This document shows positions 1 to 64,000 of a stretch of DNA of 64,000 nucleotides, one piece after another. The translations under genes were made by a program, and so were the position numbers. Under the pieces are notes generated by a model, which was not told where the DNA came from, ran no database searches, and was given only the letters and a program-made list of their open reading frames with translations. Source of the DNA: Candidatus Obscuribacteraceae bacterium (lineage in GTDB: Bacteria > Cyanobacteriota > Vampirovibrionia > Obscuribacterales > Obscuribacteraceae); the NCBI GenBank assembly GCA_044226015.1, contig JBGAHS010000006.1, positions 288,001 to 352,000 on the forward strand. The letters run 5' to 3'. Numbering within the stretch: the stretch's first letter is position 1; each line of letters begins with the position of its first letter.

Positions 1-64
1 GCAGCACTTGGAGGCATTGGTTACAACCCATACACCCTGGGTCGCTAATTGATGAGAGTGTGAA

Positions 65-1009
65 ATGAGAAGCAGACCGAACAAAGCAATTCTTCTTTCA
101 GTGCTAAGCAGCCTTGCGTGCGCTCTACCAGCGCCTGCCCAGGGACTGATGGACACCTTAAAAGACATAGTCACTAACCCCGCGTTTTCGAATTACATTA
201 GAGCGAAAGTCGCACCGGTAAGTTCAAACGGCTTCTACTCACAAAACTATCAAGCCCCCACCTTCACAGCTTCAACTCCCGCTGCTTTCGCTGGAACGCC
301 ACCAGCGATGGCGGCCCCGGCACCAGCGAACACAACAGCATCTAGCGTAGGAATGACTCTAACAAAGCAACTGGCCCCCGCCGAACTGCTTCAGCTCAGT
401 CAATACGACATCGATGTGCTTGTTGATGAATCTGGTTCGATGTCTACCCGCGATTGCCCTGATCCACTGATGACTGGCTCAAGCGTATCTCGATGGGACT
501 GGTGCCGGGCTCAATCTTCTATTTTGACCCAGCAAACTGCGGGCGTAAGCGGAATTTCGCTAGTACCATTTTCAGACAAATTTACCCGTTATGAAAATGT
601 ATCTCCGCAAGCAATCAACTCATTGTTTGCTTCTAACACTCCAGAAGGTTCAACGAATCTAGCTCTGGCTTTGAAACAAGAATTTGATCGCTATTTTCAG
701 AGTCATAGTCAAGGTTTGAATCGACGACCATTGATGATTTCAGTTATATCTGATGGCGTTCCTGATAACAAAAGCGAAGTATATAATCTGATTCGCAATG
801 CATCGATGCAAGTCGGACAAAACGAAATTTCAATCGCGTTCTTTTTGATTGGACAAGATCAAAAGGGAACAGAATTCGTTCGAGACTTACAGCGCAAGTT
901 GCAGAAAGATGGAGTAAACACTATTTCAATTACGGAGCATTCCTTCGCCGAAGTAAATCAGGTCGGGCTGGCCAGAAGTCTAGTTTATTCGATGACCACG
1001 CATTCATAG
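65..1009 (+). CDS. Secreted von Willebrand factor A (VWA) domain protein
   Basis: N-terminal signal peptide, Pro/Ala linker, MIDAS motif VDESGSM, later STNLALAL and VISDG motifs. Confidence 0.85.
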   Translation: MRSRPNKAILLSVLSSLACALPAPAQGLMDTLKDIVTNPAFSNYIRAKVAPVSSNGFYSQNYQAPTFTASTPAAFAGTPPAMAAPAPANTTASSVGMTLTKQLAPAELLQLSQYDIDVLVDESGSMSTRDCPDPLMTGSSVSRWDWCRAQSSILTQQTAGVSGISLVPFSDKFTRYENVSPQAINSLFASNTPEGSTNLALALKQEFDRYFQSHSQGLNRRPLMISVISDGVPDNKSEVYNLIRNASMQVGQNEISIAFFLIGQDQKGTEFVRDLQRKLQKDGVNTISITEHSFAEVNQVGLARSLVYSMTTHS

Positions 1010-1031
1010 CTACTCTAGAAAGATCCACACC

Positions 1032-1535
1032 ATGCAAGATTGCAAAAACTCTACAAAGACACAACAAAATACGCTGCTGATTCTCGGACTATTTTTGTTT
1101 GAAACCTTCGCTATAGCATTTGTGTCTGGTCTCATCGTTAGTGCGAATCTCACAGATTGGTATCAGTACATAGAGAAGCCGTCGTTTACTCCACCATCGT
1201 GGGTATTTGGACCTGTATGGAGTTTTCTCTACACAAGCATGGCTTTCGCCGCATGGCGTGTTTGGAAACAGCGACATAGAAGACATGTGACCAATGCGCT
1301 GAGCTTTTATCAAATTCAGCTTGGACTGAACTTTCTCTGGACAGCCGTTTTCTTCGGCTTGCATGAACCAGGATTTGCATTTTTCAACATTCTCGCTCTG
1401 CAATTAGCCAATATCGCAACTGCTCATGAATTCGCAAAGATAGATAGACTGAGCGGCTATCTGTTTATTCCATATCTACTGTGGGTTTCATTTGCAGCAT
1501 TACTGAACTTCTTTGTTTGGTTGGCTAATTTCTGA
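1032..1535 (+). CDS. tspO: TspO/MBR family tryptophan-rich sensory protein
   Basis: WYQYIEKPSFTPPSWVFGPVWSFLY, QLGLNFLWTAVFFG, PYLLWVSFA motifs; about five TM helices. Confidence 0.93.
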   Translation: MQDCKNSTKTQQNTLLILGLFLFETFAIAFVSGLIVSANLTDWYQYIEKPSFTPPSWVFGPVWSFLYTSMAFAAWRVWKQRHRRHVTNALSFYQIQLGLNFLWTAVFFGLHEPGFAFFNILALQLANIATAHEFAKIDRLSGYLFIPYLLWVSFAALLNFFVWLANF

Positions 1536-1556
1536 GACTTAGACTTGCCGGGAAGC

Positions 1557-1593
1557 AAGAGAGAGGCGGCTCTGAAAAGGGCTGCCTTTTTCT
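1557..1593 (+). terminator. Rho-independent terminator, possibly bidirectional, between convergent genes
   Basis: gagaggcggctct-gaaa-agggctgcctttt hairpin followed by a T-run. Confidence 0.7.
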
Positions 1594-1605
1594 ATCTAGG
1601 CTTAG

Positions 1606-3252
1606 TCAGAGTGCTAACTTGCGATGTAGTCGAAGCCGCACTTTTGCCAAGTTTGATTCATGTGCCAATGAGTTCTCGTCGCCGACTTCACTGCTAACTC
1701 GAAAAATGCCGATATTGCCAACAGCTTTTTCAAGCCTGTAGCCTTGCTTCAATTTTTTGTCTAGTCCCTGTGTAAATTCGCTTTCAGCTGAAACAGTAGA
1801 GCGTAGTCTTGTCACCACATATATCGGTTTCCTGGCAAAAATTTCGTTTAGCTCTTGCTTTGCAGTTGAAGGTTCGGAATATAGCGATGCGAGCACTTCG
1901 GACTTATCCATATTTGTGGGATGAATGAACCGTGTGGGACTCTTTGCATTGGTTAGCCACAATCCAATATGGACAGCGTGAAAGTAGACATAGCGTCCCT
2001 CGACAGAGCGAGCTGCTAGATATTTAGCAACTTCGAGATCTTTATCTGTTTTCTTGCCGGTAATATACATGCATGCAGTTATGTAAGCCATCGGTACAGG
2101 CATGAGTGAAACAAAAAAAGCACACACAAGAATAAGAGTAGATAAGGACCTCTTCGACTGAGTCGTGAAGTGCTGAAATGCCGAAGCAGCCAAAGCTGCA
2201 GTGAAGGGCAGCAAAGCAATATAATAGCGTCTTGCGTGTATTACGCCCGGAACAAGCATAGTGACGAAACCACAGACAATGCATAACACCATTGCTATCA
2301 GGAACTCTCGTTCTTGCCTCTTGTCCGCAGTTAAAACCGGGGCTCTAAGAATTCTAATCACGTTGTAAAACGGCAGAGCCCAACACAAAATGAATGCTGC
2401 CGGATTAGCTGCTTTTATCTGCTGAAGCACTTCCGGAATTCGCTTGAAGAATTGTGCTCGCTGATAGGATGCGCTGGCAAGTGAGGCACTCAAGGACGAT
2501 TGCACAAGCAATTTAAAGTTACAGGTTATGCAATAGATGAGCAAAACAATCAATTGAGGCAATGCAACACCAGTAAATAGAGCTAAGGAACGCTTGCAAA
2601 TGCCTTTCCATCCAAATTCCTTCCATTTGAAGATCGCCATTAGAAGCGGCGCTAAAGCGAAAAATGCCAGGTTCGTTTTCAGCAGAGCGGCGAGACCAAT
2701 AACTAAACCCATCCTAAAGAAAATAATTGTGGTCCACTCAGCCGAGCAAGTCAGGAGAACCACAATTGCTAGCGGCACCAGTGCTATGTGTTCCAGCATT
2801 GTACAACCGGCACGATCGTCGGTTGTAGCAAATAGAATTAGCGAGATCGATGCTAATAAAGCGCTGAGCTTTCCAAATTTAAATCGGCAGGCAAAATTAA
2901 TTATTACCGCCGCTAGCCAAACACAGAGCGCACCTCCAATCCTGATGGATGCAATGGACTTTCCAAATAACAGAATAAAGAGTGCATATGGAAGACCTGC
3001 AGCAGGAGGCTTTAGCTCGGAATAGAAAGTTTGAGGGAGGTGACCGTTAAGTATGTCCTGTCCGAGGATTGTATAAGTGCTTTCGTGCCAGTGAATCACA
3101 GTTGGAACGAAGTAGGGCAACCGAATCACAATTGTTAGGAAGAACAAAATGACCGCATCACGGAAAAACAGCCTCTTTTCGCATTCGGCTTTTATAAGCG
3201 GAATGCAGTTTTGCATTGACGAAAAGGCGTTAAGAGCACTTGCTTTGTTCAT
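1606..3252 (-). CDS. ArnT/PMT-like (GT-C fold) membrane glycosyltransferase
   Basis: Multi-TM protein with HESTY..LGQDILNG and ELKPP motifs, GLAALLK; start set at MNKAS (3252) with gagga RBS, although the ORF track opens at 3330. Confidence 0.75.
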   Translation of the reverse strand: MNKASALNAFSSMQNCIPLIKAECEKRLFFRDAVILFFLTIVIRLPYFVPTVIHWHESTYTILGQDILNGHLPQTFYSELKPPAAGLPYALFILLFGKSIASIRIGGALCVWLAAVIINFACRFKFGKLSALLASISLILFATTDDRAGCTMLEHIALVPLAIVVLLTCSAEWTTIIFFRMGLVIGLAALLKTNLAFFALAPLLMAIFKWKEFGWKGICKRSLALFTGVALPQLIVLLIYCITCNFKLLVQSSLSASLASASYQRAQFFKRIPEVLQQIKAANPAAFILCWALPFYNVIRILRAPVLTADKRQEREFLIAMVLCIVCGFVTMLVPGVIHARRYYIALLPFTAALAASAFQHFTTQSKRSLSTLILVCAFFVSLMPVPMAYITACMYITGKKTDKDLEVAKYLAARSVEGRYVYFHAVHIGLWLTNAKSPTRFIHPTNMDKSEVLASLYSEPSTAKQELNEIFARKPIYVVTRLRSTVSAESEFTQGLDKKLKQGYRLEKAVGNIGIFRVSSEVGDENSLAHESNLAKVRLRLHRKLAL

Positions 3253-4382
3253 CGTGTCCTCAAGAAAGTGCTGACGTCCTTGATCCGCTGCCCAATGCCA
3301 GAGCGGTTGACATATCAGTCCAGCATACATTCACCACGGCTGACATTCTCATTGAGTCGAGATCCTAACTCATAAGCAAATGAATGCTACTGGTATTTTC
3401 ACGATTGCAAAGGTAATCTCATCACACCCGCAGGATTGCGAAGCTAGCACTATCGCAGATTGGTTCCGAACCGAGCTTGCTCATTTATCAAGCACACGTT
3501 GCCGACGTAGTCGGCAGTTAGCTTCAAAAACCCTGTCCCCGGTTGCTTTTCAAATTCTTTTCGAATCTCACACAGACGCGAACAATTTACACGAAAAACA
3601 AGAAAGCGAAAACCCACATAGTCCCGGGCTTAGAAGCATCACCCATTACTACTAAAGACAGTGAAGATACGCAGCTCGACAGTAAGGCGAATTCAAAGCC
3701 TGTATTCATGCAGCTTACAAGAATTCCACGTTACTACAGCAGGCAGTGTACTTACGCAATGATGAAGTATGGACCTCATACGTATAACTACTAAAGCGGC
3801 TTTTGCAAATATCACATACACAAAATACATTCTCATTAATTGCTCTCAGAAACTCGAATGCACTCAAAAGGCTGATAGACAGCGCATCTGCATCAGACTC
3901 GCAGACAAAAAGCAAACACAAAAGATATATCCACCCCAACGAGCATCTCATACAATCCCATATCTAAGAGGTTCTTCGCATATTTGCAGATATATCCACG
4001 AAGTTAAAATCGCAGCTTTCTTTTTCGATTTAATAAAACCGCTCACACATTTCGTCCTCTTAGCAACCCGATTTGATGCGGGTTTCGAGCAGCTATATAT
4101 TGCGAAGCTATAGCGCCTGTATGCATTCGGTCATCTTGCTAATCGTCTTAAGCACGGCTTATCATTGAGAGTAACAGAAATCAATTCAGCGCAAGTGCAA
4201 TTGAGCAGTTCTAACAGAGTGTCACAAAGACACCGTAGAAATGTGGTTAATCAAAGCGCACTGCTGCCGGAAAAGTCCCTCGACCTTTTCCTGGTTTCTC
4301 ACATCCTGGCATACGCAGCATCACCACTCCCTCAAACGAGGGATACCCCGCTGCACCCGTCCACACCTACAAGGAGGCACTC

Positions 4383-4721
4383 ATGAAAAGCGCAGCTGAA
4401 CTACAATCTCTGGCAAATCTCGCAGAAGAACGCGGTGACTATGCCAAAGCAGCGCGGCTACACAAAAAAGCCCTGGCAAAATTAGAACGTGAAGTCGGAA
4501 TTGATCAGCCAGAACTGATCGATTACCTCTTCAATGTTGGCATGATTTGCTGCGCGCTTGATGATAGACAAGCTGCTGAAGTTGCTTTCACCAGACAGCT
4601 CGACCTGCTTCTCCAGTTTTATCCAGAGCAACATGTCGATGTTATCGAGCTTCGCCAGATTCTAACTGACATTCACGACAGTGAAGAACTCGCAGTAAAG
4701 CCGCTCAAGATCACTGCGTAA
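4383..4721 (+). CDS. Small tetratricopeptide repeat protein
   Basis: LANLAEERGDYAKAARLHKKAL and LFNVGMICCALDDRQAAEVAF TPR-like helices; strong aaggagg RBS. Confidence 0.75.
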   Translation: MKSAAELQSLANLAEERGDYAKAARLHKKALAKLEREVGIDQPELIDYLFNVGMICCALDDRQAAEVAFTRQLDLLLQFYPEQHVDVIELRQILTDIHDSEELAVKPLKITA

Positions 4722-4822
4722 GCTCTGGCTGTTTATGGGTTTTGACCATTAAATCACCACACATTAATGGTCCGAACTTTCATTAAAGCAGTTAGCACTT
4801 GCATACTCCCAAACCAAACCTG

Positions 4823-4857
4823 AAATAACGCCTCGACACCGGGGCGTTATTTTTGTT
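4823..4857 (+). terminator. Rho-independent terminator
   Basis: aaataacgcc-tcgacaccgg-ggcgttattt hairpin plus T-run. Confidence 0.75.
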
Positions 4858-5032
4858 GTAAAGCAGATAAATCTCATTTTCTTGCCTTTTCGTAGCAATT
4901 TTCATCATTCTTGAAAAGTATTGCGAACACTTGGCATTGAAGCTTGACGACTTCTGTCATTGAATGCGCTTAATCCCGAAATTTCCGCCGACGCTATAAT
5001 ACGAACTCTTTACAGGTATACGAGAGAAAGTC

Positions 5033-5584
5033 ATGAACAAACACTTGACTACATCCATTTCACTAGTTCTTGCAGCCAACATATGTGCTGCGATTCCCGC
5101 TATCGCTGAGTTCGAAGAAAACGATCGAGGCGTTTCAGCAGAATTGAAGATAATGGTTCCTCCAGAAGTTACCTACGCAGCAGCGAAAGCAAGTCGTGAA
5201 GAATCTGACGAAGGCTGCAAAATCATTTCAAGCACCCCAGCTGCTTGCGTAATCGAAGAACTTTTTGACGGTTTGCCAGTCATCGGTAATGCAAAATGCA
5301 CTTATCGAGAAAGCTATGAGCCTCTCAGAATCATATACAAGATGATCAGTTCGGACAAACTCAAAGCATTTGAGGGAGAGTGGACATTCACTCCAGCAGA
5401 TGATGGACAGAGCACGATAGTAAAGCTAAGAAGCTACATCGACACCGGATTAAAGATTCCGTTTGCCCGTAAACTAACCAATATGGGTACGAGTAGTGAA
5501 GTAAAACAGCATCTTGCCGAACTAAAAAAGTCAGCTGAAAATCGTTTCAAACGAATAGCGAAAGTAAGAAACCAGAGTACATGA
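5033..5584 (+). CDS. SRPBCC / polyketide cyclase-dehydrase-like protein with signal peptide
   Basis: IIYKMISSDKLKAFEGEWTFTP and TIVKLRSYID pattern typical of the START/SRPBCC fold; N-terminal signal peptide. Confidence 0.7.
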   Translation: MNKHLTTSISLVLAANICAAIPAIAEFEENDRGVSAELKIMVPPEVTYAAAKASREESDEGCKIISSTPAACVIEELFDGLPVIGNAKCTYRESYEPLRIIYKMISSDKLKAFEGEWTFTPADDGQSTIVKLRSYIDTGLKIPFARKLTNMGTSSEVKQHLAELKKSAENRFKRIAKVRNQST

Positions 5585-6207
5585 GCCTGGGCAAGGTCAT
5601 TATAATCAACGGCGGCTCAAGCGCTGGGAAAACGAGCATGGCTCTCGAGTTTCAAGAGATTGAATCTGAGCCATATTTTTTGCTCGGCATCGATATGTTC
5701 TGGTTTTCGATGCCGCAAAAAGAGATCGATCTGGAACGCGTAACACCCCAGTACTACAGGTGGTGCCAGGAAAAGACTGAAGATGGGCTGGAGTATTTTC
5801 GCATTCTTCCAGAGCGCTTATTGAACGAGAGTATGCTTGCCCGATATACGTCAATGACTGCATATTTGGATCGGGGTCTTAATGTGATCGCCGACGAGGT
5901 ACTATGGTCTCAAGAATGGCTGCTGGAGTCACTTCGGGTATTTCATAACTATCAGACATACTATGTAGGCGTTTACTGTAGTGATGAAGAGCTCAGAAGA
6001 CGCGAAATTCAACGTGGCGATCGCTATTTAGGGTGGGCCAGAGGCTCTCAAATATACGCCCATAAAGACGCAATATATGACCTCAAGATTGATAATACAA
6101 CGTTGTCTCCACTGGATTGCGCAAAAATGATCAAGCAATTCGTTGATACAAATCCAAATCCCGAAGCGGCCCGGAAGATGCGAGAAAAATTTTCCAGTTG
6201 CATATAG
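5581..6207 (+). CDS. Chloramphenicol phosphotransferase-like P-loop kinase (CPT family)
   Basis: GKVIIINGGSSAGKTS P-loop, GLNVIADEV, REIQRGDR, YDLKIDNT; ATGA overlap with the upstream gene. Confidence 0.88.
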   Translation: MSLGKVIIINGGSSAGKTSMALEFQEIESEPYFLLGIDMFWFSMPQKEIDLERVTPQYYRWCQEKTEDGLEYFRILPERLLNESMLARYTSMTAYLDRGLNVIADEVLWSQEWLLESLRVFHNYQTYYVGVYCSDEELRRREIQRGDRYLGWARGSQIYAHKDAIYDLKIDNTTLSPLDCAKMIKQFVDTNPNPEAARKMREKFSSCI

Positions 6208-6244
6208 TTGAATGTCTTTCAGTTTAGTTCTTCACTTACTGATT

Positions 6245-6290
6245 CAGTTCTGTGCTGCAGTTCTGTGCTTCAGTTCTGTGCTTCAATTCT
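6245..6290. repeat. Intergenic 13-bp tandem repeat (cagttctgtgct[g/t]) x3 plus a partial copy
   Basis: Units start at 6245, 6258 and 6271, partial unit at 6284. Confidence 0.9.
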
Positions 6291-6390
6291 TAAATTCTTC
6301 AATAAAACTCCTCTCAATAAAAAACTCAGACCGCAACTTTTTTTTGATCAGTGGGTAATTGAATTCGTACCCCCCCGGAGAAAGATAAAA

Positions 6391-7680
6391 ATGAGAAATG
6401 CAATTCTTGCATCAGCACTGTTGACGATTTTAGTCCCGACGTTTCTGGCTGAGTCTGCCGAAGCAAGAGGTTTTAAATACTCTGGAGCAAGAGGCACAGC
6501 ATCAGGCTTAAGCGGAAGTTGGAACGGCAAATCTGCAGGTGCCGGAGTAGGTAGCTTCTCAGGTCGCTACGGCGGGTCAGCAAAGGGCGCCGCTGCAGGC
6601 TTTTCTGGACAGCGCGGCGCCCTGGGAGGCGGTGCATTTTCAGGAAAAACACCCTATGGCGGAACCTACAAAGGCGGGGGCGCAGGATTTGTGACTCCGA
6701 ATGCCGCTGGAGGCGCGGGCGCCTTTGGAGGAACCACAGCAGCAGGCAGCCAGTATGCTGGAAATGGAGCTGGAATTTGGAAACGCGGCGTGGGCGGCGC
6801 CGAAGCAACAAATATGCATGTAAATGGTGCAAATGGATCAAGTTACAGTGGATACACGCGAGGCGCATACAATGCTCAAACAGGTCAGGGAACCTACAAC
6901 AGCGGAAAATCCGTAAACACGGCGCAGGGGCAGCAATACGGCTACAACCAAAATACAGAATTCACGAAGGGTTCAGGAGGCACAACCGACATCAATACAG
7001 CAAACAAGGGTTCCTATGAAGTAGATTGGCAAAAAGGGGAAAAACCAACAGTCACACAGACATCTGGAGGCACCTCTAGCACGGGAAGTGGATCAGGAAG
7101 CAGTGGATCCGGAAGCACAGCAAGCACAACGTATAGTTCATCTCAACCCGCTTCAAGCACGCCTTCCTCCTCGTCATCATCCGCGTACTACGCAGCACCT
7201 CAATCATCAAGCACGTACTATTATTCAAGCCAGCCCACGCAAAGTACACCATATTATCCAACGACCAGTACAGTCCCGGTTCCTGTCGTAGTGCCAGTGC
7301 CAGCTCCGGTGCCAGTCGCGGTTCCAACAACGGTAGCAGTTCCTATGCCAGTGTCACAGCAAGTGCCCTACTACTATCAAAGCCCGACGTCATCGAGTAC
7401 ATCTACTACATCGGAATCAAACACACCATCCGAAAGTATGCCTATGCAAAACCAAACGGTGAGCTCAACAGACACAAACACAAATTCAAATTCAAATACA
7501 AATAGCTCATCTACACAAACTGCCCAGACTCCCCCATCAGGTTCAACTTATGCAGCGGCCCCATACCCGGTAAGCCCCGCACAAATTCAAGCTGCAGCTA
7601 GACTGAGACAGGGATTTAGACAAGCAAAACAGAAGTTTCTTCTGCATCAAGCTACGAATGTACAAGCACAGCCACAATAA
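6391..7680 (+). CDS. Secreted Gly-rich / Ser-Thr-Pro low-complexity protein
   Basis: Start MRNAIL at 6391 after ggaga RBS, signal peptide ending AEA; Gly-rich repeats, Ser-rich linker, VPVPV tract. Confidence 0.75.
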   Translation: MRNAILASALLTILVPTFLAESAEARGFKYSGARGTASGLSGSWNGKSAGAGVGSFSGRYGGSAKGAAAGFSGQRGALGGGAFSGKTPYGGTYKGGGAGFVTPNAAGGAGAFGGTTAAGSQYAGNGAGIWKRGVGGAEATNMHVNGANGSSYSGYTRGAYNAQTGQGTYNSGKSVNTAQGQQYGYNQNTEFTKGSGGTTDINTANKGSYEVDWQKGEKPTVTQTSGGTSSTGSGSGSSGSGSTASTTYSSSQPASSTPSSSSSSAYYAAPQSSSTYYYSSQPTQSTPYYPTTSTVPVPVVVPVPAPVPVAVPTTVAVPMPVSQQVPYYYQSPTSSSTSTTSESNTPSESMPMQNQTVSSTDTNTNSNSNTNSSSTQTAQTPPSGSTYAAAPYPVSPAQIQAAARLRQGFRQAKQKFLLHQATNVQAQPQ

Positions 7681-7689
7681 CAAAATTGA

Positions 7690-7953
7690 TCAGACATCAT
7701 CAGCATCGAGCAATCCTATGGAATCAACAAGAAAAAGTAGGATTGCTCGATATCGTTCTGTAGCTTGCTCCGCCTCATCCATTCGACCTAGTTCTTCCAA
7801 CAAGTCTGCGTACTCCATTAAACAAATTCCCAATTCTGAACTATTCTCACCGAACATTTTCTCGGCCAACACCATCGCTTCTTTGAATAGCTCCTCAGAT
7901 TTCTTCTCCTTTGCGTGGAGAAGAACTACTGACCATGATCTTTCTTTGTCCAT
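7690..7953 (-). CDS. Small TPR protein
   Basis: EELFKEAMVLAEKMFGENSSELGICLMEYADLLEELGRMDEAE, kinesin-light-chain-type TPR; probable start MDKER at 7953. Confidence 0.65.
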   Translation of the reverse strand: MDKERSWSVVLLHAKEKKSEELFKEAMVLAEKMFGENSSELGICLMEYADLLEELGRMDEAEQATERYRAILLFLVDSIGLLDADDV

Positions 7954-8177
7954 TGGAACACTCTCTTGCTGACGCAAAACCAGCAGCGAAGGCACAACAG
8001 TGACTCAATATTTTTTCTAATCGATCCCTCTATAACAAATCAATTAGGATTGGCAGCAGATGTCGATTTCGACAAACTGGGCCATCGAGTAGCACTAATA
8101 CACAACATGATCAACCGGACCATTACTTCCAGAATAGTGGAATTAATGACCTTTAGCAATCAACGAATACTAGACAC

Positions 8178-9413
8178 TCAGGATTTTTTCTTCTTCTCTG
8201 GCAATTTCAGTGCATCATCCAATTTCTGCAAAAGTTGAGAATCATCCATAACCCACTTACGCTGATCTTTTCGGGGCTGCTTCGCAAGCAATGCTGTCAC
8301 GACAAATTGTTTTTTCAACACAGAACTGCTGTTACTATTTTGCCTCAATTTAAGGGCCTCAGCAGCAATCTTTTTAGCGTCAGAGTCTTTGTGAGCGGCA
8401 AGCGCTGCTACATAAAGTAGAGATGCATCTTTTGGAAACGTATCGTATACGTCCTTCATCCCGCGACTGCGCATCGCATCCATTACCTTTTGCGAAAGTG
8501 CATCCATTTCTTTCAACTTAGTCATCGGGTTAGGATAGAGGTAAAGCAAATCACTCCATCTGTCAGCGTTCACCAGGGTGCGCTCTAAAAGAACACTTGC
8601 CTCTTTAAGCTTTGCAATTTCATCCGGCTTAGCTTTGATGCTATCAAACCAAACTAGAGTACTTCTCTGATCACGCAAAATATCATTCAGAGCCACGAAA
8701 TCGAAATATTTACCTTCCGCCAGAGCACTAGTCCTCAACGCTTCAAACTTCTCTTTTGCCGGAGCATAGGACCTGGATAGGCTTGTCATTTCATGAGCTA
8801 GAGAGCCTACTCGTTCAGTTTGAGCAGCAGGCATAGCGGTCGCTATGTTTTGCCAAAGCCAAACGTAATTTTCTAGCGCACCATCCTTACCATCTGGAAG
8901 GTTTGCCAGGGAATGTGCCAGCTTGAAGCGCGCCTTGACCTCCTCTTCACCGCCTTTTCCAGCAAAGCGCTCAACTTTATGTTTGAGAAGATCTATAGCT
9001 TTGTCACCCTTCTTGATTCCTTCGAACCACTCCATAATTTCGGTGGAGTTGAGATAGCCAACCTGTCGGTCAAATTCCTTTTCCATTTCTGGAGGAGTAA
9101 ACGCGACAACAGAAGGCATCGCAAGAATATGAAAAGCTGATGACTCTTGGGTGTTTTTATCAACATCAAGTTGAATTGCAACTGCGTTTTCATCAACCCA
9201 TTTTTTCACGCTTGCATTGTTCCATGTGTCCGCTTCCATTCTGTGGCAGGGTCCACACCAAGATGCCATAAAATCGATCAGAAGAACTTTGTTCTGCGCT
9301 TTAGCGGCAGCTTTTGCGTCAGCTAACGAAAGACCCTTAAATACATCAGAAGCAGCGAAACAAGATTGAAACGCTGAAAGCGCCAACGTAAAAGACAACA
9401 ATGTTTTTTTCAT
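8178..9413 (-). CDS. Secreted thioredoxin-fold protein with C-terminal helical domain
   Basis: Signal peptide MKKTLL; VLLIDFMASWCGPCHRME active site; start overlaps the upstream stop (TAATG). Confidence 0.82.
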   Translation of the reverse strand: MKKTLLSFTLALSAFQSCFAASDVFKGLSLADAKAAAKAQNKVLLIDFMASWCGPCHRMEADTWNNASVKKWVDENAVAIQLDVDKNTQESSAFHILAMPSVVAFTPPEMEKEFDRQVGYLNSTEIMEWFEGIKKGDKAIDLLKHKVERFAGKGGEEEVKARFKLAHSLANLPDGKDGALENYVWLWQNIATAMPAAQTERVGSLAHEMTSLSRSYAPAKEKFEALRTSALAEGKYFDFVALNDILRDQRSTLVWFDSIKAKPDEIAKLKEASVLLERTLVNADRWSDLLYLYPNPMTKLKEMDALSQKVMDAMRSRGMKDVYDTFPKDASLLYVAALAAHKDSDAKKIAAEALKLRQNSNSSSVLKKQFVVTALLAKQPRKDQRKWVMDDSQLLQKLDDALKLPEKKKKS

Positions 9414-9889
9414 TACCAATTCACTTTCGGAAGGATTATTCTGGCCAGTTCTTCTTGTTTTAAAGGATCAGGCTGTTGAAATGTGCCAGCAGAAATAGTC
9501 AACCAATTACAGCCTTTCAATACGTTGAGTTGAGCAGGACGTCTAGTTCTAAAGGCACTATATCCAAGACCAGGCACATCCTCACCCTGAAAAGCCTGTT
9601 TACTCGACTGGAAATTAGTTTGTGCTTCAGCCGGACTTCCAACATGACGAATTAGTAGCGCTATCGAAGGTCCATCTGAATAGTAATTCGAACGACTCGT
9701 CCAGTTAGGACCGCTTTCAGTGTCACCCTGATTTCCAGAACTTGCCTTAACAGGAACACCTAAAATCTTCTGAGCGATTTCGGGAGTCAGAAGATCAGCT
9801 GCTTTGCTGCGCCCCTCTTGAGCAAAACTTGCCTGCTGAGCCAGCAAACTCAAGAATGTCCCAAGGATTATCGCAGCAGTCTTTCTCAT
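9413..9889 (-). CDS. Secreted hypothetical protein
   Basis: Start MRKTAAII at 9889 with ggaga RBS; signal peptide ending SFA; translationally coupled to the thioredoxin gene. Confidence 0.65.
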   Translation of the reverse strand: MRKTAAIILGTFLSLLAQQASFAQEGRSKAADLLTPEIAQKILGVPVKASSGNQGDTESGPNWTSRSNYYSDGPSIALLIRHVGSPAEAQTNFQSSKQAFQGEDVPGLGYSAFRTRRPAQLNVLKGCNWLTISAGTFQQPDPLKQEELARIILPKVNW

Positions 9890-9974
9890 TTTGAATCTCC
9901 GGCAATGCACTAATGATATTCCTAAGGAAAGCCTGGTGCAAACCACAAGTAATTCTATCATTGAACCGAGATAT

Positions 9975-12584
9975 CTATTGCACGCCTTCTGGAGAGAGAA
10001 TAGCCATGTGGCAAGGCAGTTTTTCGGCCAAAATGCGCACGGTGTTACCCAGGTACAATCTTCGTGTTGGGCGAACGCGAGCAGCCAGGACAACCAGGTC
10101 AACATTCTGCTCTTTAACTACCCTTAGAATTTCATTTGCTGGGTCGGAAGCAACACTCACTATCGCGTCAGACTCAACACCAAAAGCATCTGCAAGAGCT
10201 GTAACTTGTTCAACAATTTCTCTTGCCGCAGCTTTACTTTCAGCAACGTCTTCCAACAAAGACTTATAGGAAATGTTCTTCTGTTCTTCGACACAAAGAG
10301 CGATAACCGTTGCACCGAAACTCTTAGCCAGTAAGACACCAAGTTCAGCTGCCTGACTATTTTGCGAGCGCCCCGTGGTTGGCAGCAAAATTCGTTTCAC
10401 GTCCCAATTGTCTTTCTTGCTAGACTCTCTAACTATCAACAAAGGGCAGGGGGCAGCTTGCGCGACTTCATCTATTGTAGGACCGAAAACAGAGTTCTCA
10501 GTTGGCATTCTTGTCGATTCCAAAACTATCAAATCATAATTCAATTTCGCTTCACTGGCGATTTCCTTGCTAGGGCTGTCTGATTGAATGGCACGATTTA
10601 TTAGTGTGACATTACCTTCCTTAGACCTTTCTAGAAGAGTTTTCGAAAGAAATTCCTCTTCTTTCATAGATGTTCCGTGAACTGCAAAAGCAGTGGCTTC
10701 AATCGCATGATGCTTACCTAAAGCTGATATTAGCCTGCCTGTCATATTCCTTTTGCTTTGTGCCTTAACTGGCAGTAGCAATCGATGAATGCGGTTTACA
10801 AAACTGTGAGCCTGTTTCTCTTCGCGTCCTAACCTATCGATTTCTTCTGCGCTTGTTTTAGTTTTCCCAAGGGAATACTTGAGCAAAAACGGCGCCATTC
10901 CTGTGCTTACAAGCGACATCAACACTATTACTGTGAACAAGTCGACTGTGAGAATTCCCAGAGAGAATCCGAGGATACCAACGATTAGTCCCATAGAACC
11001 ACGAGCATTAGTACCAAATCCGATACTAAGAGATTCCCACATATCCATCTTTAAACTCAACCCGCCAAGGTATGCTCCTAGAATTTTCGAGAAGCATGCC
11101 ACCACTGTTACTGCAACAGCAATAAGCAAAAGCTTAGGGTCACGCAAGAGCGTGAGATTAACATGCAAGCCAGCAGCAGCAAAAAACACAGGTGCGAAAA
11201 TACCCATCGTAACGGCTTCTAGAGGATGCAAAACCCTTTGTCCGACCAGCGGCGATTGAGCCAGCAAAACACCAATTGCAAAAGCTCCAAGAATTACGTG
11301 GACACCAATAAATTGAGTAATGGCTGAACTCAGAAGCAAACAGACTATAACAAGACTTATGGAAGCATAGTCAACGTGAGAACGATCTTGCGCCCAGCGA
11401 AAGAGATTAAAGATTAGTTTCTTACCAATCGTAGCGCCGAAAAGAGCAAAGGCTAACATGCCCAACGGCAACTTAAGCAATGCCATCGGACTGCCTCCGT
11501 GCGAGCCTCCTGCAATGGCCGCCACTACGGCAAGCAAAATGCAACCACCAAGATCTTGCACTAGCGCAGAGGCAAGAATTGCTTGTCCGATGTTTCTGCG
11601 CAAAAGCTTCATATCCATAAGAATTTTTGCGATTACGGTAATGGATGAAACTGAGAACACGGTTCCAATAAATGCACCCAGAACAAGGCGCTGATCGGGA
11701 AGAACAAGCATATCGACAGGCAAAGCAAAGGCAACTGCAAACCCACATAGAAGGGGCAGGACAATAGCCCCAACTGACGTAGCTATGGCAACCTTTCCCT
11801 GGGCTTTAATCAAACCGAGGTCTGTTTCAGTTCCTGTTAGCATCAACAAGAAAATGACACCAAGCCAGGAAACAATATCAATTAGATATTGCTGAGTAGA
11901 CTCGACGGGAAAGACAGATTCATATTGAGTCGGAAAAACTGCCCCAAAAACAGATGGTCCTAGAATGATGCCTGCTAGAAGCTGCCCAATTACAGCAGGC
12001 TGACCCAGCCTTGCCAGAATTTCTCCGCAAATAAGCGCTGAAGAAAGAAGAATTGAGACTTGAATCAAGAAAAGCATGATCTTCTCATCAGCAAGAGGTT
12101 TGCTCATGCTGTCGTTTTTGTTCGCAGAGCTTCCCTCTGTCTTTGTTGTTTTCTTATGAGATTGATATAGGGGTTTTAGTTGCGTAATGCGAGTGCGTAA
12201 AATCGCGGCCCATGCAGAAGCAAGTTCGTTTTGTGGGCGTCCAAAGATTTGAACATCCTTCTGTCCAAGTGAAACAATGACGTCGTCATCCAGCGCCACA
12301 GCTTGATTACCACCTGGCAAAGTCAAAACATCAATACGACTGGGGTCAGAAGCAGGGTCAAGTAGAATTTTCATAATACGCCGATTGATATCAGTCGCGC
12401 GCTCGGCTGCCGTTTCAGCATCAGAATCAGTGACCATGAAGGCATCTGACTTGCCGATTTTTACTTCTGCAAACTCATAAGAAGTCACAGCATTTGCCTG
12501 CGGCAAGCCCAAGCCAGAAAGAGGCGCGCCGAGAAGCAAAGCGATCAATACAACACCAATAATGTATTTAATTCGAGCAACCAC
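9975..12584 (-). CDS. CPA2 cation:proton antiporter fused to an N-terminal extracytoplasmic domain and two C-terminal universal stress protein (USP) domains
   Basis: LARLGQPAVIGQLLAGIILGPS, GTETD, SVSSITVIAKILMD, APVFFAAAGL, NARG motifs; RILLPT and DLVVLAAR...YLGNTV USP motifs. Confidence 0.9.
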   Translation of the reverse strand: MVARIKYIIGVVLIALLLGAPLSGLGLPQANAVTSYEFAEVKIGKSDAFMVTDSDAETAAERATDINRRIMKILLDPASDPSRIDVLTLPGGNQAVALDDDVIVSLGQKDVQIFGRPQNELASAWAAILRTRITQLKPLYQSHKKTTKTEGSSANKNDSMSKPLADEKIMLFLIQVSILLSSALICGEILARLGQPAVIGQLLAGIILGPSVFGAVFPTQYESVFPVESTQQYLIDIVSWLGVIFLLMLTGTETDLGLIKAQGKVAIATSVGAIVLPLLCGFAVAFALPVDMLVLPDQRLVLGAFIGTVFSVSSITVIAKILMDMKLLRRNIGQAILASALVQDLGGCILLAVVAAIAGGSHGGSPMALLKLPLGMLAFALFGATIGKKLIFNLFRWAQDRSHVDYASISLVIVCLLLSSAITQFIGVHVILGAFAIGVLLAQSPLVGQRVLHPLEAVTMGIFAPVFFAAAGLHVNLTLLRDPKLLLIAVAVTVVACFSKILGAYLGGLSLKMDMWESLSIGFGTNARGSMGLIVGILGFSLGILTVDLFTVIVLMSLVSTGMAPFLLKYSLGKTKTSAEEIDRLGREEKQAHSFVNRIHRLLLPVKAQSKRNMTGRLISALGKHHAIEATAFAVHGTSMKEEEFLSKTLLERSKEGNVTLINRAIQSDSPSKEIASEAKLNYDLIVLESTRMPTENSVFGPTIDEVAQAAPCPLLIVRESSKKDNWDVKRILLPTTGRSQNSQAAELGVLLAKSFGATVIALCVEEQKNISYKSLLEDVAESKAAAREIVEQVTALADAFGVESDAIVSVASDPANEILRVVKEQNVDLVVLAARVRPTRRLYLGNTVRILAEKLPCHMAILSPEGVQ

Positions 12585-12655
12585 AAAATCTACCTTGCAA
12601 ACGATGTAAATACATTACATCAACTTGCTCTCTTCTGTATCAGCTCGATTCAGTT

Positions 12656-15160
12656 TTATTCAAACCACGATTTTATCCATCGACCTGCACGAGATGCGTT
12701 GTTGCCAACAAATTTAGCTCCTTTTACGACTCCGTCCTTCGCCGCAAGAGCCGTATCTACCGCAAGATCTTTTGTCGCTAGAGCTGTATCAACAGCAAAA
12801 TCTTTCGCCACAATTGCGGCCTGCACTGTTACGTCCTTCACCTTGACTGCTGTATCAATAACGGCATCTTTGACATCAAGTGCAAACGCACCAGCTTCGG
12901 TGGCAACCGAAATAACTCCAAATCCGGCTCCTGTGAGCCCGCCATTTTCAGTACCTTGCCAGGCAGCCATCGAGCCTATTCGCATAAGCTCTTGCGTGCT
13001 CATTGCAAGTTGATTATTCTTGTCAAAACGCAATGCTAGAGGCATAGTCTTCTGTGCAATTGGGTTTTCCACAATACCGAACATGTACCAGTTGCCTTTT
13101 GAATCGTGAGCAGGTTTCATGTCAGCACCAAGTATGACACCAGCTTTCTTCAATAAATGATCTGTCTCAACGAGAACCTGTCGCTGTCCTGACTTATCAG
13201 AAGAGCTTACGGTAAGCGACTTCAGATGCGCCGAAACTTCCTTGCCAGGGTCAATTCCGAGATCCTTAACTATGCCGGGTAGCTGCACCGGCACACGAAC
13301 GCTGATACCTTCTATTTTCGAAAGACTGATACCATTTGCACCCTCTCGAGCGAGCTTCATCTTGATATTCTTGCCGGCGTCTAGAGCAATTCCACCAAAA
13401 TCATGCTGGGTCGCTCCATCTCTGGAAATCTGCAAAGCATCTCCCTGCTTAGAAATTGAACGTACATTTTTGACCATGTCTTTGACAGGTCCATCCACGG
13501 TTGTACCTGTCATTTGTTCGAGCAATTTCACATATTGACCGTCACCACCATTTACGGTGACTTTGAAGTCAGGTCCTGTTTCAGCCGTTTTATCATTTTT
13601 TGTGGGATTAAAAGTAAGCGACAGGTTCACTATCAGGTCTTTTTGCGCCACTGCGATGTCTAGAGTAAGCTGCCCGTTTACATCCACTATTGGCTTGAGA
13701 TTTTTGTCAACTTTTAGTTTTACCGTATCCAGAATAGAATCGGACTTGACCCTTAAAATCCGATTTCCATCTTTGTCGGCCTCACCCAACTCAATTTCCT
13801 TCAAATTTGCTTTGCAGGGTGACTGCATACCTAGCGATTTTGCGATTTCCTCCGGCACGGGCAGATTCAATGCAACGCCTTCAATCTGGCTGATCTTAAG
13901 AGCATTGCCATTTGCATCAAGCTTGCCTTTTACGGTTTCTGCAAGTTCGAGAGGAAGCCCTCCCAGATCGTGAGTGCTCACTTTGTCTCGCTTAACTTCG
14001 ATCACATCGTTTACTTTGCTTATCGATTTAATGCCATCAAGAGAGCCGTCGAGCGCAGTTTTCAAATCAACGCCAGCAATAGTTGCCGCGAGATCAGCAG
14101 GGTTAGTTTTTGGGTCTTTCACCCAATCGCGCATTTTATCTACAGCACGATTTACAATTTTGTCGGAATCAGAGGCGTCAAGTGAAATCCGCGATGTCGA
14201 CACATCAGGCATGAAAGATGCCCCCGCCTTTTTAAGAAAGGCGAACTTGTCTTTAGGGTCTGCTGGTGCAGCTACTGGTCTTGGAATATCGATGCGGAGA
14301 GAAGACTTGCCACTGTCATCATTCTCGATAGTGAAGCTGACTTCTTTGATATCGCCACCGATACCAAGCTTTTCCACAGCTATACCGTTTATGTTTTTCA
14401 AATGAATACATTTCGGATTTTTACTGTCAGGCACAACCTCAAAGCTCGGGTTGTTTACCTTTAAGTTGATAGACATCTTTCCTGACGGCCCATCAATTTG
14501 AATTGGTGTCTCAGTTTTACCTTCGAGACTGACCTTGCTGCCATCAACAGTACCAGATTTGATGCTACCCAAGAGTTTTCTGAAAGTTGCCTCAAGCGCG
14601 GCTCCGGGTATTGATTCAACAACCTTGCTAAAGTCACTTGACTCAATTCTCAATTGACCGGGCTTACTGCTAATGGAAAGGTCTTTCGGTAATGAACCTA
14701 TGGTTAAGAGTGCGCGATCGAGAGTTGTTCCCTTCTCGTGCTTATCTGCATACTCATCAGCTCGTTTCGTTTCACTTTCAACATATTGCTTAAGAGCTTT
14801 ATTTGCTTCGTCTTTTTTATCGTGACTGGTGTTGTCATTTTTCTCGGTTACACTGTCAGCGAAGGCTGCAGAAACTTTTATCGTACTACCTGCAGCTAGC
14901 ACGGTTGCCTGTATTTCAGGATTTTCAAACTTTTTTCGCTCTGTAGAAGCCTGCAAATTGCCTTCGGCGTGAAAAGAAACGGTTTGAGACTTTTCGCCTA
15001 CAGCCGATATCTCTAGTTGAGGCAAGCAAGGAATACTACTATCTCGGCTTGAAGCGGCAATCCGCTTAATCAATCCGAGCGCTTCCGTATTTCCTTCCCC
15101 AGATAACTTTTCAAAATTTTCTGAGTTTCTCTCAGAATTACTGCGCACGTCAAATTCCAT
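12656..15160 (-). CDS. Large hypothetical protein with internal beta-rich domain repeats and C-terminal 11-aa amphipathic repeats
   Basis: Long ORF, no signal peptide; KSISK..THDLGG and RSISK..QHDFGG duplicated blocks; probable start MEFDVR at 15160. Confidence 0.75.
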   Translation of the reverse strand: MEFDVRSNSERNSENFEKLSGEGNTEALGLIKRIAASSRDSSIPCLPQLEISAVGEKSQTVSFHAEGNLQASTERKKFENPEIQATVLAAGSTIKVSAAFADSVTEKNDNTSHDKKDEANKALKQYVESETKRADEYADKHEKGTTLDRALLTIGSLPKDLSISSKPGQLRIESSDFSKVVESIPGAALEATFRKLLGSIKSGTVDGSKVSLEGKTETPIQIDGPSGKMSINLKVNNPSFEVVPDSKNPKCIHLKNINGIAVEKLGIGGDIKEVSFTIENDDSGKSSLRIDIPRPVAAPADPKDKFAFLKKAGASFMPDVSTSRISLDASDSDKIVNRAVDKMRDWVKDPKTNPADLAATIAGVDLKTALDGSLDGIKSISKVNDVIEVKRDKVSTHDLGGLPLELAETVKGKLDANGNALKISQIEGVALNLPVPEEIAKSLGMQSPCKANLKEIELGEADKDGNRILRVKSDSILDTVKLKVDKNLKPIVDVNGQLTLDIAVAQKDLIVNLSLTFNPTKNDKTAETGPDFKVTVNGGDGQYVKLLEQMTGTTVDGPVKDMVKNVRSISKQGDALQISRDGATQHDFGGIALDAGKNIKMKLAREGANGISLSKIEGISVRVPVQLPGIVKDLGIDPGKEVSAHLKSLTVSSSDKSGQRQVLVETDHLLKKAGVILGADMKPAHDSKGNWYMFGIVENPIAQKTMPLALRFDKNNQLAMSTQELMRIGSMAAWQGTENGGLTGAGFGVISVATEAGAFALDVKDAVIDTAVKVKDVTVQAAIVAKDFAVDTALATKDLAVDTALAAKDGVVKGAKFVGNNASRAGRWIKSWFE

Positions 15161-15633
15161 TAGAATCACCAACTAAAAAGTGAGTTAGCGAGCCCTGGAA
15201 CCAACCGGACAATCAATGCCCTTTCCCAGACTTAATATATCCTCTCTAGATGACTTTTGGACAACATAAGAAAAATACTTGGGTATTACTTCGATTCTGC
15301 TGTTCGGCTTTGTCTCTCCCTGATATTGGGTTTCATCCACGCCGAAATTCAAAGAAAACGAATCAATAGTTTCGTAGTCGGTCTGGTAAATCCTGCGCTA
15401 GCCCCAACTTCCCTGTGATTCCCTCTAGATTCCGGTACAATCCTGAATGCGTTTAATGTGGCACCATTGGTGGTGTCTGAATCTCGACCGTGCTTTTTTT
15501 TTTGTAATTGCAGCTATCAAACAAAATTCCAGAGAGGAAATCAGCAAAGAAGGCAAAAATCTTTGTAAGGGTCGATGCTTGTTAAAGCAAAAAGGATGCT
15601 GTACCATACACAAGTACGTATCCGAAGTTTGAA

Positions 15634-18006
15634 ATGAAAACGATTCAGTTACCCGTACGAGATTTCGCATTGCCGGTTCCTCGCCGGGGAAGCATTGACG
15701 TCAACTCGGGTTATGGACTACTCAATCAGGGTCAGGAAATTCATGAGTATGTCCAGCAGATACGCAAGAAGGAAGATCCCTACTACCGGGCGGAAGTCAA
15801 AGTAAGCCACTCTTTCGAACATGAAAATTATAAGTTTCAAGTGTCGGGAAGAATTGATGGCATCTTTGATAAATTCCCTCTGCTCATTGAAGAAATTAAG
15901 TCAACGGTCAACGTACATCAACTAAAGGCGAAGTTGGAACTTACGCCTGACCATCCGTATATCTTGCAGGCTCAGACTTATGCATACCTGTACTACAAAC
16001 AACATGGATTGTTGCCCTCAGTCAGATTGCATTTGGTTTCAAGCACACAAAGGCAAGTTACTGAAAATCTTGATATTCCAGTTCAGCTAGATGTTTACGA
16101 GAAATGGCTTGAATTAAGGCTGGAAGAACTCGTAAAAGAAATGCAAGCCATTGAAGCCGACGTCATGCGACGCATCGACATACATTCCAAGATATTGTTT
16201 CCATTCAATGCACCAAGAACAGGGCAAATCGAACTTGTTGAGATGGTTGAGAAATCGATCAAAGAAAACAAATCGCTTTTTCTTCAAGCACCTACGGGGC
16301 TGGGCAAAACGATGGGAGTTATGTTTCCTGCTCTTAGAAATGCTCTATCGAGGGGGCAAAAACTTGTATACGTAACTCCAAAGAACAGCCAACACACAGT
16401 TGCAGAAGAAGCCGTCGAGCACTTGCAAAAACAGGGGCACGATCTCAGATCGATTACCGTCACAGCAAAGTCGAAAATTTGTTTCAAGCCTGAGCCAATC
16501 TGCACTCCAGAATATTGTGAGTACGCACGTTCTTACTATGAAAAGGTCTGGAAAAATGAACTCATTGACGTAATGGCAAAGAAGCCAAAACTAAATTTTG
16601 ATGTTTTTCAGGAACTTGGAAAAGAGTACGAGGTATGTCCATTTGAATTATCTGTGGATGCAATCGGAAGAGCAGACGTTTTCATCGGTGACTACAACTA
16701 CGTGTTTTCGCCGCGCTCTTTGCTGGGTCGCCTAACACAGTACAACGACCTTTTGAATGAGAAGCCTAATCTGGTAATTGACGAAGCGCACAATTTACCT
16801 GACCGTGCCTGCGACTACTACTCACCAGCACTACACGCAGTTACCTACGATGAAGCTTTTAATCGCTCAAGAATTTTGCCACCAAACCTGGCAATAGAAA
16901 CTCAAGCAATAGTAAGCAGCAGCCTCAATCTTATTAATAGCTCGCTGACAAAGCATCAGAAGGAAGCGAAGGTAGAAATTGATCCAGAACAATTCAAAAA
17001 CCTGGACAAGAAATGGAAAGAACTCATAGCAAATTACCTGCAGTCAGGACAGATGCTGGAGACAAAAGATCCAATAGTGCGAGCAGCCAATGAATGGTCC
17101 TCCTTTGCCGACGGAGTAGTTGTTGATTCCGATAATTTCTTCATTACAGCAAAGCAAACCCGTCTCGGAACAGAATTGAAGGTAACCTGTTGCGATGCTT
17201 CGTCGTTTCTTTCGACTGCTTATGAAAGTTTCCATAATACAGTGAGTTTTTCGGCAACATTGAAACCGTTCGACTATTACATGAAGCTCTCTGGTTTCCA
17301 AAGTTCAAATACAAACATTCATGAGTGTAGTTCGCCATTTCCAGCAGGCAATAGAAAGTTGCTTGTGATACCACAAGTGTCCACCAAATATAGTGACAGA
17401 GTAAAAAACTACGACAAAATAAGTGATGCTATCAAACGAATCGTGGTACTTCGACCTGGCAATTATTTTGCATTTTTTCCCAGCTTTGATTTCTTAAATG
17501 AGGTAGCAAATCGAACCAAACTGGAAGATTTTGAGATTCTTCTACAAAGGTCTGATATGAAAGGCGACGAAGTCAGGCAGTGGATAGAACGCCTGAAGAG
17601 CAACGACCCCACGAAAAAACCCGCATTGATTTTTGCAGTGCAAGGTGGAGTTTTTTCCGAAGGCATAGACTACCCTGGTGACTCACTCATTGGCGCATTG
17701 ATTATCGGACCTGCGTTGCCTAAATTTGATCTTGAACGCGAACTTCTTCGAGATTACTACGAAAAGCACTATAAGTCAGGTTTCGATTATGCCTACACCT
17801 ATCCGGCGATGAGTAGAGTCATTCAATCAGCAGGAAGAGTAATTCGCTCGGGAGAAGACCGAGGCATAATTGTTTTGATGGATCAGCGATTCACAATGAA
17901 GAGTTATGCGGAAGCAATGCCAAATGATTGGTTCAATAAATCAGTCAGAGAACTGGTGTCACAGAGCATTCTTAAAGATCTTAGCGAGTTCTGGCGTCAT
18001 GTTTAG
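15634..18006 (+). CDS. Rad3/XPD/DinG-family Fe-S DNA helicase with N-terminal PD-(D/E)XK (Cas4/RecB-like) nuclease domain
   Basis: GRIDG..IEEIK..QAQTY nuclease motifs; Q motif, APTGLGKT, Cys cluster (ICF..ICTPEYC..VCPFE), DEAH, SAT, FFPS, SEGID, QSAGRVIR. Confidence 0.92.
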   Translation: MKTIQLPVRDFALPVPRRGSIDVNSGYGLLNQGQEIHEYVQQIRKKEDPYYRAEVKVSHSFEHENYKFQVSGRIDGIFDKFPLLIEEIKSTVNVHQLKAKLELTPDHPYILQAQTYAYLYYKQHGLLPSVRLHLVSSTQRQVTENLDIPVQLDVYEKWLELRLEELVKEMQAIEADVMRRIDIHSKILFPFNAPRTGQIELVEMVEKSIKENKSLFLQAPTGLGKTMGVMFPALRNALSRGQKLVYVTPKNSQHTVAEEAVEHLQKQGHDLRSITVTAKSKICFKPEPICTPEYCEYARSYYEKVWKNELIDVMAKKPKLNFDVFQELGKEYEVCPFELSVDAIGRADVFIGDYNYVFSPRSLLGRLTQYNDLLNEKPNLVIDEAHNLPDRACDYYSPALHAVTYDEAFNRSRILPPNLAIETQAIVSSSLNLINSSLTKHQKEAKVEIDPEQFKNLDKKWKELIANYLQSGQMLETKDPIVRAANEWSSFADGVVVDSDNFFITAKQTRLGTELKVTCCDASSFLSTAYESFHNTVSFSATLKPFDYYMKLSGFQSSNTNIHECSSPFPAGNRKLLVIPQVSTKYSDRVKNYDKISDAIKRIVVLRPGNYFAFFPSFDFLNEVANRTKLEDFEILLQRSDMKGDEVRQWIERLKSNDPTKKPALIFAVQGGVFSEGIDYPGDSLIGALIIGPALPKFDLERELLRDYYEKHYKSGFDYAYTYPAMSRVIQSAGRVIRSGEDRGIIVLMDQRFTMKSYAEAMPNDWFNKSVRELVSQSILKDLSEFWRHV

Positions 18007-18020
18007 CAGGAGATGCTGAG

Positions 18021-19565
18021 ATGATATCCCGATTTCGCCACTCTCATGTTCTGCTGCGCTGGATCTTCCTGCGAATACTCTGCTTCTGTTTTCTTGCGGC
18101 ATTTATTTCGATTGGCGTTCAAATTACAGGACTCTATGGTGAGAATGGCATATTGCCAATTGCCTCAACGATAAAAGTGCTTGGATACAGGCTGGCTGAC
18201 GCTGCTTTCATAAACTATCCGAGCATATTCTTCGTAGACTCTCACGACAGCACGCTTCGGTCTGCCTGTTACCTGGGCATCATTGCATCTGCGTTTGGTT
18301 TTTGCGGAATTTTGACAGGTCCAATGATATTGCTTTGCTGGATCATCTATCTTTCTATTGCCAGCCTTGGACAGGAATTTATGGGGTTCCAGTGGGACTC
18401 ATTGCTTCTTGAAACTTCGTTGCTTGCGATGTGGTTCGCGCCATGGAAATTGAAGGAACTCCATCCCTGGTCTCGCGCATTTTTCTTGCAAGCAGAAGTT
18501 TCCTTCTTGTTTCTATGGTTGCTGCGTTTTCTCTGCTTCAAGCTAATGTTTCTTTCTGGTATGTGCAAACTAGCCAGTCATGACCCAAGCTGGTCAAACC
18601 TGAGTGCAATGAGCTACCACTACGAGAGCCAACCATTGCCTACGCCGCTGGCTTGGCTCAGCCAAAAACAGCCTTTACTTCTGGCACAATTAAGCACCCT
18701 TGGGGTTTTAGCAATTGAACTTGTCTTCCCCATTGCTCTCTGTACATTTTCCAGACCAGCCCGAATTATCGCTTCGTGTAGCTTTATTGCATTGATGCTA
18801 GCTATTATGCTAACTGGCAACTATGCGTTTTTCAATTTGCTCACAATAGCTTTAAGCCTCACCCTTCTCGACGACAGTTGCCTGCTAGACGTAACGCCTC
18901 GTTCATTCCGCCCGATGCTGAAGAGAAAGGCTATAGATTTGAAGCATATGTTCTGGAACTCAGCCGCATCAATTATACCGGGTGTGCTTATTGCGATAAC
19001 ATCATTCTCCTATGCGTGGATGATCCTAGACCGTGAAACGAACAGCTCATCTCTTCCATCTGCTCTAGAAATTCCCATCATGCTTACGCAACCACTTCGC
19101 AGCTTTAACAGCTATGGCTTATTTGCGGTGATGACCACGGACAGGAAGGAAATTATCATTGAGGGAAGCAATGATGAGAAGATTTGGCAGGTCTATGAGT
19201 TCAAGTATAAACCTGGCGATCTTCACCGCGCCCCACCAATAGTGGCACCACATCAACCAAGGCTTGACTGGCAAATGTGGTTTGCTTCCCTCGGAGCCGC
19301 AAATCAAAGCCCATGGTTTGAATTGTTTCTGAGAAAAATACTCGAAGGCTCACCCGATGTACTTGGGTTGTTGGATAGCAACCCGTTTCCACAGCGACCT
19401 CCAAAATTCATCAGAGCGAGAATCTATCTCTATCAGTTCAGCAGCATTGAGTCCCTCATTAAGCGAGGGGAGTGGTGGCAGAGAAAAGAACTAGGAATCT
19501 ACTTCCCATCATCATCACTAAGGGAACTGTCACCTGGGGACTTGAGCCCTAGCATTTTATTTTAG
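18021..19565 (+). CDS. Lipase maturation factor (LMF1) family membrane protein
   Basis: GQEFMGFQWDSLLLE, YHYESQPLPTPLAW, TGNYAFFNLLT, APHQPRLDWQMWFA. Confidence 0.93.
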   Translation: MISRFRHSHVLLRWIFLRILCFCFLAAFISIGVQITGLYGENGILPIASTIKVLGYRLADAAFINYPSIFFVDSHDSTLRSACYLGIIASAFGFCGILTGPMILLCWIIYLSIASLGQEFMGFQWDSLLLETSLLAMWFAPWKLKELHPWSRAFFLQAEVSFLFLWLLRFLCFKLMFLSGMCKLASHDPSWSNLSAMSYHYESQPLPTPLAWLSQKQPLLLAQLSTLGVLAIELVFPIALCTFSRPARIIASCSFIALMLAIMLTGNYAFFNLLTIALSLTLLDDSCLLDVTPRSFRPMLKRKAIDLKHMFWNSAASIIPGVLIAITSFSYAWMILDRETNSSSLPSALEIPIMLTQPLRSFNSYGLFAVMTTDRKEIIIEGSNDEKIWQVYEFKYKPGDLHRAPPIVAPHQPRLDWQMWFASLGAANQSPWFELFLRKILEGSPDVLGLLDSNPFPQRPPKFIRARIYLYQFSSIESLIKRGEWWQRKELGIYFPSSSLRELSPGDLSPSILF

Positions 19566-19577
19566 GTTTAAAACGGT

Positions 19578-19612
19578 CAGAGGGTGATGCTGTTGGCACC
19601 ACCCTCTGTTCT
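19578..19612. terminator. Hairpin between convergent genes (probable terminator)
   Basis: cagagggtg-a-tgc tgttg gca-c-caccctctg inverted repeat. Confidence 0.6.
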
Positions 19613-19625
19613 ACTACAACTTTAA

Positions 19626-20474
19626 TTATACTTGCCCTTGTGGAGCTCGTTGCTTGTCGTAAGCCGCCATGGCTTCATCCATCATCTTTTGACGATCTTC
19701 CTTCGAAATAGTGTAGAGTCTCTCACCAACTGTCAAGTTCAGATTTTCGTTGTTGAGGTGCCGAACACGCTTAGCCTCTTCAAGTATTTGCTTCGGCTTC
19801 CAATCAGGATGAGCGGCAGCTACCGTATCGTAATAGCCTTTCTTTGCCTCTACTGGTGGCAGGGTGTATTTTTCTTTGATGGCAGCTTCGACTTGTTTCT
19901 GGTAGTCAGCACGCGCCTTTTCTTCAGGTGTCTGGTCTTTGCCATTTGGCTCACCAGCCTTGTCCTTGGACGGGTCCTTCGATTTATCTTTGCCTGGATC
20001 TTTCGGTTTGTCTTTCGAAGGATCCTTTGGTTGATCCTTCGGAGGCTCGTTAGGCTTAGTATCAAGAAGTTTGTGGGGATCAACCATGTTCCACGATTTC
20101 GGCAACATGTGATCATTTATATGAGACCTGCCATCAATGTTCGCCTTCTGAAATCCGTGGGCGACCATCATGTCATTTAGACGAAAATAGATGTCGTCTT
20201 GCTTGTAGCTTTTCTTCCCTTCGGCTTTCAGGGTCGACTCTGCGACATCATATAAAGTTAGAGAACTCTGGCGATGTTTGCCAGGTTTGGCAGGGTCGCC
20301 GGGTTTAGACGGTCCCTGGTTATAGTCATACGGGTCCTGACCTGGCTGTGGTGCTGGGGATTGATCGCCCGCTTTACCAGGTTTTGTGGTGTTGTCTGCG
20401 CCCTGGTTAAATGAAAACCAGTCTATGGCAGACTGCTGTGGCGCAGCCTTGCCGGCATCCGTTGTCTTGTCCAT
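19626..20474 (-). CDS. Hypothetical protein with KDP repeats and a possible LysM-like C-terminal module
   Basis: Start MDKTTD (20474) with ggaga RBS; PKDQPKDPSKDKPKDPGKDK tract; KGYYDTVA...RHLNNENLNLTVGERL resembles LysM. Confidence 0.6.
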   Translation of the reverse strand: MDKTTDAGKAAPQQSAIDWFSFNQGADNTTKPGKAGDQSPAPQPGQDPYDYNQGPSKPGDPAKPGKHRQSSLTLYDVAESTLKAEGKKSYKQDDIYFRLNDMMVAHGFQKANIDGRSHINDHMLPKSWNMVDPHKLLDTKPNEPPKDQPKDPSKDKPKDPGKDKSKDPSKDKAGEPNGKDQTPEEKARADYQKQVEAAIKEKYTLPPVEAKKGYYDTVAAAHPDWKPKQILEEAKRVRHLNNENLNLTVGERLYTISKEDRQKMMDEAMAAYDKQRAPQGQV

Positions 20475-20784
20475 GTTTATCTCCAGCCATTGCCGTCTAA
20501 GGTTTCCCGATCCATTTCGACGTAATTTTGCCAATTAACCCTGAATGTATTTAAGCGATTTCGTCCATTTTTGGAAATGGGAGGAACACGCAAATATAAA
20601 ATTTCGGAATGTCCAAAAATGAAAATCGCCGTAAAGAAATACCACCACACGTTTTCCGGCAATACATGTCAAACCGAGATTTAATCTTCTGCTCAAGTTC
20701 AATCAATTCGAGCTACAAAAGCTCCGGCTAGAGCCTCGATTACGCCTCCAATAGGGTATCTTAGTATCAGTCGATGGTACAGCA

Positions 20785-22737
20785 ATGCAAGACCTTTACT
20801 CTGTAGAAATCAAAACCGTGGCTCAAAATACGTCCTGGCCATCACCGCAGGACTACAATGAGGCGATCCAAAATCCACAGTTTGCATTCGCCGATCTCGA
20901 ACTTAAGAACTCCGAGCCGGAACTCAATATAATTGGCATTCCCAAACCGGCATCAGGAAACTTTGCCTCCGTCTATCGTTTATTTTCGAATGATAGCGAA
21001 TGGGCCGTTCGTTGCTTTCTGCAACCAATGTCTGACCAACAACAAAGATATGAGGCACTTTCAAAAAAATTGAAAGAATGCAACTTGCCTTACATGTGTA
21101 GTTTCGAATATTTGAGCGAAGGCATTAGAGTCCACAAGAACTGGTTTCCAATCATAAAGATGGAATGGGTGAAGGGGAAATCACTTCTCGAATACATATC
21201 AGAACACATAAACAATTCCAGAAAACTTGAGGAACTTGCGAATTCCTTTGAGGAATTGATTACCTCTCTCGATGCCGCAGGCATCGCCCATGGTGACTTA
21301 CAACACGGGAATATTCTGGTTACAGATGAGGGGCAGATCAAGTTAGTTGACTATGATGGATGTTTCGTTCCAGCTTTGCGCGGTTGCAAAAGCAACGAAC
21401 TTGGTCACAGAAATTATCAGCATCCCAAAAGAGATGCAGAATACTTCAACGAGAAAATAGATCTATTCTCGGCTCAAATTATTCTTCTATCTCTTCGTGC
21501 TATTGCAAGCGAACCGTCTTTGTGGTCGAAACTGGACGGTGGAGACGAATGCCTTCTGTTTCGACGACTAGATTTGAGCAAACCAAATTTTTCAAAGACC
21601 TTCCATCTTCTGGAAATTCAACACGATGACTCTATAAAAGCGCTGGCAAAACAAGTTCGTTACGAGTTAGGGCAAGAACTCTCTGATCTCCCTGATTTTG
21701 GAACAATCAATTATAAGCAATCAGGTCTGGCACCATTAGAAACGATTCTTGTAAATACAACTGACGGTTCTGCTTCAGCAAAGTCTAGAGACAATCACGC
21801 TCATGTAATAGCTGGACGAAAAAGCAGAAAAAAAACTCTCGATGAAAGAACTTCGGCGATAGTAATCTTCGTGCTCATAGTACTTGGCGCCGCGGAATTC
21901 AGGGCATTGACCAATATTCTTTCCGACATGCTCAAAAAGAATATGTTCCGCTCAGTTGAATTCGACCCATACTTTGTTAGCAAAGAAAGAGTTTCAAGCC
22001 TTCTGCAAGCAACCGAGTTCAATCGCGCACAAGAAGAGGGTGTTGCCCCAACAGAAGATTCATTCTCTCTTTCTGACACACCCATAAAACTCTACAAAGA
22101 AGCAAAAGCGAATCACGAGAATCGTCCAGAATTAGCCGAAAAAAAATATCTACGCGCACTTGAGTTAGATGGGCATGCATCAAAATCAAATCTCAGCGCT
22201 GACCAACGCGCAGACGCACTTCAATTCATCGGTATGAACCGACTCAACAATCAAGATGAAAGTTCAACAGTTTACATTGAACAAGCTTACGAGATCCTCA
22301 ATGCAGATAGCAATTTCAGGGAAGCCAGTCGCTGCATTACTGAGTATGCCGATGCAATGGTGACATTACACAGGTATGAACAAGGATATTTACAAGCAAT
22401 TGTTGGGCTGGAGAATTCGAGCACTGTTGATACATACCGCCCATCGCTTTGTGACTCTGCTACAACAGCTGCTATTGGAACCTATGGCAACGACCCTTAC
22501 AATGCGCAGCTGAAACTCAAGAGAATCTGGAAGGCAATCTCAAAGTCCAAAGATCCCAACCTCGAACTGAGGTTTCTAGCGCAACTCGATGAGTTCGCCG
22601 AAGAGTTGCTATCAGGAAACAACCTCAAAGGGGCTTATGATATTTTCAACCTTATTGCCTCATTGGCACAATCTGACGATTTGCACGAGTTTAAAGTCAA
22701 TGCTCTAAACCGACTTGAGCAAATCTTCAAGAGATGA
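20785..22737 (+). CDS. Protein kinase-like domain, single TM helix, C-terminal TPR-like region
   Basis: SGNFASVY, WAVRCF, HGDLQHGNIL, VDYDG, GHRNYQHP; TM AIVIFVLIVLGAA. Confidence 0.85.
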   Translation: MQDLYSVEIKTVAQNTSWPSPQDYNEAIQNPQFAFADLELKNSEPELNIIGIPKPASGNFASVYRLFSNDSEWAVRCFLQPMSDQQQRYEALSKKLKECNLPYMCSFEYLSEGIRVHKNWFPIIKMEWVKGKSLLEYISEHINNSRKLEELANSFEELITSLDAAGIAHGDLQHGNILVTDEGQIKLVDYDGCFVPALRGCKSNELGHRNYQHPKRDAEYFNEKIDLFSAQIILLSLRAIASEPSLWSKLDGGDECLLFRRLDLSKPNFSKTFHLLEIQHDDSIKALAKQVRYELGQELSDLPDFGTINYKQSGLAPLETILVNTTDGSASAKSRDNHAHVIAGRKSRKKTLDERTSAIVIFVLIVLGAAEFRALTNILSDMLKKNMFRSVEFDPYFVSKERVSSLLQATEFNRAQEEGVAPTEDSFSLSDTPIKLYKEAKANHENRPELAEKKYLRALELDGHASKSNLSADQRADALQFIGMNRLNNQDESSTVYIEQAYEILNADSNFREASRCITEYADAMVTLHRYEQGYLQAIVGLENSSTVDTYRPSLCDSATTAAIGTYGNDPYNAQLKLKRIWKAISKSKDPNLELRFLAQLDEFAEELLSGNNLKGAYDIFNLIASLAQSDDLHEFKVNALNRLEQIFKR

Positions 22738-22745
22738 GTCACTTA

Positions 22746-23465
22746 CTATTTTAAGCCCAAAAAACCCTTGATTTTACTTTCGAAGTCATCTCGCGAAGGT
22801 GCTCCAGAAATCTGATCAAGCATTTTGCCGCTATTATCTGTGAAAATGAATGTGGGATAGCCAGTAATACCGTATTTGGTTTTCAAAACTTCATTGGCTG
22901 CATCATCGCCATCAAGGGTTTGGAAGTCAGCTTTCTGCCGATAAGTATTTGAGATATCATCCCAATCGGGAGCGAATTTTTTACAAACGCCACACCAGCT
23001 CGTGGAGAATTCCAGCACCTTTAACTTGCCTGAAATCTTTGGCGCAACAGCAGCCCCCCTTGTAGGCGAGGAAGCTCTAGCAGCAGCGGTCAGAGATGGA
23101 CCCGACGAAGCTAATGTAGACAAGCTACTTGCGGACGAGGAATACGAACTTGGAAATTTACTCAATTGAATTAGCCCAGATTGAGCATACGAGCGCAAAG
23201 GGTCTCGTCCATTATTTGCGACCCACTCATACTGCTGCTTGGCCAGTGACATCTGGTTCATTCCCTGATAACACAGCGCCATGTAATATCTAGCATTTCC
23301 GTCTGCCGGCGATTTTGCGCTTAGTTCCTTGAATTTGCCCAGAGCAATTGCGAAGTGCTTAGCCTTGTATTCTTGCACTGCCTGGTCGAATTGCGATGGC
23401 AGCGCGAACGCAGCGCAATGACTAGCTCCATAAGCTAAAACGAAGGCTATGGTTGTTCTTTTCAT
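22746..23465 (-). CDS. Secreted TPR plus thioredoxin domain protein
   Basis: Signal peptide; ARYYMALCYQGMNQMSLAKQQY TPR; EFSTSWCGVCKKF and GYPTF. Confidence 0.85.
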   Translation of the reverse strand: MKRTTIAFVLAYGASHCAAFALPSQFDQAVQEYKAKHFAIALGKFKELSAKSPADGNARYYMALCYQGMNQMSLAKQQYEWVANNGRDPLRSYAQSGLIQLSKFPSSYSSSASSLSTLASSGPSLTAAARASSPTRGAAVAPKISGKLKVLEFSTSWCGVCKKFAPDWDDISNTYRQKADFQTLDGDDAANEVLKTKYGITGYPTFIFTDNSGKMLDQISGAPSRDDFESKIKGFLGLK

Positions 23466-23663
23466 TTCAACTCCTGAGCATTACTACTACCAGATTATTC
23501 ATAATTGAGAATTCAGGCAAGTATATGAATGGCATATGTCGTGCAAATACTATTCTAATAAAGTCTAAAGCTCGCAGACACACGCCTTAGGCTTAGTTCA
23601 ATCCAAACAAAAAACCACGTGATATGATGCGCAACATCAAAACTTTAGTTGGAGGTCTATATC

Positions 23664-23936
23664 GTGAAAGCGACAACATCGAAACCAGCGGCTAGCAAAA
23701 CAGCTACGAAGGAAACAAAGAAAGCCGCGACCGAAACTAAGGCAACTCCGGTACTGAACGAAGCTAGTGTGACCATCATCACTAACGACAAACAGACTGT
23801 CGAAGCACCGTTTTTCGTCGACCACAATGTGATTGCTCAAACGGCTTACTTCCTCTGGCAAACCGAAGGGTGTCAAATGGGATTGGACGAAGAATATTGG
23901 CTTCGCGCTGAAGCTTCGTTGCAACCAAAAAAATAA
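23664..23936 (+). CDS. DUF2934 domain protein
   Basis: IAQTAYFLWQTEGCQMGLDEEYWLRAE; GTG start at 23664 after ggagg. Confidence 0.85.
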   Translation: MKATTSKPAASKTATKETKKAATETKATPVLNEASVTIITNDKQTVEAPFFVDHNVIAQTAYFLWQTEGCQMGLDEEYWLRAEASLQPKK

Positions 23937-23956
23937 GTTCAAAGTCCTATTTTTAG

Positions 23957-23992
23957 GAGGGCACGGTATTCTTCCGTGCCCTTTTCTTTTTC
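23957..23992 (+). terminator. Rho-independent terminator
   Basis: agggcacgg-tattctt-ccgtgccct followed by ttt cttttt. Confidence 0.85.
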
Positions 23993-24088
23993 AAATTATG
24001 AAGAAATAGTTGGCTTCCAGCATAGCAGGGCAAAATCCAGTTACAAGGCTATATAGGACACCTTTGCGCAGTTGGCTGCGCTAAAAAC

Positions 24089-24679
24089 ATGCATAGAGTA
24101 TTCATTTCACAAGTTGGCTGCGACGCGCAATCTGGCAACGCAATCGTGATTTTGGAAGAGCCCCAAAGCGAAAAGCTCATTCCGATTTGGATTGGTGCGG
24201 CGGAAGCTGCAGCGATAAGTTTCGCATTGCAAGAAATCAAGACTGAACGTCCACTCACTCACCAGCTTTTGTTTGACACGATAGAAAAGCTCGACTTCGC
24301 AGTAGAGAAGGTGGAAATCACTGAGATCAAAAACAAAGCATTTTTTGCCAACCTCTACCTGGCTAAGAAACCAAATGAAGATACTGACGAGGACGTTGAG
24401 AGCCTTGAGTACACAATCATTGATTCCAGACCTTCTGATGCCATCGCGGTGGCTTTACTGAGCTCTGCGCCTATTTTCGTTGCAGATTCGGTTCTTGAGA
24501 GTGCCGGGCTGCCCAAGAGCGATGTGCGCACGCTAGGCACCGAGGAAGAGAAACCAAAGAAGAAACAAGCTCGAACGAAGCCCCAATCAGCTGAGGAAAT
24601 CGCCAAGGACAAAGCTTCATTCAAGGCATTTCTCGAAAACGTGAAAGCTTCGGATTTTCGACTTGACGACAGAAGATAG
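24089..24679 (+). CDS. Bifunctional nuclease domain (DUF151) protein
   Basis: IPIWIGAAEA, RPLTHQLL, IDSRPSDAIAVAL, PIFV. Confidence 0.92.
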   Translation: MHRVFISQVGCDAQSGNAIVILEEPQSEKLIPIWIGAAEAAAISFALQEIKTERPLTHQLLFDTIEKLDFAVEKVEITEIKNKAFFANLYLAKKPNEDTDEDVESLEYTIIDSRPSDAIAVALLSSAPIFVADSVLESAGLPKSDVRTLGTEEEKPKKKQARTKPQSAEEIAKDKASFKAFLENVKASDFRLDDRR

Positions 24680-25074
24680 GGCGCCTTCCAGTGTTGTCTC
24701 AGATGGCATCCGACCGGACTGCGGTCACTGACTTTATCCACACACTTCTTGGGCTAGCTGCAGAATTCAGAACTGGGGAAGTCAGTAATTTAAAGAAATC
24801 TCGTTTTTTGAACATGTAAGGGTAGCCACGAGCAAAAGCTATCTATTAGACATACATTAACTCCCTCTTGAATATCTTTAAGCGGTACAGGTTATAGCTT
24901 TTCACTGATTTCGGAGAAGAATCAGCAATGAAAACAGGTTCAAGTGCCTGACATTTTTGATTTAAGAAAAGCGTGTGTCAAATGCTCAATTCTGTTCCTA
25001 ACAATTAATGCAAGATGAGCTTATTCTGGGGGACTTCACAAGCCTGATTCTCGCTGATAACATAGTATGCATAT

Positions 25075-25280
25075 TCGGTGAGCGATTGAAGAAGCAATCA
25101 CTTCGAGCCGAGGGGCGATGTAGAAACAGCAGGAATGCGCATTCCGGGAACATCAGCAGCAGAGCCCGCTTTACGTGACGGATTGGCTGAAGCGTAGAGA
25201 AATATTGAGCCTCCAGCAAGAGGCAGCCAAGCAATAGCTAAGACACCATCGCGATTCAGTTCGGATGGTGTTTTTGTTTG
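25075..25280 (+). ncRNA. Candidate structured non-coding RNA (rod with central bubble; family not identified)
   Basis: Nested stems seen by eye in an intergenic gap, ending in a terminator hairpin; no convincing ORF. Confidence 0.35.
25240..25280 (+). terminator. Rho-independent terminator with no protein gene immediately upstream
   Basis: aagacaccatc...gatggtgtttt followed by tgtttg. Confidence 0.7.
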
Positions 25281-25408
25281 TCCTCACTTTTTCCCCCCAC
25301 GGACAGACTGCGGCTAGAGAAAAAAGCAGCAATTGCTCGACATCTGATGCGGATCTCAACAGTTCGGTGAATTGCAACTACTTCCAACTGCCACTCGAGC
25401 CGTTTATC

Positions 25409-26293
25409 TCAGCATTGAATCAATTCGAAGTTAGAATCAGTGTCTACAGTCAAGATACAGTTGGCAAACTCGCATTCCAGGCGGTCTGGGAGATAGGTCC
25501 CACCGCGGGAATCATGGTAGTCCTCGATCTTAAACAAGGTCTCAATTACCCACTCATAAACTCGAATTTTGTCCGGCTGAGGAACTTTATTTAGTGCTTT
25601 TGCCAGTTGCCATTTCGCAACTCTAAACTTTTGACCGAATGGTTCCTCATACTCCATTCGAAGTTCTTTCATCCACTCTTGAATGATGCCACTGACAGGG
25701 CTTGGAGTTTCATATCCATAAGAATCGAGGAACTCACGGTCGTACCATGAAGTTCTTATTTCGGCACCGCTTCGATGCCTAATGAACCCATAGTCACCAT
25801 ATTTGGTTTGTATTCCTGGAAATATCTTGCGAAAGTTTGCATCTTCCATCAGCACGCTTGCAGCCCTGGTTTCAGCAGCTAGGCTCTGGCTGACCTCAAG
25901 CAGATCAGCTAGTGTCAGACACGATTCAGAACATATCAGGTCCGTCATTTCAACAAGATACTTTTCGGAAGGAAGGTGTTTCTTGAAAAAATTTGCATCA
26001 GGTACACATGAGTTCCAAACTGTAGAAACTTCCGCCTCAGCACCAAGCAACATGGCTCCAAAGTACATGCTCAAAGGTTCAATCAAATCATCTTTAGTCT
26101 CAAGATCAGATTCTTCTTCAAGCATCGACACTGTGATGACATCATCGGTAGCTAGAGCGCTGTAATTCCGCCTATTACCGAATATCTCTCTTTCATCAGT
26201 AATTCGTCCTCCGATGCAGATTGCCATGAAATCAACAAATAACATTAGAGGCAGTTTTGTTTTGACAACTAGTTTTTCAAATCTCTTATGCAC
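25409..26293 (-). CDS. Hypothetical protein
   Basis: 294-aa ORF with normal composition; no motif recognised. Confidence 0.55.
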   Translation of the reverse strand: MHKRFEKLVVKTKLPLMLFVDFMAICIGGRITDEREIFGNRRNYSALATDDVITVSMLEEESDLETKDDLIEPLSMYFGAMLLGAEAEVSTVWNSCVPDANFFKKHLPSEKYLVEMTDLICSESCLTLADLLEVSQSLAAETRAASVLMEDANFRKIFPGIQTKYGDYGFIRHRSGAEIRTSWYDREFLDSYGYETPSPVSGIIQEWMKELRMEYEEPFGQKFRVAKWQLAKALNKVPQPDKIRVYEWVIETLFKIEDYHDSRGGTYLPDRLECEFANCILTVDTDSNFELIQC

Positions 26294-26367
26294 AAATTAT
26301 TTCCCATGACAGACTGGTAAAGAGCTGAAAAGCTATTATAGCTACTTACCCCTGCAGGAACATTCCG

Positions 26368-27822
26368 ATGAAAGACGAAAAATATGGACTTGGTGAAACT
26401 AGCTTTACTCAAGACCAGTTGGACGAATTGATGAGCCCTACCCTTGCAGAGGAAAGAGCCAGAAAGCGCAAGTTTGATGAAACGCTCATGGGCATCTTCA
26501 CTGGTGACAGCGAGGATTTTTCAGGACCTTACAAACTTCGAACTGTAGTTGAATCAGAATCATGGTTGATTCCGCTAACAGACGCTGGAAAACCTTTGAT
26601 TCTCAACGTAAAGAAAGGCGAACACGAGAAGCTTTTTGCAAGCATCTCAAAAAAAGACGGACGACGCACTGATAGGGAAGGCAACGGCGGACAGCTACTA
26701 CCGGTGCTACAAAACAAAATGGGAAACATAGAACATTATAAACAAGTCAACGGGAGAGAACTTGCAAGATCAATTCCAAAAGGAATTACTGGTCTATTGG
26801 TCGAGTGGACTGAACTGGAATCCAATTCACTGAGAGAACTGGACAAAGAACACTTTCACGAATTGAGCGCGTTAGCGGATGCTATCGAAATCGAAGATAA
26901 GCTGATGAATGAAATATTCGTAGATGTCGAAGCATTTAAGAAATACTCATTCCTGGTTATGTTATTTAAGAACAAGCTCTGGATGAATGACAATGTAGCG
27001 CAGATTGCCACCTATGAAGATAGCTACTACTTGAACGATAGTGAAGTAAGAGTTGAGCGAATGGATGGAAGTACGATCATCTCAAAAGTGCTTGCTGACT
27101 CAGATTATTGCGGCATAGTCGTTAACCCAGGTTATGAAGTCGGACGAAAAGGCGAGAACAAACGTGGTTTGCTCTTATCAATGCACCACATCAAGCGACT
27201 CGCCCGCAATGAAGTCGGTCCGTATAGAGTTAAGGAATACGTTACTCGTAGCCGCGAAGAATTTGAGCTCTGGTTGGAACAAACCTTTTTTCCAACTCCC
27301 TACGAAATAGTTGAAGAGAAAGATTCCTCAGGGAAAATATTCCTGCACGCAGTTTCGCATGCAGCAGAATCAAAATGGGAAAGCATTGAATTCCAAAATG
27401 CAAAAGAGAAGAATTACACTGAAACGCCAAAATTCGAGCTGAGATTAGCTCCGGGAAACCCAGATGAACTAGCAGCAGGAACAAGCTCAATCCTTTGTCC
27501 AGCATTATTGGCTCGCAGGCTATTCGTTATGCTTCCGCAAGAACGTCGGCGCGACTACAAATGGTTACCAGGCAAGTCATTCGGGCTCGGACGACTCTTA
27601 AGCGAGCAGGACATTACAAACTCAAAACTACGAGTACGATTGGCAAATGAAATACTAAAACTAATGCCAGCTGCTGCCGAATCCATTGAAAGAACTTCAA
27701 TGTTGACCGTAGATGGAGCGAGCTTTATGGCTTGGGGTAAAGACCTTCCCACAAGAACATGGATTGAAAGTGCTCGTGATCAGTCCAAGAAGTTTGATAA
27801 GAAACTCGTCATGGGTGTGTAA
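26368..27822 (+). CDS. Hypothetical protein
   Basis: 484-aa ORF with agga RBS; no motif confidently recognised. Confidence 0.7.
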   Translation: MKDEKYGLGETSFTQDQLDELMSPTLAEERARKRKFDETLMGIFTGDSEDFSGPYKLRTVVESESWLIPLTDAGKPLILNVKKGEHEKLFASISKKDGRRTDREGNGGQLLPVLQNKMGNIEHYKQVNGRELARSIPKGITGLLVEWTELESNSLRELDKEHFHELSALADAIEIEDKLMNEIFVDVEAFKKYSFLVMLFKNKLWMNDNVAQIATYEDSYYLNDSEVRVERMDGSTIISKVLADSDYCGIVVNPGYEVGRKGENKRGLLLSMHHIKRLARNEVGPYRVKEYVTRSREEFELWLEQTFFPTPYEIVEEKDSSGKIFLHAVSHAAESKWESIEFQNAKEKNYTETPKFELRLAPGNPDELAAGTSSILCPALLARRLFVMLPQERRRDYKWLPGKSFGLGRLLSEQDITNSKLRVRLANEILKLMPAAAESIERTSMLTVDGASFMAWGKDLPTRTWIESARDQSKKFDKKLVMGV

Positions 27823-27882
27823 TCAGGCTTAATTAATGAGTTTTTGGGCATAGTGAATCTGGGGGATTAGAGGTTTTCGCAC

Positions 27883-29472
27883 TTGTCCGAAAAAGACGAG
27901 CCCAAAAGTAGCCCAGCACCCGAGCGTGTAGAAACCGCTCAGGATTCGTCGCGACAGCAAGCGCCAGACTTCCGCGCTGATGACTTATTGAAGCAACGAA
28001 ATGAGGTCATACCGAAGCCTTCAGAGCAGAGTAACCCAGTACAAGCCGATGGAAACGTCAAATTCAACAACATTTTCGATGCGACGGCAAAGAAAGATAG
28101 CAGGGAAGAGCCTGCAAGACAAGAACCAGCAAGACAAGAACCAGCAAGACAGGAGAGTTCGAAGTTTAAGGCGAACATTAACGCTGACAGACCAATCGAA
28201 TTAGGGTCTCTCATGGAAAGAGGACCAGGTCTGAGCAGCAGAGATGGTGAAAATGTCAAAGCCACTTCATTCAAAATCTCCGGAGACTTGAGCAAGATAG
28301 ATCCGAAAAAGCCAACAGTGGCATTTCTGGACGATGCCAGCGTTAAAGAAATAAGTCTCGACAAACAGCCCTTAGATCACGCACATGCCAGTGCACTGGC
28401 TGCACAAAAAGGCGGCTACAATGCGCTAGTTTTTGATGTGAGCAAGAGCAACTATGAAACTGCAGCCAATGCAATGTTGAAGTCCTACGGAGATGGCAAA
28501 GCGCCAGGGGCTGCTGCTAAGGCTATTGAAGCCGCCAGACAAGAACTACTGAAAGCAGGTGGTGATCCCATAGGGCTGGATCAATTTGCAGCAAAGAAAG
28601 ACATTATGGGTGCGGCGAAAGCGTTAGCTGCAGCTAGCAATGACTTTTCCAAACCGATATCAGAAGTAGCAGCTAAAGTGGAAAAGGGCGAATTGCCTCT
28701 TGGTCGAGGTGATGTTCTGAACGTCAGCATGGGCAAAGTTGCTGAATACGACAAAAGCGGAAAGGAAAAACCGGGCTCGGGAGACCCGACATTTGCCGAC
28801 CTGAGCAAGAAGATTGGATTTGAAGTGACACCACAAAATGTCAGAGAAAATACAGACAAGATATTGGACAGATTCAAAGACATCGCTAAAGATTCATCTG
28901 ACCCAGTCTGGCAGGCTCGAGCACAAGAGGCTCTACGCACAAACGCTGCAATTGACAGACTTCAAGCAACGGGTGTTGAGGTCGCACACGCAGCGAGTAA
29001 CGATGGCAACGATAGAATTGATATCAATTTCCTGAAGGCTAAGCACGAATTACAATCGGTGAATCCTGAAACCGGTCAACGAGACAAATTCTCAGGTGCT
29101 GGTAACCAATCCGTTGATGGCTCCGTTCCGATTTATAGAACCGATTCAAATCAGCGTGATGCCGTTTACTCAATGGCTGGCAAGGAATTTACTAACAAAG
29201 AACTCCAGGTTCTGAATGGTGATGTAGTAAACAGTTTGCCGCTCACTAAGCCAGGGATGATCAGCATGCCCGATAAGTTAGCTGGTACACCAGACGACTT
29301 AAAGCACCTCTATGACAAGGCAGTAGGACGTCCCGAGCCACCGACAAAAGTTGGCGCAAACGAACTCACCGCAGTTGCGGTTGGCAATTCTTTCAACAAC
29401 ATTCGCTTTCTTCAAGATCAACTAGCAAGGCTGCGCGCTCTCAAACAAGACAACGCAAATCTGCGCGGCTAA
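27883..29472 (+). CDS. Divergent subtilisin-like (S8) serine peptidase-like protein without signal peptide
   Basis: Ordered motifs VAFLDD, DHAHAS, VLNVSMG, AASNDG, GNSF matching S8 Asp, His, oxyanion Asn and Ser sites; TTG start with gagg RBS. Confidence 0.55.
   Translation: MSEKDEPKSSPAPERVETAQDSSRQQAPDFRADDLLKQRNEVIPKPSEQSNPVQADGNVKFNNIFDATAKKDSREEPARQEPARQEPARQESSKFKANINADRPIELGSLMERGPGLSSRDGENVKATSFKISGDLSKIDPKKPTVAFLDDASVKEISLDKQPLDHAHASALAAQKGGYNALVFDVSKSNYETAANAMLKSYGDGKAPGAAAKAIEAARQELLKAGGDPIGLDQFAAKKDIMGAAKALAAASNDFSKPISEVAAKVEKGELPLGRGDVLNVSMGKVAEYDKSGKEKPGSGDPTFADLSKKIGFEVTPQNVRENTDKILDRFKDIAKDSSDPVWQARAQEALRTNAAIDRLQATGVEVAHAASNDGNDRIDINFLKAKHELQSVNPETGQRDKFSGAGNQSVDGSVPIYRTDSNQRDAVYSMAGKEFTNKELQVLNGDVVNSLPLTKPGMISMPDKLAGTPDDLKHLYDKAVGRPEPPTKVGANELTAVAVGNSFNNIRFLQDQLARLRALKQDNANLRG
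28108..28152 (+). repeat. 15-bp coding tandem repeat (EPARQ x3)
   Basis: gagcctgcaagacaa gaaccagcaagacaa gaaccagcaagacag. Confidence 0.9.
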
Positions 29473-29478
29473 GGCTAA

Positions 29479-30069
29479 CTATTCTTTGAATGAACGCCAT
29501 AATCCAAGTTCTTTTCCATTGCTTGGATTGATGACCCATTCCCAGTCGTAAGCACCTTTTTCACCGCGATACTTATGACGAGACACAGCAAAATTACCTT
29601 TCCATTTCCCATTGGAAATTATTTCAAGACTGTTTCCATCAACAACATACTTCATTTTATGAGTTGAAAGATTCAAATCAATCACAGCACCTGATACAGC
29701 GAACGCACCGCAGAGAAAATACAGGTGCTTGCTGTCGGGAGAAAATTTGAGATCGGAGGCATCACCGATTTGCAAGTCTCCAAGAGTTTGTCCCGTTGCG
29801 CATTTGTCACCAGCTTTTACAAAAACCGTTTCTTTTTTGGTGGCAGTGTCGCCAATCCAAATCTCACTAGCTGGAACATCACCGGCACCAGTTGACACCA
29901 TTTGTGATGCACTTTTTGTATAAGCATAGAGTTTTTTGTCAGGCGAGAACACTCTTGAATTCTTGCTCTGTGCCAATGAAAACGGTGCTGAGCAAAGAGA
30001 GCCCAACACCGTTATGGAGGTCATCAGAAAAAGTAATCGGTTTTTATATTCGCTCAATTTCTTCACCAC
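29479..30069 (-). CDS. Secreted hypothetical protein with TolB/PD40-like SPD motifs
   Basis: Signal peptide; FSPDKKLYAY and FSPDSKHLYF. Confidence 0.65.
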   Translation of the reverse strand: MVKKLSEYKNRLLFLMTSITVLGSLCSAPFSLAQSKNSRVFSPDKKLYAYTKSASQMVSTGAGDVPASEIWIGDTATKKETVFVKAGDKCATGQTLGDLQIGDASDLKFSPDSKHLYFLCGAFAVSGAVIDLNLSTHKMKYVVDGNSLEIISNGKWKGNFAVSRHKYRGEKGAYDWEWVINPSNGKELGLWRSFKE

Positions 30070-30101
30070 TCAACTTGAGAGAATATAATAGCAGTCAATC
30101 A

Positions 30102-30593
30102 TTACCAGTAACGAATAGTCCTGTTGAGTTTGTTCGAGAGCTTGTTCAATGATCTTGAGAGGCGATTGTTGTTGTTGTTGTTTCCGTAGCAATAACCATT
30201 GTTGTTGCGATTGTATATGCTGTTGTTATAGTTGTAATAAGGATTGTTGTAAGAACCGTTGGCAAGCAATCCGTTATATCCAGGAAGCAATCTGTTCAAA
30301 AATGGCACGTTGCTGATAGTTCCATTAGCGTACCCTGATGGTCCGTATGATCTACCAAATTGATCCTTATAAGGGTAGGCACCATTTTGAGCTTGCCATG
30401 CCGCTTCTGCCAGTGCTGCCTGATTCGCGTTTGAAACAACTTGGTTGTATTGCTGTTGTTGCTGTTGCTGCATGTACATTTGCATAGCCATCTGATTCAA
30501 TGCCTTGGAATTATCGCTGGCAAGAGCCGGAACGGCGCTCGCACCGCCTATGGTGATGGCTATAATTGCTGCGAAAATCGACTTGGTATTCAT
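30102..30593 (-). CDS. Secreted Q/N/Y-rich low-complexity protein
   Basis: Signal peptide ending ALA; poly-Q and poly-N tracts; gaggtgg RBS. Confidence 0.7.
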   Translation of the reverse strand: MNTKSIFAAIIAITIGGASAVPALASDNSKALNQMAMQMYMQQQQQQQYNQVVSNANQAALAEAAWQAQNGAYPYKDQFGRSYGPSGYANGTISNVPFLNRLLPGYNGLLANGSYNNPYYNYNNSIYNRNNNGYCYGNNNNNNRLSRSLNKLSNKLNRTIRYW

Positions 30594-30832
30594 TTTTTTT
30601 GTTCCACCTCATTCGGTACATGTTTAACTTGACGCCAGCTCAAGCCCAATGTTCCATACTCCAGTATGGTTTTCTGAAAATCATGTATTGACGGGCCTTT
30701 ACGACAGAAAAAGAGTCCGAATTTCACCCATTTGAGGTCTCGTTGTAGCCAAAAGACGATTTCGATCTTCAAAAGTTTTGACGGGAACCGCAAGAGGACC
30801 TTTGAGTCAAAACCAGAAAGGAGGATGAAAAT

Positions 30833-31027
30833 ATGAATCTGCAAGATTCGCCTGCCCCTGACTTAAAAGAAGAGCCTGCGAGCACAAGGTTCATTTTTCT
30901 GTCCATGCTTGGTCTTTTCCTCGCCACGCTTTTATGGATAATATTTCAGAGTGCTGACCCAAAGATTCAAAGCGCCATGCCGATAGACAACCCACCATTT
31001 TTGATGCAAGCGAACCGGAATGACTGA
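30833..31027 (+). CDS. Small single-TM hypothetical protein
   Basis: Strong aggagg RBS; one hydrophobic helix. Confidence 0.55.
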   Translation: MNLQDSPAPDLKEEPASTRFIFLSMLGLFLATLLWIIFQSADPKIQSAMPIDNPPFLMQANRND

Positions 31028-31109
31028 CAGGGAAATCAACCATAACAATTTTGTTGGGAACGACCTTCAATATTATGCGTCCCAACTTCACTTTCGCGAC
31101 GGGGGCAAC

Positions 31110-32231
31110 ATGTTAAAAAAGACTTTCGTCTATATTTCAGCATCTATGTTTCTATGCCCGGCGAGCGTGCTGGCACAAGAAAACACTTTGCCAGGCAATA
31201 AAGCAACTCCAACCGAAGGACGTTTTCATGCTAACTATCCTTCAAGCAACGATGGAAGCATGAGCTTACTGCGCCTGAACGAGAGTTCTGCTTTGGATGA
31301 TACTGACCACAGAAGTACTCCTGAATCGAAGTCAGAACAATTGCAAAACAAATTACCAGCTTCTGTTGTAGTCCAAACCAAGCGCAAGAAGGGAAAATTC
31401 AGCCCTTTTTCAGCACTATATCCGATATCACCCATAGAAGGATTGTTGAAGCCGGTCACTAAATTGCAAGAGCAATCACTAAAATTGCAGACTCAAATTG
31501 CGCAACTTACAAAACCCGTTTCCAGCTTGCCGCCGTCGTTGTTTTCATTGGAGAACCGAATAGCTGGTCTCAGCGAAGGCATGGCAGAAATTAAAAACAG
31601 CATGAAGAGCATTGACCAGACTCTACGTCCAATGCACGAGCATCTGGGAGGAGTAAACGAAGGGCTGAATCAAACTTACTCCAGATTAGATCAAGTGAAA
31701 ACAGAATTAGCATCTACCGAAAAGAATATAGTCTCAGTGCGAGAACAAATGGGACCTATTCATACAGAGCTAAAGAAAATCAGCACAGATCTCGCTAGCG
31801 TGCGTTCAAGCATGGCAGACATCAACAAGCCAATCAGAGAGCTACGTCAGCCGATAATGGAGTTGAAGGGACCTATCACGGAACTGAAAGACCCTATCAA
31901 GAATTTGCAAAAGCCTTTAGAGGAGATTCGGGGTCCGTTGAATCAACTCAAGTCTCCTTTATATGGACTAAATCAGCCACTCGGAAGCGTACATGAAAAG
32001 TTAGAGAATGTTGATGCCCGTCTTACTGCTTTAGACAATCACCTGGTTCAGCTATATAAATTGATCTCTTTAGTGCTAACATCAATATTCGTTTCTGCAA
32101 TATTAATCGCTCTAGGGACGCCAGTCGTGGCTATTCTGCTCTGGAAAAACAGATACAAGCTGTTGAACCGTCATCCTCGTGAAATCGATTTACAGCGAAC
32201 ACTAGCCAGTGCAGGACGATACCAGCCTTAA
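31110..32231 (+). CDS. Exported coiled-coil protein with Pro-containing heptads and a C-terminal membrane anchor
   Basis: Start MLKKTF at 31110 with signal peptide; LxxPIxE heptads; C-terminal TM LISLVLTSIFVSAILIALGTPVVAILLW. Confidence 0.75.
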   Translation: MLKKTFVYISASMFLCPASVLAQENTLPGNKATPTEGRFHANYPSSNDGSMSLLRLNESSALDDTDHRSTPESKSEQLQNKLPASVVVQTKRKKGKFSPFSALYPISPIEGLLKPVTKLQEQSLKLQTQIAQLTKPVSSLPPSLFSLENRIAGLSEGMAEIKNSMKSIDQTLRPMHEHLGGVNEGLNQTYSRLDQVKTELASTEKNIVSVREQMGPIHTELKKISTDLASVRSSMADINKPIRELRQPIMELKGPITELKDPIKNLQKPLEEIRGPLNQLKSPLYGLNQPLGSVHEKLENVDARLTALDNHLVQLYKLISLVLTSIFVSAILIALGTPVVAILLWKNRYKLLNRHPREIDLQRTLASAGRYQP

Positions 32232-35200
32232 TTGGAAGAGTTTTTATCTGCCGCTGATTTTTCACGCCAGGCGAGAAAGGCTGATGCGAGAATAGCTAGA
32301 GCCACCATGCGTCCGCGCACTTCGCCGCCAGGTCCCTTTTCCTTTGCCAGACGATCAAGTTCGCCTTCACTTGCACGGAATCCGCGCATAGCTTCAGCAG
32401 CTCGTTCTTTTGCCTTGGCATGTTCTGGATGTTTAGCATCACTAAGTTGTGCGATGAAACGATTCTCCGATTCAATTGAAGCCTTTAGCTCTGCAATACG
32501 TTTTTGATCTCGCTCGCTCTCTTGCTTGCCTTCCTCTGCGGCCAATCGAGATTCTAAGTCTTTGACTTTCTCAGACCAAACTTCCACAAAACTGAGGTCA
32601 CGATCGGTACCACCAATACGAACACCGCGCTCTGAAATCTCAAGCTCTGCAACTTTGGGTTTCCCCTCCGGCAACCTTGTAATTTCAAGGCTCGCTGCGC
32701 CTGCTGTAGCCGAACTAGTGGTGCCAACATCGCTAGGCAAGACTACATGTTTTTCTAGTGATTTCGCCACAAAATCATTCATGCCAGCTCTATCAGTTCT
32801 GGCACTCGAAGAGTTTCCTCTATTGGTCTGCTCCAGAAGAGCAACATAAACAGATTTGGAGAGTTCGCCCACATTACCTCGAATGAGTCCTTCAGGCACA
32901 CTTATCTTGGTTTGCACCTTATCGGCGGGTAATTCAGTTTTTCCGTCACCGAGGAAGAACTTTCCCTCAACTTTCGATACTGGCTTCGACTCTGCACCAT
33001 CACCGGTACTATATGATATCTCCACCTTTGTGCCGTCTTTGTTCACCACAAAATCAACGCGCTCTGGGTGCAGATTGGCATCCTTTATCCCAGCACCTTG
33101 CATAAAGTCAAAAACGGCATCTCTCAAACGCAAACCTGCATCACTCGGGTTCGAGCGCATATCGCCAGATGCCCTTTCGATGTGGTCATGAAAATCTTTA
33201 ACTGCTCGCTCGTTAAGCAGTTCTTTGGGCACAGCTAGTTTGTCGGGCGGAGTCGGTTCGAAAACAGCATTCTGTCCTTCACCTGCCAGCTTTCGCTGAA
33301 GCTCTTCATTAGCAGCTTTAAGCTGCTCAATTTCTCTCTCTCTTATTGCCAACTCTTCTTGATGTCTCTGCTGATTTTCAGCGATTATAGCTTCATCGCC
33401 AACAGGTTTGAGTTTTTGCGCCGCAAGTTCTCTGACTTGCTCTTTACTTAGGTTTGAATCAGGAGCAACTTTGACATAGAGAAGGTCACCCCTTCCAGGC
33501 TTTATGACAGCAGTTTTGCCACCATCATTGACTCTCAGGCGTCCATCAGCGTTGCGCACCCCCTCGACTGGATATTCTTTCCCATCTTTCGTCTTCAGTG
33601 TCAGTCGTGGTTCCTCTCCAGGCTTTAGCGACGGAGTTTGCTCCGCCTCAACACGCTTCACGCGCGAAGACATTTCCCATGACCTGCTAACGTAATTCTT
33701 GAGATTTCCGATGGGCTTAAATACATATTTCCCAACGAGATGAAATGCCAAAATCCCCGCCAGTGTTTCTCCAGCGAAAGTGAGTGCTCTTAGCCAACCT
33801 GGCTTGTCCTCTGGTTTTCCACCGGCTTTGATCATTTCCTCTTTGATTTTTTCTACAGCAGGTTTTCCAAGTTCTGCAGCTGCATTCAAATCAATATTTT
33901 CTGCTGGCTTTCGCTGAGCAATAATCAATGCACCTTGCACTGTCGGGTCTAACTTGTATGCCGGATCAATGTTCTCAATTGATTTCAACATATTGATGCT
34001 TTGCTCATTTAGTGAGGCATCCTTCGTCTGAACGCTTGCTTGCTGCAGCGCAAGAGCATAACTCAATCGTGCTTCGAAACCGAGACGGGCTTTTGCGACA
34101 AGCTCTACTGCTCTGTCCTCCATCTGATTTAGCTTTTCACCAGTGATTGAATCGCCAGCAACTATTCTCTTTTTCGTAAGTTCCTCAATCTCTTCGTTGG
34201 TCTTCTTTTGATCAACCAAATCAGCAGCACCAATAGCTTTCTCAAAGTGCTCTCTTGCTTTCGCAAGACGCTCGCTCACTGTGCCCAAGCTAGCGTCAGC
34301 CATTATCTGCTGAGCCTTTTTCATGTCTCCGTAGCCGTGTACTTTAGCTTCAACTGATTGCGTTTCTTTCTCATCAAGCTTGTACTTATCAACGAGTTGA
34401 ATGATCTCTGGAATATTTGCTGGTGCAAACCTATCGCGCACAGAATCCTTCAATAGAGTTTCGATCTGCTTTTGATCAGACTTCTGACCAGCTCGATCAA
34501 GCGCTATCGCGTACAAGCCTGATACAACACCGTAGGAATGCAACACGGACATATCTTGCTGGTGCATGTTTCTGCGCACCAACCCAGCAGCATTGTCTAC
34601 TGTGAATTTGTCCATTTGATTTTTCTGGTCTAGATATGCTGCTATTTTGGGATCCTTCTTTCCTTCTTCATCAAGCATGCGCTGAAATACACCGCGCCTG
34701 ACAGTGTCACTTTTCGGCAATTGTCCGATAAGTCCTTCAAGTTCTCCTACTCGTTTTTGTGCATCGGGGCTCAACTCACCCACCGCCTTTTGAACAGCAC
34801 GAAGATTAAGAACAAATTGCTTCTCTTTCTCAGGTGTCCACGGCGGCAGTTCGACTCCATTTTGCATGACTCGAACTTTACTTTGCACATCATCGATGAG
34901 TTTCTGTTGATGGTCAGAAACCCAAGTTGGTAAAGGCTTAGCTGCATCTTTCAATGCGTCTTCGAATGCTTTTCGCTGCGCGACAGTCAGCTCTTTTCCT
35001 GGCTCAACAGTCTTAAGTGCTTCAAATGCGCGTTGGGTTGAGTTGAGCGTGCCCTGAGGGATAGATTTCAGAAACTCGGGGTCAGCAACTTTTTCGAGCT
35101 TGGAATTTTCCGACTTCACCTTATCTGCAGCATCTTTTACAGCTACGGGAGCCTCGGTTCGAGAATCTTTTTTGGGAGAAACCTGTTCAACTTTAGGCGA

Positions 35201-35482
35201 AACATCTGGCGTCGATGGTTTTGCTGGAGGAATATCATTCTTTCCCGGAATAGGCGCGTCAGGCTTCGGTGAATCAGGCTTTGGGGCATCTGCTTTCTTT
35301 TGCCCGAATGGAGACTTGTGCCTGCGCTCATCCTCCCCACCATCTGCAAGAGCCAGCTGGGTTTGCACCGGTCTGGACCTATCACGTTCCCAATCGACTG
35401 CAGTGGCTAATTGATCAGAAGAGTCATCCCCTTTCTTTTCATCAAGCTGATTCTCGTCTTCACTGGTCTTATCCTTCGCCAT
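32228..35482 (-). CDS. Large hypothetical protein; C-terminal ~320 aa paralogous to an internal block of the adjacent giant protein
   Basis: 1084-aa ORF, gagg RBS, acidic leader, central hydrophobic segment, shared block ending MVALAILASAFLAWREK. Confidence 0.85.
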   Translation of the reverse strand: MAKDKTSEDENQLDEKKGDDSSDQLATAVDWERDRSRPVQTQLALADGGEDERRHKSPFGQKKADAPKPDSPKPDAPIPGKNDIPPAKPSTPDVSPKVEQVSPKKDSRTEAPVAVKDAADKVKSENSKLEKVADPEFLKSIPQGTLNSTQRAFEALKTVEPGKELTVAQRKAFEDALKDAAKPLPTWVSDHQQKLIDDVQSKVRVMQNGVELPPWTPEKEKQFVLNLRAVQKAVGELSPDAQKRVGELEGLIGQLPKSDTVRRGVFQRMLDEEGKKDPKIAAYLDQKNQMDKFTVDNAAGLVRRNMHQQDMSVLHSYGVVSGLYAIALDRAGQKSDQKQIETLLKDSVRDRFAPANIPEIIQLVDKYKLDEKETQSVEAKVHGYGDMKKAQQIMADASLGTVSERLAKAREHFEKAIGAADLVDQKKTNEEIEELTKKRIVAGDSITGEKLNQMEDRAVELVAKARLGFEARLSYALALQQASVQTKDASLNEQSINMLKSIENIDPAYKLDPTVQGALIIAQRKPAENIDLNAAAELGKPAVEKIKEEMIKAGGKPEDKPGWLRALTFAGETLAGILAFHLVGKYVFKPIGNLKNYVSRSWEMSSRVKRVEAEQTPSLKPGEEPRLTLKTKDGKEYPVEGVRNADGRLRVNDGGKTAVIKPGRGDLLYVKVAPDSNLSKEQVRELAAQKLKPVGDEAIIAENQQRHQEELAIREREIEQLKAANEELQRKLAGEGQNAVFEPTPPDKLAVPKELLNERAVKDFHDHIERASGDMRSNPSDAGLRLRDAVFDFMQGAGIKDANLHPERVDFVVNKDGTKVEISYSTGDGAESKPVSKVEGKFFLGDGKTELPADKVQTKISVPEGLIRGNVGELSKSVYVALLEQTNRGNSSSARTDRAGMNDFVAKSLEKHVVLPSDVGTTSSATAGAASLEITRLPEGKPKVAELEISERGVRIGGTDRDLSFVEVWSEKVKDLESRLAAEEGKQESERDQKRIAELKASIESENRFIAQLSDAKHPEHAKAKERAAEAMRGFRASEGELDRLAKEKGPGGEVRGRMVALAILASAFLAWREKSAADKNSSN

Positions 35483-35695
35483 TTAACGAACCTCAAAAAT
35501 TGCAGCAAACAAAACTGCACAGATCTTCAATCTGTGCACGTCATTTCAAAAAATGATTCCTGTTTGACACGGACCTTCCTCTTTTCCGGAAAGCCCACCA
35601 TCCCCATGAAAAGATAATGCCGCCCGGACAATTTAATGTCAATGCGCAGTTCCGCATTTTTGCACTAATAGTTGTATTCCCGAATCCTTCGGGAC

Positions 35696-38600
35696 CTATT
35701 TTGCCCCCGCTGGAACAGATGTGCGTTCAGCCATCATCTTTTCGTATCGACTTCTGTAAACCGCGGCCTTATCAGGCTGACCGTTCCTCTCTAGAACGCT
35801 TGCGTAGTAGTTGAAGAGACCTATGGTTGAAGTGTCTTTCTCACCCTTGGCTCTTAGTCCAGCTTCAAGGGCCTTTTCGTAAGCATTGAAGGTTAATGCA
35901 ACTTGTTCTTTTGTACTTTCGCGATTGTCAGTTATCGTTTGACCGATCCACCAGAACGCTTCAAATGCGCGCTCAGCCTCCTCTTTACTCAAGGAGGCAA
36001 AATTCAGACTGGGAAGCTTATCGTTAACGGCTTTCAGATGTTCGATTGCTTTGTTTTTCGAACCGTCCTTATCCGTAAGCATCATTGGCTTCAAAGTTTG
36101 AAGAAGAGCTGCATACAACATGGTTTTGTCATGATCGCTCAGAGAAGGCGCTTTTAACAGCTCACTGATTTTCTCAACATTTTTCATGGCGGCACTCATT
36201 TCACCACATTGCATTTGAATTGCAGCGGCTTTAGCTAGCGAATAGCCTTCCTCAGCACGTTTTGCCGGGTCTTTTGCATAGATTCCCGCCGCTTCGAGGT
36301 TCAAGCTCAGGGCCTTGCCATAGTCGCGTGTCCTCTCCATCATTTGAGCAGCTCTCGAAATTGTATCGGCTGTCTCAACTGCATTTGGAGCATTCTTCTT
36401 GATCACATCAAGAGCCAATTCCGTCTGCGCTTTTATCTTCGAGGCATTGTAATAATATCCGTCACCCTTCATCATCGCAGAAGCGTAGCGCATTCGAGCC
36501 TGGGCAAGTTCAATGCTATCTGCTGGAAGAGCCTTTTCTCTTGCCGCTATAGACTGCTCCCAGAGCTGCTCGGATTCCCATTTTCTGGTCGAATTGCTTG
36601 CCTTCTTCTCAAGATCTTCAGCTTCATTACCAGTGTTAGGATTAGCCTTCAACCATTTATCAACCAGTTCATAAACCTGGTCAGATTTTGACGTCTCGAA
36701 TTTGTCCAGAACAGACTTGAAGGTCTCCCAAAACTCATTGTTTCGCTTGTCCTTGCCATCAAGACGGCTCTGCGCAACTTCAAGAAACTCTTTTATCAAA
36801 TGCATCTTGTTTGGATTGTCTTTTTCCAAACTTTCAATTTGTTTCTTCGCTTGAGCGCTTACCGAAGCATCAGAACTGCCCAGACAACTGATCACTTGCT
36901 TCCAGGCGCCTGACCAGAGTTTGTAGTCATCTTTTGTTAGTTTTGTATCTTTTGCAAGAACCTTATTTGCTAGCTCAAGACGAGCCTGCTCCGCGCCTCG
37001 GCCTGGCAGATTAGCCAGCAACTCCTTCAAAGCTTCGTCGTTCTTATCTATGGGATTTGAGATGCGAGCAATGGCATCTACGAAATGCTTCTGCATTTGA
37101 CTTTTCACAACGGCATCGTTGCTTTCGCTCAACTCAGAGAAAACTTTATAAGCCTGTATACGCATAGGGTCTCCGACCTTAACGCCTGAATTTGCGTCAA
37201 GTACACCGACTGCAAGCCCCATTCTTATTCTCTCACTGAGCCCATTTACTTGCAGCAGATCTCTTATCGCTGACAAACGTGGGTCATCAGATGATAGAGG
37301 TCGCGCCTTCATGTCTAAAGCAGCTTTCTCTAGAATTTGCCCCATTTCACTAAGTTGTGGTGACTTTGATTCTGGCAATTGGCTAATAAAAGAGTATGCC
37401 TTAAGAAGCTGTGCTTCAGCTTCAGGAGAGCGATTGCTTCCCCCATACAATTTGAGCATATGTTCCATTTTCGACTGTAGTATTTCTGGCCTCAGTGCCA
37501 GATGTGGTGGCAGTTTGAAATCAGAACTCTCACCAATTGCTTTCATGTAATTCTTTATGAGTTCACCATATTTTGGATCCTTCAGCATTTTCTCATGGTC
37601 TTGCTGCAGATCCGCAGCTAAGTTTCTCTGAGTTCTAACAAGTGTCTTCAAAGCATCAAGACTGTCATTCATAACTTTTGCAGCCGCCTCTTTTGGCATG
37701 GCCGCTAACAAGTCATAAGCTTCTTGCTTGGGAAACTCAGGCGTGATTCGAGCCAGAGCAACGTCAAGGTTTTCTGAACGAAGATTTTTCATCAACGATA
37801 TTGCATAAGGCTTATCAGCCGATTCTCCCATAGCTAACCGCGTAGTTTCCTCCACGGCAAGCTTAATAGTATCGTTGGCGACAGCGCGTTTTATTCCATT
37901 TGCCTTAAGTGTGTACTCAAGTGCTGCCATCTTCAAGTTATGGTCACCACTATTGATGGCATCTTTCAGCGGCGCCAATCGAGAGTCAGCGGCATCTTTT
38001 ATTTCCAGTGGAGTTTTGCTCTCTGCCATTTCTGCAAACATGGTGGCAAACTTCTTGCTTAAGGGGTGACTAGCACCCAATGTTGAGCTGGACAGAGTAG
38101 CCGCTCTAACAATTGCAGCCTGAGCCAGTCCAAGTTTGTCACTTGCCTCAAGACGCCTCAATGTCTCTTCAAGCGCTTTCTCGAGGCGCGCTGTATTTTC
38201 TGCAGAATCAGCTTTGAGATTTTTTACCGCATCAAGACTTCCATGCGCTGCAGCTGCAGAATCAGCGCCATCTAGTTTTGCTGAAATCAAAGCAGCTCTG
38301 GCTCTTATTTGTTCACTGTTTGCACCCTGGGACAACTCAGCCATCACGCGAGCAGCTGCGAATTGGTGCTCTTCAGTGAAATGTCCATTACTCTTGTCCA
38401 TGATGAAGTCAGCAGCTTTGTATCTGAGTTCCTCGGACTTGTTGCTCAAGGCAAACTTTGCATATACACTTGCTGCAAGCTTAAGATCTGTCTCCTTGAG
38501 ACCCCTATTCTCGGGAGAGAGTAGCAGCTCAGCAGCACGCACCCTCTGAATTTCCGAGAGTTTAGGATCATTCAGCGCCGACACAAGGAAGGGCACCCTC

Positions 38601-41600
38601 TGGTCAACTGCAGAGCGAATGCTCGGAAATTTTACACTAGATTCGCTAGATACCATTTGATCGACGATTCGAACAATACCATCATTCTTGCGCTTGAGAA
38701 TTTCCTGGTGTGCTTTGTTAGCAGACTCTCTGACTGAAGCATCTGAATGCTGAGTGGCAAAATATTTCAACGCCGGAATCATCTCTTTGTTTCCGAACCT
38801 CTGTAGCGTATCGAGCAACCTATTCTGATAGGCTACACTCTCGTTGTATCCTGCCTGACCTTGCCTTGGCATGAAGCGCATTTCCTGCTCAAGTGCTAGC
38901 GCAGCAATGCCGGCAGCTACCTCTGCATTCATTTTTCCTTTGTTTGGATCTGCAAGAGAATCAAGCGCATCCACAACTTTCTTTTTGTTATCTGCTGAAA
39001 GATCAATTTTCTCAGTCAACAAACTCTGCACGATCCAAGTCATATCGCCTCTTCCTGGACCGCTGTCCTTGCAGATTTTAGTGATTGCATCAACAGCCTT
39101 ATCGACAGCCTTAACTTTATCGGCATCTTCCAGCCCCAGTTCCTTGCCGTTACTCATAACAATGAAGGCGAGTGCTTTTCGTGCAAGAACACTTTGCGAA
39201 TCGTCGCCATCCTTCATCGCTTTTAGCATCAACTGATCAAATGACGACCACACATCGTTAATGACATTGGCTTTAGCATCTTTCTTCTTAGCTTCAAGTT
39301 CCTCTCTTCCCATGAGAAACTTGGTTAAGCCGCCGAGATTCGAAAGCATTTGGTTTACAGCCTGCCTCTCTGCTTCAAACCTTCCGGACCAGGTAAGAAG
39401 ACTCGAGTTTAGTTCCTTCGCAACTTGTCCCCACTTCCCCCACTCCCAGCTGAGAACGTCTTTGGGTCCCTCCAGCAGTGAAGCTCTTATTCGCTCAAAG
39501 GCTTGCTGATATTTTGCATTTCCTACCGCGCTAGTATTGTCCGGTCGTTCGGATGAGCCCAATCGAGGCTTATCTGGAGTATCAGAGATTGCTTTCTCCA
39601 CCATGCTTGAATCAATCCGTTTCAACTGATCAAGCATTGATTGGGCAAGTTTTGCTCTGCCAGTGGAGGAGCCATTTTTCACAATATCAGCACAGGCTTC
39701 TGCAATGCCATTGCGATCTAAAGATACAGGAGAATCCATCAAATATTGTGCAGCGGTTAGTCGCACCATGTCGTTCTTATCACGTAGAGCTTCTCGAAGC
39801 ACCGTCAAACGAGGGTCATCTTCACCCTTTATTGGCTCGACAAACATAGCCATATGCAGTGATTTTGAAACTGTATAGCCGTCTGCGTTTCTGTCAGCAA
39901 GTGCCTTGCCCATAAAATCAGCAAGTTTGTTTGCATCAGCCGGAGAATTAAATATTGAAGCAGGGTCATTCTTCTGCGCGTAGCGCAGCTCTAATTCAGC
40001 AGCTTTCCGCGCTAACTCATTTGATTCCGACTGATTATTTGACAATATTTTTGCAGCAGAAGATACAGAACGAAGTGGATGCGCGGCAGCATCACCATAG
40101 CCCGCAAAGACTTTCTGCTCTGTTCCGTCGGAACCAGATTTCGTGTAGACAGCACCATTTGCGTCAGTAAATCGTAAAGTTCCTCCGCGTCCACCCTCCA
40201 GAACCAGAAGTGTACCCTTATCAAAATTCCATGGCAGAACATTCATTCCTCTAAGAGATTCGGTTGATAGTATTTGCCCATCGGCACCCTTACCAACAAA
40301 TGAACCGTAGTTCTTATCCAATGACCAGGTTTGTACACTGTTGGCAGGCTTCGTTGTTACGCTTACATTTACTTTCTTTTCGTCACCCGTGAACACAAAC
40401 TCTTTTGTTTCTTTGCCACCAGGATATGTAAGAGTTATTTTGCGAGTATTCCCGCTCAATTCCTCTTCTATGAGCATTCCATTGACCTTCTGTACGTATG
40501 ATTTACCATCCTTTTTGTAGGTAAAATCACCGAAATCTCCTTTGACATTGAAACGGTCAAAGGTGCTCCACTGATATCGGTCAGTGGGACATGTCTCTGC
40601 TTTATTTAGCTGCACAGATGGTGCCTCTATCTTTTCTCCAGACTTAGTCTTGAAAAACTGAGGTTCTTGCGAATCGCGCTCAAAGACTTTACCAGAGGGA
40701 TACTCAGTAAATTTCACGACGCGGTCTTTCGAATCATATTCGAATTTGCGAATATTGCCAGCGTAATCAACCAGCTGAGGACGTCCGGCTGCATCAACAG
40801 ATTTAATTGGTTCTTTGTGCGATAGGGCATCGAGAATAGGAGCAATCTTCTCGCTCTTTAACTCTCGAAGGGCTTCAACAATTTTCTCCTGTAGCGCGAC
40901 ACTTTTTCCATATTCATCGTAGTTTGCAAGCGGGATTCGAGGCATACGCTTCAACTCAGCCTCAAGAACCCTTGCTAAAACAATTGCGGCCTCGTCCTTG
41001 CTTACTACTCCATTCTCTCCTGGCTTAAGTCCCATATATGAATCTACCAGCGAATGCCTGGCTGAGGCGCTTAGTGAGGGATTATTCAATAAAGCAGCTT
41101 CAAGTGGTCCGGCTAATTCACTTGCATATTTCTTAATCGCATCCATGTCTTTGTATGCATTGAAGATAGGTCCATACAATCCAGCTGCCGCTATTTCTGC
41201 GCTGTGTAATTCGGGATGGGTTACCGCATAGATGAGAGCTTTTCTGGCCTCAACACATTCTGGTTTGAAGGGATCAAACATCTTTCCAAAGCCATCAGAG
41301 CCCAGCGCCAGACTGCGTGCTTGAGACACCCAGAATTTTTCCGAACCATTCCGAGAAATCTTATTGTAGGTGTCTAAACCGTCATTTAGTAAGCCAGGTT
41401 TGGCGCGGTCGCGAACACGACTCTCCAATCGCTCGACTTCCTCCATAGCTTTGACAGGATCCATATCAGGACGTTGTCCGTATTCAAGATTTCTGAGGCG
41501 CGCCAGAACAGCTGGGTCCTTTTCGGTACGCAAAGCCTGCAATGCTATTTCATGAACTTCCAATGGCAGTGCTTTCTCTAAAGTCTTCACCGCTTGCAAC

Positions 41601-44600
41601 CGAACAACGGGAAAATCTGCTTGGACCTTATGTCCTTGATAGTCGCCTCCTGACAGTAACAATTTAGCTAAATCAGCAGCTTTATCGGGATTCATCTTTG
41701 TGAGCGCATCAAGTGCTGAAACACGCAGCTCTGGGCGCCCTGCTACATAATCGGGATAAAGTGTTCGGGAATCGAATGAACGAAAGTGCTGCCGTGCCTC
41801 TGGCATTAGCAGGGCTTCCAAATATCTCTGCGCTTTGCTTTGCTGTGCTTTGCTAGCACCTTCGAAAAGTTCAGGCATCTTATTCAACAGCACTTCGCGA
41901 AGTGCAAATCCTGCCTCTGTAGTAGGAGTATTTTTCAGGATTTTGAAAGTGCTTTCTCTTACTTGATCAGCTTTCTCAACTGACATATTTGCAAGCGTTG
42001 CCGCATCAATTTTTACCAGTGCAGCTATAGAAATTTCAGGGCTAGCCGTTTGTATACAATCAGCTAGAGCGTCCCCTATGATCTTCTGAGCCTTATCTTT
42101 CTTATCTCCGAATATTTCCGGACCTAAATCCTTCGCCGCTTGTGCAGCTTGAAGTCTTGCAACTAGCAATTCAACACGCTGATTGGGAGTCAAGTCTGTG
42201 TTGGGAGGTAAAGGATTCTCCAAAATTTTACGCAGATTACTTACATATGCATCACTGATGGCACCAGGCTTTGAACCAAGCAGCTTAGATTGTTTTGAAA
42301 GTTCTGCAATAGCGTCAGTTTGCTCATTGCTCAAGAAAAGCGCTCGTCCTTTATCCTTGTCCCCCACGATCACAGAGTCGCCTGACTTCACTTCCATCAA
42401 CTTGCCTTTGGGAACTGGTATATGGTCGCCATTTCTGGCAATCCAAACGGGACCATCCTTTGCAGCAACATATTGCTTGCCATCAGCTTCTATCTTAAAA
42501 ACTGCATGCGAAGGAACAATACCAGGACCATCGAGAATTACATCACCTTTGCTGCCAATTTCTACAAGAGAACCAGGAGTCACAGGTATACCATTCACAG
42601 TGGTTCGATCGAGAGCCACCATGCTCAGTGCCTGAGAGGCAAGAGCGCGAACATCTTTGTCAGCGGCGAGGTCAGAGGAAAGTCCTCGCAAGAATTTTTC
42701 GATAGACTTGGAGTCTCGTCCATAAAGACCGCTCAATCCATCGATGCGAGCATTATCGTCCGTCTCTCGAAGTAGCGCAGGTTCAACACTGGCTTTCAGG
42801 TGCTGTAGAATTGCGGCAAGCCGAGGACCATTAGCTGAAGCGATTGCGTCAAGCTTCACCTGCCGCGGAGTCTTATCACTCTGTATTACCGCCATCAAAG
42901 TGCTGGCAAAATCAGCAGCATTGTAATTTACTTTCTTTAGAAAGTCGTGGACATCATTCTGCGCATTTCTTAGCTGCTCAAGCTCATCTTTTGCAGTTTT
43001 TGCAGCAGTCTTCAGGTCTTCATTGTCAGGGTCTTTGGCAAGCTTTTCATTTGCTTCATTGTACTTCTTTTCGCCTTCAGCAGCCATTCGAGCATGAACA
43101 TTGAGGCTAGAGCTGCCCATTTGAGCTGTTCGGAAAAGCAAATCGCCTACAGCAATTTTAACTTCAGGATCGTCGCTGTTTCTGACTCTCTTATTGAGGT
43201 AGTCTAATACACCTGCAACTGTCTGATTTGTATTTGGAATTTGCGAGGTCAAACTATCATTGCCTCTGAGCGAAAGCAAGACTATCGCCGCAGCGACTTT
43301 CTCACGCTCTGTTCCAGACCAAAATTTGTCATCGGCATCTTTGAGAAGCTTCTTCCGGTCCGCATCGTCAGGCGATTTCAAAACACTTTCAGTCAAGCGG
43401 CTTAGAAGTCCTTCGGCAGAGCGATTATTGAATGTCGCTACATCATTGATATCGAGAGCGGACTTAGCATCTAGAGGACTAAGCTTTCCATCTTTTCCCA
43501 TAGACAATTGCAAAAGAGCTTTAGCAGCAGCATACTTCTCTGATGGCTCAGAAGGATTCTTATAAATATTCGCAAGCTCTTGTCTGTATGCTTCTCGGTC
43601 CTCATCACTTGGTGACTTGCTCAAGAGTTCTGTGCTTTTATGAGCTATGGCTTCTGGGCTGCGCGCCAACTTCTGTTGTAAGTCAGAAGTACTTATTCCC
43701 ATTACTTGCTCTGGATACTTTCCTTCAGCATCCTTTGACAAATTGAGAAGAGCCGCAGCGATTGCATATTTTTTCGCATCAGTCGCAGTCTTCCATTCTT
43801 CAGCAAGTTTGACTGAAAGCTTTACTCTGTCAGGATTGTTTGCAGGAAGTTTTATTGCTTCCTTAGCTGCATTTCCAATCTGCTCACTCTCTGCAGATTG
43901 ATTTTTGTTTCCTAATCGCTTGATGTATTCATCAATCGTAGGCTTCATTGCTTGCTTGAACTGCTCATCGGTAGCTTCCGAAGGGTTTGCATACAGTGGC
44001 TTGTCTTTATCACGTGCGATTTTGTGACGTTCCATTGCATCAAAAAGCATAGCTCTTTGAGGGTCATTCTTGTCTTTAATGGCAGCGGCAGTATCGCTAA
44101 ACTGAGCAAGGAAGTAACAATCAGCCAGTGGAAATACTCCAATAGGCAAGACTCTTCCGATCACGGGAAGCTTCCATCCCTCATACAGTTTATGTGCACC
44201 GCGTACTGCAGTGTCATACAACCCCATGGTCATCTTCACTTCAGTGCCAGCCGCCACAACTCTACCGAGTTTGTATGCTTCGACTGCACTTTCCGCCTCT
44301 TTTGCTGTTCTTCCCCACTTAAAGACGTTTACAGAATTCCAAACAGCCTTTTGTGCACCCGCAGGCAACATTCCAATCGAAATATCAGCAAGTATGACGT
44401 AATGCCGCGCTTCGTTTATTTTCCTTCCATAACCAAAAGGCGTCAGGTTTTCGATTGCCTGTTTTCCAAAACCAGTAGCACCGAGTGCGAAGTGCCATGC
44501 CCCCTCTTTTACAGCGGCTTTAAAAACCTGTGTACCTGTCATTTTCATTGCTTTTGCAGCCATTGCAGCCGCACGAGCTTCATACAGACCACTAACAATC

Positions 44601-47600
44601 ATGCCAGCGTCTACTGTTGCGTTTACAACGTTACCAGTCTGTTTAGCCCGTTCCTGAGCTGTCTGCCAGTCACTCAACTTCCCAGCAGGCATCAAGCGCA
44701 TTCGACCATTATCAAATATTGGAACATAATCGTTTTTGTGAAAGACTTTTGCTTCCATTGTAGGTTTTTTATGGACGCTATCGACTCCCCACCAATTGTT
44801 GTAACTGTAGAACCGTGCCCATTGGTAGTCCTGATATCCAGTGACTTTCACATAGTCGCCTTTGGGATTTTCCTTGCCGTCTTTATCGCAAGGAACCGAA
44901 TCAAAACTATAACGTTTCAAGTTGAACTCTTCACCATTAGGCGCCCGCTTGCCCAGTTCATAGGAGCCATCGGGCTTAACTGCTAAGACTCGCCAATCTC
45001 CTTGTCCATCTGCTAGCCGAACAAATTTGCCAACATCACTTTCATCGCCTTTCAAAAGAGAAGGACTCTTGGGATCTTTTGGATTTTCTAGATTTGCTTT
45101 CTTGAAGGCTTCGACCTCTTCCTTCTTAACTTTGTGCTCACGCTCAAAATCGCCTTCTTCAACATGGACCAGCAAGCGGTCTTTCTCTGCCAATGCCAGA
45201 GTTAGTTCCTTTGTGACTTTATCGACAGCCGGAGACCATTTGGTTAACCAACGTTCCATCTTCTCAATCTTGGCGATGTTGGCTGGGTTGTTTCTATCAA
45301 TTCCTTCCGGCATATCAAGTTCAACCTTCACAGTGCCGTTTGAATTGCGCGTGAGCTTTCCAGGGAAATCGGGGTCTTTCAACGCGTCATCAGGAAATGT
45401 TGTAGCAGCCGCGCCCACATCCTTTTGCCATTTGAAGAAGTCATTCAAGCTTGGCCAGTCTCTTCCATGTGTAGTAGTGGCCGCGTTAAATGCTGCAATT
45501 GTTTCAGCGTAAGTTCTTACCCGATTTGCTGTTTCGATCCATGGAAGAGCACCAGCACGCCAGCGCAGCATTTCCTCAGGGCTGCCATCTTTTGGGGGAT
45601 TCCAATCAACAGGTTTAAGGCTAGGTATTTTCGATAATGACTCTTGAGTGTAGGCAACCTGCCCCGCAAGAACTGATTCATTATGGGACGCCTGTGCTTT
45701 AATAGTCCAAGCAAAAGCTCTAATGAACTTAGCTACGTCTTCCTCTGTCGGAAGCTGAGCATCTTTGATTTCTGAGAAATTCAAATTCGGCTTCACATCG
45801 CCAGCTCTCAGTCGTGCCCTGAACAGAGCATCGCCCTCTCTCATCTGGCTGCCACTCTCACTGATACCAGGTCCATACACAGCACCCGGAGGAAACTGTA
45901 AACCGCGCATATCTAGCATCTTCATCCAGTCAAGCGATTCGTTCTCCATGACTTTGCTTGCTTCTTGCCATAAGCGCTTCGACTCTGGTCCAAATTCACC
46001 GCGATCCCATTCATCCTTTAGTTTTTTCTCGTCAATAATGGGAACTCCAGCCTTTTTGTCCAATAGGGCTTTTTCATTTTGAATGGCAAGATTTCTTTGA
46101 ATGCCTGGCAACAACAGCATAAGAATATCAGTCGTCATCTTGCGATCAGGAAGCAAATCAAGTTTTGCTAGCACGGGTTTATCCGCAGCATCCTTTGCTT
46201 TGTCTCCAGATTGATTATCAGCAAGATCTTCATGGGTTGGGCGTTTGTAACCTGAGCCAGGTTTCTCCATTACGTCAGGGACGAACCCTGCTTTCAAGCC
46301 TGCATCTTCTGGAGCGAACTCAGGCACAGATTCATGGTCAGGAGCCGGACGACCTTCATAAGCGCCTGCTTTTATCTCAGCGGGAGGGGCAGCGGCAGCA
46401 GCCTTCTCACGGTAGGCTATGAAAGCACTTGCAAGAATAGTTAGCGCTACAAGCTTTCCTCGTACTGCACCACCTGGTCCTCTCTCCCCAGCGAGTCGTT
46501 CGATATCAGTTTCACTTGGGCGAAATCCCTTTATGATCTCTCGTGCTCTAGCCTCTGCTCTTATGCGATCAGGATTCTCTTTATCAGCGATCTTAAGTTG
46601 ATCAACGAACTTGCTTTCTGCGTCTATGGCAACCTTTAACTCGGCTATTTTTCGTTTATCTTGGTCTTTTTCTGCCTTACCTTCCTCAGCCTGCAGTTTT
46701 TCCTTCAGCCCTTTGATGCGACCTTCCCATAACTCTGCAAAGGTGACATCTCTATCAAAGCCACCAATCTTAACTCCAGTACTCGTAATCTCCAGTGCCG
46801 CAACTTTAGACGACAAGGGTGGAAGCTTGGAGACATCGAGCGCTGTAGCACTGCCTGTTACCGTTCCGACTTCGGATGGAAGTTCAACGTGGCGCGCAAG
46901 CGACTTGCTGACAAAATCGCGAACACCTGCACGGTCAGCCAAAGCAGCGGCGTCAGTGCCTCGAGACGTCTGCTCTACTACAAGAGAATAAACGGCTCTG
47001 CTAAGTTCACCAACATTGCCCCGCACAAGACCTTCGGGAAGCACGATTTTTGTCATGACTTTATCGGGAGCAATTTCAGTCTTGCTACCTTCGACATAGA
47101 ATTTGCCGTCGCTCCGAGTTACTTTCTTGTTCTCAGCGGTGCTGTATTCCACAGTTGCTTTTGTGGCGTCCTTTGAAATCTCGACATCAGTGTTGTTTTC
47201 AATGAGAAGAGAATCCTTAATTCCTTCTGCCTTTAGGAAATCAAATACGCTATCTCTCAACCTGGCACCGGCATCAAGAGGCGAATTCCGCAGTGAATTG
47301 CTGATTTCATTTACTTTTTCGTGAAACCTGCCAATGACTCCTTCATTTAGCAGTGATTTGTTGACGTTCAAACTCTCCACCGCAGATGGTGTCACGCTCG
47401 CTTCACGTTCCTTAAGTCTCTCTTGAATCAACCCGAGTCTTTCCTTGATGAGCTCGGCATTGGCACCATCTGGAATACCAAGTGCTTTACCCAACTTCTC
47501 TGGACTCATCTCGTCCAGAGCATAGTAGGTGTGAAACCAGCCTTCAGATCCTTTATTTGCGGTAGCTCTCTCGTGAGCCTCTAACTTCAAGTGCTCGTAG

Positions 47601-50600
47601 ATGCTCTTCAGTTCCTCTCCGGGTTTAGCATTTTCAATTGCAGCTTTAAGGGCTGCGCTGAATTCGGATTGCCCGGACGCCTCGGGCATAAGAGTCTTCA
47701 CAGCCAGTTCGGAATAAGCAATATTCAGACCTTGCTCTGCACTCAGACTTGGTTTAAGTGCACGAATTTCCGCAGCTTTCATGGATAGTTCTACTGCGTC
47801 TTTTGCAGAAACCCCACGAGTAATTTCCAGCATCGCTGCCTCTCTGGCAACAGCGGCATCAACTTTTTCAGCTTTGACTATGGCTTCTTGCCTGCTCAAG
47901 ATAGCATCTGCAGTCTTAGTGTCTACCTTGTACTTTGACTCGATTTCAATCACAGCTGCCATACGCTGGATAACTTCAGTTGCTTCCTTCTTCCCTCCTG
48001 TACGTTTGTATATTTCGCTAGCTGTAGCTTCGTCGATTCCCTCTGCCTTTTGCAGTATGTCGCCAAGGCGATTAATTCTATTTGCAGCTTGCGATAAAGG
48101 CGCACTTTGGCTCACCACGACTTCGAATACGCGAGCAAGCTCATTCGAAGATTTGAAATCGATAGGGTTGCTAGCACTAACATCACAAAGTGCTCTAAGA
48201 TGCTCTTTCATTTGAGCTAGTCTTGTGTGCGCTGGTCTGGCCACATCAAGCTGAGCTTCCACGATGTGAGCGAGGTCGCTTATATGACCTAGATCAATCT
48301 GTTTTTCTCTTCTTCCTGTCTTATCTCGAAACTCACTCATACCGATGATAGAGCCATCTTCATAAAGTCGAACCTTATGCACTTCTTTTAGTACTGAATT
48401 ATCGAGTTCGACCTCCTTGTACTTCATTGGCTTTCCGGTGGCTGCACTTCTTCTCGGTTCATATTCTTCCGAACCAGTATCAACACTGACGTCGGATTTT
48501 CCAGGACCCCCTTTCAGGTCCACTCCTCCCCAAGCTGAAGAGATGGCATCGTGTTCGAACCCTTTTACAAGCCTGTCACCCAGAGCTTTTAACGCATTGT
48601 AGTGCGGCAGTGCACTATTAGCACGGTGGTAGAGTTCCGCAAGCACCGGGTTTGCTGGAGTTTGACCACGAAAATAATCATGGAATCGCTTTATTCCCAC
48701 AGACTCTGCATATCTCTGATCTAACCCTAACCTACCAAAAGAGAGAAACGATGAGCGCATATCTTTATTGATTGTCGAAGCTTCTATAGATGGATGTTTG
48801 CCGACAAAACCTTGAACATATGAGCGCATCTCGGTCTCGTTTGCATTTGCCAGGCTTGAACCAATGGTTCCATCGGGTGGCACATGATTCCCGATAGCAG
48901 ATTCAGCAGGAGACCCTGCCCAGATTGCCTTACCCTTTGCCTCTTTTGTATAAAGGCTTCGAGTCCAGTCGATCGGATAAACTCTGTCTCCTTTCGGGTC
49001 AAGAAATATACCATCGATGCCGCAAGCATCAGCATTCGAGCCATGCGCTGCTGGAATGAAAACCAATTTGCCTTTCGAAGGAATTTCTTCCTTACATGCT
49101 TTCATAGCAGCTATTGACGCGTTGTACTCGTAAATATTACCTCTAGTGTCACTAGCATGAGGGGCTTTGAAATGTGGCGCTACTTCTAGATAGCGACTCC
49201 TTGCAAACTCGAGTACTTCTTTACTTACTTTGGGATCCAGAAAATGTGAATAGGGAATTTCCAATGCTTCCGCGTTCATCGGAATATTGATCAAGTCCGC
49301 AAAAACCCTCATTCTATCGGGTCCAAAGTTCTTTGCAAAACCAGGTTGTTTGAGGACATCAATTGCTTTTGTTAGCTCAGGAATTTTGTCTGGCTGAGCT
49401 TGTGCCAGTTGAATCATTTCAGATTTAATTCGCTCAACAAGCGCTGGCTCCATTCCAGCGTCGCGCATTTGATCTAACGGTGCAAGTTTCTGAGCAATCT
49501 CATTTACTGCAACGACTTTCTGAGATTCGAGCAGGCTGAGCTTAGCAAGATCTATCGGTAAACTAGCGTCTTTTGATACGGCTGAAACAAGGTCGAGCAA
49601 GGCTTGCCTTTTTGCGACATCCATTCCATTTCTGGTATCACCTATCTTTTCGATCGCATTGAGTGCACTCTGGCAAGCCTCCAGCCTATCACGATTGGAG
49701 CCGCTTCCTTCGCCTTTAGAAAGTACATCCACTTCCTTCAGCAGATTTGCATGAGCAGTCTTCAGTCGTTCTATAGCTTCGGGTTTAATACCGGCTTTTG
49801 CAAGGTCTTGCGCGGCTCTGTTCATATCAAAGCTTGACACCATTGCTGTTCCAATAATATCAGCGGCTTTATTCGTGCCTTCTGGAGCGTGTACATCAAT
49901 TGATTTTGGAAACTTACCTGTCTCTGAAAGTGTTAAAGCACGTTCAGCCAGTGCATTCACTTGCGCAATGGACAATTTAGTTTCCCTGGCGAAACGCTCT
50001 CTTGCTTCCCTCCTCTCGGCTTGCCCCTGAGGGTTCAATTCGTCAGAAACCTTTTTGATTTGAGCACGAACTTCAGCTGGAATTTCTCTTTCGGAAAAAT
50101 ACTTGAAGACTCCATTTATAGAGCCACCATAATTTCCTTTCCGGTCAATCTGCGGTGTACCATCTTTATTGAAAGCGTAATCAGTATCAATACGTGCGAT
50201 AGCAACATCCCCTGGATTGGGTCCCGTTCTCTCCACAACGAAGTTCAAACCATGCTGATCGTGATCACCCATAAGAGCACTAAAAGCAACAGTGCGAGCT
50301 ATTTCTGTGCGTAATTTCGGATCAATTTTATCCATCATGTGAAAGACTCGCTCATCTAGATGCGAATATTTCGCACGCAGTGCCGCATCTTCGCGCGACA
50401 TATTGTGCAGGAATGTATGCAGGTTAGAACCTTCAACACCCACGAACTTCTGAATCATCATGCCATCGCGCATAACGGTTGCAGGAAAGAGACCACTTGA
50501 ACCCATTCGTTCCGCGAGCTTTTGTGCAGCTAGATCATTATCAGCTCGAACCCAATCACGCACGTAAGCCGGCGGTTTGTGAATCATAACTTTTATGCGT

Positions 50601-53248
50601 TCACCATTTGGTCCTTCTACAGAACCAATAAAGAGGTTATGACCGGAATTTCCATCAGTCCACCTACAGTCAATATTAACTCTCGAACGGGGGTCAGCTA
50701 GTATTGATTTAACATCAATAGATTTGTGAGCTTCTCGAATCGCTGGATTTTCATGCAGCAGCTCAGGGAGTGCTACCTTCGTCTTGACCGCTTGCTCGTG
50801 TCTTACGCGAACTTCACCGCTTGCCTCGTCATATGCAACAACACGCCATTTTTGAATTTCACCAGTGCTTCTTTGATAATTGACTTCTTCCCCTGGTTTA
50901 GGTACATGGTCACCGTTAAACTTACGGTACTCTTCGCTACCCATGATTCTTTCACTTGGGCGAACAAGCTCTATTTTACCGTCAACAATTCCATTGACGA
51001 TCCATTTTCTGCTACCAAAAGAGACCTCTCTTCCAGGTTCAAGACCATACTCCTTTGCTTTGGCTGGTGCCTCTTCGGCCTTCACAGGTGGTGTCACTAC
51101 TTTCTGCTCAACCTGACGTTGTGCTTCAGCGAAAGCAGCCTCATTATTCCGTTTCAGATCTTCAATCGAAACTGTTCTCTCGTAGGACAAGTCCTTGGTG
51201 AAAACAAGATCTTTTTTCGTATCAGGATCTTTGTAGCCAATTAAACGCCAGCCATCATCTATAGCTCCACCAGTTCGTCTAAGCTTGTAAGTCTCACCTA
51301 AGCGCAACTCTCTACCGGGGTTCAGTTCGTTAACACTTTCTACGGAAGCATCCTTTGATCCCGAGCCAACAATCACGGCTTTCCCCGATTTAGCATCGAT
51401 GGATTTTACTTGCCAAACTAAATCACTGTATCCTACCTTTTGCCCGATTAATCGGTCATATACGTTTTGCTCATTGCCCGCTACAACTGGCTTAGCAGGA
51501 GCATCTTGTGGGCGCAACTGGGGTACTTCCAAGCCTGGTTGATGCGATGGACGCGCTTCTCTGGGCTCACCATAAATCATTTGACGAGGGTCAAATATCT
51601 TCTCCCTTCCACCAACTGCTAGAGTTGTCCAAGCATGATTCAACGCATATTCAGGCGCCAAGCCAGCGGGGTCTCCGCCACAATAACCTTTTATGACCTT
51701 CATCTGAGGACGCTCAGAATCATTTGGATAGAATGAATCGAATACAACTTTGGTTAGAACTGCCTGGTGATTACAGACCCCGGCGCCAGTTCGATTTTTT
51801 GCGGCTTCTAAGAAATCCCCCAGCATCAACCGTCCGCCAGCATGTTCTGCACGAAGTTTGTAATAGCCTTCATCGACAGCCTTGTCGCTCCATCCGGATG
51901 GTTCCAACGCTGCTTTGGCTCTTTTGGCTATCTCTCTAGCTAGTTCTTCGGGGCGATCTTTTAAATGTGAGAGTTCCTTCTTGCACTCCTCGATGAATTT
52001 CGTCAGGGCTGGGTCTTTCCCAGGACGAGTATCAACAACATAAGATGGTCTTGTTTTATCATTGTGATGGCCATTTTCATCAATTCGATTCTGACCACCA
52101 ACAACCTGGAATCCATCAGGAATACGTCCTGAGAATTCATGATTTTTCAAATAAACGTTTGAGGCATCTCTAGCCGTTTGGCTTGCGGCGATATCAGCTT
52201 GGTCTTTGGCGGACTGGTCAGCGTTTGGCTCAATCTTCTCGGCCTTGTAGCCCCCTGGCTTCCACGCTTGTTTCGATGCATCATACACTCCCCAGGGCAA
52301 TAGAATGTCGCGCCCAAGGCGAATCTGATCACCAGGTTTTAACTCAACACCCTTAGCATCTACTGGTATCGTCTTTCCGTCACGAAGAATAGCTGTTCCA
52401 TTTTTACTTCCAAGATCTTGAATAATTACCTTTCCATCAACCTGGCTAAGCAGCGCATGACGCCTACTAACTTGCTCACTACTTATATTGATTTCTGAGT
52501 CAGAGCTGCGCCCTATAATAAGTACATCCCCTGAGGGTAGCTTCATTTCGCTTGCTTGATCTCTTGCATTAGAACGCACACCAATTCTAAAGCCCTCCCA
52601 TTTATTCTCGCCAGTTCGCACACTGGCTATGCTGGGAAAATCCATCAGATCAACAGAACGTTTGACGAGAGGTCTTTCATCAGGTGCGAAATTCTCAGTA
52701 TCAAATGCGGTATTAGAAAGCATCAATTCAGGGGCAGCCTGAGCTACTGCCTCTGGTGGCAAGCCTGCCACCGTCTGGAGTGGCGCAGCCGACAAATTTC
52801 TCATATCTGACATCACATCTGGTGTCAGTTCTTTGCCATTGCCATTGCTTTGTTCACCATGCTCAAGTTCAGCTGAGATGTCCTCAACATCCTCTTGAGC
52901 CTCATCCACTTGTGATATTGGCGAGTCGACGGAAGCATCTTTTTGTTTGGGTTCATCCTCCTTCGATTTGTCCACGTTTAAAGCATCGGCAAATATGCTT
53001 TTCAGCAGCAGCTCAGCATCATCAAGTCCCTTGTCTTTCTTACTCTTTCGAAGCTTGCTATCGAACAATGAGTCAGCTTCAAAACCTAGCCTGTCTTCTG
53101 CATCCTCATGGTGACGAGCAGTTTCTCTTTCGACATCCTTTTCCTCCTGCCGCTGAGCAGATTTATCGTCTGCTTTAGTGTCTGTGCTCTCCCTTTTGTC
53201 CTCGTTGTCCTCATCGGTATCAACGTCAATTTTCTTTGGATCAGGCAT
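35696..53248 (-). CDS. Giant multidomain protein (~5850 aa): FHA, transglutaminase/EDR1-like, PI3/4-kinase/HipA-like, PD-(D/E)XK-like, hydrophobic segment, second FHA, HEAT, YD-like and TPR repeats
   Basis: Uninterrupted 17.5-kb ORF; start MPDPKK at 53248 with agggga RBS; motifs GRSS..SRRH..SKNGT, GVCNHQ..NHAW..IFDP, GDHDQHGLN..IDTDYAF, DACGID..PIDWT. Confidence 0.88.
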   Translation of the reverse strand: MPDPKKIDVDTDEDNEDKRESTDTKADDKSAQRQEEKDVERETARHHEDAEDRLGFEADSLFDSKLRKSKKDKGLDDAELLLKSIFADALNVDKSKEDEPKQKDASVDSPISQVDEAQEDVEDISAELEHGEQSNGNGKELTPDVMSDMRNLSAAPLQTVAGLPPEAVAQAAPELMLSNTAFDTENFAPDERPLVKRSVDLMDFPSIASVRTGENKWEGFRIGVRSNARDQASEMKLPSGDVLIIGRSSDSEINISSEQVSRRHALLSQVDGKVIIQDLGSKNGTAILRDGKTIPVDAKGVELKPGDQIRLGRDILLPWGVYDASKQAWKPGGYKAEKIEPNADQSAKDQADIAASQTARDASNVYLKNHEFSGRIPDGFQVVGGQNRIDENGHHNDKTRPSYVVDTRPGKDPALTKFIEECKKELSHLKDRPEELAREIAKRAKAALEPSGWSDKAVDEGYYKLRAEHAGGRLMLGDFLEAAKNRTGAGVCNHQAVLTKVVFDSFYPNDSERPQMKVIKGYCGGDPAGLAPEYALNHAWTTLAVGGREKIFDPRQMIYGEPREARPSHQPGLEVPQLRPQDAPAKPVVAGNEQNVYDRLIGQKVGYSDLVWQVKSIDAKSGKAVIVGSGSKDASVESVNELNPGRELRLGETYKLRRTGGAIDDGWRLIGYKDPDTKKDLVFTKDLSYERTVSIEDLKRNNEAAFAEAQRQVEQKVVTPPVKAEEAPAKAKEYGLEPGREVSFGSRKWIVNGIVDGKIELVRPSERIMGSEEYRKFNGDHVPKPGEEVNYQRSTGEIQKWRVVAYDEASGEVRVRHEQAVKTKVALPELLHENPAIREAHKSIDVKSILADPRSRVNIDCRWTDGNSGHNLFIGSVEGPNGERIKVMIHKPPAYVRDWVRADNDLAAQKLAERMGSSGLFPATVMRDGMMIQKFVGVEGSNLHTFLHNMSREDAALRAKYSHLDERVFHMMDKIDPKLRTEIARTVAFSALMGDHDQHGLNFVVERTGPNPGDVAIARIDTDYAFNKDGTPQIDRKGNYGGSINGVFKYFSEREIPAEVRAQIKKVSDELNPQGQAERREARERFARETKLSIAQVNALAERALTLSETGKFPKSIDVHAPEGTNKAADIIGTAMVSSFDMNRAAQDLAKAGIKPEAIERLKTAHANLLKEVDVLSKGEGSGSNRDRLEACQSALNAIEKIGDTRNGMDVAKRQALLDLVSAVSKDASLPIDLAKLSLLESQKVVAVNEIAQKLAPLDQMRDAGMEPALVERIKSEMIQLAQAQPDKIPELTKAIDVLKQPGFAKNFGPDRMRVFADLINIPMNAEALEIPYSHFLDPKVSKEVLEFARSRYLEVAPHFKAPHASDTRGNIYEYNASIAAMKACKEEIPSKGKLVFIPAAHGSNADACGIDGIFLDPKGDRVYPIDWTRSLYTKEAKGKAIWAGSPAESAIGNHVPPDGTIGSSLANANETEMRSYVQGFVGKHPSIEASTINKDMRSSFLSFGRLGLDQRYAESVGIKRFHDYFRGQTPANPVLAELYHRANSALPHYNALKALGDRLVKGFEHDAISSAWGGVDLKGGPGKSDVSVDTGSEEYEPRRSAATGKPMKYKEVELDNSVLKEVHKVRLYEDGSIIGMSEFRDKTGRREKQIDLGHISDLAHIVEAQLDVARPAHTRLAQMKEHLRALCDVSASNPIDFKSSNELARVFEVVVSQSAPLSQAANRINRLGDILQKAEGIDEATASEIYKRTGGKKEATEVIQRMAAVIEIESKYKVDTKTADAILSRQEAIVKAEKVDAAVAREAAMLEITRGVSAKDAVELSMKAAEIRALKPSLSAEQGLNIAYSELAVKTLMPEASGQSEFSAALKAAIENAKPGEELKSIYEHLKLEAHERATANKGSEGWFHTYYALDEMSPEKLGKALGIPDGANAELIKERLGLIQERLKEREASVTPSAVESLNVNKSLLNEGVIGRFHEKVNEISNSLRNSPLDAGARLRDSVFDFLKAEGIKDSLLIENNTDVEISKDATKATVEYSTAENKKVTRSDGKFYVEGSKTEIAPDKVMTKIVLPEGLVRGNVGELSRAVYSLVVEQTSRGTDAAALADRAGVRDFVSKSLARHVELPSEVGTVTGSATALDVSKLPPLSSKVAALEITSTGVKIGGFDRDVTFAELWEGRIKGLKEKLQAEEGKAEKDQDKRKIAELKVAIDAESKFVDQLKIADKENPDRIRAEARAREIIKGFRPSETDIERLAGERGPGGAVRGKLVALTILASAFIAYREKAAAAAPPAEIKAGAYEGRPAPDHESVPEFAPEDAGLKAGFVPDVMEKPGSGYKRPTHEDLADNQSGDKAKDAADKPVLAKLDLLPDRKMTTDILMLLLPGIQRNLAIQNEKALLDKKAGVPIIDEKKLKDEWDRGEFGPESKRLWQEASKVMENESLDWMKMLDMRGLQFPPGAVYGPGISESGSQMREGDALFRARLRAGDVKPNLNFSEIKDAQLPTEEDVAKFIRAFAWTIKAQASHNESVLAGQVAYTQESLSKIPSLKPVDWNPPKDGSPEEMLRWRAGALPWIETANRVRTYAETIAAFNAATTTHGRDWPSLNDFFKWQKDVGAAATTFPDDALKDPDFPGKLTRNSNGTVKVELDMPEGIDRNNPANIAKIEKMERWLTKWSPAVDKVTKELTLALAEKDRLLVHVEEGDFEREHKVKKEEVEAFKKANLENPKDPKSPSLLKGDESDVGKFVRLADGQGDWRVLAVKPDGSYELGKRAPNGEEFNLKRYSFDSVPCDKDGKENPKGDYVKVTGYQDYQWARFYSYNNWWGVDSVHKKPTMEAKVFHKNDYVPIFDNGRMRLMPAGKLSDWQTAQERAKQTGNVVNATVDAGMIVSGLYEARAAAMAAKAMKMTGTQVFKAAVKEGAWHFALGATGFGKQAIENLTPFGYGRKINEARHYVILADISIGMLPAGAQKAVWNSVNVFKWGRTAKEAESAVEAYKLGRVVAAGTEVKMTMGLYDTAVRGAHKLYEGWKLPVIGRVLPIGVFPLADCYFLAQFSDTAAAIKDKNDPQRAMLFDAMERHKIARDKDKPLYANPSEATDEQFKQAMKPTIDEYIKRLGNKNQSAESEQIGNAAKEAIKLPANNPDRVKLSVKLAEEWKTATDAKKYAIAAALLNLSKDAEGKYPEQVMGISTSDLQQKLARSPEAIAHKSTELLSKSPSDEDREAYRQELANIYKNPSEPSEKYAAAKALLQLSMGKDGKLSPLDAKSALDINDVATFNNRSAEGLLSRLTESVLKSPDDADRKKLLKDADDKFWSGTEREKVAAAIVLLSLRGNDSLTSQIPNTNQTVAGVLDYLNKRVRNSDDPEVKIAVGDLLFRTAQMGSSSLNVHARMAAEGEKKYNEANEKLAKDPDNEDLKTAAKTAKDELEQLRNAQNDVHDFLKKVNYNAADFASTLMAVIQSDKTPRQVKLDAIASANGPRLAAILQHLKASVEPALLRETDDNARIDGLSGLYGRDSKSIEKFLRGLSSDLAADKDVRALASQALSMVALDRTTVNGIPVTPGSLVEIGSKGDVILDGPGIVPSHAVFKIEADGKQYVAAKDGPVWIARNGDHIPVPKGKLMEVKSGDSVIVGDKDKGRALFLSNEQTDAIAELSKQSKLLGSKPGAISDAYVSNLRKILENPLPPNTDLTPNQRVELLVARLQAAQAAKDLGPEIFGDKKDKAQKIIGDALADCIQTASPEISIAALVKIDAATLANMSVEKADQVRESTFKILKNTPTTEAGFALREVLLNKMPELFEGASKAQQSKAQRYLEALLMPEARQHFRSFDSRTLYPDYVAGRPELRVSALDALTKMNPDKAADLAKLLLSGGDYQGHKVQADFPVVRLQAVKTLEKALPLEVHEIALQALRTEKDPAVLARLRNLEYGQRPDMDPVKAMEEVERLESRVRDRAKPGLLNDGLDTYNKISRNGSEKFWVSQARSLALGSDGFGKMFDPFKPECVEARKALIYAVTHPELHSAEIAAAGLYGPIFNAYKDMDAIKKYASELAGPLEAALLNNPSLSASARHSLVDSYMGLKPGENGVVSKDEAAIVLARVLEAELKRMPRIPLANYDEYGKSVALQEKIVEALRELKSEKIAPILDALSHKEPIKSVDAAGRPQLVDYAGNIRKFEYDSKDRVVKFTEYPSGKVFERDSQEPQFFKTKSGEKIEAPSVQLNKAETCPTDRYQWSTFDRFNVKGDFGDFTYKKDGKSYVQKVNGMLIEEELSGNTRKITLTYPGGKETKEFVFTGDEKKVNVSVTTKPANSVQTWSLDKNYGSFVGKGADGQILSTESLRGMNVLPWNFDKGTLLVLEGGRGGTLRFTDANGAVYTKSGSDGTEQKVFAGYGDAAAHPLRSVSSAAKILSNNQSESNELARKAAELELRYAQKNDPASIFNSPADANKLADFMGKALADRNADGYTVSKSLHMAMFVEPIKGEDDPRLTVLREALRDKNDMVRLTAAQYLMDSPVSLDRNGIAEACADIVKNGSSTGRAKLAQSMLDQLKRIDSSMVEKAISDTPDKPRLGSSERPDNTSAVGNAKYQQAFERIRASLLEGPKDVLSWEWGKWGQVAKELNSSLLTWSGRFEAERQAVNQMLSNLGGLTKFLMGREELEAKKKDAKANVINDVWSSFDQLMLKAMKDGDDSQSVLARKALAFIVMSNGKELGLEDADKVKAVDKAVDAITKICKDSGPGRGDMTWIVQSLLTEKIDLSADNKKKVVDALDSLADPNKGKMNAEVAAGIAALALEQEMRFMPRQGQAGYNESVAYQNRLLDTLQRFGNKEMIPALKYFATQHSDASVRESANKAHQEILKRKNDGIVRIVDQMVSSESSVKFPSIRSAVDQRVPFLVSALNDPKLSEIQRVRAAELLLSPENRGLKETDLKLAASVYAKFALSNKSEELRYKAADFIMDKSNGHFTEEHQFAAARVMAELSQGANSEQIRARAALISAKLDGADSAAAAHGSLDAVKNLKADSAENTARLEKALEETLRRLEASDKLGLAQAAIVRAATLSSSTLGASHPLSKKFATMFAEMAESKTPLEIKDAADSRLAPLKDAINSGDHNLKMAALEYTLKANGIKRAVANDTIKLAVEETTRLAMGESADKPYAISLMKNLRSENLDVALARITPEFPKQEAYDLLAAMPKEAAAKVMNDSLDALKTLVRTQRNLAADLQQDHEKMLKDPKYGELIKNYMKAIGESSDFKLPPHLALRPEILQSKMEHMLKLYGGSNRSPEAEAQLLKAYSFISQLPESKSPQLSEMGQILEKAALDMKARPLSSDDPRLSAIRDLLQVNGLSERIRMGLAVGVLDANSGVKVGDPMRIQAYKVFSELSESNDAVVKSQMQKHFVDAIARISNPIDKNDEALKELLANLPGRGAEQARLELANKVLAKDTKLTKDDYKLWSGAWKQVISCLGSSDASVSAQAKKQIESLEKDNPNKMHLIKEFLEVAQSRLDGKDKRNNEFWETFKSVLDKFETSKSDQVYELVDKWLKANPNTGNEAEDLEKKASNSTRKWESEQLWEQSIAAREKALPADSIELAQARMRYASAMMKGDGYYYNASKIKAQTELALDVIKKNAPNAVETADTISRAAQMMERTRDYGKALSLNLEAAGIYAKDPAKRAEEGYSLAKAAAIQMQCGEMSAAMKNVEKISELLKAPSLSDHDKTMLYAALLQTLKPMMLTDKDGSKNKAIEHLKAVNDKLPSLNFASLSKEEAERAFEAFWWIGQTITDNRESTKEQVALTFNAYEKALEAGLRAKGEKDTSTIGLFNYYASVLERNGQPDKAAVYRSRYEKMMAERTSVPAGAK

Positions 53249-53546
53249 TAAACTTCCCCTAAGCACAGTTACTCTTAGAGATTTACCCGCATAACTCGAA
53301 AGCCTAGACCAGCGCAGGATAGCAATTAATGTGAAAACTGATTTCTTGCGAACTTCCGCATCAGAGCTACAGAAACGTGAATTTTAAGCTCATCGTGGAC
53401 TCGCACAGTTCGCGCCAATTCTAATCAGATAAATTCTGATGCGGTTATCCCCATGTACAACAAACCGAGACTAACTTATCATCCTGACATGTGCGTGACA
53501 GGGCGGGCTGCGCTGGATATCGAACTAAGCGGAAACATGAATTTCT

Positions 53547-56114
53547 ATGCCCGAAATTGGTCATGAGCCCAAAAGTCTCACTAGAAGCCACTTATTGCTT
53601 GACGGTTTGAGCCGAGACACGGCATCTCTGTCAGCGTCAGAGACATTACGACACGAAATCGAGGCTGAGCGAGAACTTCGAGCCAGAGAGAGCGTTCTGA
53701 GCCGATCATTAACCACAGTCATGGGAGCGTTTCGAGGAGAAACAGCGCTTGATCGCTTGCGAAATGTAGGTGATGACCCAGAAAGAATCAAAGCCATAGT
53801 TCAGGGAAATAAACCGCAAAGACTTTATGAGCAAGATGTTGCTGATATTGGCAGCGCAGCTCTAAAAACAGGATGTCTCTTCCTCAAGGGACGATTCGGC
53901 ACGGCAGCCACAGCTGTCATTTATGGACTGGACTCCGTAAAACCCGGAAGTAGTTTTGGAGAAATGGTTGTTGATGGCAGTCTCGGCATGAGCAAGGGAC
54001 TACTCAACAGGAAGTTCCTTGATTGGTCGCACAACCAGGGCTGGTCAATAGGCAAAACAGGCGTCATGTTGGGCGGGTTCAGCCGTCTCACGGAATCTTC
54101 ACTAAGCAGGCAAACCTACCTCGACAAGGATGGACAAGTCGACCTGGGCTTGGGTTCTCGCCGCATCGCTGAGACAACATTCAACCCGGCAGCCATAGCG
54201 ATGGACTACACCCTGTTCAGGTTTGCTGGTTCAGCAGTGAACAAATTAGATGCTCGACTGGGCGGCAAACTAGTGGAGAGTCCTGTGCTGCGAAACGCAG
54301 CCACAGGGGGAATTTTCGGAATGTCGACTGGTTTCTCTGGAGAGGCTCTTCGTCAATTAAGAGAAAACGATTTCGATCCAAAACGATTGGTGTCAATAAC
54401 ACTCACTCGAGGACTTGTTGATGGAGTGGCAGCTATGCCAGGAGGGTATCAGTCGCAGCGCATGGCACGATTTGCAGCAGCAGAAAATGCCAAACTTGCA
54501 CAACCAGTAAGCACTGAAACAGCAAGTATCAATCTGTCTCTGACAAAAGCCAATAATGCATTGGCTAGCATGAGCGAAACAGCGGCAGGCAGAACCGGCG
54601 CGCAACAGTTAGCCGCAGAAGGGCTTCTGAAGACTCCTGAAGCACAGCCTAAAACCCTTGAACATAGCACAGCAAAAACAGGCACGGAGGCGAGCAAAGC
54701 AACTGATACCACAAATGGTGCTAAGCTCGAAGCTTCAGCGACGAAAGTCCAGGAGGCTCCTCGCTCTAACAACCCGGCATCGGCTGAAGCTCTCCGTAGC
54801 GTGCGAGCCGAGATGGGTGCACCCGAAGAGGTCCAGGAAACTCACTACAAACTAAAACCAGAATCAGAACGAGTAAATGAAGAAGACTATCAGACCTGGC
54901 GAAATCTCAACCTGGAGCCAGCCGGTAAACGTCCAATGGAAGTTTACTCCTACAAAGGGCTGGAAATAGCAGTTCCGAAAGACTACAACGAAACACTTTC
55001 TCAGTTGAGACAATGGCGCGCTGAAAATCCTGGTCAGGAAATACCTGAGACGCATCCGCTCTATCAATTCAGAGACCGTGCCCTTCCTGAAGATATCGCA
55101 GCCGCTCTGGACAATGCTGTGCCAAATCCCGCAGAGATTAGAAGAGTGAATCTGCTCAATGAAGAAAGCGTGAGTGATGCCTATTTAGCGCAGCGGTCGC
55201 CTGGGCACAAGTCATCTGCAGAAGCCAATCCGGAGAGGGAGGTCAATTTCTACAAGCCAAAATTGAATGAGTTTTTAGAGAACGACATTTTGCATGAGTG
55301 GTCACACATTGCAAAATGGAGCAACACCGAACTTAGTTATCTCTTCGACCAGGCTGCAAAGGTTGAGGAGTCCGGTCAGCAATGGAACGACTATGCGAGA
55401 GTTAGCCTCGATGAAAACTTTGCTGTTCATGCCTCTGAAGCGATGGCAGGTAAGATAGAACACGCCCGCGAATTTGCAGATAAGGCGCCAGTCAGGGCAG
55501 CCATAATCTTGAAGATGTTCAAGGATGCATTCGACGCTCATCCCCCAAATTCTCCTCGTACGGCGCAATTGAGAGAGAACGTAGACACACTCTACAAGCC
55601 AACTCTAGAGCAAGCCAGAAAAGCACTGGTAAGCGCCATTAATGAATCTAGCAACAATCAGACGGTTGAATCAGCTGCAAAGACTCTCCTTTTTATCGGA
55701 GAAGAAAGCGACTTTGCCGCAATAACCAAACCTATTGCAAAACTAGACTTCACAGGCGAGCCGATTCACACGGAACACCTGGATAAGCTGAGGCTCTTCA
55801 AACATGGCGTAGCCAGCCTCAATCTGACCTCGACAATGACCACAGACGTCAACATCGGAAGTATTAGTAAACTTCCTACTCTAGCAGAACTCACTTTGAG
55901 CCGAACAACGGTTACAAATTGGGGACTTGGTGAATTAGCCAGAGGAAACCGTATTGGAAATCTCGACTTAAGTCATACACTTGTAGATGGTCGTGGAATT
56001 CCGCATTTGAGAACAATCAATCCTGAAAAATTAAACTTGACGGGGACAAGATTCACCGCGGAAGAACTTGAGCGCTTGAAGCAATCGCTGAAAGATAGCA
56101 AAATAAGCCACTAA
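53547..56114 (+). CDS. Hydrophobic Gly-rich N-terminal region plus HEXXH zinc metalloprotease-like domain and C-terminal leucine-rich repeats
   Basis: ILHEWSH followed by YARVSLDENFA; LRRs SLNLTST, LAELTLSRT, NLDLSHT, KLNLTGT; no signal peptide. Confidence 0.78.
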   Translation: MPEIGHEPKSLTRSHLLLDGLSRDTASLSASETLRHEIEAERELRARESVLSRSLTTVMGAFRGETALDRLRNVGDDPERIKAIVQGNKPQRLYEQDVADIGSAALKTGCLFLKGRFGTAATAVIYGLDSVKPGSSFGEMVVDGSLGMSKGLLNRKFLDWSHNQGWSIGKTGVMLGGFSRLTESSLSRQTYLDKDGQVDLGLGSRRIAETTFNPAAIAMDYTLFRFAGSAVNKLDARLGGKLVESPVLRNAATGGIFGMSTGFSGEALRQLRENDFDPKRLVSITLTRGLVDGVAAMPGGYQSQRMARFAAAENAKLAQPVSTETASINLSLTKANNALASMSETAAGRTGAQQLAAEGLLKTPEAQPKTLEHSTAKTGTEASKATDTTNGAKLEASATKVQEAPRSNNPASAEALRSVRAEMGAPEEVQETHYKLKPESERVNEEDYQTWRNLNLEPAGKRPMEVYSYKGLEIAVPKDYNETLSQLRQWRAENPGQEIPETHPLYQFRDRALPEDIAAALDNAVPNPAEIRRVNLLNEESVSDAYLAQRSPGHKSSAEANPEREVNFYKPKLNEFLENDILHEWSHIAKWSNTELSYLFDQAAKVEESGQQWNDYARVSLDENFAVHASEAMAGKIEHAREFADKAPVRAAIILKMFKDAFDAHPPNSPRTAQLRENVDTLYKPTLEQARKALVSAINESSNNQTVESAAKTLLFIGEESDFAAITKPIAKLDFTGEPIHTEHLDKLRLFKHGVASLNLTSTMTTDVNIGSISKLPTLAELTLSRTTVTNWGLGELARGNRIGNLDLSHTLVDGRGIPHLRTINPEKLNLTGTRFTAEELERLKQSLKDSKISH

Positions 56115-57046
56115 ATAACGCCCTCGATGGCGTTTCTAAATTCAGTGAATGATTTATAGGGACCGCAAAAATCAACTCCATCGGATCCGAATTCAAGCCC
56201 CACAGACTTTGCCACCACTCGTGATAATTCTTGCGACATAGTCCTCATTTCATGTGGTGCTCTTACATAACGAAGGGCAGTGAAATTGTGATTTGCTGTG
56301 GTTTCATACCTATGAATTAGCGCAGCAAACTTTTCTGAAAGCTTCGCTTCCATGCTGTTATTTGTTTTCAGAACATGCTCTCCACATGCGATTTCCCAGA
56401 GAATAAATCCTGCAGCCCAAATATCATTAGCCTTGAGCTCAGGATAATAGGAAGGCGTTGTTATAACAGCTGAAAGGTCTCTGCCATTTTCAGCTCTGAT
56501 TCTGCCGTAGTATCCAGGATCAATCAGAGTAATTTGATCTTCAGCACTCACCATAATGTTTTCTGGTTTCAGATCACCGTGCCCCCGATAACGCACGTTA
56601 TGATCAAGACTTTCAAGAACACCGAGCAATTTATGGAACAGGGAGAGGCTAGCAGAATTTGCCTGCATTAGCTTTCTCAAGCTAGGTCCTTGAATAAGTT
56701 CCAAGCGAGCAAAGCTAAAGGCGGAATCATCGACAAATTCAAGGCAATTTACGACTCCAGGAATTCCTGCAATTGCCTCAAGATAACGAGCCTGCTCCCG
56801 CAATAGGTCTTGCGAGTTAGGTACAAACTCCAATACACCACTGCTGATATGTTCCAATGCATGAGACGAGAAACAGCCTGTGTCAACTTCACCGCCACCA
56901 AAGCCGACACCAGCAACTTTCAGTGCAAAACTTCCATTCTTGTCAGTAGCTTTGTAAATTGAGGAAAATGCCCCGCGACCTATGAGTTCTCCAACTTCCA
57001 ATTCGCCGATTTTTAGACCATTCCAGTGAATTTGTTCTTGTTTCAT
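56111..57046 (-). CDS. Hanks-type Ser/Thr protein kinase
   Basis: IGRGAFSSIY, FALKV, HGDLKPEN, LIDPG, NDIWAAG. Confidence 0.85.
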   Translation of the reverse strand: MKQEQIHWNGLKIGELEVGELIGRGAFSSIYKATDKNGSFALKVAGVGFGGGEVDTGCFSSHALEHISSGVLEFVPNSQDLLREQARYLEAIAGIPGVVNCLEFVDDSAFSFARLELIQGPSLRKLMQANSASLSLFHKLLGVLESLDHNVRYRGHGDLKPENIMVSAEDQITLIDPGYYGRIRAENGRDLSAVITTPSYYPELKANDIWAAGFILWEIACGEHVLKTNNSMEAKLSEKFAALIHRYETTANHNFTALRYVRAPHEMRTMSQELSRVVAKSVGLEFGSDGVDFCGPYKSFTEFRNAIEGVI

Positions 57047-57966
57047 ATCCCCTCATCTGCAAAAGCGAAGTAATCATTTGCCTCTAAGATCAAAGCGCGA
57101 ACTCGAGGAATGTCTTCTCTTGCAATCGCATTATCTTGAAGTGCAAAATCTATTGCACGATATACCTGTGGCTTCAAATCCAAACGAAAGCTCCGCAAGT
57201 CTTTCAATGGAGCGCTTAAAAGCATCTCTTTGTCTATCAGCATGCCCTCGCTGTACTCGAATTGCCTTGGAAATTCACCAGTGAGCAAATAGAACCAGAC
57301 ACTAGCGAGAGCATATATATCCGACTCTCGCGTGGGTGCAGCCCCTCTAATTACTTCTGGCGCCAGGCACAGCCAGCTCATCGTGGAGAGTTTGTCGGGG
57401 TAGTGCTGAGCAACTGCTGTTTCGAGTGGTATTGAATATCTATCTCGAGACCACCAATAGTCACTTATTCTCATTGTATTGGCCGCAACTCTGATGGATT
57501 CCGGGCTCAATGCACAATGCACAAGGTTGTTTTTGTGCAGCGCCTCTAATCCAAGAATGAGATTTTGAGCGGCTAGCAAAAAATTCGATTCATCTAATTG
57601 CACGCCCGCTGCATAGAGAGGCAGATAGGAATCATCTTCGGGGCAATCAATAATCTGAAAGTAGACACCATCTTGCAGCCAGCCAGACTCAACGATGTTC
57701 ACTACGCCAGGGTGCATGTTAGTGGCTCCACGAGCCCCCAGAGCGTTGGTACAAAGAGAGAGAAGGAACTCATCATCTTCAGTGTCAATCAACTCGCAAA
57801 CAAAACGTCCAGCAAATTTGGATGAAGCAAGCTCCCAACGTGCAGAACAATCGCCATCAGAAAGAGGGCGCACCCATCTAAAAGTGGAATCTGGAACCGC
57901 TTTACCTGGTTCAAATCGAAATACCCTTCGAGAAGCTGTTAAAATGTTTCTAGCAAGAAACGCCAT
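57043..57966 (-). CDS. Ser/Thr kinase-fold protein, probable pseudokinase
   Basis: HPGVV, LEALH..LVHCALSPES, ISDYW, LAPEV, SDIYALA; catalytic Asp, beta3 Lys and Gly loop missing; ATGA-coupled to the kinase. Confidence 0.78.
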   Translation of the reverse strand: MAFLARNILTASRRVFRFEPGKAVPDSTFRWVRPLSDGDCSARWELASSKFAGRFVCELIDTEDDEFLLSLCTNALGARGATNMHPGVVNIVESGWLQDGVYFQIIDCPEDDSYLPLYAAGVQLDESNFLLAAQNLILGLEALHKNNLVHCALSPESIRVAANTMRISDYWWSRDRYSIPLETAVAQHYPDKLSTMSWLCLAPEVIRGAAPTRESDIYALASVWFYLLTGEFPRQFEYSEGMLIDKEMLLSAPLKDLRSFRLDLKPQVYRAIDFALQDNAIAREDIPRVRALILEANDYFAFADEGI

Positions 57967-58037
57967 GTCAGTAGGTTCCTATGCGCGGCTTCCTTTAGTT
58001 TACCGCCAATTGCACCGATAAAATACCTGTCTACAGA

Positions 58038-58823
58038 ATGCAGAATGTTAATACAAATTGGCTGGAAATAGGAAGAGAAATCTTCCTGTATCAATCATGC
58101 GACTTTTACTTGTACCAGACAGCGTGCCTGCTTGAAATCCCAAATGAAAGTTTCAGCTCCACTGAAGATGATCTGATCTATCATCTCGGCGCTGACTTAG
58201 TTGTTCTAAAAGCCGTTCCTATGAGGTCCCTGGTAATACAAAAGGCTCTAAACAATGCACTTGCAGAAGCCAAAGAGAGCTCAACCATCAGCCTTATATC
58301 TAAGAAACTAGAAGAGCTGCTCGATTTAACTGTTGAGGCAAAAGCTGAATTTTTCTCGAAAATAGGCACAGTCAATCGGGACGTTTCAATAGAAAAGCTG
58401 TTCTTCCACCTCAGCAGCAGCAATGAGAAACTTGTCCATTTTAAAGAAGATTCTCTTGATCTAGCTGGAGACTACTTCTGCCGTGAAATCTGCAAAGAAT
58501 TTGCCTGTTTTCCAAATATCAAAAGTTTGAACCTATCCAATTGCAATCTGACGGACAGCGACTTGTCTTTCCTTCAGTCCCTGTCTCAGCTGAAATCGCT
58601 GAACTTGAGCAATAATCCTGTAAGCAGCATCGGACTGCGGAATTTAAATGCTTATTTGATCGAAGAACTAAATCTGGCAAACACTAATTTTAATGCCAGC
58701 GGAACAATGCAATTGAGAAAGTTCCATTCGCTTCGCTCACTCACACTGCCATCGACTTTCGATCAACTATCGATGGATTCCCTGAGCAGTTCATTGATCA
58801 ACTGCTACATCACTCGCGAGTGA
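58038..58823 (+). CDS. Leucine-rich repeat protein; degenerate paralogue of the C-terminal half of 53547-56114
   Basis: IKSLNLSNCNLTD, LKSLNLSNNPV, EELNLANT; N-terminal collinear similarity to the protease domain. Confidence 0.8.
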   Translation: MQNVNTNWLEIGREIFLYQSCDFYLYQTACLLEIPNESFSSTEDDLIYHLGADLVVLKAVPMRSLVIQKALNNALAEAKESSTISLISKKLEELLDLTVEAKAEFFSKIGTVNRDVSIEKLFFHLSSSNEKLVHFKEDSLDLAGDYFCREICKEFACFPNIKSLNLSNCNLTDSDLSFLQSLSQLKSLNLSNNPVSSIGLRNLNAYLIEELNLANTNFNASGTMQLRKFHSLRSLTLPSTFDQLSMDSLSSSLINCYITRE

Positions 58824-58901
58824 GAGACAAATTTACTTGCTCGATAAAACAAAGACAGAGAGTTAAACTCCCTGTCTTTGCGGGCGGCTGGTGTATGAAA
58901 G

Positions 58902-59330
58902 CTAGTAAGATCTGGCAATCCATGTGTCCCGAGAAGCAACAAGACTTGCTCCATAGCTGGGATGCAAGGACAAAATAGATTCGTAATTAAATGCGTTATC
59001 AGACTCAGACAAATCATGGAAGCAAATAGTCACGTTATTGTGATCATGATTAATAACTTGAATTTCGTATTTCCAGTCATGTTTTGAACTCTCCAGCACT
59101 GCTTTCTTTTCGTTTAGCAGCAAGGGAAAAATGCCATAGTCTGCAAAGCTTGATTTGGAACCACTCAATTTGAAAGACAGCGAGGAAGGGAATGTTCTCA
59201 GGTCTAAATGTTCAACAACATATTTAGCCAAATGCTTGTCTGGTATCCGGCCTTCATATGAAGATGCTGAAGCACTGGGTGATATCAGCACAAACATTGC
59301 CGAAATAAAACTTGCTAATTGATTCTTCAT
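58902..59330 (-). CDS. Secreted hypothetical protein
   Basis: Signal peptide MKNQLASFISAMFVLISPSASA. Confidence 0.6.
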   Translation of the reverse strand: MKNQLASFISAMFVLISPSASASSYEGRIPDKHLAKYVVEHLDLRTFPSSLSFKLSGSKSSFADYGIFPLLLNEKKAVLESSKHDWKYEIQVINHDHNNVTICFHDLSESDNAFNYESILSLHPSYGASLVASRDTWIARSY

Positions 59331-59553
59331 AAGGGTCACCAGCGGTTCGCCTTATCAGATTATCGCGAACCTGTGACACAAGAGTGATCGTCAAACGGCA
59401 AAGCAGAAGATTCAGTACACTGTTTGATTACACAGTATTGGCCCAGTGATCCACCACCTTGGTTTGCGCAAGTCCTTCTTTTCCTTGACGCCCCTATAAG
59501 CCGATAATCGAGTAAGGTGCTGACTTCATCTACACCTCTGTCCGAGAATAATT

Positions 59554-59886
59554 ATGGAAAAACAAGATTATGCTATATCCAAACCGAATGAAGAATTTCG
59601 GAGGGAAGACTCTAACCCACAGCTTAACCTGTTGATGCTCAGCGGATATACCGATAGACGCACGACTCCGACGTCCATCATTGAACCCTTGCCGATGCCT
59701 GGCGATAACAAACATTACTCTGATTCACCGCCACAATCAGATAAAAACGACAAGCAGGAAGATACCGAAGATAAGAAGGACAAGCCTGAGAATGAAGATG
59801 AATCACTTCCCGGTGTAATAATTGACCCAGGCGAATGGTTCAAGCCAAAAAATATGGGCAACCCTCTAAATCCAATTTACTGGTAG
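59554..59886 (+). CDS. Small acidic/Pro-rich hypothetical protein
   Basis: 110-aa ORF filling the gap; stop abuts the stop of the convergent gene. Confidence 0.5.
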   Translation: MEKQDYAISKPNEEFRREDSNPQLNLLMLSGYTDRRTTPTSIIEPLPMPGDNKHYSDSPPQSDKNDKQEDTEDKKDKPENEDESLPGVIIDPGEWFKPKNMGNPLNPIYW

Positions 59887-60549
59887 CTATTGCTGCCCCC
59901 AGAACATAATTTGTTCTCGCACCGACCCTCTTGAAGCAAGGTGAATGCTCAAGCGTTTACCTGTGCTGAGAGAACTTTCCGTGCAAAAATTGTAATAGGT
60001 CAAAGCGGCGGCAATATCGTCAAAGTTGTCTTCTGGCACCCATACGATGCTTGTAGAAATATTCTTGAATTGCAAATCAATCATGAGACGCAAAAGAACA
60101 TTCGCAATCGCATCAGCTTGATTGTTTTTTCGATCAACTTTTCCCAGCACGATAATTCCCAATCCTTCCAAAGGAAATTTAGGATTTGCATATCGCCGAG
60201 AACCTATGGGAACGCGTCCCTTGTACCAGTATTCCTGCAGAGTCTGCGACTTCGCATCCTGCTGCGACCTATCTGCCCGAGGAAAAGACCTGTAACTGAT
60301 TCGTACCTTACTCAGGGGGCGTAGGGTCGATCCTTCAGTGTTGAACTTTTGTACTTGCTGAACGTCAAGATACATTGCCCAATCACATTCATTCTCAAGA
60401 TGTTTATCTTGCAGATTGATCTTAACTTCTGCATTTGCAGATTCATTTGCGAAAAGACAAGAGCATAGAGCAAATGCGAGCGCAAGAAAAAACGAGACCA
60501 GCGGTTTTGCAACCGCTGGCCTTTGATAGTCTCCTGCCTGCGCCAACAT
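59887..60549 (-). CDS. Secreted hypothetical protein
   Basis: Signal peptide ending ANA; starts 5 bp after the adhesin-like gene, probably co-transcribed. Confidence 0.65.
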   Translation of the reverse strand: MLAQAGDYQRPAVAKPLVSFFLALAFALCSCLFANESANAEVKINLQDKHLENECDWAMYLDVQQVQKFNTEGSTLRPLSKVRISYRSFPRADRSQQDAKSQTLQEYWYKGRVPIGSRRYANPKFPLEGLGIIVLGKVDRKNNQADAIANVLLRLMIDLQFKNISTSIVWVPEDNFDDIAAALTYYNFCTESSLSTGKRLSIHLASRGSVREQIMFWGQQ

Positions 60550-60554
60550 GAGCC

Positions 60555-63500
60555 TTATTCAGCAGAGGCTCTCAATCTAGTGCGAGAATCCGACGAATAA
60601 TTTACAGGCACGAGGACCTGACGCTTGTTATGTTCGGATTTGCGCGCACGTGATTGATATGCACCGTGGCTTTGTGTCACCACATGTAGTGCAGCAGCTG
60701 TCTTGAGCATCTTGCCTGAAATTTGCTTAGCAACGTGATTGTTTTCAGTCGATGATGCTGATAGCCCTGACCAATTTCCAATTACGCTGGATAGCGAGAT
60801 TTCGCAGATGCTTACATGACGATTAGCAGAGAGTTTGTAATTCGAGAAATGGCGTCTGCCAATTCCGTCAGCTTTACCCTGTTCTGCTTCCGACAGTTTG
60901 TGATCAGAAATCACAACTTCTTCACCGGCTGTAAGGGTGATTTCGCTTTCCCCAACATGCAATGAAACATGTCCTGGTCCGCTGCATACAGCAACGCGCA
61001 ATCCACCTTCTTCGGTGCTCACGCTGAAGAGTGAGCCCTTCTTTGCGTGCACATCAGCAAGGTCTGTGTGAATGACAGTGTCACAAATAGGGTTCATGAA
61101 CATTGAACCTGTCTTCAAAGTAAATTGAGAAGCCGCCTTGCGGGCAGTCAACTTGGCAGAGCCTGACTCTTCGAGACTATTGATTCCCTTTCCAGTCAGT
61201 AACAAGCTTTCGTTGTATCCCGGTGCAAACACATGGGCAGTCGCGCCGGACTCATCATCATCACCATTGAATTCAAGGTCTAGAGTGGAATGATTTCTGT
61301 CCTTAAACGAAATCGGGGTCAGACTGTTGACAGTCAGATCCGCTCCCTGCATGGTCAGAGAAGCTCCGCTTCCAACACTAAAGACCATACCGCCACCAAA
61401 CAAATTCATGACCGATTGAGTTGTCGCAGAATTACCAAGGTTGTATGTTGCACCAGCAGTCACATTCTGCAGCACAGAGCCTGTGCCATAGTTAACAGAA
61501 CCTGAAGCATTGTTGTTGATTGCAACATTAGAACCCAGTGGCAATGGCGGACCACCTTCGGGCTGAACAAACAGTGGGTCTGTAGGCAACGTTCCAGGCA
61601 CCGTCGAAAGATTGTTGATCTGGCTCAAATTTGTGCCGGCTGTAATTTCGATAATTCCACCGACTGCATTTGTTGCAACAGTGCCTACGGCAGCAGCATT
61701 CGCAAAGAAGTCGGTCGTCGAAGTAACCTTATTGCTGTTCAATATCGAAATGTTGCCACCATTTGCGGTGTAATTACCGGATAGGTTCAACGCCCCGGTT
61801 GAGACGATGCTGACACTGCCACCATTAGATATGAAGGTAGCCGCATCAGTTGTGCTTAAGCCACCTGGTCCGACGGTGATCTTGATGTCTCCTCTTGACT
61901 GAATCTCATTTGGAGTCAGAACAGGAGCTACTGGGAGGCCATTCAATGTTCCAGCAGTAAACGTCGCACCATTTATGCTCATTCCAGTTTTCGATTCATT
62001 GATGGCAATCAAACCGGTATTGGCAGTGAAATTACCACCATTTATGGTGAGACCTGCGGCTGAAGTTATTGTAAGTCCGTTTCCGCCAAACACCGTTCCG
62101 CTGTTTATGCCGTCTGTCATCGTTACTTTAAGTGCCTGCCCTGTTGTAGCGAAGACATTCACTTTGGTTTGTGAATTATTTGAATAGATAGTGCCAGCAG
62201 TGTTCAGCAACTCTTTAGTTGTGAAACTGATGTTGTTTGCTCCCAAATCAGACATATTGAATACGAATCCAGAAACTGGAGCCACAGTTATTTTGTCTGA
62301 TGCAATGCTGAGATCATTCAACACAATTCCAGCAACGGTTAGCGGATTTGTTTGAGTTATTGACACCGGACCTGCAGCAATGAGCATCAGGTTATTGATA
62401 TTAGAAGTAGAAACGGCTGCAATCTTTGTGTTGACGCCAACAGTCGTGAAGATCGAAGTCGTCCCAGTAGTGAACGAAGAGAATGCTGTAAGTTCGCCAC
62501 TCTTAACCAAAGTCGGTGTAACACCTTTGAGCTGGTAGTTTACTCCAGCCGTTACCCATAATGAAGATTCATTAGCTGTAATAGATGAGCCGCTTCCGGT
62601 GACGTTTGGAGCAAATACTCTGACCACACCACCATCACCGATGGTGCCGGCAGACAACGAAGCTTTAGTCATCGTGATTGTGCCGGCAGAAACAGTGGTG
62701 CTAGTCGGCGAAGTTGTCGCAAGAGTTGCTTGCCCTGCATGAATACCTAGAGTGCCAAAGCTTCCAGCACTCAATTTGCCAGCTATGGTAGAGCTTCCAC
62801 CAATGTATATTCCGAGATTATTATCACTAGAGATAACACCTGATGATGCGATGTTCAGAACCTGTCCAACGACAGAGGTATTAAAGAACATATGTGCATC
62901 TGTCACGAATGCATTCGGGGTTGGAGAACCGGTGCTGATACCATTCACTGCCTGGAAGTTAATAGTGCCATTAATTTTGGAAGTTCCAGTTGTAGGTGCA
63001 TTAACTGAGACAGGGTTGGCAGCACCAAAATTCGCGAAGGTTAGCGTCAGCCCAGAAGGAATATTCATGGCATTCAGGTTAGCCAGTGAGAATGGAACGC
63101 TTGCAGTCGTGGTGTCGAAGTTCAAGGTTCCTGTGCCGGTGCCGCTCAATTTTCCAGATACACCTGAACTAGGATTTCCCTGTAGCGCAATTAATGCGTT
63201 GCGAATGCCCGCATTTGTCAGGTCAAGACTGCTTATGTTCAGGATACTGGAGGTTGAATTTACGACGACACCATTTCCGATGTTAATCGAGTTCGCACTA
63301 GCACCCTGTAGAACAATTGAGGTGCTTGATGCAGTGCTAGAAGCATTGAGGTCTGCAGAGCCGACATTTGCTCCAAGTCCATAGTAGAAGTTCGAATTAT
63401 CACCCGACGGAGTCACGTTCGAAGGTTGAGATCCAACCACCGGAGTGGACGGGAAGGCGCCACTTATAAGCGCAACGCCGGCTTGAGTGTTCACTGAATT

Positions 63501-64000
63501 CGAGCTTGCCAATCCATTAAACAACCACCCCGTTCCAGACAGAACGACACCATCAGCCACATTGATTGCAGCGGAACCAACTGCGTTGTTGTTTTGAACA
63601 GTTAGCGGTCCACCTTGAGCCGATATATTGGAATTGAGGTTGATTGTACCCGAACTCGTATTCGAGTTGAGAATCGTTATCGCACCATTGAATGACAAAA
63701 TGTTGCTAACGCCGAAGCTGCCACCGTTCGTCAGATTGCCGGTCAGGTAAACATCTCCGCCAGCATTTATGCTTGCAAAATCAGCGTTAGCACTCGGATT
63801 CGAACCTGAATTGGTGATGTTTATGTAGACATTACCGGCTCCGCCAATCGGGGAAGCATTTGTTGTAACAGTAAGACTTCCAGCAGTTGAACCATTTGGC
63901 ACCAGGTCAACATTAAAGCTTGAACCTGATGGGGTGTAGACATTGCTAGAGTTGGCAGTTCTACTGAGGAAACCAATATTGCCAGTCATGCTCATCAACG
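60555..64000 (-). CDS. Large filamentous-haemagglutinin-like beta-helix surface protein with FecR-like C-terminal domain (5' end outside the window)
   Basis: G/S/T/N-rich beta-strand repeats (GGDVYL, GGPLTV, GGSVSI, GGNISI); C-terminal LKTGSMF..TVIHT..GHVSL..LTAGEEV. Confidence 0.75.
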   Translation of the reverse strand, partial: LMSMTGNIGFLSRTANSSNVYTPSGSSFNVDLVPNGSTAGSLTVTTNASPIGGAGNVYINITNSGSNPSANADFASINAGGDVYLTGNLTNGGSFGVSNILSFNGAITILNSNTSSGTINLNSNISAQGGPLTVQNNNAVGSAAINVADGVVLSGTGWLFNGLASSNSVNTQAGVALISGAFPSTPVVGSQPSNVTPSGDNSNFYYGLGANVGSADLNASSTASSTSIVLQGASANSINIGNGVVVNSTSSILNISSLDLTNAGIRNALIALQGNPSSGVSGKLSGTGTGTLNFDTTTASVPFSLANLNAMNIPSGLTLTFANFGAANPVSVNAPTTGTSKINGTINFQAVNGISTGSPTPNAFVTDAHMFFNTSVVGQVLNIASSGVISSDNNLGIYIGGSSTIAGKLSAGSFGTLGIHAGQATLATTSPTSTTVSAGTITMTKASLSAGTIGDGGVVRVFAPNVTGSGSSITANESSLWVTAGVNYQLKGVTPTLVKSGELTAFSSFTTGTTSIFTTVGVNTKIAAVSTSNINNLMLIAAGPVSITQTNPLTVAGIVLNDLSIASDKITVAPVSGFVFNMSDLGANNISFTTKELLNTAGTIYSNNSQTKVNVFATTGQALKVTMTDGINSGTVFGGNGLTITSAAGLTINGGNFTANTGLIAINESKTGMSINGATFTAGTLNGLPVAPVLTPNEIQSRGDIKITVGPGGLSTTDAATFISNGGSVSIVSTGALNLSGNYTANGGNISILNSNKVTSTTDFFANAAAVGTVATNAVGGIIEITAGTNLSQINNLSTVPGTLPTDPLFVQPEGGPPLPLGSNVAINNNASGSVNYGTGSVLQNVTAGATYNLGNSATTQSVMNLFGGGMVFSVGSGASLTMQGADLTVNSLTPISFKDRNHSTLDLEFNGDDDESGATAHVFAPGYNESLLLTGKGINSLEESGSAKLTARKAASQFTLKTGSMFMNPICDTVIHTDLADVHAKKGSLFSVSTEEGGLRVAVCSGPGHVSLHVGESEITLTAGEEVVISDHKLSEAEQGKADGIGRRHFSNYKLSANRHVSICEISLSSVIGNWSGLSASSTENNHVAKQISGKMLKTAAALHVVTQSHGAYQSRARKSEHNKRQVLVPVNYSSDSRTRLRASAE

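Follow-up and report, generated by a model that had tools for sequence, protein, structure and literature searches.

The locus at positions 32228-58823 of the window, the 64,000-nucleotide stretch of Candidatus Obscuribacteraceae DNA analysed here, represents one copy of a modular family whose members come mainly from Obscuribacterales. We favor, at about even chances, the hypothesis that it is a polymorphic effector system whose partner proteins, enzymatic or pseudo-enzyme guards, keep the enzymes off in the producer cell. The combination of a constant domain with interchangeable enzymes, a hallmark of polymorphic toxins, is found for the N-terminal domain of P3, for the TAIL module and for the core of P1, to all of which we infer a trafficking role. 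Partner arrays and orphan partners are also present. Adjacency of partner and enzyme is seen in three specific linkages, yet many enzyme copies have no adjacent partner.

The six adjacent ORFs of the preliminary description, P1 to P6, are all present in the sequence. P2 (32228..35482, minus strand) codes for 1084 amino acids. P1 (35696..53266, minus strand) is 5856 residues long from a GTG codon and 5850 from the ATG at 53248; the ATG start accounts for both the 5850-residue length and the 298-bp P1/P3 spacer given earlier. The 855-long P3 (53547..56114, plus strand) is followed by the small Hanks-type kinase P4 (56111..57046, minus strand), the pseudokinase P5 (57043..57966, minus strand), which has a start-stop overlap with P4, and P6 (58038..58823, plus strand), which duplicates the C-terminal half of P3, with LRR, and is devoid of HEXXH. 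Transcription of the P5-P4 pair runs toward P3 and away from P6; the locus thus has four transcription directions and is not one operon. Sec signal peptides are absent from P1-P6, as first described, according to a crude test of N-terminal hydropathy (maximum 1.17). The reading of the six genes as one recurring system holds: relatives are linked across genomes, contrary to the refuting case of unlinked homologues. In one other genome, relatives of all six genes are found (G025:C3), in shuffled order and with P1 split in two.

P1 is composed of N-terminal enzyme cargo (about residues 1-2300) fused to a core (about residues 2300-5856). Similar fusions occur in genomes G098 and G096, and cargo and core are two separate genes in G086, G089 and G090. 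The first FHA domain of P1 (52301..52543, minus strand, residues 250-318; Pfam E-value 3e-15) has the canonical R-S-H-N phosphothreonine-binding residues. Next to it, a domain with a Cys-His-Asp triad (51503..52186, minus strand) is predicted from profiles and triad to have the EDR1/transglutaminase-like papain fold. The window copy by itself gives a weak Pfam match (E-value 0.03); at the family level Pfam EDR1 (PF14381) is matched by 17 of 23 members (best 1e-11) and Transglut_core by 10 of them, and the triad is conserved in the family alignment. A PDB sequence search with this domain gave nothing significant (best E-value 0.08). The small beta-rich repeats that follow (50723..51466, minus strand) have a profile of their own and no Pfam match; we read them as possibly SH3-like, with no library match. 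The domain at 49886..50671 (minus strand) may be an atypical kinase of the LepB_N/HipA-like type. Its profile matches are weak, with LepB_N found in 4 of 9 members (best E-value 0.004) and PDB entry 4jw1 at 0.013, all E-values lying in the range 0.004-0.04; Asp, Asn and Asp are invariant in the alignment and His or Arg occupies the usual Lys position. A recurrent domain (48647..49171, minus strand), with 41 copies in the sequences examined, has three invariant Asp and a near-invariant Lys. The Pfam search yielded no meaningful match for it, and our reading as a nuclease-like, PD-(D/E)xK-like domain is a weak one.

A domain common to P1 and P2 had been reported, and the two copies indeed align over 342 residues with 50% identity (E-value 2e-97). 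It forms, with TAIL, the C-terminal end of P2 (32252..33265, minus strand). The P1 copy (46370..47398, minus strand) also ends in the TAIL module (46370-46894) and is internal because P1 is fused to the core. The "duplicated domain" thus serves to mark, at the C-terminus, cargo genes that lie next to the core or are fused to it. HHalign relates the P1/P2 tail to the tails of 11 other cargo genes (96%, E-value 3e-9), most of them directly upstream of a core gene. TAIL is terminal in 26 of 30 copies, 10 of the 30 being absent from the profile training set, and internal in the remaining 4, all core-fused. P2 is a stand-alone cargo, and a relative of its helical N-terminal part occurs at G025:C3. 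The ESM Atlas gave no usable match to the shared domain. Core proteins measure 2,500-3,900 residues across the family, and their signature region (44141..46060 in P1, minus strand) is matched in 46 of 107 genomes of the order and has no PDB sequence match. The signature region contains a Gly/Ala-rich, moderately hydrophobic helical stretch for which we infer a translocation role. Farther along the core (35699..42586, minus strand) come a degenerate FHA, HEAT repeats, a single RHS/YD-like stretch and, at the C-terminus, TPRs. The cargo associated with TAIL and core varies across loci.

The kinase first noted in the locus is P4, which retains the Lys, HGD and DPG kinase motifs. Its sequence suggests a distinct family of Hanks-type kinases, whose members score at least 173 bits against at most 137 for generic kinases. 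Among the candidates scored, at least 40 of 110 EDR1-like domains have a P4-family kinase within 15 kb versus 0.9 expected from random placement, a count that, like those for the other pairings, is inflated by shared ancestry; one set of the compared loci was chosen by best P4 matches. The linked cases come from 34 genomes and 15 genera (genera tallied by hand), and 28 of the 40 linked kinases are found downstream of the EDR1-like domain on the same strand. Kinase searches scored the best 21-23 candidates per genome, and 10 in the phylum search, so that diverged copies may be missed. Pairing is not obligatory, a point against the guard hypothesis: no EDR1-like domain lies within 15 kb of 72 of the 119 P4 kinases among those scored, partly owing to short contigs. 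One P4 clade of 7 has no EDR1-like domain in the stretch examined, at least 6 of its members standing behind a housekeeping-like gene. In a P4 tree built by a quick method, from which we draw no ancestry, linked and unlinked kinases are clustered yet mixed (11 changes). The P4 search for related loci across GTDB returned generic kinases only. A family in another non-photosynthetic class has EDR1-like and kinase genes side by side at all 8 of its 8 loci, with weak matches of 22-24 bits in 3 of them and Pfam EDR1 E-values of 2e-16 to 6e-13 for three. The idea that the kinase is needed only when the Cys is intact found no support (Cys in 19 of 23 unlinked versus 37 of 39 linked domains, Fisher p 0.18), the unlinked domains being sequences without flanks whose status comes from the linkage searches.

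The locus could instead be a shared recombination hotspot for lineage-specific genes, devoid of functional pairing, in a genome rich in kinases, where 172 of 6279 ORFs match kinase profiles. The variation of gene order and strand between loci is consistent with such a hotspot. We consider it very improbable because each linkage involves a particular family and domain, because the linkages survive rearrangement in 15 genera and reach another class, and because the P4 family is set off from generic kinases by its score gap.

Part of the P4 evidence recalls immunity genes. Tandem arrays of 5, 3 and 2 diverging kinases (57-81% identity) follow one effector. Comparison of genomes G101 and G100, whose flanks are 95% identical, reveals loss of a 1695-residue EDR1-domain gene in G101 with the kinase kept, and the usual kinase site is right after the C-terminal enzyme domain. 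These traits oppose the proposal that the partners are activators or signalling subunits and not antidotes, which extends the original idea of kinase-FHA gating. Phospho-Thr written by P4 would then be read by the adjacent FHA to license assembly, self-processing or export, P5 and P6 would serve as scaffolds, and EDR1-like domain and kinase would form a two-gene analogue of plant EDR1/CTR1. The canonical phosphothreonine-binding residues are present in 32 of 44 FHA domains before an EDR1-like domain versus 0 of 19 inside cores (p 2e-8), a contrast that fits a kinase-FHA link. The conserved catalytic residues of the P4 family also speak for activators, as does the fact that 11 of 17 P5 genes immediately precede P4, and so does the other class, where the nucleophile is replaced by Ser, Ala or Val in the 5 aligning loci and the kinase is nonetheless kept, which a role as antidote only fails to explain. 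On the other hand, FHA was not detected in many of the linked proteins. The kinase accompanies the EDR1-like domain in these cases too (for example L175, L184, L188, L189, L201 and L206), and kinase-FHA pairing is not supported as the main organising rule. We regard activation by the partners as rather unlikely and retain the guard hypothesis.

P5 is the pseudokinase of the preliminary description, its family having neither the conserved catalytic Asp nor the Lys. It follows the LepB/HipA-like kinase domain rather than P4. That domain is found within 10 kb of 13 of the 17 P5 copies versus 0.19 expected, and in two genomes P5 is directly downstream of the atypical kinase domain gene, at 82 and 103 bp. 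Six P5 copies share their contig with no P4 kinase, and 4 of them are still within 10 kb of a LepB/HipA-like domain. Of 129 atypical kinase domains, only 12 are accompanied by P5, which weighs against the guard hypothesis. One array of 2 pseudokinases was also found. We dropped the idea that P4 and P5 are recent paralogues, since the two display no BLAST similarity.

P3 combines a lineage-specific N-terminal domain (53808..54473, plus strand), a zinc-protease-like domain with HEXXH...E (54900..55610, plus strand) and LRR. HEXXH and the downstream Glu are invariant in the family, in agreement with the original assignment as an HEXXH protease-LRR gene. Of 39 other genomes of the order, 34 have a P3-family member, against 0 of 21 genomes from outside it. 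Its N-terminal domain heads at least seven enzyme types: GH14 beta-amylase, NADAR/gp30.3, NUDIX, HD, poly(A)-polymerase-like, atypical kinase and HEXXH. A match of this domain to the PT-TG pre-toxin is weak (0.84, under the lead threshold of 0.9). PDB sequence searches with P3 and its HEXXH domain gave nothing significant, and comparison of the protease with described zinc metalloprotease toxin families yielded one weak Peptidase_Mx1 match in 18 members. In sequence alignment P6 corresponds to the C-terminal half of P3 (E-value 3e-6; 207 bits with a P3-seeded profile) and has no HEXXH, as expected of the protease-dead LRR paralogue announced initially. A short paralogue lies on the same contig for 10 of 16 long HEXXH-LRR proteases, and 14 of 16 short LRR copies miss HEXXH. 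The enzyme/pseudo-enzyme pairs first described are real.

The window's genome, which is 92% complete, has 0 matches to the T6SS sheath TssC/VipB (E. coli control positive), and neither the T3SS export gate FHIPEP nor the T4SS ATPase VirB4 was found in it (controls positive). The analogy drawn earlier with T6SS PpkA/Fha is left without a machine to act on. FtsK/EccC gives short partial matches only; secretins, several pilus-type ATPases and TolC are present, unlinked to the locus. Lack of these markers and of signal peptides is in line with proteins that stay inside the cell, as defence or signalling scaffolds (e.g., phage-triggered suicide enzymes) held off by their partners. NADAR, NUDIX and nuclease-like domains, which are represented among the cargo, are common in anti-phage conflict. 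Against an intracellular role, PADLOC finds no match for P1, P2, P3 and P6 and generic kinase-domain matches only for P4 and P5, and NCBIfam matches are all far under cut-off (MAD6 at 30-44 bits versus 460). Export is a better fit for the beta-amylase cargo, the RHS/YD stretch and the hydrophobic region of the core, and we judge confinement to the cell unlikely. The catalogued anti-phage kinase systems PD-T4-6, MADS and BREX PglW were rejected as candidates, their matches being to generic kinase domains. A literature search, whose coverage leaves aside most subscription journals and supplements, returned no description of the system.

According to the guard hypothesis, TAIL cargo such as P2 would dock on the core, here P1, which is already fused to one cargo, and the hydrophobic helical region would help to cross the target membrane. 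The N-terminal domain of P3-type proteins would serve the same delivery purpose. In the producer, P4 would phosphorylate the FHA-EDR1 cassette and the adjacent FHA would clamp it shut, P5 would bind the atypical kinase domain, and P6 would bind P3 or its substrate as a dead decoy. Once separated from their guards, the enzymes would turn against a neighbouring cell, and the beta-amylase cargo is a hint of starch-bearing algae among the targets. A more ambitious scheme, tentative when all of its parts are taken jointly, is an undescribed Obscuribacterales delivery route independent of T3SS, T4SS and T6SS, with core-TAIL loading and shipping by the P3 N-terminal domain. Immunity would come from a dead enzyme copy, from a pseudokinase, or from a Hanks kinase acting with an FHA clamp in cis; the system would originate in an EDR1-domain/kinase pair common with another non-photosynthetic class, and beta-amylase and LepB-like kinase cargo would suggest attack on algae.

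MARTX and large single-chain toxins place several enzyme cassettes on one giant chain, along with a cysteine-protease-fold domain and a helical, hydrophobic region. P1 resembles MARTX in all these features and differs in having no Pfam or PDB sequence match to them, no detected RTX repeats, and cargo and carrier that are often separate genes. Plant EDR1/CTR1 kinases are Raf-like. The EDR1 peptidase-like domain is associated there with a Ser/Thr kinase, as in the bacterial pair, but the two are fused in plants and separate adjacent genes here (PF14381; PMC10318531); the likeness may be convergent. The account of polymorphic toxins by Zhang et al. (2012, PMC3482391) names toxin classes of the transglutaminase, metallopeptidase and kinase kinds, and LRR immunity proteins as well. 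Trafficking-like constant domains, interchangeable enzymes, small partners beside some of the enzymes, partner arrays and orphan partners are shared with the systems treated there. Unlike there, no known trafficking domain or secretion system was identified at the locus, the constant part of TAIL cargo is at the C-terminus, and the role of partner falls to a kinase, a pseudokinase and a dead enzyme copy, not to catalogued Imm families (PMC3482391). In TakA/TglT (PMC7205606), a kinase gene adjoins an enzyme gene and neutralises the enzyme by phosphorylation, a model and antitoxin-kinase precedent for P4; TakA, however, belongs to the atypical kinases and has a small nucleotidyltransferase as its target, while P4 is Hanks-type and linked to a papain-fold module on giant proteins. 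FHA, Ser/Thr phosphorylation and contact-dependent attack are likewise found in T6SS PpkA/Fha1 and the Tad-like Kil system of Myxococcus (PMC8460266), and secretins and several pilus-type ATPases are present in the window's genome. Unlike T6SS and Kil, there is no sheath gene in the genome and no pilus gene at the locus, and FHA is on the cargo itself.

Obscuribacterales, non-photosynthetic cyanobacteria that have received little study, are to our knowledge uncultured. Their genomes are large and rich in giant proteins that lack an explanation. The locus supplies a parts list and pairing rules for a large share of these, and it suggests a lifestyle, antagonistic or predatory, that can be tested. 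Confirmation of the guards would bring three unusual mechanisms of immunity (Hanks kinase, pseudokinase, dead paralogue) as well as two candidate modules for delivery without library match. The EDR1-domain/kinase pair offers a small bacterial model for the role of the EDR1 domain in the plant kinases, and all three enzyme-partner pairs have a size suited to testing in E. coli.

A 30-kb contig of an independent study (2016 activated-sludge run) spans 39001-58900 unbroken, which is the extent of the assembly check; the P2 end (32228-39000) lies outside the compared stretch. The two sequences differ by 43 substitutions over 19.9 kb and one 11-base insertion. Of the 40 listed differences among these 43, 23 fall inside 720 bp of the P3 protease (55209..55928, plus strand), a concentration that favors the effector hypothesis, and none in P6, a contrast with P3 that counts against it.

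The six adjacent ORFs of the preliminary description are all present as described. P1 (35696-53266) and P2 (32228-35482), encoding a 1084-aa cargo protein, lie on the minus strand, P3 (53547-56114), coding for a HEXXH-LRR protease-like protein, on the plus strand, P4 (56111-57046; Hanks-type kinase) and P5 (57043-57966; pseudokinase) on the minus strand, and P6 (58038-58823), a HEXXH-less copy of the P3 carboxyl-terminal half, on the plus strand. Read from the ATG at 53248, P1 is the announced 5850-aa giant, separated by the announced 298 bp from P3, whose end is overlapped by 4 nt by the P4/P5 pair. One contig of an independent 2016 activated-sludge study covers 39001-58900 unbroken, which rules out assembly as the source of the P1 fusion and of the P1-P6 order. 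The 8.19 Mb genome has dozens of ORFs above 2,200 aa, and its largest giants reach 14,391 aa. Named P4 homologues belong to 'Candidatus Obscuribacterales bacterium' and 'Cyanobacteria bacterium SZAS LIN-5', from which the order is taken to be Obscuribacterales.

Sequence profiles, the basis of every domain call, predict in P1 an acidic amino terminus followed by an FHA domain (Pfam E 3e-15), a papain-fold EDR1/transglutaminase-like domain carrying the triad Cys-His-Asp (PF14381 is matched by 17 of 23 members of the family) and small β repeats. An atypical kinase domain weakly resembles LepB_N/HipA, and a nuclease-like domain, marked by three Asp that never vary, has 41 copies in the sequence examined and no library match. 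The domain common to P1 and P2 precedes a core of ~3,500 aa with a hydrophobic helical region, degenerate FHA, HEAT, RHS/YD and TPR repeats. Among 107 genomes of the order, 46 carry the signature of such cores, which are 2,500 to 3,900 aa long, and only 7 the shared domain at full length. P1 is a fusion of enzyme-bearing cargo and core: the join recurs in G098 and G096, but in G086, G089 and G090 a gene of ~1,100 aa ending in the shared domain directly precedes a separate 2,500-aa core gene (cut by the contig end in G090). TAIL, as we call the final 170 aa of this domain, matches the carboxyl termini of 11 other cargo genes (HHalign 96%, E 3e-9), most of them directly upstream of a core gene. 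The TAIL profile finds 30 distinct copies, 10 of them outside its training set: 26 end within 10 aa of the carboxyl terminus and four are internal, all four in core fusions, which shows a positional rule. One core can have several TAIL genes on both sides, and P2 is placed likewise; a third TAIL protein of this genome is encoded on contig C1. TAIL would dock on the core.

P3 is matched in 35 of 61 genomes, its own included, and in none of 21 outside the order; among the genomes searched its amino-terminal domain defines a family confined to the order. This domain also heads GH14 beta-amylase, NADAR/gp30.3, NUDIX, HD, poly(A)-polymerase-like, PGDYG, atypical-kinase and HEXXH proteins (9 of 28 carboxyl-terminal parts of one P3-type set have a Pfam match; further enzyme types come from other loci scanned), the same pattern of constant head and variable enzyme as in polymorphic toxins, as described in passages of PMC3482391. 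The beta-amylase fusion (G000:C8:585767-588514, also on G007:C83; Pfam E 2e-78) suggests a starch-bearing target. Of 40 differences listed from the 2016 strain, 23 fall inside 720 bp of the P3 protease and none in P4, P5 or P6. In P3, 14 codons are changed and a further 11 differ silently. The P3 pattern looks like an exchanged allele. The 2016 strain also has an 11-base insertion at 56110, the convergent P3/P4 junction.

Three pairings recur in rearranged relatives of the locus. We found 110 EDR1-like domains in 59 genomes and 119 P4-family kinases in 73; a kinase lies within 15 kb of 40 of the 110 domains (28 of the 40 downstream on the same strand), against 0.9 expected from random placement with shared ancestry ignored. 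On the same baseline 0.19 would be expected for the 13 of 17 P5 pseudokinases within 10 kb of an atypical kinase domain, four of which have no P4 kinase on the contig. Ten of 16 long HEXXH-LRR proteins have a short paralogue within 25 kb on the same contig, and 14 of 16 short paralogues lack HEXXH. A better argument than this baseline is recurrence in 15 genera, in shuffled gene orders and in a second class. In a 220-genome phylum sample, P4-type kinases were found only in eight genomes, all from a single family in another class, inferred from kinship level and high GC to be Sericytochromatia; there the kinase directly follows an EDR1-like gene in 8/8 loci (L244-L251), and in the five loci that align the nucleophile is Ser, Ala or Val, not Cys. 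Their RHRALLF motif is presumably closer to plant EDR1. In one genus (g54) and in G108, P4-P5 diverge from a cargo of FHA-EDR1-kinase type, and in g54 a core comes after this cargo. FHA domains adjoining EDR1-like domains keep the phosphothreonine-binding residues in 32 of 44 cases, versus 0 of 19 in cores. On neighbourhood conservation, the check proposed in the preliminary description, contig C3 of G025 has a relative of each of the six genes, differently ordered, but the one of P2 is without the shared domain, and no atypical kinase domain was detected there.

Related arrangements were also observed. On contig C1 of G025 (~120700-176000; L236, L293-L295), an open frame of 18,420 aa combines at least six atypical kinase domains with many FHA domains and, close to the end, a HEXXH domain; a P5-type pseudokinase follows 8 kb downstream. 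Another open frame, of 17,447 aa at G094:C138 (43452-56654), contains two EDR1-like domains, both intact. The genome of the window encodes a second HEXXH-LRR gene with a HEXXH-less copy (G000:C1:742676-749199), on either side of two membrane-type Ser/Thr kinases that are not related to P4 or P5, and a 3127-aa protein (G000:C6:382299-391682) with two FHA and an EDR1-like domain without Cys, with no adjacent P4 kinase.

Two of the three partners are catalytically dead and must therefore act, if at all, by binding; the third, P4, is an intact kinase. Kinase arrays (57-81% identity) and retention of the kinase after loss of its effector, seen on comparing G100 with G101, resemble immunity genes, and PMC7205606 gives a precedent for neutralisation by phosphorylation. 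On these grounds we favour, with about even confidence, partners that guard the producer from the enzymes. Against this reading, 117 of 129 atypical kinase domains have no adjacent partner, 19 of 23 EDR1-like domains without linked kinase are intact, no effector lies near the members of one kinase clade, and the kinase of the other class is paired with a dead EDR1-like domain. These points speak for the partners as activators or signalling subunits, a less probable reading. The guard and activator readings are partly compatible, as an ancestral regulatory pair could have been recruited as a safety catch. The kinase clade just mentioned numbers seven P4-type kinases (L180, L183, L196, L200, L202, L204, L252); the stretches retrieved around them contain no EDR1-like gene, and six or more of the seven sit behind one conserved gene, apparently potassium-channel/TrkA-like.

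Searches of the 92%-complete genome for the markers FHIPEP, VipB and VirB4 gave no match, with controls that worked. It has two secretins, eight pilus-type ATPases and many TolC genes, none linked to the locus. Passages of PMC8460266 describe Tad-based killing with FHA proteins in Myxococcus, and parts of PMC4451040 propose a T4SS, a system that this genome, in which VirB4 was not found, appears to lack, for the relative Vampirovibrio, which preys on Chlorella. PADLOC and NCBIfam gave only generic kinase and FHA matches for the locus proteins. Literature searches in main texts gave no account of these genes. Obscuribacter and Melainabacteria do not occur in the main text of a giant-gene preprint (10.1101/2023.11.21.568195), and the passages that matched the search terms in a review of bacterial pseudokinases (PMC12599244) and in PMC11319675 hold nothing on this system. 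The locus may work like a polymorphic toxin system; that it is a delivery-plus-immunity system of a categorically new kind is less likely.

Near the locus, 60555-63998 on the minus strand, continuing to C9:359252, encodes the carboxyl-terminal part of an adhesin-like protein of 3565 aa, rich in Gly, Ser and Asn, whose scanned part has no Pfam match. A further Ser/Thr kinase of 650 aa (20785-22737, plus strand) is outside the P4 and P5 families. A 403-aa coiled-coil repeat protein with a carboxyl-terminal hydrophobic segment (31020-32231, plus strand) overlaps the P2 stop by 4 nt.

Follow-up and report, generated by a model that had tools for sequence, protein, structure and literature searches.

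A passenger-carrier fusion gene in an uncultured Obscuribacteraceae bacterium, a likely lineage-specific variant of toxin-immunity systems

Why would a bacterium encode, in one gene, a string of enzyme-like domains followed by a long repeat scaffold? The question is raised by a locus from the Obscuribacterales, uncultured, non-photosynthetic relatives of the cyanobacteria whose genomes are large and for which no lifestyle is established. In the window, by which we mean the whole 64,000-nucleotide stretch analyzed here (contig JBGAHS010000006.1, positions 288,001 to 352,000), the minus strand carries one uninterrupted open reading frame at 35696-53266 that encodes 5856 residues from a GTG start, or 5850 residues from the ATG at 53248; residues are numbered throughout by the 5856-residue version. 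An initial annotation of this DNA, made from its letters, had proposed either a different class of multi-cargo effector or a giant signaling hub. We favor a reading close to the first, and estimate at roughly 0.55 the probability that the giant protein is a secreted multi-toxin, kept harmless in its producer by two neighboring kinase-fold proteins.

An intact gene and the two families within it

The open reading frame is real and spans the junction between its two halves without chimerism. It is not an assembly artefact, because an independent contig spans the junction, no stops are found and two homologues are colinear with it. In a 2016 sample from a separate study, a single contig corresponds to 37682-53900 without gaps and with 16 differing letters, and a second contig corresponds to 34000-37709; the 20 differences between that sample and the window within the giant gene comprise 12 synonymous and 8 non-synonymous changes and 0 stops. 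The homologues P0002 and P0003 (5826 and 5854 residues) are 55% and 52% identical to the giant and colinear over 96%. A chimeric assembly, which the initial annotation had named among the findings that would undo its reading, could draw on a genome (8.19 Mb) that lies in 13 contigs at 92% completeness and on one VirB4-like paralogue elsewhere that is broken into two frames, but against one uninterrupted independent contig and two diverged, colinear homologues its likelihood is negligible. The GC content of the gene (45-48%) is similar to that of its flanks, and no noteworthy DNA repeats were found in the window.

The giant gene (35696-53248, minus strand) is a fusion that joins, in one frame, a variable passenger (residues 1-2290) and a conserved carrier (residues 2400-5856). 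At three loci in as many genomes (L052, L053 and L016 in G086, G089 and G028), the block that closes the passenger ends one gene and the carrier core opens the next. In 122/149 representatives the core begins no more than 350 residues from the N-terminus and in 7 it begins beyond 900 residues; in carriers it is followed by HEAT, YD-like and TPR regions. The closing block of the passenger (46397-47404, minus strand), made up of a charged helical hairpin, a Gly linker and a hydrophobic helix (46415-46471), is itself the protein end in unfused relatives and has no Pfam or NCBIfam match. Its residues 1956-2290 recur as the C-terminus of two other genes in the genome, one of them directly downstream: this stand-alone passenger gene (32228-35482, minus strand, 1084 residues) is 49% identical to residues 1956-2280 at its C-terminus and carries an N-terminal module of its own, its first 600 residues being common to passengers of two other clades. 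The initial annotation had noticed the shared block but not that it is a passenger's C-terminal end, and it missed both the two-family fusion and the linkage of the kinase genes at 56111-57966 described below. We also considered whether core and block might be related families; a profile comparison shows them unrelated.

Shorter relatives show the same division. Searching with the atypical kinase-like domain of the passenger returned seven shorter proteins, six of which carry the FHA-peptidase-beta-kinase string and a tail end, as read by eye. Among nine tail-ending loci reached through kinase or nuclease matches, six have a carrier core close by (L140 repeats G110), two have no core within their stretch and one lies at a contig end. 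Tail-bearing passengers without a nearby carrier include L142, L143 and three or four in the giant's own genome. On a core tree that is a quick version with long branches, fusions fall in two places, the window's clade and, independently of it, one further genome (G084), and they are kept in at least six sequences.

The carrier opens with a core of about 600 residues that, by family and profile searches, belongs to no known family. It consists of core A (45137-46039) and core B (44087-44974), both on the minus strand, the latter with conserved Gly/Ala-rich, weakly hydrophobic helices at 44087-44644. Their hydrophobicity is marginal (family median of the best 19-residue hydropathy 1.35, with 1.6 or more in 7/51), and no clear transmembrane arrays are present in the giant protein. 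In 51 core sequences Pfam matched only inserted FHA domains; an NCBIfam search gave FHA and nothing else, and sequence searches of the PDB gave FHA matches only for the giant and nothing convincing for the core, kinase, peptidase or nuclease profiles. A weak likeness of core B to PT-TG in the Atlas (score 0.85, under the range of reliable recognition) is no more than a lead; with Pfam, 0/51 core sequences gave a PT-TG match at E<=0.1. Behind the core lie, on the same strand, a degenerate FHA-like domain (42347-42589; E=0.074 alone, 52 bits with a family profile), HEAT-like repeat regions (36767-42289; HEAT E=4e-5) that enclose a YD/RHS-like stretch (40067-40819; RHS/YD repeat E=2e-4), and a TPR region (35699-36769; TPR E=2e-4), the three repeat scores coming from Pfam on fragments of the protein. 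Core-only members of 650-700 residues also exist. A profile of the core family (residues 2400-3010) finds it in 60/96 genomes of the family and 0/204 genomes from ten other families of the class; 326 clusters belong to it among 1.84 billion representatives, and matches from named genomes come from Ca. Obscuribacterales or Obscuribacter at 7/7 loci. By this distribution the carrier scaffold is restricted to one uncultured family.

Enzyme-like cargo and the kinase-fold genes beside it

All the features listed in the initial annotation are found where it had placed them, most with weak or no family scores. The passenger, whose domains all lie on the minus strand, begins with an acidic, poorly conserved leader (52592-53248), in which no signal-peptide-like hydrophobic stretch is seen. 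A search of 136 carrier leaders for a common motif gave none that carried over to held-out sequences, of which 9% exceeded the 95th percentile of shuffles, and acidity was the sole difference of these leaders (20 versus 12 D/E per 110 residues). An FHA domain with the GR/SxxH/N positions follows (52313-52519, residues 250-318; E=3e-15), the only firm Pfam match on the whole protein. Next comes a predicted EDR1/CTR1-like peptidase/transglutaminase domain (51467-52189) with a triad of C498, H544 and D559; the domain itself reaches E=0.056 against PF14381 (EDR1/CTR1/ARMC3 peptidase-like), while its homologues exceed the cut-off at values down to 5e-12, and the triad is kept in 25/27 distinct homologous domains. 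Two related beta modules that match each other (50732-51469, residues 600-845) usually stand after the peptidase domain.

The two remaining enzyme-like domains are recognized by their motifs. The atypical kinase-like domain (49892-50689, residues 860-1125) has K897, D1001-H-D1003, N1008 and D1027, all kept in 4/4 aligned sequences, and these residues resemble the catalytic DxH/DxxxxN and DxxxxF-type motifs of HipA/PI3-4-kinase-like proteins. Family leads are weak (Pfam HipA_C at E=0.041 and LepB_N at E=0.053; PI3_PI4_kinase on 38% of the members of the Atlas cluster at rank 11), and no PDB match was found by sequence search. The nuclease-like domain (48827-49309) has E1380, D1418 and D1433, invariant in 8/8 sequences, and a restriction-endonuclease fold is suggested by this motif alone. 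Set beside the PD-(D/E)xK pattern, E...D...(D/E)xK, it has the three acidic residues and no Lys at +2 after the last of them; Pfam and PDB sequence searches gave no family match.

Two genes 2.8-4.7 kb upstream of the giant, both on the minus strand and both Pfam Pkinase, are candidate immunity proteins or regulators of these domains. K1 (56111-57046), a Hanks-type kinase with its Lys, HGDLKPEN and DPG, would pair with the peptidase domain, and K2 (57043-57966), a pseudokinase without the catalytic Asp, with the atypical kinase. Genes of both types recur beside related passengers. Across 104 genomes, 25/41 K1 matches lie within 15 kb of a peptidase match, 21 of these without an atypical kinase nearby, and at the same distance limit 11/14 K2 matches have an atypical kinase match. 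K1 stands directly after genes with a near-C-terminal peptidase at four loci (L158, L161, L162 and L164), forms tandem arrays of five copies (L157; 57-79% identical) and three copies (L163), and also occurs as orphan copies. Seen from the peptidase side, just 20/87 matches have a listed K1 within 15 kb, a count made with a strict K1 cut-off that missed known neighbors; in the giant's own genome, which has two K1 genes in total, two peptidase genes with intact triads were seen without an adjoining K1. By position, then, K1 is coupled to the peptidase domain, as K2 is to the atypical kinase, and immunity genes are laid out in this way. An antitoxin can itself be a kinase, with its toxin as the substrate. 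Polymorphic toxins are marked by adjacent immunity genes, which form diverged tandem arrays and orphans, as described in the available text of PMC3482391.

Two further neighbors lie on the plus strand. An 855-residue protein with an HExxH motif and C-terminal LRRs (53547-56114) sits between the giant and K1, and its membership in the locus is uncertain. A 261-residue LRR protein (58038-58823; Pfam LRR) is a possible third guard, although its N-terminal part has no match to three LRR genes beside other nuclease domains; the LRR genes beside nuclease domains are non-homologous outside their repeats. No guard gene is established for the nuclease-like domain.

The same domains could serve an intracellular, phosphorylation-controlled signaling or stress/defense hub whose enzymes act on the producer's own cell, with tails that anchor passengers in the inner membrane or to the scaffold, K1 as writer, FHA as reader and K2 as an allosteric partner. 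The lack of a signal peptide fits such a hub, as does the fact that FlhA/SctV, VipB and WXG100 are unmatched in the giant's own genome. FHA often precedes the peptidase, and FHA together with an active-looking kinase is equally a hallmark of signaling; the catalytic loop is retained in 24/28 K1 copies, with strict patterns for Lys, loop and DPG all present in 19/28. The hydrophobicity of many tails would suffice for a membrane span, and in plants the EDR1 domain and a kinase form one protein (PMC10318531, in the part available). We nevertheless consider this second option of the initial annotation unlikely, because the enzyme modules are exchanged among clades and turn up in RHS-type giants as well, because K1 copies behind one peptidase gene form diverged arrays and orphans that resemble immunity genes (PMC3482391, available text), and because PADLOC anti-phage models matched 0 families in both halves of the giant.

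Exchange of cargo and constancy of tails

If the giant is a multi-toxin, its cargo might be expected to vary on a constant scaffold, and the comparison of homologues proposed in the initial annotation bears this out. A 6.35k-residue relative has residues 1960-5121 in common with the giant at 37% identity, and in it a dual-specificity phosphatase, HExxH motifs and a PRTase-CE-like region replace the window's enzymes. Further passengers have AvrB-like, poly(A)-polymerase RNA-binding or methyltransferase domains; the window's own enzyme domains also appear at the C-terminus of giants containing YD/RHS or annexin domains, and related giants include LysM and lysostaphin-like domains. Across these relatives the enzyme set is swapped while the carrier scaffold is conserved.

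Some of this cargo raises the alternative of an effector aimed at eukaryotic microbes, whether as prey or as hosts, in which K1 and K2 merely hold the cargo inactive before export. The leads to PI3/4-kinase and LepB_N and the dual-specificity phosphatase, AvrB-like and annexin domains of related proteins would suit such a target, and the class includes an algal predator for which use of a type IV secretion system has been proposed (PMC4451040, in the part available). LysM and lysostaphin-like domains speak for other targets, however, diversified K1 arrays and orphans suggest defense against the variants of other bacteria, and the name Obscuribacter does not occur in the papers that a literature search on a link to protists listed. 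We regard a eukaryotic target as quite unlikely.

The tails behave differently from the enzymes. Genes that adjoin carriers often close with a hairpin of charged helices, a linker rich in glycine and a hydrophobic helix, followed by a short end: by a rule defined after tails had been seen, a tail is present in 18/59 carrier neighbors and 17/3170 genes of the giant's own genome, and a tail profile recovered just 1/6 held-out tails accepted by eye. Over 26 units picked by eye, tail similarity followed core similarity (Mantel rho 0.45), and for 21 of them, against 3.1 expected, the best tail match belonged to one of the three closest cores; kinship and linkage inflate these statistics. Of same-genome tail pairs, 9/10 score at background. 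The pattern indicates that enzymes cross clades while tail type stays with carrier type. Neighbors are inherited together, and thus the co-variation of tails and cores need not mean binding.

These data also bear on whether the tail instead directs type IV secretion, as XVIPCD or BID domains do, the carrier being an unrelated island effector or adhesin and the fusion an incidental read-through. A variable N-terminal enzyme before a conserved C-terminal domain is indeed the layout of X-Tfe proteins (PMC8740702, in the part available), and there are tail-bearing passengers that lack a nearby carrier. Genomes mostly encode one coupling protein, however, and tails within a genome are unlike one another and track the carrier clade, which argues against tails as a coupling-protein signal; moreover, the fusion arose in two clades and has been kept in at least six sequences. 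Neither an XVIPCD nor a BID domain was found in the passenger block by family searches, and we judge this explanation improbable.

A candidate mechanism and comparison with known systems

In the multi-toxin reading that we prefer, the peptidase/transglutaminase, kinase-like and nuclease-like domains would damage bacterial cells. K1 would neutralize the peptidase, perhaps through a phosphate mark that the neighboring FHA domain recognizes, and K2 would neutralize the kinase-like domain by binding; we consider the toxin-immunity part of this reading probable. The passenger hairpin and hydrophobic helix would dock on the cognate carrier core, for which we see the chances as about even. Free passengers such as 32228-35482 would then ride on the giant's carrier, and the fusion would be a permanent form of that link. 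The Gly/Ala-rich helices of the core would insert into the target membrane, and the HEAT, YD and TPR repeats would bind or shield.

Export would have to proceed without a signal peptide, and Pfam and NCBIfam recognize no secretion domain in the giant. Its own genome, at the stated completeness, has no FHIPEP (FlhA/SctV), CagE/VirB4 (PF03135), VipB or WXG100 match, and markers of type III, VI and VII systems are absent; a T4 gp19 search matched no control and so carries no reading. Type IV and Tad pili are encoded, as is a cluster of VirB4-like, VirD4-like and replication-relaxation proteins (C10:63035-71720). The VirB4-like gene is present in 102/103 genomes of the family, and the VirD4-like coupling protein in 92/99 genomes of the order versus 0/201 others (E<=1e-30). 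In one genome (G007), and only there, K1 and a peptidase-bearing RHS giant sit between the coupling-protein and replication-relaxation genes. The order-wide VirB4/VirD4 module may be the route of export, a suggestion we make tentatively: the module is also present in genomes without a detected core, and it may equally move DNA.

Were this reading true, the family would hold an arsenal with toxin-immunity layout, and the lineage would be one that fights or preys on other cells. It would also supply a 600-residue core without a known family, a tail-carrier docking code, and two small cognate pairs, peptidase with K1 and kinase with K2. More speculatively, and with considerable doubt, the Obscuribacteraceae may run an undescribed two-component delivery system of membrane-inserting carriers, interchangeable passengers, an order-specific minimal type IV machine, and kinase plus pseudokinase immunity, in which the peptidase-kinase pair may parallel plant EDR1/CTR1.

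Among known giants, MARTX and large clostridial toxins are likewise very large single chains in which multiple enzyme domains are joined to repeats and to a helical region of weak hydrophobicity. The window's giant resembles them by layout only, and it differs in being built by a two-family fusion and in having immunity-like neighbors. Rhs/YD toxins have a long YD shell that ends in a PxxxxDPxG core motif ahead of the toxin, whereas the giant shares only a short YD-like stretch of about 250 residues, C-terminal to the cargo, and has no Rhs core motif. RTX/MARTX repeats, CPD, glucosyltransferase and the delivery domain of large clostridial toxins were sought with Pfam, NCBIfam, PDB and regular expressions, and RTX nonapeptide, Rhs core, CPD, Hint and LPxTG patterns with regular expressions; none was found in the giant, in agreement with the initial annotation, which had recognized no RTX nonapeptides, Rhs core or CPD. 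Its phrase "a different class of multi-cargo effector" is supported by the shuffled cargo on a kept scaffold and by the immunity-like genes that accompany two enzyme domains; its likeness to MARTX and clostridial toxins is one of layout. Identity with MARTX, large clostridial toxins, Rhs or XVIPCD/BID proteins was rejected, as their hallmark features are absent.

Other comparisons are partial, both in the likeness and in the portions of the sources available. With X-Tfe proteins bearing XVIPCD (PMC8740702) and Bartonella BID effectors (PMC6509941) the giant shares a variable N-terminal enzyme, a conserved C-terminal block and an encoded VirD4-like coupling protein, but its block lacks a family match, and its tail closes with a hydrophobic helix and goes with the carrier rather than the genome. 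Plant EDR1/CTR1 kinases (PMC10318531) likewise combine an EDR1 peptidase-like domain with a Ser/Thr kinase partner, whereas here each has a gene of its own, and the full triad is retained in nearly all homologous domains. The giants of Omnitrophota (10.1101/2023.11.21.568195) are also multi-domain proteins of uncultured bacteria with a proposed action on other cells; the window's giant differs from them in having no clear transmembrane arrays, and the names Vampirovibrio-, Melainabacteria and Obscuribacter do not occur in the available part of that text.

The closest parallel lies in polymorphic toxin systems (Zhang et al. 2012, PMC3482391, available text), with which the locus shares enzyme domains that recombine while the trafficking part is conserved, immunity-like genes in linkage, additional cassettes, and nuclease, peptidase and kinase cargo. 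We found no kinase-fold immunity proteins for polymorphic toxins and no description of a carrier-passenger system in the openly accessible main texts searched; the domains may be listed in the tables of PMC3482391 or in domain surveys that came later. Like polymorphic toxins, the giant's relatives swap the putative toxin domain while keeping the trafficking part. In contrast to them, its cargo is not at the C-terminus but N-terminal, several domains in series (residues 250-1480 of 5856), although it is C-terminal in other giants that share these domains; the conserved part is without known family, the candidate guards are kinase-fold and upstream, and passenger and carrier are usually separate genes. 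On this comparison, the locus is likely a lineage-specific variant of polymorphic toxin-immunity systems, undescribed in the sources searched, with a carrier-passenger design of its own.

Surroundings of the giant gene and its passenger

The giant, a fusion of an enzyme-like N-terminal passenger and a C-terminal carrier, is separated from the stand-alone downstream passenger gene by a gap that holds, on the minus strand at window 35501-35642, a sigma-70-like site (35614-35642) and terminator-like hairpins (35516-35538 and 35501-35519), each recognised by consensus match only. At the loci L145, L154 and L141, the position between passenger and carrier is occupied by small stand-alone HEAT proteins (L145:9331-10611, L154:7828-9108 and L141:10711-11673), which are homologues of the carrier repeats.

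Among the neighbours of the giant in the window, an 855-aa protein (53547-56114) combines a Gly/Ala-rich N-terminal part, an HExxH motif and C-terminal LRRs, and has several paralogues within the genome. The end of a 3565-aa protein falls at 60555-63998+; the whole protein, whose start is signal-peptide-like, extends past the window edge, and Pfam gave no match on the in-window part.

Candidate guard genes and a VirB4/VirD4 cluster

In genome G007, a NADAR/GP30.3-like gene (L160:10452-12056) faces the end of the RHS giant and is possibly a guard gene of a different kind. An orphan copy of the Hanks-type kinase gene K1 lies behind a gene of 126 aa in the window's own genome, G000 (C10:460131-461066), and none of the neighbouring genes listed carries the peptidase domain.

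On the same contig, VirB4-like, small membrane protein, VirD4-like and replication-relaxation genes (C10:63035-71720; L101, L102) form a cluster that is strongly kept throughout the taxonomic order, and these genes have no match in the remainder of the class at E<=1e-30. A second VirB4-like paralogue (C1:183271-185976) is split into two frames and adjoins TadE-like genes.

Other very large genes

Across its 13 contigs, G000 holds 78 genes of at least 1500 aa (the largest 14,391 aa), many with signal-peptide-like starts. Elsewhere, an 18,420-codon open frame (G025 C1; L148-L150) carries five copies of the FHA-associated atypical kinase, with a K2-like pseudokinase gene nearby, and a 17,447-codon open frame (G094 C138) carries two peptidase domains.

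Six additional G000 giants (C12:364671-387932, C11:406378-421575, C6:382299-391682, C3:280331-305280, C5:113839-123069 and C11:1122786-1130378) have acidic leaders without a signal peptide. They carry RHS/YD, annexin, LysM, FHA, PRTase-CE or phosphatase domains, and several have cargo regions in common with passengers.

Follow-up and report, generated by a model that had tools for sequence, protein, structure and literature searches.

A C-terminal tail module carried by varied cargo proteins and its linked or fused partner in Obscuribacteraceae: a possible two-component system

Introduction

Polymorphic toxins (CDI, Rhs, LXG, MuF) consist of a constant N-terminal trafficking part and a variable C-terminal toxin, and are followed by a downstream immunity gene. 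GlyGly-CTERM/rhombosortase substrates begin with a signal peptide; at their C-terminus, a Gly-rich turn precedes a hydrophobic helix, and basic residues are often present. The translocator/effector pairs of type III secretion systems (T3SS) have acidic disordered N-termini and a coiled coil followed by a Gly/Ala-rich hydrophobic region. AvrB/AvrC-like and LepB-like domains occur in injected effectors. The XVIPCD of X-Tfe effectors binds the all-alpha domain of the VirD4 coupling protein, and large clostridial toxins form pores and translocate their cargo in a pH-dependent way.

In the X-Tfe effectors of the Xanthomonas type IV secretion system (T4SS), variable N-terminal enzymes are joined to one conserved C-terminal domain, the XVIPCD, according to the accessible part of PMC8740702. 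Interchangeable effectors are described for the large clostridial toxin translocase family and other single-chain AB toxins in the available text of PMC6978384. Closer to the organism studied here, delivery of effectors into algae by a T4SS was predicted, not tested, for the related Vampirovibrio (available portion of PMC4451040), and the accessible portion of bioRxiv 10.1101/2023.11.21.568195 makes no mention of Obscuribacter.

A stretch of 64,000 nucleotides (the window) from the genome of a Candidatus Obscuribacteraceae bacterium (8.19 Mb, 92% complete) was analyzed, in which a giant protein and the product of the neighbouring gene carry related copies of one block. The gene system to which they belong fails tested features of XVIPCD effectors, classical polymorphic toxins, GlyGly-CTERM substrates and T3SS and T6SS cargo. 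No description of such a system was found in the literature searched, which excluded subscription papers and bioRxiv supplements.

Results

The duplicated block of the window

The giant open reading frame (ORF) and the 1084-aa gene have one collinear block in common (BLASTP, 49% identity over 363 columns, E 2e-100). Between the exact limits given in the initial annotation, giant aa 1972-2288 (47353-46403) and aa 755-1075 of the 1084-aa gene (33220-32258), 164 of 316 residues were identical (52%) and the alignment scored 846, compared with a maximum of 56 in 300 shuffles. Pairwise alignment therefore agreed with the proposed duplication of about 320 aa, internal in the giant and C-terminal in the next gene, and all eight motifs quoted from it were present where they had been placed. 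The span was as described, except that homology starts slightly earlier (about aa 1956 and aa 739). The features of the window are as follows.

35696..53266, minus strand: giant ORF, 5856 aa, with a cargo unit (aa 1-2291), a linker and a partner unit (aa ~2350-5856) in one frame
46394..47401, minus strand: block copy 1 (aa 1956-2291), internal; predicted alpha/beta domain, disordered stretch, beta-hairpin and helical hairpin, terminal helix
46394..46819, minus strand: family-wide tail core (~140 aa) of copy 1
46415..46453, minus strand: hydrophobic helix of copy 1 (aa 2272-2284; 14-residue uncharged span)
46187..46402, minus strand: Ala/Pro-rich acidic linker, site of the stop codon and new start in relatives
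45134..46033, minus strand: partner core domain (aa 2412-2711), without known family
44087..44644, minus strand: Gly/Ala/Ser-rich, low-charge, weakly hydrophobic helical region of the partner (aa 2875-3060), candidate membrane-inserting part
35696..43969, minus strand: variable repeat region of the partner; its HEAT, RHS-like and TPR matches are weak and none reaches the Pfam cut-off
52313..52519, minus strand: FHA domain of the cargo unit (aa 250-318; Pfam E 3e-15)
51467..52009, minus strand: EDR1-type peptidase-like domain, Cys and His kept; transitive assignment, via paralogues matching PF14381
49877..50719, minus strand: kinase-like domain with HipA/PI4K-type motifs; Pfam matches weak and below cut-off
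48827..49234, minus strand: domain with three invariant Asp in a PD-(D/E)xK-like pattern; assigned by motif, without library match
32228..35482, minus strand: 1084-aa gene, stand-alone cargo; the first 735 aa are uncharacterised and the block forms the C-terminus
32249..33268, minus strand: block copy 2 (aa 739-1078), C-terminal
32270..32308, minus strand: hydrophobic helix of copy 2 (aa 1059-1071)

Upstream of the block, the two copies scored 62 against each other, compared with 39-63 in ten shuffles. Since this score is within the shuffle range, the flanks are unrelated, as they had appeared by eye. Only 20 of 77 four-fold sites were identical between the copies (26%), which means that silent sites are saturated, that the duplication is old and that the block is conserved at the protein level. 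The Ala/Pro linker reported behind the giant's block was confirmed as an acidic stretch directly after the REK motif (33% Ala+Pro in aa 2289-2360). Both window proteins begin with acidic, non-hydrophobic leaders; no shared N-terminal leader motif was enriched, non-seed matches being about as frequent as in controls.

An assembly artefact was considered as the cause of the giant's single frame. This was ruled out by an in-frame, junction-covering contig from a second run in another study, which covers 44000-48500 with 7 substitutions, no indel and no change creating a stop, and which is near-identical to the source assembly, its independence being perhaps incomplete.

Known-domain searches were performed with the block and gave no match in Pfam, NCBIfam or Atlas. 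In its AF2 model (pLDDT 73, pTM 0.51), an alpha/beta domain is followed by disorder and then by a beta-hairpin together with a long helical hairpin; the helix at the end was modelled with low confidence (pLDDT <50). The best Foldseek match of this model had an E of 0.22, and the best VIA match (Z 7.0) fell on the generic helical hairpin only, so that the N-terminal domain of the block was barely probed. The description of the block as a novel domain is in line with all of these searches.

The family-wide C-terminal tail

A 1071-aa gene on C1 of the source genome was found to end in a third copy of the block (45% identity). When a profile of ten blocks was compared with 1.84 billion representatives, 26 matches were obtained, of which 23 end at most 40 aa from the C-terminus and 2 are internal. 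One further match, P0025, was a repeat-protein false match and was dropped, leaving 23 of 25 credible matches as C-terminal, some of them short fragments. Both internal matches are fused giants: one is the cluster of the giant itself, the other a giant of 6352 aa in genome G098. Further copies with diverse N-terminal cargo thus exist, and their C-terminal position, together with the varied N-terminal domains found by profile and Pfam searches, supports the earlier idea of a shared module joined to different cargoes.

At the ends of genes that adjoin partner homologues, a related module of 140 aa was recognized, in which a beta-hairpin and a helical hairpin lead over a Gly-rich turn into a hydrophobic helix, and a polar end (~20 aa) closes the module. 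The block is the long form of this family-wide tail. A model made only from ten tails of other genera was run on a small set of loci, where it picked up the block of G096 (E 3e-6) and that of G098 (E 2e-5). Among the 16661 ORFs of the source genome, it placed the giant second and the third copy third, at an E of only 0.04-0.07. A tail profile of 23 rows matched in 28 of the 104 family genomes. Seven tail genes were detected in the source genome by the last tail model, and for four of its tail genes no partner lies within 14 kb. The link to three distant tails of the same genome stood at E 0.13 before it was seeded by hand, and it was accepted only after an independent model gave E 1e-7 to 1e-11 for them. 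Tail matches at G002:C277, which are internal and in short ORFs, were left out, and a G002 match from an early search was an SMC coiled coil and was dropped.

The partner gene and its fusion to cargo

The second half of the giant has a stand-alone paralogue of 2569 aa in the source genome. The 104 family genomes were searched with the block plus the downstream 400 aa. Both were in one frame in G000, G098, G096 and G095 (four genera). In G028, G086, G089 and G090 they are separate genes, the block ending first and the downstream unit starting 45-132 bases later. Homologues split after the REK motif were therefore found, and since these relatives are split directly behind the block, the giant is a fusion. 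The view of the giant as two effector-like units stands as regards the fusion of two units; however, its second half is a conserved partner gene and not a second effector-like unit.

When 37 partner cores were placed in a tree (rooted at the midpoint, with three long branches and one row left without a call), the four fusions fell in one starred clade of 10 rows and all 27 rows outside it were separate genes, the fused label requiring 3 changes. These two results indicate that the separate state is ancestral, followed either by one fusion with re-splitting or by repeated fusion. The locus G093:C382 lies at a contig end and is callable as neither fused nor split. The intergenic gap behind the block of G028 contains a long hairpin (z -6.0) and a purine-rich start.

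An incidental loss of the stop codon between co-transcribed, functionally unrelated genes, with the block as a generic structural spacer, would account for the low-complexity, unalignable linker and for the alternation of fused and separate forms within one clade. Nevertheless, the fusion has been retained across four genera at 30-43% core identity and the linkage recurs in upstream, divergent and convergent layouts, which makes this explanation hardly credible.

The partner core matched in 64 of the 104 family genomes, in none of 148 genomes of the other families of the class and in none of 300 further genomes of the phylum. A helical region of low charge, rich in Gly, Ala and Ser, is kept in 65 partner homologues; its mean hydropathy peaks are 1.12 and 0.86. 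Minimal partners (625-720 aa) consist only of leader, core and this region, and longer ones carry FHA, HEAT, RHS-like and TPR repeats in addition. Of 20 N-termini of partners, none resembled a signal peptide. The partner model (pLDDT 78) gave a best Foldseek E of 0.05 and a best VIA Z of 7.6 on one helix, without a pore-former match, and the best E in a PDB sequence search was 0.16. Atlas matches of the partner were all <0.9, including a PT-TG cluster at 0.86, and serve as leads only. Tail and partner are new protein families, without a sequence or fold match.

Linkage, cargo exchange and cognate pairing

Tail genes occur singly or in arrays of two or three and lie upstream of, divergent from or convergent with the partner. 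In a hold-out of 20 loci picked only by partner match, 8 had a tail neighbour at E<0.01 and 12 had none; the 9 ORFs concerned all matched at most 6 aa from the C-terminus, with a tail model untrained on them. As background, 6 tail matches at E<0.001 were obtained among the 16661 ORFs of the source genome. A second, more distant hold-out gave a tail neighbour in 3 of 20 loci and none at E<0.01 in 17, one of which reached E 0.08. About eight further tail-like ends were recognized there by eye only, and several loci had none at all. Over the two hold-outs, the loci without any tail-like end include the C11-type locus. According to these counts, the linkage of tail and partner is strong, not obligatory.

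The cargo is varied. Some tail-bearing proteins carry FHA, EDR1-type peptidase, DSP phosphatase, PRTase-CE or AvrB/AvrC domains in Pfam, and 23 of 33 cargo proteins had no Pfam match at all. The kinase-like domain of the giant matched LepB_N (E in the range 0.003-0.05) and HipA_C (E 0.04), below cut-off, and its three-Asp domain carries a nuclease-like motif. The kinase-like and nuclease-like labels found no support in PDB sequence searches and weak or no support in Pfam. In G110/G114, a cargo protein combines the giant's first 1100 residues (FHA-peptidase-kinase) with the N-terminal part of the third copy and a different tail subtype.

Additionally, 50 cargo genes at 35 loci were compared, a set in which kin are non-independent and several tails were picked by eye. 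Tail identity correlated with partner identity (rho 0.53, a value reached in 0 of 2000 permutations), and N-terminal similarity gave a rho of 0.17, a value lowered by construction because many N-terminal pairs score zero. The nearest tail was at a top-5 partner locus for 43 of 50 genes, and the nearest N-terminus for 26 of 44. For the giant itself, the nearest tail was at the 3rd-ranked partner locus and the nearest N-terminus at the 16th. Moreover, G025, G086, G096 and G121 have different tail subtypes at different loci. At the level of these comparisons, tail type tracks partner type while cargo domains are shuffled, which shows co-inheritance with cargo exchange; the correlation as such can also be explained by plain co-inheritance. 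No room for immunity genes was found in any of the 25 co-oriented gaps listed (at most 328 bases, 20 of them <200).

The terminal helix: anchoring and processing

Across 56 tails, the best 13-residue hydropathy had a median of 2.27 and the uncharged span a median of 19 residues, with at least 15 in 49 tails and at least 19 in 29. The two window copies have an uncharged span of 14, and the tails of G028, G086, G090 and G008 are amphipathic. The C-terminal membrane anchor that the initial annotation had suggested is therefore possible for most tails of the family and doubtful for the window copies and the split clade.

These spans bear on a reading without export, in which the cargo would be tail-anchored in the inner membrane of the producer and would form a cytoplasmic conflict or defence-signalling complex with the partner, the repeats acting as sensor and the kinase, phosphatase, peptidase and nuclease domains as effectors. 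Long uncharged spans in most tails, the absence of signal peptides and the FHA, kinase-like, phosphatase, HEAT and TPR domains fit it, immunity genes would be unnecessary, and no T3SS or T6SS marker was found. By contrast, the short spans of the window copies and the amphipathic tails do not favor anchoring, a spanning helix in the fusions would place the repeat-rich partner half in the periplasm, and AvrB/AvrC-like and LepB-like domains are known from injected effectors. On balance, this reading is considered unlikely.

A known sorting signal had also been suspected, and none was recognized: NCBIfam sorting-signal families gave no match at E<=0.1 with both blocks and four other tails. Alternatively, the giant might be a polyprotein whose helix acts as a sorting or signal sequence within the chain, with cleavage behind it by a peptidase (signal peptidase or rhomboid) giving back the two proteins. 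Basic residues, a hydrophobic helix and A-x-A-like ends do resemble a signal peptide in some tails and at the junctions of G098, G096 and G095, and the source genome has six rhomboid-type genes. However, none of the six exceeded the rhombosortase cut-off (neither did the controls), A-x-A followed the helix in only 14 of 56 tails, with 7.3 expected from shuffles, the four fused linkers have no conserved motif in common, and stand-alone partners lack a signal peptide. A signal-peptidase site behind the helix is accordingly not supported. With A-x-A so sparse and the linkers motif-free, the processing that had been suggested near the junction is unsupported, and the polyprotein explanation is very improbable.

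Secretion machinery of the genome

A chromosomal VirD4-like ATPase gene is present in 95 of the 104 family genomes and adjoins a VirB4-like gene in the source genome. Being near-universal in the family, its presence has no discriminating value. The VirB4-like gene is of the TraG/TraC type, PF03135 (VirB4) had no match in the source genome, and four weak VirB10-like matches were detected. The SctV/FlhA export gate gave no match in this 92% complete genome (control positive in 4 of 14). Likewise, of the T6SS/eCIS genes, VipB sheath and VgrG OB-fold were without a match in the source genome, with positive controls; the tube search was uninformative, its control being silent.

The tail could be an XVIPCD-like export signal for the chromosomal type IV coupling ATPase, the partner being merely co-secreted without forming a stable complex with the tail. 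X-Tfe proteins are likewise built from variable enzymes and a conserved C-terminal module, as presented in the accessible text of PMC8740702; the VirD4-like and VirB4-like genes are in place, and orphan tail genes exist. Against this, one coupling protein per genome is at odds with tail subtypes that follow the local partner (G025, G086, G096, G121), the tail of the fusions sits 3500 residues from the C-terminus, and the partners would require export and yet have no tail. We therefore judge an export signal of this kind to be quite unlikely.

Discussion

Four regularities characterize the system: the tail is C-terminal, the cargo domains are shuffled, the partner is linked and in some genomes fused, and the tail type tracks the partner type. 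The reading preferred here, held with about even confidence, is a two-component cargo/partner system in which the tail would dock the cargo on its cognate partner and the partner would insert in a target membrane and deliver the enzymes. The feature is real, and there is a fair chance that it constitutes a new delivery system.

In this cargo/partner scheme, docking would occur through the helical hairpin and the terminal hydrophobic helix, and the Gly/Ala-rich region of the partner would insert into the target membrane. Cargo and partner may be exported without a signal peptide, most plausibly via the family-wide chromosomal VirD4/VirB4-type machine, and the enzymes would act on another cell. 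This is probably a eukaryote, since immunity genes are lacking and several cargo domains are of the eukaryote-directed effector type. The fused giant may serve as its own partner and, in trans, as that of the 1084-aa gene downstream and the unlinked third copy, both of which have the same tail subtype as the giant. Against this scheme, most cargo proteins lack a Pfam match, FHA, kinase, phosphatase, HEAT and TPR domains also fit cytoplasmic signalling, and the hydrophobicity of the partner is marginal, its model matching no pore-former.

Compared with X-Tfe/XVIPCD as portrayed in the accessible part of the source, the system is similar in its conserved C-terminal module on variable N-terminal enzymes and in the VirD4-type coupling gene of the genome. 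Unlike the XVIPCD (~120 aa with a glutamine-rich tail, without a sequence match here), the tail has 140-340 aa and ends in a hydrophobic helix and a short polar end; the cargo has no cognate immunity genes, and the tail subtypes follow a dedicated, fusion-capable partner.

The giant resembles proteins of the large clostridial toxin type, insofar as the available text describes them, in its order of N-terminal enzymes, central weakly hydrophobic helical region and C-terminal repeats. In contrast to those toxins, there are usually two separate genes here, with several cargo genes per partner, and no autoprocessing protease was seen at the giant's junction. Homology to the large clostridial toxin translocase was not detected: there was no Pfam match of this kind on the giant and no fold match, and PF12920 gave no match in the genome, its control being silent.

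Large genes in arrays, with toxin-like domains shuffled among them (the Pfam 'polymorphic toxin system DSP-PTPase' is one), recall polymorphic toxins, but the polarity is reversed (constant C-terminus, variable N-terminus), there are several enzymes per chain and immunity genes are absent. Similarly, the Gly-rich turn, the hydrophobic helix and the frequent basic residues of the tail are like those of GlyGly-CTERM proteins, whereas the N-terminal signal peptide and an NCBIfam match are lacking and a folded domain of 100-300 aa precedes the helix. As in T3SS translocators, the partner has an acidic disordered N-terminus and a coiled coil followed by a Gly/Ala-rich hydrophobic region, but no SctV/FlhA family member was found in the source genome.

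The two unnamed families make up a gene system that is present in the majority of genomes of a common, uncultured family. If enzyme delivery is true, the partner would represent a new translocase class, and the system would offer the first clear hint at the purpose of the giant proteins in the large genomes of Obscuribacterales; cargo of the eukaryote-type effector kind would then reveal a predatory or host-manipulating life style of this uncultured order. The full proposition, that Obscuribacterales possess an undescribed two-component delivery system with a new class of translocase, whose multi-enzyme cargo is loaded by a cognate tail and which in evolution changes between a binary and a single-chain, 600-kDa AB-like form, is advanced tentatively, as possible and somewhat short of probable.

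Minimal versions of the system are small enough to express, so that docking, specificity and pore formation would be directly testable. Pairs of about 600 and 650 aa occur elsewhere, and the minimal natural pair of the source genome, on C8, consists of a 376-aa cargo and a 688-aa partner.

Compact pairs and partner paralogues

A minimal version of the system, in which the conserved C-terminal tail and the partner gene are encoded side by side, and a partner paralogue were located in the same genome.
C8:496934-500155 (L134:2937-6155), minimal version: 376-aa tail gene and 688-aa partner
C11:18547-29250 (L135:2547-13247), partner paralogue and the preceding 951-aa gene

The 376-aa gene carries both the motif of three invariant Asp and the tail, and is separated from the downstream partner by a gap of 25 bases. 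Similar compact pairs, with abutting or overlapping frames, were found in the related genomes G073, G081, G026, G102, G100, G103, G099 and G024.

The 951-aa gene preceding the C11 paralogue lacks the tail, and the arrangement sits after metH. Since this layout (metH, tail-less gene, partner paralogue) recurs in the relatives G002, G003 and G006, the C11-type partner appears to be a distinct, vertically kept subtype.

The G008 partner homologue (L046:4853-12002) is split over three or more ORFs, and tail genes lie downstream of it; the VirD4-like gene of G008 also contains internal stops, and therefore the fragmentation may be a sequencing error. In the G004 partner (L111:2123-9044) the core occurs twice, the additional copy lying close to the end of the contig, which may reflect a partner-partner fusion.

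Chromosomal VirD4/VirB4-type genes

C10:63035-70709 (L145:3038-10709), chromosomal Replic_Relax, VirD4-like and VirB4-like genes

The VirD4-like (1047 aa) and VirB4-like (952 aa) genes were identified at this locus, and the former was present in 95 of the 104 genomes of the family.

N-termini and other genes in the window

An acidic leader with the loose pattern A-S-x-K/R-L-S/A-x-E/D-A-W was observed at a few cargo and partner N-termini, including window 53100-53130; compared with controls in the same genome, the pattern was not enriched. A second hydrophobic segment is encoded in the 1084-aa gene at aa ~560-590 (window 33710-33800), and the G086 and G090 cargo proteins contain one each near aa 262-296.

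Window 53547-58823, region upstream of the giant (5856-aa) ORF: 855-aa gene, two protein-kinase genes, LRR gene

The 855-aa gene is divergently oriented with an LRR-like end, the kinase genes lie in tandem (56111-57966) and the LRR gene occupies 58038-58823. A 3565-aa ORF runs past the window edge, and its in-window end (60555-64000) had no Pfam match; the genome holds 37 ORFs of at least 3000 aa. Finally, a 403-aa coiled-coil gene (31020-32231) is convergent with the 1084-aa gene, overlapping its stop by 4 bases.
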